From: the human T2T-CHM13v2.0 reference genome, Homo sapiens
DNA: 64,000 bases
Strand: one strand, 5' to 3'
Assembly (NCBI RefSeq): GCF_009914755.1
Contig: NC_060938.1
Of this stretch, positions 1 through 64,000 are shown in pieces. The stretch's first letter is position 1, and each line of letters opens with the position of its first letter. The position numbers and the translations under genes were made by a program. The notes under the pieces are model-generated. The model was not told the origin of the DNA. It saw only the letters and a list, made by a program, of their open reading frames with translations, and did not search any database.

Positions 1-208
1 CAGTGTACCTGTCTTCCTGCTACTGTGACTGTTGGCTGCTTATGGCTTACAGTTGCACTCTTCTCCAGAGAATTGCCTTTGGCCCCTGGGAGCCACCTTG
101 CTCAGAAATGCTTGGGAAGTTAGGCCCTCCTACCCTGGGGGCAGCCTGCAGTCAATGCTGACTGATTGGAGGGACAGGGATACAAAAGCCTAAGCCCTTA
201 GCCAAGGT
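1..208 (+). mobile_element. ERVL LTR (LTR16-like), 5' part, split by an old L1 insertion
   Basis: GC-richer LTR-like sequence ending in cctaagcccttagccaaggt. It resumes at 2356 with cctaagccttttgcctcaaggtgggacaac. Confidence 0.6.
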
Positions 209-564
209 AACTTGAGAAAAGAACAAAATGTGATGAATCATTTTACCAGATTCTCGGCAGTAATACGAAACCTCATTTAAAACTGTGAGGTACTTTCCCA
301 GCTAGACAAATTGACTGACAAAGAAGAGACAGAAGACAGACCATTGTATACTTGGGAGTTTTTTATATGAGAAAGGGGATAAAATCATCAATAAATGATG
401 CTGAGGAACTTGGCCATTATATAGTACAAGATAAAATGAGATTGCTATATCACATCATTCACAAAAATACATTCCAGATAGCTTAAAGACCTAAATGTGA
501 TCAGCAAAGCTCTAAAACTTTCAACCAAAAAATGGGAGAATATTTTTATGCCTTTAGTAAAATA

Positions 565-789
565 TATTTTTAATTGACCAATAGAAATTGCATATATTTA
601 TATACTTATTGTGTACAACATTGTTTTGAAATACGTATACATTGTGGAATGGCTCATTTGAGCTAATTAACACATACATTACATCATGTACTTATCATTT
701 TTTGTGGTAAAAACAATCTAGTCAGTGATTTTCAAAATGTTATTAACTATACAACCATATTGTACAATAGCTCTCTTGAACTTACTCCT
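565..789 (-). mobile_element. L1MA 3' end fragment
   Basis: gtatacattgtggaatggct...cttatcattttttgtggt...tgtacaatagctctcttgaactta matches the reverse complement of an L1MA 3'UTR. Confidence 0.75.
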
Positions 790-1040
790 AAGATATAATT
801 CTTAGAGAAAGCACGAAAGGAAAAATTAATACATTCTGATACACTGAAACATAAAACTTCTGTATAAAAGGGGACAGAGATGAAAATAAAAGTCATAGAC
901 TGAGAAAAGACACTTGCAACTCATATTACCAATGAAATATTAATACGCAGAATATATAAAATGCTCTTAGAAATCAATAATATCAGATATAAATATTGTT
1001 AAAATATATAATGGTAAACTGACAGAGGAAGATAGATGGC

Positions 1041-1400
1041 TGATATGGTTTGGCTTTGTGTCCCCACCCAAATCTCACCTTGAATTCTAATAATCCCCAT
1101 GTGTCATGGGAGGGAGCCTGTGGGAGGTAATTGAATCATGGGGCGGGTTTTTCCCATGCTGTTCCCTTGATAGTGAATAAGTCTCATGAAATCTGATGAT
1201 TTTATAAACAGCAGTTCCCCTCACATGCTCTCTCTTGTCTGCTGCCATGTAAGACATGCCTTTCTCCTCATTCACCTTCTGCCATGATTGTGAGACCTCC
1301 CCAGCCATGTGGAACTATGAGTCCATTAAATTTCTTTTTCTTTATAAATTACTCAGGCTCAGGTGTGTCTTTATTAGCAGTGTGAAAATGAACTAATACA
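1041..1400 (+). mobile_element. THE1 (MaLR) solo LTR
   Basis: Termini tgatatggtttggct...gaactaataca. Perfect 5-bp TSD atggc at 1036-1040 and 1401-1405. Confidence 0.95.
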
Positions 1401-2355
1401 ATGGCCAATAAATATATGTAAAGATGTCCAACTTCTTTAGTACTTAGGAAATGTAAATTAAAACAAGGACAAAACATTTTATATTTACAAATTTATTAAG
1501 TTTGATAATATTCACTGTTGGTGATAATGCAAACAAAACAAGAACTCCAAGGCGTGGTTGCAGGGACGGAAAATAAGTATAAACACTTTGGAAAGCTATG
1601 TTGGAACTACCAAGTAAGGTTGACAATGCATATTCTCCATAGCCCAACAGTTCTTCTTCTGGGAGCTTCTCAGGGAGAAACTCTTGTTCAAGGAGACATA
1701 TACAAAGATGTATATTTTTGAGTTGTTAATTGTTACAAGGCTAAGAAAATCTTATTGTCAAACAGCAGGGGGATGAAAAAATACACTGTTGTTTGTTGGT
1801 CCAGCAGAATGCCTAAAATGAAAATGAATGAATTGGATTTGAATGTATCAACATAGCAAGTCTCAGAGATATAATGTTGTGGCTAAAAAAAAAAAAAGTT
1901 GAATATAGAGTATCAAACATTTAGGAAGTTTATCCAAAGGAAAGAAATAAACATATATGAGTATGATAATACTTATTTCAGAAAAAGGGTTACTTCTGAG
2001 TAGACAGGAATGAGGAAGAGATGGAAGGTGGGACTGTAACTGTATTTGTAATGTGTTGTTTCTTTGAAAATAATGACAATCTAAAGGGAATGTAGCAAAA
2101 TATTAGCACAGACAATCTCAGTGGTGAATATATTAATATCATGTGCCTTGAGTGTAAATATAACATAACTTTAAAAGACTACATATTAAGGCCATGATAT
2201 ATAAAAAATTTAAATGAACAATGAAAATAGTAAAGCTTATAAGTAATGCCTAAGTTATTTGTCTTAACATGGCTCTAAAACACCAGTTAAAGTCTTGATG
2301 GAGAAGATACTTGATGTGAGGAATTAATAAACAACACCTGGGTCTTTGAAAGACA

Positions 2356-2591
2356 CCTAAGCCTTTTGCCTCAAGGTGGGACAACCACGTGGTGATAATC
2401 ATACTCCAGAACTCCCTTGAGGTCAGGCTGGGGCTAGACTATAGCTGAAACCACATCTTGAGTTTCTTCCCCTGCCTTATCCTGTTCCCCTTACATCATT
2501 ATAATTTACTCAGGAGAGAAGTCTGTCAGTTAATCACCTGTATAGAGATTCCTGTTTCAAGCTGTATTTCTAGAGACCCTGATCTAAGATA
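2356..2591 (+). mobile_element. ERVL LTR (LTR16-like), 3' part
   Basis: cccctgccttatcctgttcccc...taatcacctgtatagagattcctgtttcaagctgtatttctagagaccctgatctaagata resembles the LTR16 3' end. Confidence 0.7.
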
Positions 2592-2599
2592 AAGTTTGA

Positions 2600-4500
2600 T
2601 TGACACAGCCTTAATTCTTGAAACAACATTTTCACTTGGTATATAATTCTAGGTTATAACTGTCTAATCTTGAAGTTGTTATTCTATTTACTTCTAGCCT
2701 CACTGCTGCTTTTGAGAAGTCAGGCATCAGTCTAATTGATATTACTTTGTTGCTGGTTTGCCTTTTTACTGTCTACTTTAAAAATAGTTTTATCTTTGGT
2801 ATTCTGCAGGTTCATTACAATATCTCTACATGTGTGTTTCTTTTTATTTACCCTTCTAGCATTTGTTTGGCTTCTGGAACCTGGGAATTTATGACTTTCA
2901 TAATTTGGGAAAATCCTTAGCCATTTACCCTTCAAATATTGTCTATTTCTATTACCTTATTTCCAAACTTCAATTATATTTATTACTATAGCCCCCTATC
3001 AATCACTTTGTTATCTTAGGCTATAATCTGTGTAATTTCTTCAGAGTTATTTTCCAATTATTAACTTTCTGTTCAATCATTTCAAATCTGTTCAAAAATA
3101 TTATTTACTATATTTTAAATTTCTAGACTTTTTAAAAAAACCTAATCATTTTTGTAGTGTCTTATTTGTATTTTTATTGATATATCATAATTGTACATGT
3201 TTTTTGGGATACATGTGATAATTTGACAGATGCGTACAATATGTAGTCAAATCAGAGTAATTGGGATATCCATCACCTCGAACATTTTTTTTTGTGTTGG
3301 GAACATTATAATTCTTCTTTTTTAGCTATTTTGAAATATATAATAAATTATTGTTAACTATAATTTCCATACTATACCATCAAATAATAGAACTTATTCC
3401 TTCTAACAATATTGTTGTACCCTTTAACCAACTCATCTTCATTCCCCTTCCCCACTTCCTTTCCCAGCCTCTTGTAATCATCATTCTGTTCTCTACCTCC
3501 ATGAGATTCAGTTTTTTAGCTTCCACATGTAAGTGAGAACATGTGATGTTTGTCTTTCTGTGACTGGCTCATTTCACTAACATAATGACCTCCCATTCCA
3601 TCCATGTTGCTGCAAATGACAGAATTTCATTCTTTTTTATGGCTGAATACTACTTCATTGTTATATATACCACATTAAAAAAATCTACTCATCTATTGGT
3701 GGACACTCAGGTTGATTCCATATTTTGGCTATTGTGAATAGTGCTACAATAACCATGGTAGTACAGATATCTCATTGACATACTGATTTCCTTTCTTTTG
3801 GACATATGCCCAGCAGTGGGATTGCTGGGTCATATGGCAGTTCTGTTTTTAGTTTTTTGAGGAAGCTCTGTATTGTTTTCCATAATGGCTGTATGTAGTA
3901 AATCATTTATTAAATGTAGTATTGACACTCTTATTTTAAGGGTATTTATTACATAACCATTATATTCTATATACAATAATTCTAATATCTACAGTATTTG
4001 AGAGTTTTACTCTTCTTTCAGTGGTTTCTGCTCACTCTTAGTATCTTATTTACTTTCGTATTTTATTTTTGTGAGCATATATATTTTTATACATTTTGCA
4101 GGGATTTTGTTGAAGCCTGGGATTTAGGGTAGGTTCCTTAATAGATGGTTTACATTTACTTCTGTTGGGAACATGGTGACACTCCCATTCCAGCATTAGT
4201 TTAAAGAAATTTCTCAGCTTCAAATTAATTGGATCATAGAGGTAGAGAAAATTCTGGCTCCAAACATATATGAAGAACAGATTGTTATGTATTCTAGAAG
4301 AACATTTTTTTCTTCAATTTGGGGTCAAGTCTTAGACATGCATTGTTTTTCCTGTTTTACTTTGGGAGGAAAGATTTTCTTTCTAGCTCGGATGTTCCTT
4401 GTAGGTGTAGTGTTTTTTTCTTTAGGGGGATCTGTGTACCTGAAATAGGAGGAGGTCTCCAATCTAACTTTCTCTTTCAATGGGCTCTAGGTTTTGTTTA
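2600..4500 (-). mobile_element. Ancient L1M/HAL1 ORF1-region relic, interrupted by L1MA
   Basis: Minus ORF 2732-2935 (IFPN...RRVNKKKHTCRDIVMNLQNTKDKTIFK) resembles the L1 ORF1p segment ENFPNL...TPRHIIVKL...KDKEKILK. Boundaries are approximate. Confidence 0.55.
3170..3895 (-). mobile_element. L1MA 3' end (ORF2 C-terminus plus 3'UTR)
   Basis: aaatcagagtaattgggatatccatcacc; ccatgttgctgcaaatgacagaatttcattcttttttatggctgaata; cagtgggattgctgggtcatatgg. Confidence 0.9.
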
Positions 4501-4511
4501 AAAATTGAGAT

Positions 4512-4703
4512 CAGAGCATCCAATTCAACTTTCTATATGATGGAAACGTTCTGTATTTGTGTTGTCCAACATGGTATCCATCAGCCACTGTGATTATTGA
4601 ACACTTGAAGTGTGGCTTATGTAATTGAGAAATTAAATTTATAATTTTTTAAAAAATTTAAATAGTCGCAGGTGGCAAGTGGCTACTGTATCGAACAGTG
4701 CAG
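4512..4703. mobile_element. MER3 (hAT-Charlie non-autonomous DNA transposon)
   Basis: aactttctatatgatggaaacgttctgtat...gtggcaagtggctactgtatcgaacagtgcag, with the internal palindromic structure of MER3. Confidence 0.85.
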
Positions 4704-4949
4704 CTCTGGACTATCAGCGATCAGCCATTGTCCCAGGACAGGCATCGTTTTCAGTATTCTCTTACCTTTTGAGATTAATGTTTTTGCTTTAACTTTTTGG
4801 TTTCTACGATTTTTTTAAAAACTTCTCAATTAAACAATTAAAGTATCTAAAAATGCATTTTTAAAGCAATTTTAGCTGTTCTCCACTGGGAAAGTTTTTT
4901 TTTCAAGGTATGTAGTTTGCTGTGTTGCTGGGAATAGAAGTTGTAGATG

Positions 4950-5345
4950 ATATATAAGCAGATTCTTGAATGTGATGAGGAAGTGATTCATGCAAAAATG
5001 AGATATAGTGGAGAAAAAAACCGCAAGGTCCCTGGGGGAAGGAATATCTTTGAATATTTAAGAACTATCAATACTGCAAGTGTAACTAGTGTGGAGTAGC
5101 AAGGGGGAAAGAATAGTAGACGATAATGTCAGAGAGGCAGGCTAGAGATAGGTCTTTTTACAGTCTTATAGAGCATGGAAAGCATTTTGGATTTTTACTT
5201 CAACTATGGTGGGAAACCATTAATAGTTTGAGTGGGGGTTAGTGGCGTGATGTGATTTATGTTTTCCAAAGATTACTAGGATAGTTCCATGGAATATAGG
5301 TAGCAAGATCAGTTGGGTTTTGGAGTAGTTTAAGTGGGAGATGAT
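4950..5345 (-). mobile_element. L2 fragment
   Basis: Purine-rich L2 reverse-strand motifs: ttggatttttacttc...tgggaaaccatt...tgatttatgtttt...aagattact. Confidence 0.7.
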
Positions 5346-6119
5346 CAACACTATATGGATTGTCTCTGTTCTTAAAACACACAAAGAGCACCACATACCA
5401 TGGCACATTGATATCAATAGCATGCCTTTTACTACCAACATTGTTCATGCCACAATGCCCTCATCTGTACACCTGCTCCAAGGCAGGCCACTTGGAAGAT
5501 GAATTCATGCAATGACGGATTTTAATGCCATAATTTTACTAATGCAAACTCTGCTTCCATTAATTATTTTCAACAAGTATATTTTAGTAAATTCCAAAGT
5601 CTTCTTGTTTAAGGTAATTTCTCATTCAGTTCCACAAATTACCTGGAATATATCATTGAATTAAATAGAATATCTGAGAGGAAAGGCTGTTTATGGGCAG
5701 GGCATCGTTTATTGAACATAAGTGCCATTATTCATCATTATGCTCATTACAGTACAAAGGATTTATCTGCTTTTGACATCTGGCCTTTTAAAGTAACCCA
5801 ATTTTGGCCGCATGTGAAAGGTGAAGAAGAAGTACAGTCCATTTCTCTAATGACAGAGCTGTAGAAGCTAATGGCAGCATAAGCCATTCTAGACAACTAG
5901 GAACAACTTGAGTAGTACTTTTAATTACTTTTAGAGGAAAACCTGAAAACGTATCAAGAAAGAAAAATGGAAGTTTACTTTATAATGAAAAAGCTTTTAC
6001 TTCTTGTTATTACTACCATGGATAGGGGAGAGAAAAAAGGAAGCATATCTTAATATGAATGGAATTTAGTTTGTATGTGTGTGTGCATGTGTGTGTTTTC
6101 ATGGTTAATTTACCCTAAA

Positions 6120-6262
6120 GAGCCCCTGAGTAGTGGAAAACTTGTAGGAGTAAGAACACGAGGAATAAGAAGTTGAAGTCAAGTATGAGTTCCCATTCTG
6201 GCTGAATAATTTGTTGAGTGGCCTTAGGCAAGTCAGTTTTCCTCTTTGGCTTCATGTTCTAA
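6120..6262 (+). mobile_element. MIR fragment
   Basis: gagttcccattctggct...gtggccttaggcaagtcagttttcctctttggcttcatgttc matches the MIR core. Confidence 0.65.
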
Positions 6263-6632
6263 TATTCCACAGTTTTGCAGCCTCTTTTCCCTTAAAGAAG
6301 GTTGTCAATTACTACTGGAGAAGTGTCTCTCTTGTAAATAACTGCTTGACAGCTGTGATGTCTGCCTCTGCACCTGTGAACCACAGAGGCACTGACTTCA
6401 AAATTTTCTGTCTGCTGCTCATGCTGTATGTGTCATAAGCTTTAGTAATAACTTTGGATAATGAAGGTGGTGCTGATAATGAAATTGAAAATGCACAAAC
6501 TTGTTATTTGCTGTATTTTAAATCTCTTTTATTAGGAAGTCTTTTAAAAAGTCTTAAGAGATATTGCTACTGTGAGCATAACCTACTTACAATACCCAAT
6601 CAATGTCTTTTGCCCCAATTTTTATTAGTAGT

Positions 6633-7128
6633 TGTATTAGTCAGGGTTCTCTAGAGGGACAGATATATATATATGTGTGTGTGTGTGTATATATATATGT
6701 GTGTGTGTGTGTGTATATGTGTGTGTGTATATATATATATATTTATGTATTAAGTATTAACTCACATGATCATAAGGTCCCACAATAGGCTGTCTGCAAG
6801 CTGAGGAGCAAGGATAGTGAGTCCCAGTCCCAAAACTGAAGAACTTGGAGTCTGATGTTCAAGGGCAGGGAGCATCCAGCATGGGAGAAAGATGTAGGCT
6901 CAGAGGCTAGGCCAGTCTAATGTTTTCATGTTTTTCTGCCTACTTTATCTTCTAGCTGTGCTGGCAGCTGATTAGATGGTGCCCACCTAGATTACGGCTG
7001 GGTCTACCTTTCCCAGCCCACTGACTCAAATGTTAATCTCCTTTGGCAACACCCTCACAGACACACCCAGGAACAATACTTTGCATCCTTCAATCCAATC
7101 AAGTTGACACTCAGTATTAACCATCACA
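6633..7128 (-). mobile_element. MLT2A (HERV-L) solo LTR
   Basis: tgtattagtcagggttctctagagggacag...caatccaatcaagttgacactcagtattaaccatcaca. TSD gtagt (6628-6632) / gtggt (7129-7133). Confidence 0.93.
6663..6741. repeat. Compound (TA)n(TG)n microsatellite inside MLT2A
   Basis: Alternating atatat and gtgtgt blocks. Confidence 0.95.
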
Positions 7129-7462
7129 GTGGTAGACTCCCTGCAGAGCACTGTCTCTGTAAAGAAAGGACAGGATGAGGATTAACCATTAGACATTTAA
7201 TTTTGGTGGTGTTTTAAATTTTCTATTTATACTTTAGAAGTAAGTTTGTAACATTGCTTATCTAGGATTAATAAGAGGTAAGAGTAAGAAGATATGATTA
7301 TGAGGAGGCATGGGTAAGAGAGAGGGTAGCCAGTTTCAGGGTTCAGGTGGGGATGGTTGGAAGAAGAATAAGAGTAAGAATGGAAGTATGAGGAAGGGAG
7401 ATAGGGCAGGATTTATTCTATTTACCCAGTAATTATGCTTATAATACAGGCCCCTTATCAAC

Positions 7463-8910
7463 TCATTCATTTATTTATTCAACAAATACTTGTTAATTGA
7501 TGTTATGCTAGGTGCCAGGGAATAAAATGCAAATAAGATATCATCAAATAGTGAAGAGAGTTCTTCATAGGCTTACAGAAGAGATACAAAACAAAATTAT
7601 TTGGGAGTCTAGAGAGAAAAGAAAGTTCTTTATTATTCTTCAGTAGGTCAGGAAAGAGATATTGAATGGGTAGAAGTTTTTCATTTGACAACAAATACTT
7701 AATGAGCACCTATTATGTGGCAGGCTTTATTCTTGCTATTGAGAATATAGCATCAAACAACACAAAGTCCTTATTCTTGAGGAGCTTTCATTCTGGAAGG
7801 GGAAGACAAGAAAGTTACATGCAGTGTTTCTTTTTTCTTTGTAAGTGTTATAGAAAAAAAAGCAGAATAACAAGGTAGAAAATGGATGGTGCTATTTTAT
7901 TAGGGTGGATAAGGATGGCTTCACAAAGAAGATAACATTTGAGCAGAAACACAAAGGGAGGAAGGAGGCCATGCAGATATCTAGGGTGTGAACGCTGCAG
8001 GTAGAGGCAACAACAAGCACAAAGGCCCTGAAATGGGAGCAGCTTGACATATTTTAGGTACGACAACGAGGCCAGTGTGGCTGGAACACAGAATGCAAGG
8101 GAAGAACAATAGAATATGAGATCGTAGAGATATCAAGGGGACCATATTCTGGAGGGTCTTGCAGCTTATGTAAGAACTTTAGATTATACTCTGAATGAGA
8201 TGGGCAATACTGGAAAGTTTTGAGTAGATGATGATTATGGTGCTGGGTATAATTAACAGATTATGTGTGCATTGGAGAAGGGGGCAAATAAGGAAGGAAG
8301 CTGGGAGGCTCTCACAACAATCCAGTTGCAGGGTGATGATGGCTCATATCTGAGTGGTAGGAATAGCATAATGAGAAATGGTTGGATTCTGTGTGTATTT
8401 TAAATGTGGAGCCCAGGAGATTTGCTATTGGATTGGATATATTCTGTGAGAAAAAGAGAGGAGTCAAGGATAACTCCAAGGTTTCTCACATGGAGATGGA
8501 GCAACTATAAGATAGATATGTGATCTTACATAACATGGAGCAACTAACATGGTGAAGGCTGCAAAAGGAGCAGGTATGGTGGGGGAAGTATGGGGAATTA
8601 ATACTTATATCTTAATATGTGGAATTTTAGATGTTTATTGGTGAGACATGCAAGTGGAGATGATGAGTAGATTATTGGCCATATGAACCTAGAGTTCAGA
8701 GGAAGAATCAGAAATGCATTTGAGAATTATCTACGTATTGATAGCAATAAAGTCCTGGGACTGGATGAGATTTCCTAAGGAGTGAGTGAAGTAGAGAAGA
8801 GGCTTAAGTGTGAACCCTGGATCACTCTGATATTTAACATCTGGGGTGGTGAGGAAGAAATGGTAAAGGAGAGAACAGGAAGAAGTGGCTGCTAAATTAG
8901 AAAAACCAAG
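7463..8910 (-). mobile_element. L2 elements (two 3' ends, at about 7463 and 7680)
   Basis: cattcatttatttattcaacaaatactt; caacaaatacttaatgagcacctattatgtggcagg; gaggccagtgtggctggaaca; gagaggagtcaaggataactccaaggttt. Confidence 0.9.
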
Positions 8911-10235
8911 GTAATTCAAATGGAGAAAAGGACAGTTTTTCTGATAAATGGTGCTAGACAAACTGAATATCCATGTGGGGGAAAAAATGAATCTTAGCCC
9001 TTAACTCACTCTATATACAAAATTAACTCAAAATAGACCTAAGCATCAGATCTGAAATGAGATAAAGCTTCTAGAGGAAAACAGAAGAATATGTCCTTGG
9101 TATAGGCAAAGATTTCTTGGAACACAAAGTTGTAAAAGAAAATAAATTGGACTTCAAAATTTCAAAACTTCTACTCTTCAAATACACTGTTAAGAAAATG
9201 AAAAGGCAAACTAAAAACTGTCAAATTATTTGCTGTACATATAACATTTCTTTATGTATTTTGGATATAAAACCTTTGTCAGTTATAACTCAATAAGAGA
9301 CAGACAACTCACTAAAAAATTTGGCAAAATTTTAGACAGTTCACAAAAGAAGATATGTGAATGACCAAGAAACATACGAAAAGATGTTCAACATCATTAA
9401 TCATTAAGGATATGCAAATTAAACTACCACTACATACCCACTAGAATGGCTAAAATTTAAAAGATTGACATAACCAAGTATTGGTGAGAATATGGAATTC
9501 TTATACATTACTTATGGGAATGTAAAATTATATAACTACTTTGAAAAACAATTTGGCAGTTTAGTATAAACATCCCCTTTCTGTACAGTCTGGCAAATCC
9601 ACTTGTAGATATTTACCCAAAAGAAATGCATATATGTGGCCGGGCGCGGGTGGCTCGCGGCTGTAATCCTAGCACTTTGGGAGGCCGAGGCAGGCGGATC
9701 ACGAGGAGTTCAAAACCATCCTGGCTAACACGGTGAAACCCCGTCTCTACTAAAAATACAAAAAATTAGCTGGGCGTGGTGGCAGGTGCCTGTAGTCCCA
9801 GCTACTCAGGAGGCTGAGGCAGGAGAATGGCGTGAACCCAGGAGGCGGAGCTTGCACTGAGCCGAGATCGCGCCACCGCACTGCAGCCTGGGCGACAGAG
9901 CGAGACTCCATCTCAAAAATAAAAAAAAAAAAAAAAAAAAGAAATGCATATATGTCCATACAAAGACTGCACATGGATGAACATAGAATCTTTATTAATA
10001 AGAGCCTTGAACTGAAAACAATTGAAGGTAATTGTGGAATATCCATGCAATGTAATACTGAGCAATTAAATAAGACCAAACTGCTGATATGTGAAAGAAC
10101 ACGGATAAGCTCCAAAAACATGTTGAAAGAACAAAGCCAGATGTAAAACAGCATATAGTGCACAACTGCATTTCTGGAAAATTGTAATACAGACTAAAAT
10201 AATCTATAATAACAGAAAATAATAACTGGGCTCCA
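8911..10235 (+). mobile_element. Old L1M (L1MB/ME-like) ORF2 3' part and 3'UTR
   Basis: aaatggtgctagacaaactgaatatcc; aaaagatgttcaacatcattaatcattaagg; cccactagaatggctaaaatt. Confidence 0.85.
9638..9940 (+). mobile_element. AluY, full length
   Basis: ggccgggcgcgg start. AluY diagnostics accatcctggctaacacgg and gagaatggcgtgaacc. A-tail. TSD (aaaa)gaaatgcatatatgt at 9619-9637 and 9937-9955. Confidence 0.97.
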
Positions 10236-12274
10236 GTTTTAAAATACATACAGAATCCATGTGTGTCTCATTATACTGTTTTACCACCCAGATCTGAGCC
10301 ACCATCACCCTGCAACTGGATGATTATGAGAGCCTCCCAGCTTCCTCCATTATTCGCTACCCCCCCAATACACACACACAACATGTGTATCTATGAATAT
10401 AGATTCTACATGCAATTATGGTCCTTAGTTTAGAACATACACAAAAATCAATTTTATGTGGGTTAAAAATTAATAGGCTATATTTTAGAGCTAAAACTTA
10501 AAACTATAGAAAAACTGAATGGATTATGAAGTGTTCCTATATATCCCCCCTTCCCCACAGTTTCCCCTGGTTTCAGCGTCTTGCATTAGTGTGGTATATT
10601 TGTTACAATTAATAAACCAATATTGATAGATTATTATTAACTAAAGTCCATAGTTTACATTAGGGTTCTCTTTGTGCTGTATAGTTCTGTGGGTTTTGAC
10701 AAATGCATAATATCAGGTATCCACCATTACAATACCATACAGAATAATTTCACTGTCCTAAAAGTCCCCTGTGCTTCACCTATCCATCCCTTCCATCACC
10801 CTCCAAGAATCCATGCAACCATGGACCTTTTTATTCCCTCTATTGTTTTACGTTTTCTAAGATGTCATGTAGTTGGAATGACAGAGTATGTAAACTTTTC
10901 AGACTGGAATCTTTCACTTTGCAATATGCATTTGTTTCCTCTGTATCTTTTAATGGCTTGGTAGCACATTTCTTTTTAGTGCTAAATAATGTTCCATTGT
11001 ATGGATGTATCACAGTTTGAATTATTCATTTATCTATTGAGGGACATCTTAGTTGCTTTCCATTTGGGGCAATTATGAATAAAGCTGTTATCAACATTGT
11101 GTGCAGGTTTTTGTGTGGCCATAATACCAAAACACATTCTAATTCATCTGGGTTAAATACTTAAGAGCATATTGGTATTTGTATTAAGTCCGTGTTTACC
11201 TTCGTCAGAAACTGCCAGATTGTGTTCTAAAGCAGCTGTGCCATTTTGCACTTTCCATCCATAATAGATGCAAGGTCCTGTTGGTCCACATTCTTGCCAG
11301 CCTTTGATATTGTCAGGTTTTTTGTTTTAGTCGTTCTAATCCATGTGCAGTAGTACCTCAATTTTCAATTCCCTAATGACATGTGATGCTGAACATATTT
11401 TCATATGATCATTTGCCACATGTATATCTTCTTTGATGAAGTGTCTGTTCAGATAGTTCATCCATTTTTTAATTGGGTTATCTTTTTGTGGCTCGTCTTT
11501 TCATTCTCTTAAGAGTTTTTTAGAGCAGAAAATTTTCATTTTAATGAAGTCCAACTTGATTTCTTTTATGGATTGTACCTTTGATGTTCTAAAAACTCAT
11601 TATCAAACCTTGGATCATTTAGATTTTCTTCCTGTGTTATCTTCTAGAAGTTAACATTTTGAATTTTAAATTTAGGTCTATGATTCATTTTGAGTTGATT
11701 TTCGTGAAAGGTGTAAGGTCTGTGTCTCGACTTTTTTGAGGGGGGAATACAAATGTCCAGTTTTTGTAGTACCATTTGTTGAAAAGACTATCTTTTCTCC
11801 ACTGGATTGCCTCTACTCCTGTCAGAGGTCAGTTGACTGTATTTGTGTGAGTCTATTTCTGGACTCTTTATTTTGTTCATAAGTGTAAATCAATTTGTCT
11901 ATTTTTTAAATTAATACCACATCATCTTGATAATTGTAGTTTTAAAATAAGTCTGAAATAAGGTAGTGTCAGTTTTCAGATTGTTTTTATTCTTTGATAT
12001 TGTATTGGCTCTTCTGAGTGTTTTGTTTTTCCATATAAACTTTAGAATCAATTTGTTGATATTCACAAAACAGCTTGCTAGGAATTTGATTTGGATTGCA
12101 TTGAATCTATAGATCAAGTTGGGGATAACTGACATCTTGACAATATTGATTTTTTTTAATGCCTGAACATGAAATATCTTTCCCTTTATTTAGATTTTCT
12201 TTGATATTTTTCAGTCTTACAGTTTTCCTCATATATATTTTGTCAGATATATAGATATATATATCTATAAATAT

Positions 12275-12453
12275 CCCAGGTAGCTGGGATTACAGGCACA
12301 TGCCACCACGCCCAGCTAATTTTTGTATTTTTAGTAGAGACGGGGTTTCACCATGTTGGCCAGGCTGGTCTTGAACTCCTAACATCAGGTGGTCTGCCTG
12401 CCTCAGGCTCCCAAAGTGCTGGGATTACAGGCGTGAGCCACTGTCCCTGGCCA
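12275..12453 (-). mobile_element. AluS fragment (left arm, linker, short piece of right arm)
   Basis: gtagctgggattacaggcacatgccaccacgcccagctaatttttg...gtgagccactgtccctggcc. No A-tail. Confidence 0.93.
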
Positions 12454-13674
12454 GAGTTATATATTTTATCTATATATGTATATAGTTTATCTAAAAATAT
12501 TTTTCTCATATATATGTATATATTTTATCTAAGCCAGATTAATTTATATTTATACATTTTATCAGATTTACACCTAGTTATTTTGGGTGCTTTTGGTGCT
12601 AATGTAAAAGATGCTTTGAATTTCAAATTCCAATTGTTTATTGATGGTATGTAGGAAAGTTATTGACTTTAATATATTAACATTGTGTCATGCAATCTTG
12701 CTATTTGTCGTAATTGCTTATTAATTCCAGGAATTTTTTTTCCACATAGACAATCATGTCATATGTGAACAAAGACAGTTTTATTTGTTTCTTCCCAACC
12801 TGTATGCCTTTTGTCTTCTTTTCTGGTCTTACTGCATTGGCTAGGATTTCAGTGTAATGTTGAATAGGTGTGGTGAGAGGGACATCCTGGTTTCATTCCT
12901 TATCTTAGGCAGAAAGCAACTAGTTTCCCACCATTAAGTATGATGTTAGCTGGAAGTTTTTGGTAGATATTCCTTATCAAGCTGAAAAAGTTTTCTTAAA
13001 TTTTTAATTTGCTGAGAGTTTTGATCATGAATAAATGTTGGATTTTTCAAATGCTTTTGCTGCATTTATTGATATGATTTTTCTTCTTTAACCTGATTTT
13101 ATGGATTATATTAATAAATTTTTGAACATTCAATCAGCCTTGCATACCTGCCGTATGGTTGTGATGGATTGATTGATTTCCTCGTATTTTGTTGGAGATT
13201 TTAACACCTGTATTCATGAGATACATTGGTACATGATTTTTCTTTCTTGCAATATCTTCATCTGGTTTTGGTATTAAGGTGATACTGGCCTATTAGAATA
13301 AATTAGTAAGTGTTCCCTCTGCTTCTGTTTTCTGGAAGAGATTGTGAAGAATTGTTATCATTTCTTTCTTAAATGTTTGGTAGAATTCACCAGTGAGACT
13401 ATCTGGGCCTGGTGCTTTGTGTTTTGGAAGGTTATTAATTGCTCATTCAATTTCTTTTTTTTTTTTATTATTATACTTTAAGTTTTAGGGTACATGTGCA
13501 CATTGTGCAGGTTAGTTACATATGTATACATGTGCCATGCTGGTGCGCTGCACCCACTAACTCATCATCTAGCATTAGGTATATCTCCCAATGCTATCCC
13601 TCCCCCCTCCCCCCACCCCACAACAGTCCCCAGACTATGATATTCCCCTTCCTGTGTCCATGTGATTTCATTGT

Positions 13675-17499
<3,825 letters not shown>

Positions 17500-17562
17500 T
17501 ATGATGTTAGCTGGTTACTTTGCTCGTTAGTTGATGCAGTTTCTTCCTAGTCTCGATGGTCT

Positions 17563-18578
17563 TTACATTTTGGCATGATTTTGCAGCGGCTGGTACTGGT
17601 TGTTCCTTTCCATATTTAGTGCTTCCTTCAGGAGCTCTTTTAGGGCAGGCCTGGTGGTGACAAAATCTCTCAGCATTTGCTTGTCTGTAAAGTATTTTAT
17701 TTCTCCTTTGCTTATGAAGCTTAGTTTGGCTGGATATGAAATTCTGGGTTGAAAATTCTTTCCTTTAAGAATGTTGAATATTGGCCCCCACTCTCTTCTG
17801 ACTTGTAGAGTTTCTACTGAGAGATCAGCTGTTAGTCTGATGGGCTTCCCTTTGTGGGTAATGCAACCTTTCTCTCTAGCTGCCCTTAACATTTTTTCCT
17901 TCATTTCGACTTTGGTGAATCTGACAATTATGTGTCTTGGAGTTGCTCTTCTGGAGAAGTATCTTTGTGGCGTTCTCTGTATTTCCTGAATCTGAATGTT
18001 GGCCTGCCTTGCTAGATTGGGGAAGTTCTCCTGGATAATATCCTGCAGCATGTTTTCCAATTTGGTTCCATTCTCCCCATCACTTTCAGGTACACCAATC
18101 AGACGTAGATTTGGTCTTTTCACATAGTCCCATATTTCTTGGAGGCTTTGCTCATTTCTTTTTATTCTTTTTTCTCTAAACTTCCCTTCTCCCTTCATTT
18201 CATTCATTTCATCTTCCATTGCTGATACCCTTTCTTCCAGTTGATCGCATCGGCTCCTGAGGCTTCTGCATTCTTCACGTTGTTCTTGAGCCTTGGTTTT
18301 TGGCTCCATCAGCTCCTTTAAGCACTTCTCTGTATGGTTATTCTAGTTATACATTCTTCTAAATTTTTTTCAAAGTTTTCAACTTCTTTGCCTTTGGTTT
18401 GAATTTCCTCCCGTAGCTCAGAGTAATTTGATCGTCTGAAGCCTTCTTCTCTCAGCTCGTCAAAGTCATTCTCCATCCAGCTTTGTTCCTTTGCTGGTGA
18501 GGAACTGCGTTCCTTTGGAGGAGGAGAGGCGCTCTGCTTTTTAGAGTTTCCAGTTTTTCTGTTCTGTTTTTTCCCCAT
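17563..18578 (-). pseudogene. L1 ORF1, frameshifted
   Basis: MGKKQNRKTGNSK...LQNHAKM, split by a 1-bp deletion near 18335. Confidence 0.97.
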
Positions 18579-19486
18579 CTTTGTGGTTTTATCTACTTTT
18601 GGTCTTTGATGATGGTGATGTACAGATGGGTTTTTGGTGTGGAAGTCCTTTCTGTTTGTTAGTTTTCCTTCTAACAGACAGGACCCTCAGCTGCAGGTCT
18701 GTTGGAATACCCTGCCGTGTGAGGTGTCAGTGTGCCCCTGCTCGGGGGGTGCCTCCCAGTTAGACTGCTCGGGGGTCAGGGGTCAGGGACCCCCTTGAGG
18801 AGGCAGTCTGCCCATTCTCAGATCTCCAGCTGCATGCTGGGAGAACCACTGCTCTCTTCAAAGCTGTCAGACAGGGACATTTAAGTCTGCAGAAGTTACT
18901 GCTGTCTTTTTGTTTGTCTGTGCCCTGCCCCCAGAGATGGAGCCTACAGAGGCAGGCAGGCCTCCTTGAGCTGTGGTGGGCTCCACCCAGTTTGAGCTTC
19001 CCGGCTGCTTTGTTTACCTAAGCAAGCCTGGGCAATGGCGGGCTCCCCTCCCCCAGCCTCGCTGCCGCCTTGCAGTTTGATCTCAGACTGCTGTGCTAGC
19101 AATCAGCGAGACTCCATAGGCATAGGACCCTCCGAGCCAGGTGTGGGATATAATCTCGTGGTGCGCCGTTTTTTAAGCCTGTCGGAAAAGCGCAGTATTC
19201 GGGTGGGAGTGACCCGATTTTCCAGGTGCTGTCCGTCACCCCTTTCTTTGACTCGGAAAGGGAACTCCCTGACCCCTTGGGCTTCCCAAGTGATGCAATG
19301 CCTCGCCCTGCTTCGGCTAGCGTGCAGTGTGTGCACCCACTGACCTGTGCCCACTGTCTGGCACTCCCTAGTGAGATGAACCCGGTACCTCAGATGGAAA
19401 TGCAGAAATCACCTGTCTTCTGCCTTGCTCACGCTGGTAGCTGTAGACCGGAGCTGTTCCTATTCGGCCATCTTGGCTCCTCCCCC
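18579..19486 (-). promoter_or_regulatory. L1 5'UTR: internal sense promoter plus antisense promoter (the latter fires on the + strand)
   Basis: YY1 site CAAGATGGCC intact at the 5' end. Residual CpGs. The position is standard for the L1 antisense promoter. Confidence 0.75.
19035..19343 (+). CDS. L1 ORF0 (antisense ORF), open for 102 aa; expression unknown
   Basis: MAGSPPPASLPPCSLISDCCASNQRDS... matches the primate L1 ORF0 N-terminus. Context gcaATGg. Confidence 0.6.
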   Translation: MAGSPPPASLPPCSLISDCCASNQRDSIGIGPSEPGVGYNLVVRRFLSLSEKRSIRVGVTRFSRCCPSPLSLTRKGNSLTPWASQVMQCLALLRLACSVCTH

Positions 19487-20643
19487 CATTCAATTTCTTT
19501 AATAGATTCAGGCCTATTCAGATGGTCTGTTTCTCCTTGTATGAGTTTTTATAGATCTTTTGAGGAATTAGCCCATTTTATCTAAATATTATCACGTTGT
19601 GGGCATAGAGTTGTTTAAAATAGTCTTTATTATCCTTTTATTGGCCATGGGGTCAGTAGTAATGTCTCCTCTTTCATTTCTGATACTAATATTTTATTTT
19701 TACATTGTTAGCCTGGCTAAGGGTTTATCAATTAGATTGCTCTATTTTTGGTTTTGTTGATTTTCTTATTTCTTCCCCTTTTTCAATTTTGTTAATTTCC
19801 ACTCTAATTTTTATTAGCTCTTTTCTTCTGCTTGCTTTAAGGTTATATAACTCTTTCTCTAGTTATCTAATGTGTAGGCTTAGGTTACTGATTTTAGGTC
19901 TTTCTTCTTTTCTAATATGTAAATTCAGTATTACAAATTTCCCTCTAGACATTGTTCTTGCTGCATTCTGCACATTTTGATAAATTGTATTTTTATTTTC
20001 ATTTATTTTTTAATTTTCTTGAAACTTCTTCTTTGACCCATGTGTTATTTAAAAGTGTGTTGTTTAATCTCCAAATATTTGACATCCATCTCGATATTTT
20101 TATTGATTTCTATTTTAATTCAATTGTGGTCTAAGAGCATACTTTGTATGATTTCTATTCTTTAAATTATTACAGATGTTTTTATGGCCCAGAATGTGGT
20201 CTATCTTGGTGAATGTTCCCTGTGAGTTTGATAAGAATGTTTATTCTGCTGTGGTTGGGGAAGTGTTCTAAAAATGTCAATTAAATCCAGTTGACTGACA
20301 GTGCTGTTCAGTTCAACTATATTCTTACACTGATTTTCTGCTTGCTGGATCTGTGCATTACAGATAAAATCTCCAACTATAATTGTGGATTCATCTACTT
20401 TGCCTTATACTTCTGTAAGTTTTGCATAATGTATTCTGGTTCTCTGAATACACATTAATTATTATGTCTTTTTGGAGAATTGACACTTTTATTAATATAT
20501 AACACTCTTCTTTATCCCTGATAAATTTCCTTGCCTTGATTCTGCTTTATCTGAAATCAACGTAGCTTCTTCAGCTTTCTTTTGACTGGTGTTAATATGG
20601 TACATCTTTCTCCATCCCTTTACTTTTAATCTGCATTTCTACA

Positions 20644-20866
20644 CAAGCTGTGTATCCCTTATCCAAAATGCTTAGGACCAAAAGTTTTTCAGATTTCAGA
20701 CTTTTTTGGACTTTGGAATATTTGTATTATATTTACAGGTTGAACATCCCTAATCTGAAAATCTCTCCAGTGAGCATTTCCTTTGATCATCATGTCAGTG
20801 CTCAAAAGATGTTGGATTTTGGCACACTTTTGATTTTGGATTTTCAAATTAGGGATGCTCAACCTG
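20644..20866. mobile_element. MER46/Tigger4-derived MITE
   Basis: caagctgtgtatcccttatccaaaatgctt...caggttgaacatccctaatctgaaa...ttagggatgctcaacctg. TIRs and decayed TA flanks. Confidence 0.85.
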
Positions 20867-20955
20867 TGTCTAAAGTATGATTATTGTTGGGTCTTGTTTT
20901 CAATCCACTCTGATAGCCTTTGTCTTTTAACTGGTATATTTAGGTCATTTAGATC

Positions 20956-21331
20956 TACTATGGTCTGCATGTTTATGTCCCCTCAAAATTCATGTTTTGA
21001 AATGCTACCCTCCAAGATGATAGTATTAGGAGGTGGGACTTTTGGAAGGTTGTTGAGTTATGAGGGTAGAGCCCTCATGAATGGTATTATTGCCTTTATA
21101 AAGAGGCCCAAGGCACTTTGTTCACAACTTTCACCACATGAGGACCCTGAAACAAGGTACCCTGAAACAAGGTACCATCTATAAACCAAAAAGTGTGCTC
21201 GCACCAGATATTGAATCTGTTGGTGACTTGATTGTGGACTTCCCAGACTCCAGAACAGTAAGAAATAAACTTCTGTTTTATGAAATACTCAGTTTATAGT
21301 ATTTTGTTATAGCAGCCTGAAGGGACTGACA
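20956..21331 (+). mobile_element. MaLR LTR (MSTD/MLT1A-like)
   Basis: tactatggtctgcatgtttatgtcccctcaaaattc...gagccctcatgaatgg...attttgttatagcagcctga. Contains a 16-bp tandem duplication, accctgaaacaaggt. Confidence 0.9.
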
Positions 21332-23094
21332 TCTAAAGTGATTATTGATACAGTTAAATACCTGCCACATTTTAAATTGTTTTCTATTTGTTTCACTTTT
21401 GAAAAATCTTCCCTTTTTCTAACTTCTTTGATTTTAATTGAGCATTTTATATGATTCCATTTTCCCTCCTTTCTTAGAAATCGATTAAAAAATTTTTAGG
21501 CCTTGACCTAGAGTTTTCAATATATATTTACAAATAATCTAAGTTCACTATCAAATAATAGTATGTAGCTTCATGGGAAGTGCAAATACATTATAACAAA
21601 ATCTTCCCAATGTCTTCTCATTCCTTATAACATTGGTGCATTTATTCTATTTATTCGGAAGCTATATATGTTGTTGATATTATTTTGAACAAACAATTAT
21701 ATATTACATAAGATATGAATAAGAAAGGTATTTTTTTAAAAAAAACCTTCCTTTATACCTTCTTTAACACTCTTCCTTTGTTCATGTAAATGCAAGTTTC
21801 TCACCTATATCATTTTTCTTCTCCCTGAAGAAATTTTCACATTTCTTGCAAGGCAAATAAATCTATTGCTGACAAATTTCCTCAGTTTTTGTTTGTATGA
21901 AAAAGCCTTTATAATTTTTTCACTTTTGAAGGATATTTTCACTGGATATAGAAATCTCGGTTGGTGGTCTTTTTCTTTCAACACTTTAAATACTTCATTC
22001 CACTCTTCTCTTGCTTGCATGGTTTCTGAAGAGAGTTCCAATATAACTCTATCCTTGTTCCTCTGTAGGTAAGGTATTACCCCCCCGCCCCTGCCCTCTG
22101 GCTTTTTTCAAGATGTTTTGTTTTTGGTTTCCTACAGTTGGGATATCATATGCCTAAATTTTGGGTATTCGTTCCCTTGGTATTCTCTGAGCTTTCTCGA
22201 TCTTTGGCTTGGTGTTTCTTATTAATTGTGGAAAATTATGATACGTTATTACTTCTAATATTTCTTTTGCCTCTTTCATTCTTCTCCTAGTATTCCCATT
22301 ATATGTATGTTGTACCTTTTGTCTTGTCCCACAGTTCTTGGATGTTCTGGCCTATTATCTTATGATAATCTTATATTATTTTGTGATTAAAATATCTCTC
22401 TCCTTTCTCTTCTCTTTGGTGGGCTATACTCCCTGGGTTGTGACTTTTAGAAGAATTTCTTAGCCTTTTTCTCCCCTATGCTTATGTGAGACTGAAATTG
22501 AGGCTGGAGTTAGCTAATTGACCTTCCATCAGGTCAGATAAGGCTGTGGTAGTTTCCCTGAGAGCCAGCCTTTGTTATAGAGGACAGAATGAAGACCAGA
22601 ATGCTCTGGGCATATTTCAAAATGGATACTTTTCCCTTGAGTACATTTCAAAATTATTATTTTTACCTGTCTTTGCTGGAAGCAAGAGGGAATTTTTCTC
22701 AGATGTTCACTGTGATAAACTGGTGGGTCTTTTGGAGGGAAAACTCATGAAAATGATTTTTCATTTCATTGTGATTTGTAACTGCAATGCTCTGATGGAT
22801 CTAAGAAGATTTGTTGATTTTCAAATTTTCAGCCCTCTTGTTGTGAGGACAGGAATGATGACTTGCAAACTCTTTACATGTCAGAGTGGAAATCATAAGT
22901 CTTCTCTGTGGATTTTAGATATAAATATAAAAGGTAAAATAGTAGAATTTCTACAATATTACATACAAATATATCTTCATGATTTGAGATAGACAAGTTT
23001 TTTGAAGGTAAAAAAATGCTAAAGAAAAAAATGAATAAATTGGACTTTATTAAAATAAAAAAAAAACTTTTTTTCATCAAAAGACATCAAGAAA

Positions 23095-23258
23095 AGCCAG
23101 GAATGGTGGCACACACCTGTAGTCCTAGCTACTCAGGAGGCTGAGGTGGGAGGATTGCTTGAGCCCAGGAATTTGAGTCTACAGTGTGCTACAATTGCAC
23201 TTGTGAATAGCCACTGCACTCTAGCCTGGGCAACATAATGAGATCCCATCAAAAAAAG
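23095..23258 (+). mobile_element. FAM (fossil Alu monomer)
   Basis: Monomer with the FAM/7SL-type segment gcacttgtgaatagccactgcactc. Degenerate TSD aaaagacatcaagaa / aaaaggcatcaaaa. Confidence 0.85.
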
Positions 23259-23401
23259 GCATCAAAATAGTGAAAATAAAACCACAGAGTAGGTAAAGAT
23301 ATTCACAATACAAATAAGAACTTAATATTCAGTATTTTAAAACATCTATGTCAAAGGGCTTGTATTCAGAATATGAGAACTACGACAACAACAACAAAAC
23401 G

Positions 23402-24120
<719 letters not shown>

Positions 24121-24569
24121 ACAATATCCAAATAACCATTGAGCCTATGAAAACATTAGCCGTGAGGGAATCACAAATTCAAATCCTAACTCTACGCATC
24201 CATCAGAATGGCAAATTTAGAAATCAAAACAATAAAAATCCATAGTGTTGACACGATGTTGACACCCACAGTGTTAAGCAATGGAAACTCTCACTTACTA
24301 CTAATAGGAGATTATTTGTACAACCACTTTGGAACATTCTTTGGCAGTATCTGTTAACGCTAAAACATGTATTCTTTGACCCCCAAAATTCACTCCTAGG
24401 TTTACACCCAACAGAAACGCATCTATATGTGCACCAGAAGACACATTCGAGAATGTCCATAGCAGTATAATTTATAATAGTAGAAACATTCAGATTCTAA
24501 TAAGAGTGGAAATGGATAAATAAATCTTGTTATATTTGTACATGGAATATTACATAATAAAAATAAACA

Positions 24570-24866
24570 AGCCAGACATGGTGCCTCACCTGTAATTCCA
24601 GTGCCTTGGGAGGCCAAGGTGGGAAGATTGTTCAAGCCCTGGAGTTTGAGAACAGCTTGGGCAACGTGTCGAGACTCCATCTCTCCAAAAAAATACAAAA
24701 ATTAGCCAGTTGTGATGGTGTATGCCTGTGATCCCAGCTACTTGGGAAGCTGAGGTGGTATGGGTCACCTGAGCCTGGGAGGTCGAGCCTGCAAGTGAAT
24801 TGAGTTGGTGCCACTGCACTCCAGCCTGGGTGACACAGTGGGACCCTGTCTCGAAAAAAAAAAAAA
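24570..24866 (+). mobile_element. AluJ
   Basis: Diverged dimeric Alu with J-type features (gagcctgggaggtcgag, gggaccctgtctc). Confidence 0.92.
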
Positions 24867-25334
24867 ACTACTGCTACAATATTAAGTGAGCGGAGACAGA
24901 ATCTAAAGAAAACATGTTGTATGATTCTGTTTATGTAAAATTAAAACACAGGCACAAATAGTCAATGCCATTAGAATAGTGGTTACCTTCAAGGAGATAA
25001 CGAGTGGGAGGGGACACCATGAGGGCTTCTGGTGAGTGATCTGGGTGGTAGTTACATGGAGTTTACTTTGTAAAAATTAATGAAGCTGTTAACTTATGTA
25101 CATTATTACTTCAATATGAAACTTACTTTAAAAAACAGGTTATATAATAATACGTACCCTCCAAAATTATGCACACATTATCACAAACATGCTGAAAAGA
25201 TACCAAAATGTTAATGGTGAATATCAATGAGTAGTGAGATTTTCATTTTTGTGATTTTGTTGTATTTTTCAAATTTACTTCAATGAACCAAATTACTGTT
25301 GTGATTAGAAAATATCATTAAATATTACTTACTA

Positions 25335-25610
25335 TCACTCTAGGAACTGTGTGAAAGATGGGTTGGGGAGAGGTAAGACAGGAATGTCAGGAGGCGTTGG
25401 TAACAGCCACGTGAGAGGGGATGAGGGTCTGACTGGGGTTGTGTGGTTAGGGAGGTGGTGCATTATGTTGAAATCAGGAGCACAAGAGGAGTAGAGGCCT
25501 CTCTCTCTTTCCTCTTTCTCTCTCTGGGGGAGGGGCAAGGAGCTGGGGAAGTTCAGTTTTAAACATGTTAGGATTGGGTTCCCTTTGGGATATCCAAGTA
25601 GAGATGTCTG
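25335..25610 (-). mobile_element. L2 fragment
   Basis: gaagttcagttttaaacatgttagg...ctttgggatatccaagtagagatgtc. Confidence 0.6.
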
Positions 25611-27417
25611 TAAATAATTTTAATTGTTATGTAAAATGTCTAATTTCAACATTACCATTTGATATGACCCAGTCTGAATACATTGAGTCACCAAATGAAG
25701 GAATTTTTTCTGTGACATCTTCCCTTCTTGGCCCCATGCATTCACAAATTAGTTCTTTATATCATATAAATGAGAAAACAGTGCCCTGATGAGTATTATA
25801 TTCTCTGCTGGAGCTTTTTCTCCTTTAAGGTGAGTTTTCATGGCACAAATTACACCTCAGGAAAAAGGCACAACTTCTTGCAAGACAATGACTAAATTTT
25901 AGAAGATGAAGATTAAATGGCCAAAGAGCTATAATTACCTCATTATTAAAGATTCTAACATTCAAAAACCAAAGAATTCACTATTGAAACTCCAAGGTAG
26001 TTAAGTGACTGATAATTATTTTTCTTCCTTATCTGTATACCTAATGTAAATCAGGGAAAAGAAATTGAGATAGAAAAAAGTCTTAATAACAATTTTGAGG
26101 TTCCACAGTAAAAACTTTATCAAGAAAACCTAGTTAGATGATGATATACATACTACTATAGGTGTATAAGTAGCTGGTTGCTACCCCCATGCTCCAAGAG
26201 TTCACAAGTGGTTCTTTAATGCATACACTCTTTATTTTGTATTTATTAGAGTATATTTTATATATACATATATAATAGCTTATTTTATACACTCACGGTC
26301 TTTAAATTATAATCATTTGCAGCATAAGAGAGTCTTAGTTAGAAGGTTGTCCTTAGATGACACAAGAGTAAATGATACAGTAATAATGGAAGACCAAATT
26401 TCAACCGATCTGCGCAACTGAGTCTGCCAAATCTTGCTAAATTTGCTTGATTGAAAATTTCTTCCTCTCTTTCTCTGTGTCCCGTACAATTTCACAAAAT
26501 AATCCTAAGATTTGGATGCCCATGTGCTGGCAGTATCTTTTAGTGGTTGGTTGTTAAGTTTGATCATATAACCAAATTGGTGAAAGGGATTTATATATAT
26601 ATGTATATATTTAATATTCATATTGAGAAAAGCACAAAGTCATTTCCATTTTCTTAACCTAATAAAATGTAGCTCTCCTTTGGGTTATTGTTCATTCAAT
26701 AATATAGACTGGACTTTCACATTAGCAGAAATGTTACTGCATCCAATAGATTGTATCTTACTATTCTCTGTCCTTTCCAAAATCATGCTCTGCATGAAAC
26801 TTTTGGTTTATGGGGGTTTCCCCTCATGACAGTACCAACTTGAATGTGTTCTGTAAAATGTCACATTGTCCAAAACTGGTTTTTCTAGCTTTTGTGAAGA
26901 TTATATGGTCTGTGGGTTCTGCCTGGTAAGTTTTTGTACATCACCGTACGTCTCTGCTCATGGTGAGCATTGCAGACTGAGAACAGCTCTACCTTTGGTG
27001 GTTGTTTTATGTTTCCTCAGTGACTGATTTTTATTAGTTTCAAAAGATAACAATATATGCATGCACACACGCTGATGTTTCTGAAGGGCATTGTGATGAA
27101 AGATTAGAATGCTTTTTGCCTTCCTCCTGATCAAACAGTGGGTCTTAGGGAGTATGGGTACATTTACTTTGTCACCAAAGAGAATAAAATCTGTTGACAT
27201 TGTTACTTGTCACTCATCTTCATTCATTCCTTTTTCTTTTTCAAATTATACTCTAAGTTCTGGGATACACGTGCAGAATGTGCAGGTTTGTTGCACCCAT
27301 CCGCCCGTCATCTACATTAGGTATTTCTCCTAATGGTATCTCTCCCCTAGCCCCCAACCCCTTGACGGGCCCCAGTGTGTGATGTTTCCCCTCCCTGTGT
27401 CCATGTGTTCTCATTGT

Positions 27418-31061
<3,644 letters not shown>

Positions 31062-31124
31062 TATGATGCTAGCTGGTTATTTTGCCCATTAATTGATGCA
31101 GTTTCTTCATAGTGTCGATGGTCT

Positions 31125-32142
31125 TTACTATTTGGTATGTTTTTGCAGTGGCTGGTATCTGTTGTTCCTTATCATGTTTTGTACTTCCTTCAGGAGCTCT
31201 TGTAAGGCAGACCTGGTGGTGACAAAATCTCTCAGCATTTGCTTGTCTGTAAAGGATTTTATGTCTCCTTCATTTACGAAGCTTAGTTTGGCTAGATATG
31301 AAATTCTGGGTTGAAAATTATTTTAAGAATGTTGAATATTGGCCCCCACTCTCTTCAGGTTTGTAGGGTTTCTGCCAAGACATCCACTTTTAGTCTGATG
31401 GGCTTCCCTTTGTAGGTAACCTGACCTTTCTCTCTGGCTGCCCTTAAGATTTTTTCCTTCATTTCAACCTTGGTGAATCTGACAATTATATGTCTTGGGG
31501 GTTGCTCTTCTTGAAGAGTATCTTTGTGGTGTTCTCTGTATTTCCTGAATTTGAATGTTGGCCTGTCTTGCTAGGTTGGGGGAGTTCTCCTGGATAATAT
31601 CCTGAAGAGTGTTTTCCAACTTGGTTTTATTCTCCCCATCACTTTCAGGTATGCCAATCAGACATAGATTTGGTCTTTTCATATAGTCCCATATTTCTTG
31701 GAGGCTTTGTTCATTCCTTTTTATTCTTTTTTCTTTAATTTTGTCTTCATGCTTTATTTCATTAAGTTGATCTTCAATCTGTGATATCTTTCTTCCACTT
31801 GATTCAGCTATTGATACTTGTGTATGCTTCATGAAGTTCTCGTGCTGTGTTTTTCAGCTCCATCATGTCATTTATGTTCTTCTCTAAACTGGTTATTCTA
31901 GTTAGCGATTAGTCTAATCTTTTTTCAAGGTTCTTAGCTTCCTTGCATTGGGTTAGAACATGGTCCTTTAGCTTCGAGGAGTTTGTTATTACCCACCTTC
32001 TGAAGCCTATTTCTGTCAATTTGTCAAGCTCATTCTCTGTCTGCTTTTGTTCCCTTGCTGGCGAGGAGTTGTGATCCTTTGGAGGAGGTGAGGCATTCTG
32101 GTGTTAGAAATTTTCAGTCTTTTTGTGCTGGTTTTTCCTCAT
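31125..32142 (-). pseudogene. L1 ORF1 relic
   Basis: Fragment IKRNEQSLQEIWDYMKRPNL...QEIQRTPQRYSSRRATP (31464-31832). Confidence 0.93.
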
Positions 32143-33889
32143 CTTTGTGGATTTATCTACCTTTGGTCTTTGATGCTGGTGACTTTTGGATGGGGTTTTC
32201 TGTGTCTGGACATCCTTTTTGTTGATGTTGATGCTATTTCTTTCTGTTTGTTAGTTTTCCTTCTGACAGACCACTCTGCTGCAGGTCTGCTGGAGTTTGC
32301 TGGAGGTCCACTCCAGGCCCCTTTTGCCTGGGTATCTCCAGTAGAGGCTACAGAACAGTAAAGATTGCTGCCTGTTCCTTCCTCTGGAAGCTTTGTCCCA
32401 GAGGGGCACCCGCCAGATGCCAGCTGGAGCTCTCCTGTATGAAGTGTCTGTCCACCCCGGCTGGGAGGTGTCTCTCAGTCAGGAGACATGGGGGTCAGGG
32501 ACCCATTTGAGGAGGCAGTCTGACCCTTAGCAGAGCTTGAACGCTGTGCTGGAAGATCCACTGCTTTCTTCAGAGCCATCAGGTAGGCACATTTAAGTCT
32601 GCTGAAGTTGCACCCGCAACCACCCCTTCCCCCACGTGCCCTGTCCCAGGGTTATGAGCCGCTGATTTGGGCTGCTGCCTTTCTTTCAGAGATGCCCTGC
32701 CCAGAGAGGAGAAATCTGGAGACGCAGTCTGGCTGCAGTGGCTTTGCGGAGCTGCGGTGGGCGTCTCCAAGTTCGAACTTGCTGGCAGCTTTGTTTACAC
32801 CGTGAGGGTAAAACCGCCTACTCACACCTCAGTAATGGCAGATGCCCCTCCCCTCACCAAGCTCGAGTGTCCCAGGTCAACTTCAGACTGCTGTGCTGGC
32901 ACTGAGAATTTCAAGCCAGTGGATGTTAGCTTGCTGGACTCTGTGGGGGTGGGATCGGCTGAGCAAGACAACTTGGCTCCCTGGCTTCAGCCCTCTTTCC
33001 AGGGGAGTGAACAGTTCTGTCTCACTGGCGTTCCAGGAGCTGCTGGGGTATGGAAAAAAAAAAAAAAAAAACTCCTGCAGCCAGCTCAGTGTCTGCCTAA
33101 ATGGCTGCCCGGTTTTGTGCTTGAAACCTAGGTCCCTTGTGGTGTAGGCACTGGAGGGAATCTCCTGGTCTGCGGGTTGGAAAGACTATGGAAAAGCATA
33201 GTATCTGGGTCAAAGTGCACCCTTCCTCATGGCACAGTCCCTCTGGGCTTCCCTTGGCTAGGGGAGGGAGTTCCCCGACCCCGTGCGCTTCCTGGGTGAG
33301 GCGACGCCCCACCCTGCTTTGGCTCGCCCTCCGTGGGCTGCACCCACTGTCTCACCAGTCCCAATGAGATTAACTGGGTACCTCAGTTGGAAATGCAGAA
33401 ATCACTTACCTTTTGCATTAATCTCCCTGGGAGCTGTAGACTGGAGCTGCTCCTATTCGGCCATTTTGCCTGCAATCCAGGATTTATATTTTTAGAGAGT
33501 CAGTCCATGATAGATTACCTTGTAGTTTTGTGGAGAGGATGTTATCATCGTTCCTGATTTAGGGGAAAATGCTAAGAAAATAAGTGATTTTCAAAACCTT
33601 GCCATGATTCCATCAGTAATGGAGTTTGCACTGGTACTGGGAACCTCCAGGTATTGACTTGAGACCACATGCTTATATGGTGTCAGTTCTCTTCAACGGA
33701 AGTGTTTTTAAGCTTTCCAAAATTTCCATAAAAACAAAAATGGATGGTAGTCTTTTTTCTTTTTGAAGAAAATTTTAGCTATCTTTACATAATAGCTGCT
33801 TAAGAACTGAAAAATAAAGCAAGGTTAAAATCTGAAGCAAGAGTACTTGTCTCAGGTTCTGTTATATAAATTAAGTGAAAAAAAAAAAT

Positions 33890-34000
33890 AGCCATGGTAG
33901 GTGGTACACACCTACATAGAAGGCTGAGGCAGGAGGATTACTTGAGCCTAGGGGTCTGAAGCCAGCTGGGGCAATATAGCAAGAGTCCATCTCTAAAAAC
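33890..34000 (+). mobile_element. FLAM-type Alu monomer
   Basis: aggctgaggcaggaggattacttgagcctagg...gggcaatatagcaagagtccatctct. Confidence 0.85.
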
Positions 34001-35960
34001 AATAACAAACTTTAAAAATTTTGAAAAGAATAAAATAAGCATAAATGGGGAGAAATTAATTAAAAGGAGACACTAAAAAATATGTCACTGCTCCCACATC
34101 TTCTCTGCACTCCCCCAAGGTACAATATTTTTTACTTCTTCTCACCTTTATTTCCTATGGAATCCAGCCTTAACAATGGAAATTGGAAAAAGCAACTAGA
34201 CACCATGGAGGAAAAAAAAAGAACAAAGAAATACATTAAGGAACTAAAGAAAGGAAGGAGAGAGGGAGGGAGGAAGAAAGGAAGGGAGGAAAAAAGAAAA
34301 ATATAAAAGAAAATCTGAATGTAGAATATAAGTGGACTAACTTCCAGAGATCAGGACCACATGGGCTGAAAACATGTTTAGAACCCGATTTTACAGGAAT
34401 TCTGCACGTATCTAGAAGGGCTTTTGCCAGAAAACCGTTAAGCTTAACTAACATTCTATTGTGAATGTTTTGTGATATAAGGTAATTTTAGTCCTATATT
34501 CAAGGTCAAGAAATGTTTCTTTTTAAAATAGAACGGCACGAATCCTCCTTTGTCAAGCTCATTAACAGAAAATGATATCTTTATACTTTGTCAGTGGATT
34601 TCCAATCAATTATCATCTAATGCAAAAATAATCCCAGGAGGTAAGATTAAGTATTGTTTAAATCATGGAACCAAGACCTATAGTCAGACATGACCTCAAT
34701 AATGCAAATGCGTTTGTGAATAGCTGGGAAGACAAATTCATTTATAACAACAGACGGTGTCAGGAGAAGATTAAAATATATATGCACCACATAGATGAAA
34801 TAATTGTAATCAGGACAGCAGAATTACAACATTTGGAGAATTTCACTGAATAGCTGAATTTCATGTATAACACAATCAAATTTTCTGCCTCATTCACTCT
34901 CACCAGTGTTCGCTTCCTGGATGTTCTGACTAATTTAAACTATGGTTAATTGAAGACTGAAATATTCGGGAAACTATGACAGGAACAATTTGCTATGGAC
35001 AGTTTCCACCTGTACTCTCAAGACTTAGAAGCCATATGGATAGAATGAAATAGGTGAGATAAATCATATTTCACTAAATGTTTGCCACAAAATTAGAGTT
35101 TTTACTTAGGAGAATATAAAGGAAGGGGCTATAAAATACTAAGGTTAAAGCATTTGTTGAAAGATGGTAATATAAATAGATACAAATTTCAGTGTTCACT
35201 GGTAGAAAAGATTTCAAGCAATTTCAAAGTTGTAATCCTTGCATTTATGTGTTATTTTCTTATAAAGGGAATTTGCCTGTTCAACTGCACTTTAAAAACC
35301 AGTCATTCTTTTCATCATGCTAAATTAGAAAATTTTCCAGGAAAACGTCTTAAATGTATTAAAGTTAGAACTATTTTTTTTTTTATAAAACAACTATCCG
35401 TACTTGGACATTTACAGATTCTCAGTTTTCATACATAGACAGATAATTTGAAAACACTGGATACTACAACCTGTACATTTCCCCACTGACCTCTATGTCC
35501 CCATCCCTTTACATTGTAGTTCTGCATTGCTGCCAGGAGACATCAGAACCATTTTTACAATATAAATACACTGGAAGGAAGAGATTCCTGTAGAACATTA
35601 ACAGAAAATGATATCTTTATTAATATGTCTTTGCTATATGTATCTTTGTAACAATGTAATATATCTTTGTAACGGTGATATCTTTGTTAATTCCTACTAC
35701 TTAATGTCAAGTTAATGTCATAGGACACTTAATTTCCCCAGGCAGTGTCATATCTTTGACCAAAAGGGATGAAAATATCAAATGTTAGACCTGGAAGTAA
35801 CCTTGGGGTATCCGGGGGAATAACCTCATTATGCAAATAAAGAGCCGCAGTGGTCCATTGACTACTTCTCACAGCTGACGAGTGAATATTCTCCAGGATC
35901 CCATCATTCTCGGCCCATCTCGCCCATCTCAAGTCATTTTTGCCCTCTCCCCACGTGCAG

Positions 35961-36080
35961 TCAGAAGACTGGAAGTGGAGGTGTGAGCAGTAGATAGAGC
36001 AGTTTATAAGACAATGTTAAGACCATGATGAAAAGACATTAGAGGAAGCAGGAAAAAAGAATATGCGACACTTAGAACAG
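35961..36080 (+). ncRNA. Candidate non-coding exon (120 nt)
   Basis: Acceptor tcattttttgccctctccccacgtgcag and consensus donor CAG|GTAAGT. Stops in all three frames. Confidence 0.4.
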
Positions 36081-36528
36081 GTAAGTGTGCTTGCCCCATC
36101 AAGCCAAGCACAGCTGTCCCTCCCCTAAGGTTAGGACCTGGCTATGTTTGTCCTATGTTCTTTCTACCTCTATGGCCTCTCTGGTGATTTAAAGGCACAT
36201 TCTCTCTCCATCTCTGTCTGTTTCTCTATGAGATTATTTTCACTTTGACCATTGCCCTCATTTATTTACCCCCAGCATAATGACAACAGATTGAGAGTTA
36301 AAAATAAATCCCTTGTTTGCAATCTATAAAAAAAAAAAGCAGTTAAATTTAAGGATGGGTCAAAAAGAGAGATGATATCGCAGGTATTTTTTAAATTAGC
36401 GTTTTAGATATTTTAACCAATCACCTTTCCTTTAACTCAACTGTAGTTTCAGCTAAGGAAGTTAATGAAACAGATAGATGGGTATTTCCTGATCTATTTA
36501 TTTTTCCTTTTTTTTTTTTTTTTTGTAG

Positions 36529-36628
36529 GAATTGGTGGTGTCTTGGAATATCTGCTTCAGGACGATAATGAAACTAATGATTTAGGGCAGTAGAAGAAGC
36601 CGTGGGAGGAACTTTCACATTTGGCGAG
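36529..36628 (+). ncRNA. Candidate non-coding exon (100 nt, GC donor)
   Basis: Very long polypyrimidine tract ending ttttgtag. Donor GAG|GCAAGT. Stops in all three frames. Confidence 0.35.
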
Positions 36629-39143
36629 GCAAGTACAATTTTGTTAGGGCTTTTTGAAACTGCATTTGAAAACTTGCTTAGCGGTTTTGTGATTCATGGT
36701 ATATATCAAATTTTATTGAAAAGCTGTCATTGAACAGGATGAGAAGTTCTCTTTTAAATACAGTCAGAGGCATTATAAAAACTAGCAATTCTAAACTTAC
36801 TGCAAAATAAAAATTACCCGAAAGAACTGTCCTTCTAGAGTGCTTACATGCTTCTCTTATCAGTCAGCCAGGATTAATGATCAGTTCAAAAGTCTTCATA
36901 TTGTTTTGTCCATCCGTCCACCTGTCTGTCCATCCACCCGATGGCTATTGTGTGCAGGATTTCATGCTAAGTAATATGTGAAAGTATTCTAGGCACGCTA
37001 CAGCAACAGCTTGCTCACACGCTTCCTCTGTCTTCAGATAAGTCTTAAGTCCTTGATGACTTTTTAATAAAATACGCTACAGAGAACGTAAGGACGAAAC
37101 ATATTCCTAGCAGAGTGAAATATGTGTAAGTTATTAAATTAAGGCTCAACTACGTCTGAATTTTTAGTGCTATATGTTTTAAATTGTTTTAAGTGAAAAC
37201 ACACTAATAGATTTCCTTTATAAAAAGTTCAAATATTCCAGACAAAGCAAAAATATCCTTTCTAAGCAGGGTGTCTGATATGTGTCCTTCCAGACTGAAA
37301 CATATACATACTCTTGGTTTTTTAATCAATAGACTCACATCATATATGTTGTGCTACATCCAGCTTTTTGCACTTAATATGTCTGGGAGATATTTCCTTT
37401 ATTGTTACAGTTGTCCCAGAAATCTCTCTGTGGTTGCTAGGGAATGTACCTTTATCTTTGGTTTTAACAGTCATATTCATGTGTCAGGCAGAAATAGAAG
37501 GTATGATAATATAGATCTTGCCTAATAGTGAATATCGTGAAACAACTGTGCAGGGATTGCCAATGTTTGGTGGTTTTCTTTCTAAATTTTTGCTCACTTC
37601 TATTAAAGGGTTGAAGCATTAGCAGACAAAACTCTAAATATAGTTGGCCTGCACTGGAAGGTTAAAAGTGCAGTTCTCCTAATAGAGTTCTTATAATCAC
37701 TAAGGAAAACACCATCTGAACTTTATAGCGACCAACAAATCAGGTTAGGACAGGTAATTCAGACACTCTAGCCATGAATTCTAAGGTGGATGATAGAGGC
37801 TATACCATAATCTTTCTCTCTCTGGGATAGAATGACTTTCATGGCTAATTAGTTCTATGGCCGAGAAGGTCAACTTTCTGGATGTTAGAACAAGCACATT
37901 TGTAAAAGAGAAACCATTTTAAACCCAGCAATAGTGAGTGCAAACTTATTTCAGTACTTTTTCTCCTCTTTGCAGATGATTAATCCTATTTCTGTTTCAC
38001 CAACTTATTTTATGATGAAATCTTAATTATTTTCTAATAAATGACTGGGAATGCAGGAAGCTAGCTGGCCCATTTCCTCTGTTAGGTTTTTTTTCCCTTT
38101 CTCTGCACACTGGTGAAAAGACGTTGATGCATAACTTCTAGAGATGCCATGGTTATTTATGTCATTATAAACAGCTTATTCTAACTGGGACCCCACAGCC
38201 ACAAGGAAAAACATACAATTTTATTTACAAAGAAGACTGAACCCATTTTAACTTCTGTATCAAATGCTCTGAGTAGGTTGGCTTCGATAGTCATGTTCAG
38301 TCCTGGGTAGAATGTGGTCTCATTATACAACTTCACCACCAAATCCTAGTTCTCGATGTTATCCAAAGCTGCCTTCTTCCTCAAAGACCTCAGTCCCCTC
38401 CCAAAGCCCAGGGGAGCGTAAACAAATCCCTCTCTCTCAGGGTTACATGAAAAGCCAAGTCATCATCCAACACAATAAAATAAGCTGGTGAAGGAAAGAA
38501 CCAATCAAATCTCTTTGATTCTGGACTTAGGGAAAGCACTTAGGAAACCTCATAGTCTGCCCGTCAGAGGGGAAAAAACGCTCCAATTAAATGGGAACAG
38601 TACTCATTTTAAGCACTCTAAAATGTTAAGATTTAAAAAATACAGTGCTTAACGTTCTGTAGAGCTACAACAAAGAATATGCTAACCTTGGTATTTACAC
38701 ACCAAGCTTCTGCCAAGCCATTTTATAATGTACCTTAGAAAAATTTCATGCTTTCTCACAAAAAGACACCCCCTCCCTCCCCTGCTGTTGGCCTGCACGT
38801 TCCCAGGCATGTGAATTGCAATCCTTTTGAAGTCCAGTGATGCTGGTAGCTTGAAGGGAAAGCTCTTGCCAATAATATTGTTGCTCCTGATGCTCAGAAC
38901 TGTTGCTGCTGAATGGCTTATTTTCTATCTTGATATTTTCTCTATATGACTTTGGCTGAATAGGCCACTTTTTCGTCAAGCTAGTTTCATGTGTGTTGTC
39001 TGTGTTCTAGAAAATGGAATTAACTACCACTTTCTAGTTCCATTTCCATGATCTTTACCTAAACAACACCCTCTCGTTAATAAAACATTATGCCTTTGCA
39101 TTCCATTAAAACCCATTATTGGGAGTTTAAACTATTGATTCTG

Positions 39144-39170
39144 AATATATATATATATATATATATATAT
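39144..39170. repeat. (TA)n microsatellite
   Basis: About 13 AT units. Confidence 0.95.
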
Positions 39171-39392
39171 TCTACTTTTTGTGTGGCTGCAGAAATACTT
39201 TGCTATTACTCTAATTATATGCTGGAGTTAGAATCCTTCCAGCTAGTTAAGGTTGGAAGGATTCTAGTTATGCTGTCTACTGTATTCTTCTTTGTAGCAT
39301 AACTAGAGTACTGTCCACTGGAGTGAAATAATAGAAGCAGAAACTCAGATTTAAAAAGAAAGGAAACAGAGAAAGAAAGGTTTTTAATAAAA

Positions 39393-39692
39393 ATTTACTT
39401 ATTTAGAGATGGGGCCTTGCTCTGTCACCCAGGCTGTAGTGCAGTGGCAGGATCATAGCTCACTGCAGCCTCAAACTCCTGGGCTTAAGTAATCCTCCCA
39501 CCTCAGCCTCCCAAATAGCTGGAACTGCAAGTACCTGACACTATGCCTGGCTAACTTAAAACATTTTTTTGTTTAGAGATGGTGATCTTGCTGTTTTGCC
39601 CAAGTTGGTCTCAAACTCCTGGCCTCAAGCCATCCTTTGTCCTTGGCCTCCTGAGTAGTTTGGATTACAGGGATGAACCACTGTGCCTGGCT
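39393..39692 (-). mobile_element. AluJ
   Basis: gatcatagctcactgcagcctcaaactcctgggcttaag...ccactgtgcctggc. Confidence 0.93.
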
Positions 39693-39744
39693 AGAAAGAT
39701 TTTAAGAATAGCTTAGAACAGCACCAAAAAATGCAATTATTAGA

Positions 39745-39920
39745 ATTTAAAACTTCAGAGTTTAAACAGAGATCTAAGAGACTGTCTAGTTGACCCCTTT
39801 ATTTTACACATTAAGAGAAATTATAGAGACATTAAAAAAAAACTCTCTTAAATCCCATAACTGGGTTAGTACTAGAGGGGACCAAACCTGCTACTTGATT
39901 CAGTCAGAGATCTTCCAAAT
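39745..39920 (-). mobile_element. MIR fragment
   Basis: agagatctaagagactgtctagttgacccctttattttaca...ggttagtactagag. Confidence 0.6.
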
Positions 39921-40579
39921 TTACACATTCAATATGGGAGGCAAAATTTTAAAACTCAGCTGTGGGACAAACATACTGCCTTAAATTTTTTTTTAAATTT
40001 TTAAATCTATGGAAAATGTGTCCTAAATATATAATTGTAATATTAAGAATAGCTCTCAAAGTTCTATTTATGTCGATTACATAAATGATACACTCTAAAA
40101 AACATTTATGAATACGCATTACCATTATTCGTGGTGTCTCAGATCTCTGATGAGTATGGTTGTGTGTGTATCTGTGTAAGTACACAAATACCTTTGAGAG
40201 AGAATGGAGAAAATGGATTCGGGTACAATCAGAATCTCCCAAACTGTCTATTTCTGGCAACCACTTTGACAAGGATAGCTTTTTGAAGTTTAGCAGTGTT
40301 TGCTCTCTTTCTCTAGTTGGTGATTATATATTCAATGGCAATTTAAATGGGAAGTAGGGATGTAGGGCCAGTTAATTTATGTGTTGCAATTCATCTTTCT
40401 ACCTATCAATCTGGTTGTGTTTAGGGGAACAATAAGCAGTACCTCTTTGTCCTCCCAGTTTCTGTACAAAATGAGAAATGAAATAGAAGAGCTAGGAGAG
40501 GAAAAGCAGCTGGTAGAGCTCTATGTCCATGGAAGGAAACAAGGAGTTGGGGAAGAACATTGCCACTTTTCTTACACAT

Positions 40580-40730
40580 ATTGACCTCCTGCTGTGGTCC
40601 AGGCACTATGCAAGGGACAGAAGATACAACAATCCTTGCCTTTTAAGAGCTCAAAGGAAAGCGGATGAATTAGATTTACAATAAATACTTATGGTACTAT
40701 GTATTAAGTGCTGTAATAGAGACATGCAAA
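40580..40730 (-). mobile_element. L2 3' fragment
   Basis: ccaggcactatgcaagggacagaagatacaa...ccttgccttttaagagctc. Confidence 0.6.
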
Positions 40731-41699
40731 AAATCTAGGACCATAAGCTCTAGAACGTTGAACTGTGTCTGCAAATAACCATGTGTGCCCTGGGAAATGG
40801 GCAGTGTTCTTTGAGATGTTCAGCTTTACGTTTGTGTTTTCAAAAGGCTAGACATTTTCTGATGCTGGGAGAGGGTATCATCTATGTTTGTTTCATTTTG
40901 GAAATGTGTACCTATGTTCTTGCTTGCAAATAGAAAGTATTTTTATAATTAAAAATATTTATAAATAAATATTAATAAATATCTTCTGTAGGTTAAGAAT
41001 TTCCCATGTTCGCATTATTTCTTTTTACCTTCTTTCCTGTGAAAGAGAATGAATGAGTTCAAACCGATTTCTCAGTAGCAATAAGGAAAGAATAACCTCA
41101 ATTCAGTATTCTGAACAAGAACTCCAATTAGTTTAACAATTGAATCAACCAGTTCCTTTAAGATTTTCATTTGCTCATTGGCGTTGAAACTAAACATTGG
41201 TTTTGACATTCCTTAAATATACCCTACTCCTACTGTACTATATACCATATTTTTTCACATGTTCTTTATATTACTGTAAGCATGCCAGAGCTCAAAATTA
41301 ATATTTTTAGTATTCTATTCAGCATTGTGGTGCCTGGCATGTTGTGTGTGCCCAGCATATTTTGAAAATAACCTAGAGTTTAATTAATTCACCGGAAAGT
41401 GCCATTTGAATCAGCAACCTGTACCATACTTGAAGTGAGAAGGAGAACTTCCTCTGGGATCCTGGACTCAAAAATTTTTTTAACACCAAGTTGCCCTTTC
41501 CCAGGTTGCCAATGTCTAGTGTGGTCTAGGAAATAAAGGGGCAAGTGACCTATTTGTTGGACTTTTAGACAGTTCCTTCTGAGGATCCTGTGGTTTTGAG
41601 TGTCCCAGACCCTGGGCGGTTGGCACAGCATCAGTATTGCCAGTGTGTGAAGTACTGACTTGAGGCTATGTAGATACATTTGCCTACTAGGTTAGTTTG

Positions 41700-41950
41700 A
41701 AAAAAGCGATTTAACCTTGTATGTAGTTAAAATACCATATATTTCTAACTTAATAGCTTTCTGCTACTGTAATTTTTGTAGTACTTGTATTTTCAACTAC
41801 ATAAATAAATTGGCTGTGATGGGCTATCCTAGGAACTTAACTACCAATTATAATATTGTTTCTGTGGAAATATAGATTTTTGAGTTCTAAACAATAGCCT
41901 GATAAATGAACGTTTGGAACATAATCCTTCTGTAGGTTAAGAATTTCCCA
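41700..41950. mobile_element. Tigger-like (TcMar) DNA transposon relic
   Basis: ttataatattgtttctgtggaaa...gagttctaaacaa...aaatgaacgtttggaacataatcc...gtaggtt resembles old Tigger termini. Confidence 0.5.
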
Positions 41951-44499
41951 TGTTTGCATTTTTATTATTTCTTTTTACCTTCTTTCCTATTATCTCTTTC
42001 CAATGCTGAGGTCTAATGGTGATTGAGTGCGATTATAAACACACTATCTAGCTGCCATTCTTTTGAGGTAGCAGATACTAAAATAGCATGATATAATATA
42101 ATGGGACATGGAGATAATAGCTACACATTTCCTACTTTTCAGCAGTGGCAGAAAAGTAATTGAGGCAATATTTGTGAATACTAGGAAGAAATGTGCTATA
42201 TTGGAATCTGAATGTCATTATTCTCCCATACGCTGTATGAGGAAGAAAAATGTAAACATCATTATTGTTCTTCTCACTCCTTTCATTTGAGACTGAGTGA
42301 GCTTTCAGAGCCCTTTATTCTGAACAATCTAATTGGGCATTTCTCAAATACCTATGGATGGTAGCTTCTATAATCCCATTGCTTTCATGTGTGAAATGTG
42401 TACAGTATTTGTAAATTTAACAAGATAGGGAAAAAATCAGTTTCAACCCCGGGGGAAAATAACTATCAAAGGCAAGCAAGATGCATTCCTCGACAAGAAG
42501 CTTGTAAAAGCAGAAGGTCTGTTTAAGAAACGTTTTGCCACATGAGGAGGCTGGCTAGGTGGTGGGAGGGGATACTTAGAGATCTACTGACCTTCTCCCT
42601 CAATAAGCTCTTGACATAGATGACCATACCCAGGGAATATTAGCAAATGTGGGGTGTATTTAGCATGTTCTGCAAACATGGGTTATTTAACCTTTCCCAT
42701 CTGCCTTGTTCTTTCTCTCCAACTAGAAGCAATAGCAAAGCTCTGGCAAAGGCTGGCAAGGAGAAAAATAAAAGCTGAAACTTCTAATCAAACCTCTAAT
42801 CAGAAAGATGACAACTAGTGAAGATTATTAAATTTTCTTTGCTTCCTTGATGAATTTAATAAAGAACTAATCAAAGATCATTAGAAGGCTTTTGTGCCTG
42901 GCTTGCATTGTAGCTGGATTGCAATCTGAATTTGTGTTTTAGTGGGCTTCCAGGGGTTGGGTTGGACATGTAAATATATTAAAAACTATAGAAGGTTAGA
43001 CAGTTTTTAGAATTTTTAGTTAATGTAAAAGCCCATGAAAATGTATTAGCTATTTATTGTGCTCATCTACTCTGCCAACTAAAAATATAGGATTTTAATT
43101 TTGATCTTTAGTAATTAGAATTTAAAAATTTGTATCAGTGTCTAGCTCAAAAATTTTCTAATGATCTTTGATTAGTTCTTTTCTTAAATTAACAGGAAAA
43201 TAAAAAATGGTATCATTTAATTTCTAGAGCATAAAAATATGTAAATAACTCTAACTACCAGAGCCACTAGAAATTTATAGAAAATTATAGAAATATCTGA
43301 AGAGGTTTCTTATCCTCCCTCCTCAATTCTGAACATTTGCCTAATGTTCCTTGTTTTCAAATGATCTCCCCATAGCCTTCCAACTTTAAGTACTACATTT
43401 TAAATACTGCATTTATAGTGTCTCAAACTATGCATTTTGATTTCCTGATTTATGACCCATGTATCCCATCCATTTCCAGTGCTCAGTTTTTCAAGCCCCA
43501 TTGTCTGGTTGGTCTAATGCAGTCTCCTCCTCACTCTCCCCAAGCACAGATTCCCAGTAACTTAGGATTTCTGTCAATTATTACATTCTCCCATCTCAAA
43601 AAGCCTCCCAGCCCTCTGAATTTATGACATTTGGTTTTGATTTGTTTTAGCTGCAAAATACCTCTGTGATCATAAAGTAATTGGCTCTTGTTAACATAAA
43701 AACTTAAAACTTGCTTTGTTTTTTTTTTAAGTATTGGTTATATACTTAATAAAGTAGTTCTTAGGTTCTCACCTATCTTTTTCTGCCAGAATAGAAAAAA
43801 TTATTCTGGAATTACCAGAACAAAGGCAACAAAAGAAATAGTAGGCCCTTTTATCAGATTCCGCAGATAAACTTTAATTAGTCTTGTGCTATCTATTTAT
43901 AGCAAAATTAGGTATTTAAAGGCAGTAACTCAAATCTGAATACATATTACAGGAAATCTATTTCTGTAGTAGTTCCTACATTTCTTTTTTATGAGTTAAA
44001 ACATTTCATGACTATTTAAAGTATATAGAAGAATTTTAAAAAATGTACAGAGATGGGTAGTGTAAAACTCTACACATATTAGATGAGTCAGACTCTTTCA
44101 CTAAGTACTGGTAGAGGCAATCAACACTGTAACTCTGAATCATAGCCCTCTTTTGGACAAAGGAAAAGTAGCTCGGAGCTCTGAGACTAGACTCTGAGCT
44201 GTTCACATTCAATGCTGAATTAAATGTCAAATTTCCAGACAACCTTGGAAAAGAATGCTTTAATTTAAAAAACTTTTAGCTAACTCTCAGCACCATTCTA
44301 CTTACAAGGGCCAAATATTAAGACAGTTAACTCTTAGGTAGAAGTGACTTGAAATTAAGTCTATAGGAACTTCAGTTCTATAATGATATCTATCTTCAGC
44401 ACAGTCCTGAAGACGTTTGTCTAAAACTGTTCATGTTTCTGATGAAGATGCTGCCTATCTTATTTAACATTCCTGGTGCCCTTTGATCTTGGAGATTTA

Positions 44500-46190
44500 A
44501 ATTTCTCTTTCACCTGAAAGACATCTTTCAGGCAGTGCAGGCAGGCTGGAAACGAATTCTCTCAGCTGTTATTCTTCAGCAAATGTCTTTATTTAACTCT
44601 TGTTTACGGAGGCTCTTTCTGCTGGATATAAAACTGAGATGACAGTTTTTTCTTTCAGTACTTTAAGAAAGTCATTTCATTGTCTTCTGGACTCCATTGT
44701 TTCTGATGAGAAGTAAGTGATCATTCTTGTTTTTGTCCCATTGTATATAAAGTACCTTTTTTTTCTCTTTGGCTGCTTTTAAGATTTTTTTTCTTTATCT
44801 TGGTTTTCAGCAGTTTAGCTCTAACGTGCCTAGGTGCAGATTTCCTTGTATGTGTCCCGTGTGGGTTCGTTGAAATTCTTATATGTGTAAGTCAGTGTTT
44901 CTCTTCAAATGTGGGGAGTTCGGGGCCATGATTTCTTCCAATTATTTTTGCCTCAAATTATTTTCTTCTACTAGGACTCAATTACCTGTAAGCTAGGCTG
45001 CTTGATATTATCTCCTTGAAACTCTGCTTATTTTTCTTCTCTCTACTCTCCAGATTCAGGCATGTCTATTGGTTTGTATCTAAGTTCATTGACTCTCTAT
45101 GTTAAGTCTGATCTGCTGTTAGGCTCAATTTTTATTTCAGTTACTATACTTTTCAGTTCTAGAATGTTCATATAGTTGTATTTGTAGTTTCCATTTATCT
45201 GCTGTTTTCCATTTGATTACTCATTAAGATCATATTTTTGAGTCTTTTAATGTGATTTTTATTTGTATGTCTAGTGATTAAATAGTGAACACTGTGGACA
45301 ACACACTGTAGATAGTCTAGATTCTGTAGTCTTCCTCTAAAAATGGTTGTTTCATATTTGAGGTGGCAGTTCATTTAATGGCTTATTACTTTAACTTGTG
45401 TAGACTTAGTGTTTTGCATTGCTAGTATAGATCTGTGGACAGTCCAAGGTGTTTTCAAGATCTTCTAACCTTTCAGTAGTCACTTTCCAAACTGTGTCTC
45501 CTGTATAAATCTTGTCGGGGTTTGGTTTCAGGCTTTGTTGGGGTGAGTCTAGAGTTGGTCTTTCTCAAGGGGCATATTCCTTAATCCTAATATGTGCACT
45601 TTGTGGTGTCTCAGAGCTGGATGTCAGGAGTTTTAACAAGATGTTAATAAATCTCTCCTCTCTGGCAGGGCCAGAACTCTGACATCTCTGCCACTGCTTT
45701 TCCCCAAGCACTGCTCAACCTCTAGAATCTTGGTTCCACTTTCAACTGCATAGCATCTGACATCTAGTAAAGCTCGGGTCGCCTCACACTGCACATGTAC
45801 AATCCAACTCTCAGTCACTGATTTGCAGGAGATCCCTGCTGGATTCTGGGGTCCTCTCTCTCTACATAGCTCCCTCCATTCAGGCTCCATAGTTTCTACT
45901 TGCTTCAGTTACCCTGAACGCTGATGTCTGCCTCCCCAGCTCAACAGGACTGCCATGCTCTGCTCAGACTCCAGGTCTCTGTACCATGGTCAGGAAATTG
46001 TCTCCAGGCACAGAGCTGAGGCAATCATGTAGCTTACCTCATGCACTTCCCTTCTCTCAAGGAGCACAGCCTTACAGTGCTTGTTATCCACTGCCTGAAA
46101 TCGGATGCTTCACATATTCTGTCCCGTTTTAGAGTAGTTTTGGGCTAGTACAGTATCAGTCATCCCATTATGGTTAGAGATGGAAGTTCA
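44500..46190 (-). mobile_element. Ancient L1M ORF1/5'UTR region
   Basis: gctggatataaaact...tttcattgtcttctggactccattgtttctgatgagaagt...cagcagtttagctctaacgtgcctagg. Confidence 0.8.
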
Positions 46191-48900
46191 GGAGTCAGTA
46201 TCTTGATTTCAACCCTACCTGAAATCACATTTCCACGTTGGGAAGAACATAAGAACCACAGCACTTTCTATGAAATGTCATAAAATAGGTCCCAGCCAGT
46301 TGCAAAAACTCAAAAGTTCATGTGGCTTAAAATCATATAGGCTATGCCTAGCAAAATGCCCGATATGCCCGACAGAAGCATGTAGTTTTATAAATTATTA
46401 AGTCATTTGCTGGATACAGAAAGAAAGGAGGAAGAACCCACTCCTTAGAGTTATGACTTATCTACCAATTAACTCTATGATCTTGGGCCTACAGCTATAT
46501 TTAACTTGTCTTTGGGATCACTGGAGTAACTTCATTGAACACTAAGAAAACCTAGTTAGAAATTTGTATTTGTAATTTGCTTTGATTATGTCCTCTGAAA
46601 GATACTTTCCAAAATGAGACATGATTGTTGTGGTTTTCTTCCAGAATTAAACAGGTTTCCAAGTTGGCAACTGGGATGACAACTTGGGAGGGCTTCTCCC
46701 AATTTCAGAAAGAGCTTTATTCCCATAAGTGTATTAAATTCATGTAGAAAGAAAAGAACCAACAACAGAAGACAAATGTGGGTAGCAAATAGCAGTTTGG
46801 GAGTGTCAAGGAGGTGGGAGAAGGACTTTCAGTTAAGAAAACGATACAAATACATACATATGTACATAATGTCATGTGAGTGATTAAACTGTCCTTTCTC
46901 CAGAGAGCAATATTAAGGTTTTCAGAGGCCAAAACAGTATACTAATGCAATATAATTATACCTTTGGGTGAAACATCAAAGATGCAATGAGTGAGAGCTA
47001 AGGAGGCTACAACCCAGCTGAAATGCCATTATTTAATGAAAGACCAACAGATGCAACAAGAACACTTACCACCATGGTCTAGTGTTCCCTCTCAGTGCAG
47101 TCTTAAGCCTAATTCCTCTTCTGCTTGGCCTTTGACCTGGTCTCTCCAGTTGACTTTTCCACAACAGTCTTCACTCACAGGCAGAGTAGAAATGGGATGC
47201 AAGAAAAACAACAGGTCCCAGATCACTTTTTTCCTCTTTCTCTATTCCTCTTTCAGTTATGAATTCTGTTTTGCTTTGGAGAAGAAAAATGCGATCCCCC
47301 TGGATATTTTTTCTGGGCCATCACCAATTTATCCTGTTCCCCCTACCCACCCCTGCCAGTATTTTATACTTTACTCTTCAAAAACTTGAGATGTCTTGAG
47401 TACTGAGAAGTCTGAAGGAGTTTGTACTGGGGCCTGGCCTCCGATATTTCTGCTGGATAAGCTATTCCTTCATGCCTGACGGTGAATGTGCGTTATGGAC
47501 TTGCCCAAGGAATTTCTGGAACTGGGCCTGCAAGTCTGTTTTAGATTAATGCAAATGGGATTTGGGGTAGCTGTGCCTACAAATATCCTGCAAAGATATT
47601 TTGTATCAAAATGACAATATTAAGATGAATCAACTCAATGAAGTCTTTGGGTACCGCAAAAATGTTGAATGTTGCATAATCACTTTCTGTTGATCTTTTT
47701 CTTATTACTATTATATGTGAATATACACGAGGCTTCCTGCCTTCATTGCCACAATTTAATGGGACAAACTGCAGGCACACAGTCCTTCCTCACTTTCTGT
47801 GCCCATTTCTCTGACATACATCATTGCTGAAGTCTGTTGTTTAAGCAGTGAAAAAAACATGTAATGTTTCATATAAGGATTATCCATAAAACCCCAAAGT
47901 CCTTAACTCTTCTGTCCTTCTGAGGCCATCCTTTTCTTTAACAGCCATCCCCTAAATTGTGGGAAGTCTAACGTGTTCTTCAATTTTCCAGCAGATTCTA
48001 GAGTTGAGACTTGGTTCTTCCCATTTTTCTCTTGCTCCTGACTTTTTCAATTTCTTCCCTCCATCTGCCCACTGCCTTTCCAGGCTGCCCCAGCCCATTC
48101 TAGTTTGCTTTGCTTCAAAATATGGACTCACCACCCTTTTCTTCATGATAATGCTCTTGTGATTAGCAGTGTGTTATTGTATTTTCTTGTTTTATATGAG
48201 CAATGTAGAGGAATGATAGCACAAAACATGGACTGACTTAAAATTGAATCCTGGTCACACTATTGCTAAAGTTTTCTGAAGTCTCCCCCTCGAGGAGTCC
48301 TTACTGGTGGCACTCTCAACTGGGTATTTCTGGGGCCTGCTCCCTGGACTCTAAGAAAGCTTTTTGTTTTCAATGTCTCTCTCTCATGGTCTGACCTTCC
48401 TCAGCCCTGCAGTGGTGGGTGGAACCCACTCCAAAATTCCTGTGACTTGATGGTGCAGAGAAACTTGGCTCTCTTTCAGGCTGACCCTCTCCTACCCAGA
48501 CTCTCCTGGGGTCCACCCCCACACTCAGAAAAGCCCACTGAATGCTTTCCCAACAAAAGAGCAGTTTGCTCTTTAAGAGGAATTCTGCCACCCTCTTAGA
48601 GCAACCAGTTAAAATGACTGTCAGCTTACAATTTTTAGTTATAACCAGAGTTTCTCTAAGTTTGCAAAATGTTTTAAATAAAGCAATTTGACAGAAGATT
48701 TAATAAGGTGATAGACAAAAATGGGGGGCCCTGTTGTCAAGAGTGGTAATTCTAAATGAGGCAGGAAAAGTTATGGATAGAAGAAAAAGAGTTTGTGATT
48801 TACTGTTTCTTCCAGTGACCTCCGCAATGTGTGGAAGAGAATAGGTTAGACAGGCAGCAATAATTATCTCACTTGTAGCTTCTCAAAACCTGGAAAATAA

Positions 48901-49180
48901 GGCAAGGTCTGGTGGCTCATACCTGTAACCCAGTCCTTTAGGAGGCAAAGGCAGGAGGATCTCTTGAAGCCAGGAGTTCAAGACAAGGCTGGGTAACATC
49001 AAGAGACCCTCTCTCTACCAAAAATAAGAAATTGGTCAGGATAGTTGTGCGTGCCTGTAGTCCCAACTACCCCAGAGGCTGAGGTGGGAGGATCACCTGA
49101 GCCTGGGAGGTTGAGTCATGATTGCACTATTGCACTATTGCCTGGACAACAGAGCAAGACCCCATTTCAAAAAAAACAAA
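48901..49180 (+). mobile_element. AluJ
   Basis: Diverged dimeric Alu with a local attgcact duplication in the right arm. Confidence 0.92.
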
Positions 49181-49498
49181 CCTAGAAAAGAAAGCTATTC
49201 TAAATTGAAGTAACCAAGGAGCAGAGCCATAATCCACAGAGAGAGACACAGGTTCAACAGAGGCTGTGGAAAAGCAATTCCAAGCAACTTCTCATATTCC
49301 AGGAACGCAACTGAGGCCTGGGGAGCCAAAAGGCTGCTCTCAGAGGCAGGCACATTCCAGGTGTCACCTTAGGATTCCACTCGGGACCATGATGGCCCTG
49401 GGAGGGAGGGGAATGGGCTTTGCAGACTTAGACTTGACTGCATGACATCTACATCTTCAATGTTATTCTACACTGTTTAATCGGTGTAATAAATGGAA

Positions 49499-49851
49499 CT
49501 TCCAATATTACAATATTCTAACATTCTTCGAATATTACAATATTCTAACATTCTTCGAATATTACAATATTCTAACATTCTTCGAATATTACAATATTCT
49601 AACATTCTTCGAATATTACAATATTCTAACATTCTTCGAATATTACAATATTCTAACATTCTTCGAATATTACAATATTCTAACATTCTTCGAATATTAC
49701 AATATTCTAACATTCTTCGAATATTACAATATTCTAACATTCTTCGAATATTACAATATTCTAACATTCTTCGAATATTACAATATTCTAACATTCTTCG
49801 AATATTACAATATTCTAACATTCTTCGAATATTACAATATTCTAACATTCT
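49499..49851. repeat. 27-bp minisatellite, 13 copies
   Basis: Unit cttcgaatattacaatattctaacatt. Copies 2-13 are identical; copy 1 has C for G at position 5. Confidence 0.99.
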
Positions 49852-50685
49852 AAGTTCCATTATTTTGCCAATTAAAAAAACTGTGTGTTAAGAGTGCTTT
49901 TGTATTTCAGGGGTTCCTGAGGACACTGAGAAAGGGAAATATATCATATGGCAATATTCCATAAAATAAATTACCTGGAGACAGTATAAAAATTTGCAAG
50001 GATACAGACACAAGGCATGTAATTATTATAAATATATAAAGAATGTATGACTACTTTTAGATATAATCACCTAATAAATTTCAAGATTGCCTTATTAACT
50101 ATCTATTTGTGTTTGTATACATTGTATCATTTAAAAATAGATATGAAATAGTACTTAACAATAAAAGGTTTGTAATAAGGTTTTTGGAATCAGAATAAAG
50201 AAAAACTTTTGTCCTACTGAGGATAAGTTGTTCAATACAGTGAAGTCACATGCACATGTCTTGCTTTGGATTTACTTTCTCCCAGTTCTTACAATATCAC
50301 CAAATAACAAAAATTTCTACTTACGACTTTACTTTCCTATACGTTGTCAGTTGAATTATTTTTCTGTATATTTCCACAATGTGATAAATATTTTTCAGGT
50401 TTAGGAAAAAGTCATTTAAAGCTGTTAAAATTTAAAAAGAAATCTATTCATAGCATATACTTAGTCTAATTGCCTTAAGACTCTTCTGGGACATGTAGCA
50501 ATGTAAAATGGTGGATGGATAGCGGTGTACGTCTTTTCAGCAGGATAGTCTTGCAGGATGGTGGTAAAAAATAGGCAAAGAGACATACACCAAATTTTTT
50601 TTTATGAAGAAGCAGCTGCAGATTTATTGCTTTTAAATATGTAAATTTTAATTAAATCACATGTACAAAGATAGTATATATTTTT

Positions 50686-51010
50686 GCATTCTTCTCCTGG
50701 CCATGGACAATAGAACTCTACATTCTCCAGCCTTTGGACTCTGGGACTGGCACCAGTGGCCCCGCAGGTTCACAGGCCTTTGGTCTGAGACCCAGAGTTA
50801 CACCATCAGCTTCCCTGGTTCTCAGGCCTCCAGACTTGGACTGAGCCGTGCTAACAGACTTCCTGGTTCTCTAGCCTGCAAATGGCCTATTGTGGGACTT
50901 CACAGTCTCCATAATTGTGTGAGCCAATTCCTCTAATAAATTCCTTCTCATATGTCTATATCCTGTTGGTTGTGACTCTCTGGAGAACCAACAGGATTCT
51001 GACTAATAAT
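50686..51010 (+). mobile_element. MLT2 (ERVL) LTR, 3' part
   Basis: gagttacaccatcagcttccctggttctcaggcc...ttgtgggacttc...ccataattgtgtgagccaattcctctaataaa...ctgactaata. Confidence 0.9.
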
Positions 51011-51942
51011 ATATTTGTAACTTGCAATTTAATTTGGTTGAAAGATAGTCATTGTAGATTTGTAATAGCTGGGAATTTAAAATAATCTAATGTCCATTCA
51101 CAGGCTAATTATAGAACCATATATACCTCACAATCTCATTTTTATAAAAATCATGTAGTTTTATAAACAGAAATAACTGAAAAGCTATTTGTCAATCTGT
51201 TAATGATGTCACTATAGAGTGGGACTGTGGGAGACGTGCTTTTCTGCCAGTGTATTTTTCAATTATTTGAATCTTTTACAAAGTTTTATACTACTTTTAT
51301 AATCAATAGAAATCGTGCACATACTCATTTTGGGAACTTCAATTGCCTTGACTACTTTCTGAATAGGAAATAATAAAAAGCAAATAGTTCATTCTTACGT
51401 GTAGAACTGGGTAGTGCATGGCAGTAATCAAAACAATCCAAAGGCAAAATGACATATGTCAAAGACTGGTGCTTATCTTGAGTGGTGGAATGATAGGTGA
51501 ATTTTATTATTAATATTTTTGCTTTGTGCTTTTCTGTGTTTTCCCAGTATTCTGTATCAAGCACGTAATGCTTTTGCAATTAGCTGGAAAGCTAGAGTGT
51601 AAATGTTGCAGATGCAAGCAGAAAATGAGAAAGCTTTCAAATAAGACTACCCTCTTCTCTGTGCTAACCTCTCTTAACCAGGGCTATATCCTCCAAAAAT
51701 ATAAAAGCATTAACTTGACCTTCAGCAGCCCTTGTTGTACAGTTACACTTTTTCTAGCTCCTACCTGCTAAAATAATCTTTCAGCCCACAATGAGAGATT
51801 AGGACCTCAGGTAAACAGACCTGGCTGGGTCTGATTCAGGAAGAATCCAGGAACCCGCTTTGCTTAATAAGTCACCATGGTATGGCTGTTAGAGTGAGGC
51901 TGTATTGTGCTTTGCTGGCAATTGCCGGCTAATTGAGCCTCA

Positions 51943-52278
<336 letters not shown>

Positions 52279-53072
52279 TAACTGTAATCTTAAAGAGAGA
52301 AACCAGGAAAGACAATTCTCAAACGGAACTTAAACTCTCATCCCCTCCATGGGTTTGTCAGTGTGGCCAGTACAAAGGGTGGTTGGTCAGTCAGAGCCAG
52401 TACGAAGGTGATTAGTCAAAACGATTTTCTGAGTGATTGTCTGAGAGAATGACCAAGCCACCTCCAAGGCTACGATCCTACTTGGGGATCAAGAGTTAAG
52501 CGCCATGGAAGCCCAAGCTGCAGTGTGCACTGTTTGCCATGTCTACGGGAGCAGGCACCATTCATATATGTGTTAAAAGCAAGCTGGTCACTGTGCTAAA
52601 GCTGACGGCTCTCGTGTTTGAGGAACACATATCTCATGACTTACACAAGTGGAAAAAAAAAAGAAAAAAGAGTTCCTCAGTAGAAGACAAAAGGAAGTGC
52701 TGTAAGTTCAAGTCAATGAGGAAAAGGAGACTGGAAGTTAGTGTTCAGAAGAGGGTGGTGATGAGGAGAAGTCTTCTCTTAGGGAGTAAGTCTGAGCTTC
52801 CCTGATCTGTGTAGGTGGTGCCTTGAGGCACTGAGGGGGATCAGAATGATTCCTTCTCCTGGGCAGTGTTGGTGAGAGATGCCTAAAGGTAGAGAGAGAA
52901 GCAGCCTCTTGAAAATTGGTGTACCCAGGCAGAAAATTCTTGTTCCTCTATGTCAGTGATTCCCCCACCCCCACCCCAGCATTTAATTTTGAAAACTTCA
53001 AATATACAGAAGGTTAAAAAAAAATTGTGGTAAACTGTCATATACTCACCATCTAGGTCCTACCATTAACAT

Positions 53073-53076
<4 letters not shown>

Positions 53077-53110
<34 letters not shown>
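53077..53110. repeat. (GT)17 microsatellite
   Basis: Pure gt run. Confidence 0.97.
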
Positions 53111-53115
<5 letters not shown>

Positions 53116-53164
53116 TCTCCAACCCCCATCCATCTTATTTTTTATGCATTTCAAAGTAGGTTTT

Positions 53165-53596
53165 CACATTGAATACATATGGACACAGAAGGAACAACAG
53201 ACACAGGGACCTGCTTGATGCTGGAGGGAGGAGGGTGAAGACAGAAAAACTACCTGTCGGGTAACTGTGCTTATTACCTGGGTGGCAAAATAATCTATAC
53301 ACCAAACCCCCATGACATGCAATTTACCTTTATTACAAACCTGCACATTATTCCTCAACCTAAAATAAAAGATTTAGGAAAAAAAAGAAAATAGAAGGTT
53401 GCCATGGGGAGGAGAAAACAAGGAGTTGTTAACAGGCATGAAATTGTAGTTTAGAAGATGAAAATGTTCCAGAGATATGTGGTGATGGCTGCACAACAAT
53501 ATGAATGTACTTAATACCACTGAACTGTACATTTAAAAATGATTAATATAGTAAATTCTGTTATATTTTACAATAAAAAAGTTAAAAACAAAAACA
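53165..53596 (+). mobile_element. 5'-truncated L1PA15/16-type 3' end plus an appended older L1MB-type 3'UTR piece
   Basis: aaaactacctgtcgggta...ccaaacccccatgacatgcaatttacc, then gatggctgcacaacaatatgaatgtacttaataccactgaactgtac. The whole unit is flanked by TSD aaagtaggtttt. Confidence 0.85.
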
Positions 53597-53695
53597 AAAG
53601 TAGGTTTTAGACATCAGTGCTTTTCTTAAATAGTTCAGTATGTACATCATAGAGTTGAATATTGATTTACCTTTTTCTTTTAAGGTAAAATTTTC

Positions 53696-53940
<245 letters not shown>

Positions 53941-53965
53941 TAAGGTAAAATTTTCAAAGAACGAA

Positions 53966-54200
53966 GTGAGTCTCTTGAACTTAGGAATTTGAGACCAGCC
54001 TGGGCAACATGGTGAAACCCCGTCTCTACCAAAAATACAAAAAATTAGCCAGGGGTGGTGGCACATGCCTGTGGTTCTAGCTACTCAGGAGGCTGAGGCA
54101 GGAGAATTGCTTGAGCCTGGGAGACAGAGGTTGCAGTGAGCTGAGACTGAGCCACTGCGCTTCAGCCTGGGTAACAGAGAGAGACCCTGTTTCAAAAAAA
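53966..54200 (+). mobile_element. 5'-truncated older Alu (J/S)
   Basis: gagaccagcctgggcaacatggtgaaaccccgtctctac...gagaccctgtttcaaaaaaa. Confidence 0.92.
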
Positions 54201-54224
54201 TAGATACAGACAATTACAAAAACC

Positions 54225-54850
54225 CAATGAAGTTCTCTTATACCCCTTCCCACTTAATTCGCACCTCCTCCCCACCAGAGGAAACTACTGTTCTAATTTT
54301 TTTCCACCACAGAACAGTTCTGCTTGTTCTAGAACTTCATGCAAATGGAATCATATAATATATACTCTCAAATAAGGCTTTTTTTCTCTCAGTATATTTT
54401 TGAGATTCATCCCTGTTGTTGCATATATCAATAATTCATCCCTTTTTATTGCAAGTATTCCCATTGAATGAATATATGACAGTTTGTTGATTCATTCTGC
54501 TATTGGCAAATACAGGAGTTTTCAGTTTGGGGCTATCGTGAATAAAGCTGCTATAGACATTCTTGTACAAATCTTTGTGTGAATGAAAAGAAATGTTTTC
54601 ATTTCTCTTGGGTAATTACTTGGGAGTAGAATTGCTGAGTCATAGGGTAGGTGTATGTTAGTTTTACAAAAACTTTGCAGCCCTTTTTGCAAAGTGCTTA
54701 TACCATTTCATACACTCACTCCTGATATATGAGAATTCCAGTGATTCTACGTCCTCACCAGCATTTAGTGTCGTTGGTCCTTTTTAATTTTAGCCATTCT
54801 GGAAGGTGTGTTGTGATGGTTCATTGTGATTTGAATCTGCATTTTCTAGG
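54225..54850 (-). mobile_element. Old L1M (L1MB/ME) 3' region
   Basis: ttctagaacttcatgcaaatggaatcata; gtagaattgctgagtcatagggtagg; ttttagccattctgg. Confidence 0.85.
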
Positions 54851-55115
54851 CCAGTGGTTTTCCAATTTTGGTGTGCTACAACACACCTGGGGTGCTTGTT
54901 AAAGTATAGACTCCTAGGCCCCAACTAGAGAGTGTTTGTGTGTTTATTAGTATTTGTGTTATATTTTTATTTGTTAAAGCTGGTAACCTAAACCCCAACA
55001 CAGTTTTGAATTCAGAAGATCTGGTGGGGTTGAGGGCAACAGGTGTCTGCCTCTTAACTAGCTCCCTGGAGATTCTGCTGAATGTGGTTCAATAGACCAG
55101 CCCTGAGAAACTGGC
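54851..55115. mobile_element. MER5A-like hAT MITE with an internal insertion
   Basis: cagtggttttccaa...cacctggggtgcttgttaaa...ctcctaggcccca...ttaactagctccctggagattctg...tgagaaactg. Confidence 0.7.
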
Positions 55116-55575
55116 CCTCTGGGGGTTGCAAACTGACATATTTGATATCGGTGTGCATTCACTTTTACCTGGCAACTAGAATTGGTCCAATTTCTTCCAA
55201 TGGTGGTACATGGGTACTTTTCATGCTTAATAAAAGCTTTACTGCTACTATTTTAATCTTCAAAAATTGGAGACTTCAGGGATGAATATATTGTCTCATG
55301 TAGAGCAAAAGAATCTAGATTTTCTGAACCAAATTCCAAAAGAAAGATGTTTCAGGAAACTGTGCCAAAAACAAAATCCATAATTTTCAGGTATCTACAA
55401 TCAGCATATTATTCTCAAAAACAATTTTATGGGTCAGAGATGAAGAAGCTGATTACCATAATCTTATTTCCATGAATGGGTTAATGTATTTGATAGTTTT
55501 ATCTAATTCCAGTAGTTTTATAGGCCTGCATAGCCTAATGGCAACTGGTAGGAAAAAGATTGAAAATACATAGGC

Positions 55576-56604
55576 GTGGTGCCAACATGGCCGAATAGGA
55601 ACAGCTGCGGTCTACAGCTCCCAGCGTGAGCGACGCAGAAGATGGGTGATTTCTGCATTTCCATCTGAGGTACCGGGTTCATCTCACTACGGAGTGCCAG
55701 ACAGTGGGCTCAGGACAGTGGGTGCAGCGCACCGTGCGCGAGCCGAAGCAGGGTGAGGCATTGCCTCACTTGGAAAGTGCAAGGGGTCAGGGAGTTCCCT
55801 TTCCTAGTCAAAGAAAGGGGTGACAGATGGCACCTGGAAAATCGGGTCACTCCCACCCCAATACTGTGCTTTTCCGACGGGCTTAAAAAACGGTGCACCA
55901 GGAGATTATATCCCGCACCTGGCTCGGAGTGTCCTATGCCCACGGACTCTCACTGATCGCTAGCACAGCAGTCTGAGATCAAACTGCAAGGCGGCAGCGA
56001 GGCTGGGGGAGGGGAGCCCGCCATTGCCCAGGCTTGCTTAGGTAAACAAAGCAGCCAGGAAGCTCCAACTGGGTGGAGCCCACCACAGCTCAAGGAGGCC
56101 TGCCTGCCTCTGTAGGCTCCACCTCTGGGGGCAGGGCACAGACAAACAAAAAGATGGCAGTAACCTCTGCAGACTTAAATGTCCGTCTGACAGCTTTGAA
56201 GAGAGCAGTGGTTCTCCCAGCATGCAGCTGGAGATCTGAGAATGGGCAGACTGCCTCCTCAAGTGGGTCCCTGACCCCCAACCCCCGAGCAGCCTAACTG
56301 GGAGGCACCCCCCAGTAGGGGCAGACTGACACCTCACACGGCCAGGTACTCCTCTGAGACAAAACTTCCAGAGGAACGATCAGACAGCAGCATTCGCGGT
56401 TCACGAAAATCCGCTGTTCTGCAGCCACTGCTGCTGGTACCCAGGCAAACAGGGTCTGGAGTGGACCTCTAGCAAACTCAAACAGACTGCAGCTGAGGGT
56501 CCTGTCTGTTAGAAGGAAAACTAACATACAGAAAGGACATTCACACCAAAAACCCATCTGTACATCACCATCATCAAAGAGCAAAAGTAGATAAAACCAC
56601 AAGG
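55576..56604 (+). promoter_or_regulatory. L1 5'UTR: sense and antisense promoters, with the ZNF93-bound segment at about 56352-56480
   Basis: YY1-type AACATGGCCG. Extra segment ctctgagacaaaacttccagagg...gcagccactgctgctg...agcaaact is absent from the L1 at 13-19 kb. Confidence 0.75.
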
Positions 56605-57620
56605 ATGGGGAAAAAACAGAGCAGAAAATCTGGAAACTCTAAAAACCAGAGCGCCTCTCCTCCTCCAAAGGAATGCAGCTCCTCACCAGCAACAGAACAA
56701 AGCTGTACAGAGAATGACTTTGACGAGTTGAGAGAAGAAGGCTTCAGATGATCAAACTACTCCAAGCTACAGGAGGAAATTCAAACCAAAGGCAAAGAAG
56801 TTGAAAACTTTGAAAAAAATTTAGAAGAATGTGTAACTAGAATAACCAATACAGAGAGTGCTTAAAGGAGCTGATGGAGCTGAAAGCCAAGGCTCAAGAA
56901 CTACGTGAAGAATGCAGAAGCCTCAGGAGCCAATGCGATCAACTGGAAGAAAGGGTATCAGTGATGGAAGATGAAATGAATGAAATGAAGCGAGAAGGGA
57001 AGTTTAGAGAAAAAAGAATAAAAAGAAACGAACAAAGCCTCCAAGAAATATGGGACTATGTGAAAAGACCAAATCTACGTCTGACTGGTGTACCTGAAAG
57101 TGACGGGGAGAATAGAACCAAGTTGGAAAACACTATGCAGGATATTATCCAGGAGAATTTCCCCAATCTAGCAAGGCAGGCCAACATTCAGATTCAGGAA
57201 ATACAGAGAACGCCACAAAGATACTCCTCCAGAAGAGCAACTCCAAGACACATAATTGTCAGATTCACCAAAGTTGAAATGAAGGAAAAAATGTTAAGGG
57301 CAGCTAGAGAGAAAGGTTGCATTACCCACAAAGGGAAGCCCATCAGACTAACAGCTGATCTCTCGGCAGAAACTCTACAAATCAGAAGAGAGTGGGGGCC
57401 AATATTCAACATTCTTAAAGGAAAGAATTTTCAACCCAGAATTTCATATCCAGCCAAACTAAGCTTCATAAGTGAAGAAGAAATAAAATACTTTACAAAC
57501 AAGCAAATGCTGAGAGATTTTGTCACCACAAGGCCTGCCCTAAAAGAGCTCCTGAAGGAAGCACTAAACATGGAAAGGAACAACCAGTACCAGCCACTGC
57601 AAAATCATGCCAAATTGTAA
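56605..57620 (+). pseudogene. L1 ORF1, disrupted
   Basis: ATG at 56605, TGA at 56749, 1-bp deletion near 56856. The C-terminal 248 aa are open. Confidence 0.96.
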
Positions 57621-57683
57621 GGACCATCAAGGCTAGGAAGAAACTGCATCAACTAATGAGCAAAGTAACCAGCTAACATCATA

Positions 57684-61508
<3,825 letters not shown>

Positions 61509-64000
61509 ACAATGAGAACACATGGACACAGGAAGGGGAACATCACACTCTGGGGACTGTTGTGGGGTGGGGGGAGGGGGGAGGGATAGCATTAGGAGAT
61601 ATACCTAATGCTAGATGACGAGTTAGTGGGTGCAGCACACCAACATGGCACATGTATACATATGTAACTAACCTGCACATTGTGCACATGTACCCTAAAA
61701 CTTAAAGTATAATAATAATAAAATAAAATAAAAATAATAGTAAAATGTGAAATCAATTTAAAAAAAGAAAATACATAGGCATTTTATTACTGTAATAGGT
61801 GCTAGGATGGAGGGAAAAAAGGACAAAGCTGCTATTAACCTAAAGCAATAATAAATATATGTTATCCATAGGCTCAGCCAAAGGAAAGACATGAACAATG
61901 AAAATACTAACAGTAATATTGAATTTGTTCAGTACCTTTTTATCAAGAACTCCAAGGCAATTGTGAGTGATGGCTCCCTAAATCTCACATCTCTGTAAGT
62001 TAGGCAGGGTGGGGAATGACACCACATTTTTTTCCAGTGGAGAAATTAAGGGATAGAATCTTTAATATAACAATAGGTACAAAGAACAGAACCAAAGGCA
62101 AGAATGGAAGTAAAGAGTATCCCAGGGCTCGTAACTTCCTTTTGTGTGTTACTGTATCCAAGTCTGGTTGTTCAGTCATTCTCAGAACACATCTTGGGTT
62201 GCATGATATGTACCACACAAACACACAGACAGGATTCAGCTGGGAACAGGTGAAAAAACAGCACTGGTCTACGTTTGAAAAATGTTGACAGTCAAAATGC
62301 TTCTCTTGAATTCTCTAGTTCCTATTTCTTTTTTCATTAAAGAATGTGGCTAAAGAGTAAAGAGTACTATTAATATATAAGGAGAGCAAAGCAGAAGCAT
62401 TCTCATGTTGCTTCTCGGAGCTTTACAGATAAATAATTAAACACAAAGCCCAAACTCCCCATTTCTGCCTTCAGTGATTTTTTTTCCCCCTCCTTCTGCA
62501 CTGAACACGTGTATCTCTTTAAGAATTGGTCTGGCCTGGTGGTAACCTGTCCCGCTGAAGGCTGGGCATCAACACCACTGCCTTTGCTAAGGCTGGCAGT
62601 CAGCTTGCTGTCAGCTTGCTTCTTGCAGCCTCTTCAGCTCTCAGACATCTGTAGCTCTGGGCTGGTTAGAGCTGAACATTCCACTCAGAAGAATGATCTC
62701 TAGATCTTGGAGAAGAGAAACCCCATTAGGTGTTTGGTTTCGATAGGAAGTCATTTTTCAAATTTGCTGTTTTAGAGGGCATTTTTGGAAATGTTTGCCA
62801 TGATTCTTCAAATTTCATTTGACAGATGGGGAAGTTTAAAGATAAACATGATCTCGCTCCTTTGAAAACCTTGGCAATTCCTCTTCTTCCAGTAGGAATC
62901 TCTAGCTCTTTTCTCTTACCTCATCTCTGTAATTTTTCCTACCTACGCTCCTCTTTCCTTCTCTTGTATCAAACTTATACCTCTTTATTCTCTTAATTTA
63001 GCCAGTTTTTCCAACTAAGTTTAGGAAATATCATGTGAGCTCTGGGCCATGCTATTTCCAAGTAGAATTAGACATATTGGATCTCTGTCTTCATCTGAAA
63101 GCTCTTTTGGCCTTTTTTTTTTCCATCCTTTAATCATCCTTGTTGCTCAGTATCGAACCTATCTCAGTTCCCCATGACCCCCTTAAGAGAAAGAGACTAG
63201 AAAGAGATTGTGTCTCCTTTGTCAGGGTCTCGTTTTCAACATCATATATTAGCAATGCTTTTGGTTCAGAGGTCACCAGATGTACAGTGAATTTCCCCTA
63301 AAATGGAAAATGTTAAGATACAGGCCAGCATCTCCTTCCCCCTCTATCTCACAGATTTTGACTTGCTGCCTATTTTTTGGCCATTTAACCCTTTAAGAAG
63401 GAACACCAAATAAGCGCTTTCATGCTCAATTATCTTTGACTTGCAATCTAAAATGAACCATTTACTGAACAGGGAGAGAAACATGAAAAGCAAACACTAT
63501 TAAAGAATTATAGACTTCATAAGCTGCACAGTACTTGTGCATTTTGCTCTGTAGTGAAGGAACCTGTAAAATTGTACAGACGTTAGGAGAAAAGTTGCCA
63601 CCCAGCATGCGTTGATTTAACGGCATAACTTCCAGTAATGTAAAGTAGGGACCTTGATTCTTAGGGCACATTTTGTTATCCTTTCTTTCTTAATAGGACA
63701 AGGTTTAAAATATGCTGCTGTGCATACACAATAGCTGCTTTCCACTTATGCTGTTATCTGTGCAGAAATCATTCTCTCAGGCAAGAGATTAAAATAAATG
63801 CATAACAACTTTTTAGAATTGCTAATCCAAGTAAACTTCTCACAGAAAATTCAGCCTTTGAAGAAGGCATCTTAAACCTTGATATAAACAAACATTAATA
63901 AAATGTACTTCTTCCTACAATGGACAGTGATGACAATGAGATAGATATATGACTTGTTTTTTCCTTAGGAAGCCAATATTTGCTTTACTGCTTTAGATTG

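What the first reader, a model, noticed from the sequence alone, without database searches (positions are those of the whole stretch)
13458..61766. Inverted L1PA3-like pair shares private substitutions in patches: gene conversion or inversion toggling across 36 kb
Seen: the minus L1 (13458-19486) and the plus L1 (55576-61766) face head to head. They differ at sublineage-type sites: 129-bp 5'UTR segment absent vs present; ORF1 KTK/KAK and AKM/AKL; ORF2 TNY/TNC, WDA/WDT, YFK/YLK. Yet they share clustered unusual bases: ggggAgcccgcc (19044/56015), gcagcTaga (17878/57305), ggtTGCAttacc giving EKGCITH (17861-17866/57318-57321), caa[GA]Tcaga (17801/57382), ttaaagGaaag giving LKGKN (about 17762/57421), caaaGtaacc (17518/57665), gtaaaCggac (17452/57731), aaaaCacac giving IKTHR (17429/57754), and attgGggc giving EIGA. 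The L1PA7 in the same window shows the other state at several of these sites (gcagccag, ggtcaggttac, caaaataacc, gtaaatgga, aaaagacac), matching the consensus as I recall it. Most are not simple CpG decay. Each element still has its own matching TSD pair, so the current orientation is ancestral. Inference: the two copies have repeatedly exchanged sequence in cis by non-allelic gene conversion or an even number of NAHR inversions. That would make the 36-kb spacer a candidate recurrent or polymorphic inversion.
Basis: partly seen in the sequence, partly recalled or inferred. Interest (0 to 1): 0.8.

Follow-up and report, generated by a model that had tools for sequence, protein, structure and literature searches.

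The report
Gene conversion between two neighbouring L1s
Two old, dead LINE-1 copies that sit head to head 36 kb apart on human chromosome 14 have copied about half a kilobase of sequence from one to the other, a clear but ordinary example of gene conversion between nearby repeats.

Summary
The minus L1 (A, 13458-19486) and the plus L1 (B, 55576-61766) are separate insertions, each with its own 14-bp target-site duplication. They belong to different L1PA3 sublineages. A is the young form without the 129-bp 5'UTR segment, and B is the older form with it.

In B 57230-57754 (end of ORF1, spacer, start of ORF2) they share 9 substitutions seen in 0 or 1 of 27-28 other copies. These were also absent from 12-13 copies of their own 3' sub-subfamily. 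Whole-genome pattern scans find the combinations only in A and B.

The sharing falls in two tracts:
- 57227-57472, with 4 differences.
- 57658-57919, which is 262/262 identical.

A 185-bp stretch between them keeps 12 differences. Only inside the tracts is A the best genome-wide match to B (against 17, 73, 74).

Non-allelic gene conversion is the best explanation (about 0.8). Inversion toggling is not supported. A reciprocal exchange cannot make both copies carry the same private bases, and the target-site duplications are unswapped. No inversion at this locus turned up in the papers I could read. Direction and date need ape orthologues. This is a new instance of a known process, of modest interest.

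The parts
13458..19486 (-). L1 copy A: full length (6029 bp), young L1PA3 form without the 129-bp 5'UTR segment, both ORFs broken
   Evidence: Young-type state at 7 of 7 sublineage sites in the 5' 3.5 kb. Its 3' half matches the 60150C/60184C sub-subfamily.
13444..13457 (-). 3' target-site duplication of A (AAAGAAATTGAATG on the minus strand)
   Evidence: exact 14-bp match with 19487-19500.
19487..19500 (-). 5' target-site duplication of A
55576..61766 (+). L1 copy B: full length (6191 bp), older L1PA3/L1PA4-like form with the 129-bp segment, both ORFs broken
   Evidence: Old-type state at 6 of 7 sublineage sites.
55562..55575 (+). 5' target-site duplication of B (GAAAATACATAGGC)
   Evidence: exact 14-bp match with 61767-61780.
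61767..61780 (+). 3' target-site duplication of B
56353..56480 (+). 5'UTR segment present in B and absent in A. It corresponds to the '129-bp' deletion described as ZNF93 evasion in L1PA3.
   Evidence: 128-column gap in A. Published background from passages of preprint 10.1101/429613. ZNF93 binding was not tested here.
57227..57472 (+). Conversion tract T1 in B (ORF1 C-terminal part). Shared sites at 57230-57421; limits set by the nearest A/B differences at 57226 and 57473.
   Evidence: Seven shared non-majority sites, six of them 0/27-28. Four A/B differences in 246 bp. A is the best genome-wide match, 426 bits against 413 for the next. A+B form a sister pair with support 0.897.
17711..17956 (-). 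Tract T1 in A
   Evidence: One search places the match at C14:30335711-30335956, which is window 17711-17956.
57473..57657 (+). Unconverted stretch between the tracts (A counterpart 17526-17710)
   Evidence: Twelve differences in 185 bp. Each copy keeps its own sublineage states at 57596, 57615 and 57632.
57658..57919 (+). Conversion tract T2 in B (inter-ORF spacer and first about 79 codons of ORF2). Private shared sites at 57665, 57731 and 57754.
   Evidence: No A/B differences in 262 bp. A is 100% identical and the next-best copies in the genome score 460 against 473 bits. The 35-mer holding 57731C and 57754C is exact only in A and B.
17264..17525 (-). Tract T2 in A
   Evidence: One search places the match at C14:30335264-30335525, which is window 17264-17525.
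59917..60294 (+). Possible further tract, at low confidence. B, otherwise old-type, carries the derived block 59917C/60150C/60184C/60294A that is typical of young copies lacking the 129-bp segment. A counterpart is about 14890-15268.
   Evidence: 60150C, 60184C and 60294A are each 0/12 in the old-type panel, and 59917C is 2/12; the four older copies that aligned have T at 60150 and A or G at 60184, never C; 10 of 12 usable copies with this block lack the 129-bp segment. The block holds no A-specific marker, so the donor cannot be named.
19501..55561 (.). Spacer between the inverted L1s. It holds PTCSC3 exons at 24590-24680, 33410-33469 and 47070-47494, and the last two LINC00609 exons.
   Evidence: Hub annotation supplied with the finding; coordinates.

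Best explanation
Two L1PA3-era elements from different sublineages inserted independently, 36 kb apart and in opposite orientation. Both then decayed. Later a DNA break in one copy was repaired by homologous recombination using the other copy as template. This was non-allelic (interlocus) gene conversion without crossover.

The repair copied roughly 250 bp and 260 bp across the ORF1 end and ORF2 start, leaving 185 bp between them unconverted. That gap could mean patchy mismatch repair in one event, or two events. The donor's private decay mutations thereby became shared by both copies. Four further differences have accumulated in the tracts since.

Shown here: independent origin, uniqueness of the shared set in the genome, bounded tracts, and different sublineages in the flanks. 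Inferred: the repair mechanism, the timing, and the direction. The direction is unresolved. B's heavier mutation load in ORF1 slightly favours B as donor.
For: 1. Independent insertions. Each copy has its own matching 14-bp TSD.

2. Different sublineages. The 129-bp segment is absent in A and present in B. A is young-type at 7/7 diagnostic sites and B is old-type at 6/7.

3. Shared bases unique to the pair.
- 9 shared bases between 57230 and 57754 are seen in 0-1 of 27-28 panel copies.
- The same bases are 0/12-0/13 in a random panel of the copies' own 3' sub-subfamily.
- The third L1 in the window carries 0/10 of them.

4. Whole-genome scans.
- The 27-mer with 57305T/57318T/57320C/57321A is exact only in A and B. 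The 2 one-mismatch hits are old, diverged L1s at 58/600 and 171/508 mismatches.
- The 35-mer with 57731C and 57754C is exact only in A and B. All 23 one-mismatch hits carry just one of the two variants.
- The scan has power: a sub-subfamily 35-mer gave 3288 hits.

5. Clustering. 0 of 200000 random placements match it.

6. Bounded tracts.
- A+B are sisters in the patch (support 0.948) and in T1 (0.897), and in none of the five flanking or intervening segments tested.
- A is the best genome-wide hit to B in T1 and T2.
- A is not among the 40 scored hits for the adjacent flanks or for a control ORF2 stretch.
- In the 3' 2.5 kb, A-B differ at 61/2457 sites. Unrelated copies of the same sub-subfamily differ from them at 51-80, and no private shared site occurs there.

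7. Lower divergence in the tracts: 4/508 against 4.2% in the flanks, a ratio of 0.19 with 95% CI 0.05-0.48.

8. The shared changes look like neutral decay. There are 3 synonymous changes and 5 changed codons, including R to C and E to G in the conserved ORF1p C-terminal half.

9. Precedent. Conversion between dispersed repeats rises with proximity (passages of PMC6598467). Break repair between LINE copies is cited in PMC3055243.
Against: - With tract limits set only by the shared sites (282 bp, 4 differences), the drop in divergence is not significant. 666 of 3105 other placements have as few differences.
- T2 alone did not recover an exclusive A+B pair in the tree. That panel included copies picked because they carry one T2 variant.
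- Ten shared changes (about 8 events, if 57318/57320/57321 count as one) is on the high side for one donor's decay in about 500 bp. By my estimate it fits only if the donor had B's local load of 2.5% and the conversion came late in the elements' life.
- A chr11 copy of an older family (L048) shares 57318T, 57321A and 57382T, and has 57421G as its family state. This is unexplained. I take it as coincidence.
- The DNA searches score only 40 of 428-4476 candidates, so 'best match' holds within those scored.
- There is no orthologue or population data.
Confidence: 0.8

Rival explanations
1. Shared rare source lineage. Both copies inherited the patch at birth from related progenitors that left only these two offspring.
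For: Both copies share a 3' sub-subfamily haplotype, 60150C/60184C. An older-family copy on chr11 carries 3-4 of the T1 states, which could hint at stepwise build-up in a lineage.
Against: - The flanks belong to different sublineages: the 129-bp segment differs and 6 of 7 diagnostic sites differ. A common source would itself have to be a recombinant.
- A lineage should differ from its relatives along its whole length. Here 9 of the 10 rare shared sites lie in one patch of about 525 bp and only 1 lies in the other roughly 5.5 kb.
- No other copy in the genome has the set.
- Two sole survivors landing within about 50 kb has a chance of order 3e-5 (my estimate from genome size).
- 5 of 8 changed coding positions alter conserved ORF1p/ORF2p residues, which is unlike an active lineage.
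Confidence: 0.08
2. A third L1, now lost or absent from this haplotype or missed by the scans, donated the patch to both copies.
For: It would account for the rather high number of shared changes. Some of the states occur scattered among older L1 copies: 57305T, 57318T and 57321A in L034, and 57421G in L047, L050 and L051.
Against: - No copy in the assembly carries the combination.
- An older-family donor for T2 would also have brought that family's states 57719C and 57734G, which A and B lack.
- The third L1 in the window has 0/10.
- It needs two conversions from an unseen donor where one between neighbours is enough.
Confidence: 0.07
3. Inversion toggling. Two NAHR crossovers at different points within the L1s exchanged the segment and restored the orientation.
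For: Inverted full-length L1 pairs of about 97% identity do mediate human inversions. There were 22 L1-flanked inversions with median identity 97.2% (passages of preprint 10.1101/2021.12.20.472354), and 8 with median 97.1% in PMC9675761.
Against: - A double crossover is reciprocal. It would swap private bases between the copies, not place the same bases in both. This is a logical point, not a tool result.
- The TSD pairs are unswapped.
- Reported L1-flanked inversions have a median size near 5.5 kb, against the 36-kb spacer here.
Confidence: 0.02
4. Assembly or polishing artefact that homogenised the two copies in CHM13.
For: None from my calls. It is listed because only one assembly was available.
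Against: The tracts are short and embedded in 4-6% divergent sequence. T1 keeps 4 differences. The shared bases are absent from every other copy, so cross-mapped reads from elsewhere could not have supplied them.
Confidence: 0.02

Closest known systems
Non-allelic (interlocus) gene conversion between dispersed retrotransposon copies, best documented for Alu (mosaic subfamily patterns, homogenisation of neighbours)
   Same: Non-reciprocal transfer of a short tract between nearby paralogous copies. One copy becomes a mosaic and gene-tree conflict is confined to the tract. Proximity dependence is described in passages of PMC6598467.
   Different: The partners here are full-length L1s 36 kb apart in inverted orientation. 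The review passage quotes raised rates for Alu pairs under 10 kb apart. The tracts are marked by private decay mutations, not by subfamily-diagnostic sites.
[quoted passage not shown]
   Same: This is the mechanism I propose: homologous repair of a break in one L1 using another L1 as template.
   Different: I know that paper only through its citation and one sentence in PMC3055243. It was an induced break in cultured cells. Here the event is an inferred germline one, millions of years old.
Inverted L1 pairs that mediate polymorphic human inversions by NAHR
   Same: Same substrate type: inverted L1PA copies at about 96-97% identity.
   Different: No inversion is seen or reported here. The spacer is several times the median of known L1-flanked inversions, and the footprint is conversion without crossover.
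L1PA3 'long' and 'short' forms differing by the 129-bp 5'UTR deletion linked to ZNF93 evasion
   Same: B carries the segment and A lacks it. Four of six young-type panel copies also lack it, and all 18 old-type copies carry it.
   Different: Subfamily names are my assignment from these features and from passages of preprint 10.1101/429613. No Dfam or RepeatMasker consensus was available to me.

Membership tests
Interlocus gene conversion between paralogous repeats | The two copies arose independently and are not a segmental duplication | tested here: met
   Each has its own distinct, matching 14-bp TSD pair. They belong to different sublineages.
Interlocus gene conversion between paralogous repeats | A bounded tract in which the two copies are each other's closest relatives, unlike in the flanks | tested here: met
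.
Interlocus gene conversion between paralogous repeats | Shared derived bases in the tract that are absent from other family members | tested here: met
   0-1 of 27-28 copies and 0 of 12-13 copies. Genome-wide the combinations occur only in A and B.
Interlocus gene conversion between paralogous repeats | Lower divergence inside the tract than outside | tested here: inconclusive
   4/508 against 4.2% in the flanks (ratio 0.19) using limits set by neighbouring differences. With limits set by the shared sites, 666 of 3105 placements have as few differences.
Interlocus gene conversion between paralogous repeats | Before-and-after states in orthologous loci of outgroup species | not testable with these tools
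   No ape genome or human pangenome is held.
NAHR inversion polymorphism between inverted repeats | Long inverted repeats of high identity | tested here: met
   About 6 kb, with blocks of 93-99% identity.
NAHR inversion polymorphism between inverted repeats | Chimeric repeats with swapped flanks (TSD partners exchanged) in at least some haplotypes | tested here: not met
   In this single haplotype both TSD pairs match. Other haplotypes could not be examined.
NAHR inversion polymorphism between inverted repeats | Both orientations seen in a population | not testable with these tools
   No listing was found in the main text of the Porubsky preprint, in a truncated supplement of PMC12350158, or in the PMC9675761 supplement. 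That last search used GRCh38 number prefixes I recalled. These look-ups are incomplete.
Full-length L1PA (primate LINE-1) insertion | 5'UTR, ORF1, ORF2, A-rich tail and TSDs, about 6 kb in all | tested here: met
   ORF1 and ORF2 reading frames are recognisable but interrupted in both copies.

The most novel reading that the evidence does not exclude
The conversion tracts are footprints of repeated physical pairing between the two inverted L1s. On this reading the 36-kb interval, which holds the PTCSC3 promoter and first three exons and the last two LINC00609 exons, is still a recurrent or polymorphic NAHR inversion in humans, with exchange running both ways. B-to-A transfer in ORF1 would be suggested by B's heavier local load. 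A-to-B transfer in ORF2 would be suggested by B's out-of-order young-type block at 59917-60294.
Probability: 0.06. Interest if true: 0.6.

Novelty: new member of a known kind. Interest (0 to 1): 0.3.

Why it matters
This is a clean single-locus example of two dead L1 copies exchanging sequence long after insertion. It has three practical consequences.
- Dating or subfamily assignment of individual L1 copies from their substitutions can be misled locally. Here about 10 'private' mutations are in fact copied.
- It shows that 6-kb inverted L1s 36 kb apart did pair at least once in the germline. That is a prerequisite for NAHR, though not evidence of it.
- An inversion here would separate the PTCSC3 promoter and 5' exons from its last exon. 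PTCSC3 is annotated as a thyroid-cancer susceptibility lncRNA in the hub table. Checking this locus in long-read or Strand-seq population data would be cheap.

None of this changes current understanding of repeat biology.

Tried and rejected
1. A second candidate tract at 59514-59986, 99% identical over 473 nt. Rejected. A-B differ at 8/739 sites there, while other copies differ from B at 8-16 and from A at 7-15 (one outlier at 43). There are no private shared sites, and A is not among the 40 scored hits. The 303-bp difference-free run at 59561-59864 stays unexplained. Together with the 263-bp run it is unusual, reached in 4 of 20000 shuffles.

2. Apparent extra closeness of A and B in the 3' 2.5 kb (76/2501 against 88-128). 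This was a panel artefact. With a panel of the right sub-subfamily, A-B is 61/2457 against 51-80. The sites 60150C and 60184C that looked 'private' belong to a haplotype with thousands of copies.

3. Tracing B's source through its odd 3' tail. The only other hit (3 mismatches, chr6) is at chance level and is not next to an L1 3' end.

4. The window's third L1 as donor. It carries 0/10 of the states.

5. An older-family donor. Excluded for T2 by the absence of 57719C and 57734G. No single older copy carries the set.

6. An APOBEC or ADAR editing signature. The 10 changes are mixed: 3 G>C, 3 C>T, 1 G>A, 2 A>G and 1 T>C. I judged this by eye and ran no formal test.

Panels are therefore small (7-28 copies) and cover the element in pieces.

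9. I did not use the protein, structure, complex or Rfam tools. They do not bear on this question.
Full report
**What is there**

The window holds two full-length L1 elements in opposite orientation with their 5' ends facing each other. A is at 13458-19486 on the minus strand (6029 bp). B is at 55576-61766 on the plus strand (6191 bp).

Each is flanked by its own perfect 14-bp target-site duplication:
- B: GAAAATACATAGGC at 55562-55575 and 61767-61780.
- A: AAAGAAATTGAATG, read on the minus strand, at 19487-19500 and 13444-13457.

They are therefore separate retrotransposition events. In this haplotype no odd number of crossovers has occurred between them.

Both have interrupted ORF1 and ORF2. 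There are 218 substitution differences between B 55590 and 61730. That is about 5-6% in the 5'UTR and the first part of ORF1, and 2-4% in ORF2.

**The two copies come from different sublineages**

B carries a 128-column 5'UTR segment (56353-56480) that A lacks. This is the position and size of the 129-bp deletion described for L1PA3. That deletion is said to have arisen in the human-orangutan ancestor and to evade ZNF93 (passages of preprint 10.1101/429613).

I split my panel copies by three ORF1 sites and found seven sites in the 5' 3.5 kb that separate an 'old' group (18 copies, all with the segment) from a 'young' group (6 copies, 4 without it). A is young-type at 7/7 sites and B is old-type at 6/7.

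Mean pairwise distances confirm the age order. They are 4.0-5.8% within old-type panels and 2.7-3.8% within the young sub-subfamily. The names L1PA3 and L1PA4 are my own assignment, because no Dfam consensus was available.

**The shared private bases are real**

I compared A and B with the 28 other copies that best match B 57250-57800 (40 scored of 4476 candidates). A and B share a base found in the following number of those copies:
- 0/28 at 57230, 57305, 57320, 57321, 57382 and 57731
- 0/27 at 57421 and 57665
- 1/28 at 57754

The same states are 0/12 to 0/13 in a second, randomly picked panel of the sub-subfamily to which both 3' halves belong. For that panel, 20 stretches were fetched and 12-13 reached the region.

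The third L1 in the window (27215-31964, 90% identical) has none of the ten states, and one of the sites is deleted in it.

- 56015A is a polymorphism (3/23).
- 57318T is a common CpG decay (4/28).
- 59059G (1/28) stands alone in a 35-bp identical stretch. I estimate about 0.5 such coincidences by chance over 6 kb.

**Genome-wide uniqueness**

Exhaustive pattern scans of the 3.1-Gb assembly gave these results:
- The 27-mer spanning 57305-57321 occurs exactly only in A and B. Its two one-mismatch hits lie in old, diverged L1s at 58/600 and 171/508 mismatches to B.
- The 35-mer with 57731C and 57754C is exact only in A and B. Of its 23 one-mismatch hits, 10 carry only the first variant and 13 only the second.
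- The 48-mer with 57382T and 57421G, allowing one mismatch, is found in B, in A and in one chr11 copy. Four further hits carry one variant each.

As a positive control, a 35-mer holding two sub-subfamily bases (60150C, 60184C) returned 3288 hits. The scan therefore does detect lineage-level variants when they exist.

The chr11 copy (L048) is the one loose end. It belongs to an older family, in which 57421G is the family state. It shares 57318T, 57321A and 57382T but none of the other six, and it is farther from A and B than ordinary copies are (32/600 and 37/600). I treat it as coincidence.

**Anatomy of the exchange**

The map of A/B differences shows two tracts:
- T1, B 57227-57472 (A 17711-17956): seven shared sites and 4 differences in 246 bp.
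- T2, B 57658-57919 (A 17264-17525): three private shared sites and no difference in 262 bp.

Between them, 57473-57657 has 12 differences in 185 bp. There each copy keeps its own sublineage states at 57596, 57615 and 57632.

The patch runs from the last 130 codons of ORF1 through the inter-ORF spacer into the start of ORF2.

Only inside the tracts is A the best hit to B in the whole genome:
- T2: A is 100% identical, and the next best scores 460 against 473 bits (40 scored of 502).
- T1: A scores 426 bits against 413 for the next (40 of 2646).

For the directly adjacent stretches 56960-57226 and 57920-58181, and for 59480-60020, A is not among the 40 scored hits, while many unlinked copies are 97-99% identical to B.

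In trees, A and B are sisters for the patch (support 0.948) and for T1 (0.897). They are not sisters in the five flanking or intervening segments tested, nor for T2 alone. The T2 panel contained copies chosen for carrying one T2 variant.

**Statistics**

- Nine of the ten rare shared sites span 524 bp, which 0 of 200000 random placements reach.
- Divergence in the tracts is 4/508 against 4.2% in the flanks. The ratio is 0.19 with 95% CI 0.05-0.48.
- Those tract limits are set by the neighbouring differences and so favour a low value.
- With limits set only by the shared sites (282 bp), 666 of 3105 other placements have as few differences.

The reduced divergence is therefore suggestive but not proven. 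The timing is loose: the event came after both insertions, with 4 later differences.

**Why gene conversion and not a common source**

- A common source would have to give rise both to an old-type copy with the 129-bp segment and to a young-type copy without it.
- Its own marks would be expected along the whole element. Nine of the ten rare shared sites lie in a patch of about 525 bp, and only one (59059) lies in the remaining 5.5 kb or so.
- It left no other copy in the genome.
- Its only two descendants would have landed within 50 kb of each other, which I estimate at order 3e-5.
- The changes look like decay and not like the evolution of an active element. Three are synonymous (57230, 57305, 57731). 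Five codons change: R to C through 57318 and 57320, V to I, T to I, and E to G in the ORF1p C-terminal half, and R to T at ORF2 codon 24. One site is in the spacer.

**Why not inversion toggling**

Two crossovers at different points in inverted repeats restore the orientation but exchange the segment reciprocally. Private bases would move from one copy to the other and would not end up in both. Only non-reciprocal copying gives the observed pattern.

The pair is nevertheless a plausible NAHR substrate. Among 132 NAHR-type inversions in 41 genomes, 22 were flanked by inverted L1s with median identity 97.2% and median size 5.6 kb (passages of preprint 10.1101/2021.12.20.472354). Another study found 8 L1-mediated inversions with median identity 97.1% (passages of PMC9675761).

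I found no listing of this locus:
- Not in the main text of the first paper.
- Not in a truncated supplement of PMC12350158.
- Not in the supplement of PMC9675761. That search used GRCh38 prefixes I recalled for PTCSC3, so it is weak.

These look-ups do not exclude an inversion.

**Direction, number of events and the mild excess**

No sublineage-diagnostic site falls inside T1 or T2, so the donor cannot be read off directly. B's own mutation load next to the patch (2.5% in 56500-57226) exceeds A's (1.6%).

Ten shared changes is about eight events if 57318/57320/57321 count as one. That number fits a donor with B's load better than one with A's. This is a slight preference, by my estimate.

B, although old-type, carries 59917C, 60150C, 60184C and 60294A. 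These bases are typical of young copies without the 129-bp segment:
- 60150C, 60184C and 60294A are each 0/12 in the old-type panel, which includes two copies without the segment, and 59917C is 2/12.
- Four older copies have T at 60150 and A or G at 60184.
- 10 of 12 usable copies with the block lack the segment.

B is thus out of order, which suggests a transfer into B from a young copy, and A is the nearest one. However, the block has no A-specific marker, its divergence from A is ordinary (8/378), and one random copy (L098) is a similar mosaic. I give this about even odds and do not build on it.

**Known context and novelty**

Non-allelic gene conversion between retrotransposon copies is established, mainly for Alu, with higher rates for close neighbours (passages of PMC6598467). 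Break repair between LINE copies was shown in mouse cells (Tremblay et al. 2000, seen only as cited in PMC3055243). This locus is a well-resolved new instance of that process, not a new kind of event.

**Limits**

- Only one human assembly was available, with no ape genomes and no population data.
- There was no reference consensus.
- Panels held 7-28 copies, covered the element in pieces and were partly chosen by similarity.
- The DNA searches score only 40 candidates each.

Noticed in passing
window 59917-60294 (B) and 14890-15268 (A): B is old-type over most of its length but carries the derived 59917C/60150C/60184C/60294A block of the young sub-subfamily that lacks the 129-bp segment. B is therefore a sublineage mosaic, possibly from a second conversion from A or from another young L1.
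   Followed up: partly
window 59561-59864: A 303-bp run has no A/B difference and no private shared base. Together with the 263-bp run in T2 it is unusual (4 of 20000 shuffles). Either A, nearly mutation-free here (load 0.25%), was copied into B, or it is chance.
   Followed up: partly
G000:C5:65288575-65289250 (-) and C5:65298830-65299505 (+): Another inverted L1 pair, about 10 kb apart on chr5. Both copies give identical scores against B, have the same length difference, and both carry the rare 57754C-type base. It could be an inverted duplication or another case of local homogenisation.
   Followed up: no
L048 = G000:C11:94255375-94258422: An older-family L1 on chr11 shares three rare T1 states (57318T, 57321A, 57382T) with A and B but nothing else. 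I have no explanation beyond coincidence.
   Followed up: partly
L098/L117 = G000:C1:158868150-158872350: An L1 whose ORF1 region is only 87% identical to B and holds the 129-bp segment, while its ORF2 part is 8/330 from B with the young block. It is either a mosaic or two nested or adjacent elements.
   Followed up: no
window 61720-61766: B ends in an interrupted A-rich tail with about 20 bp of non-A sequence before the final A run and the TSD. This may be a very short 3' transduction or a degenerate tail. No source locus was found.
   Followed up: yes
window 55456-56671: The two RefSeq 'enhancer' features in the hub table cover B's 5'UTR, including the 129-bp segment at 56353-56480. A lies inside a PTCSC3 intron in the same orientation as the gene. 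B lies about 8 kb beyond the PTCSC3 first exon.
   Followed up: no
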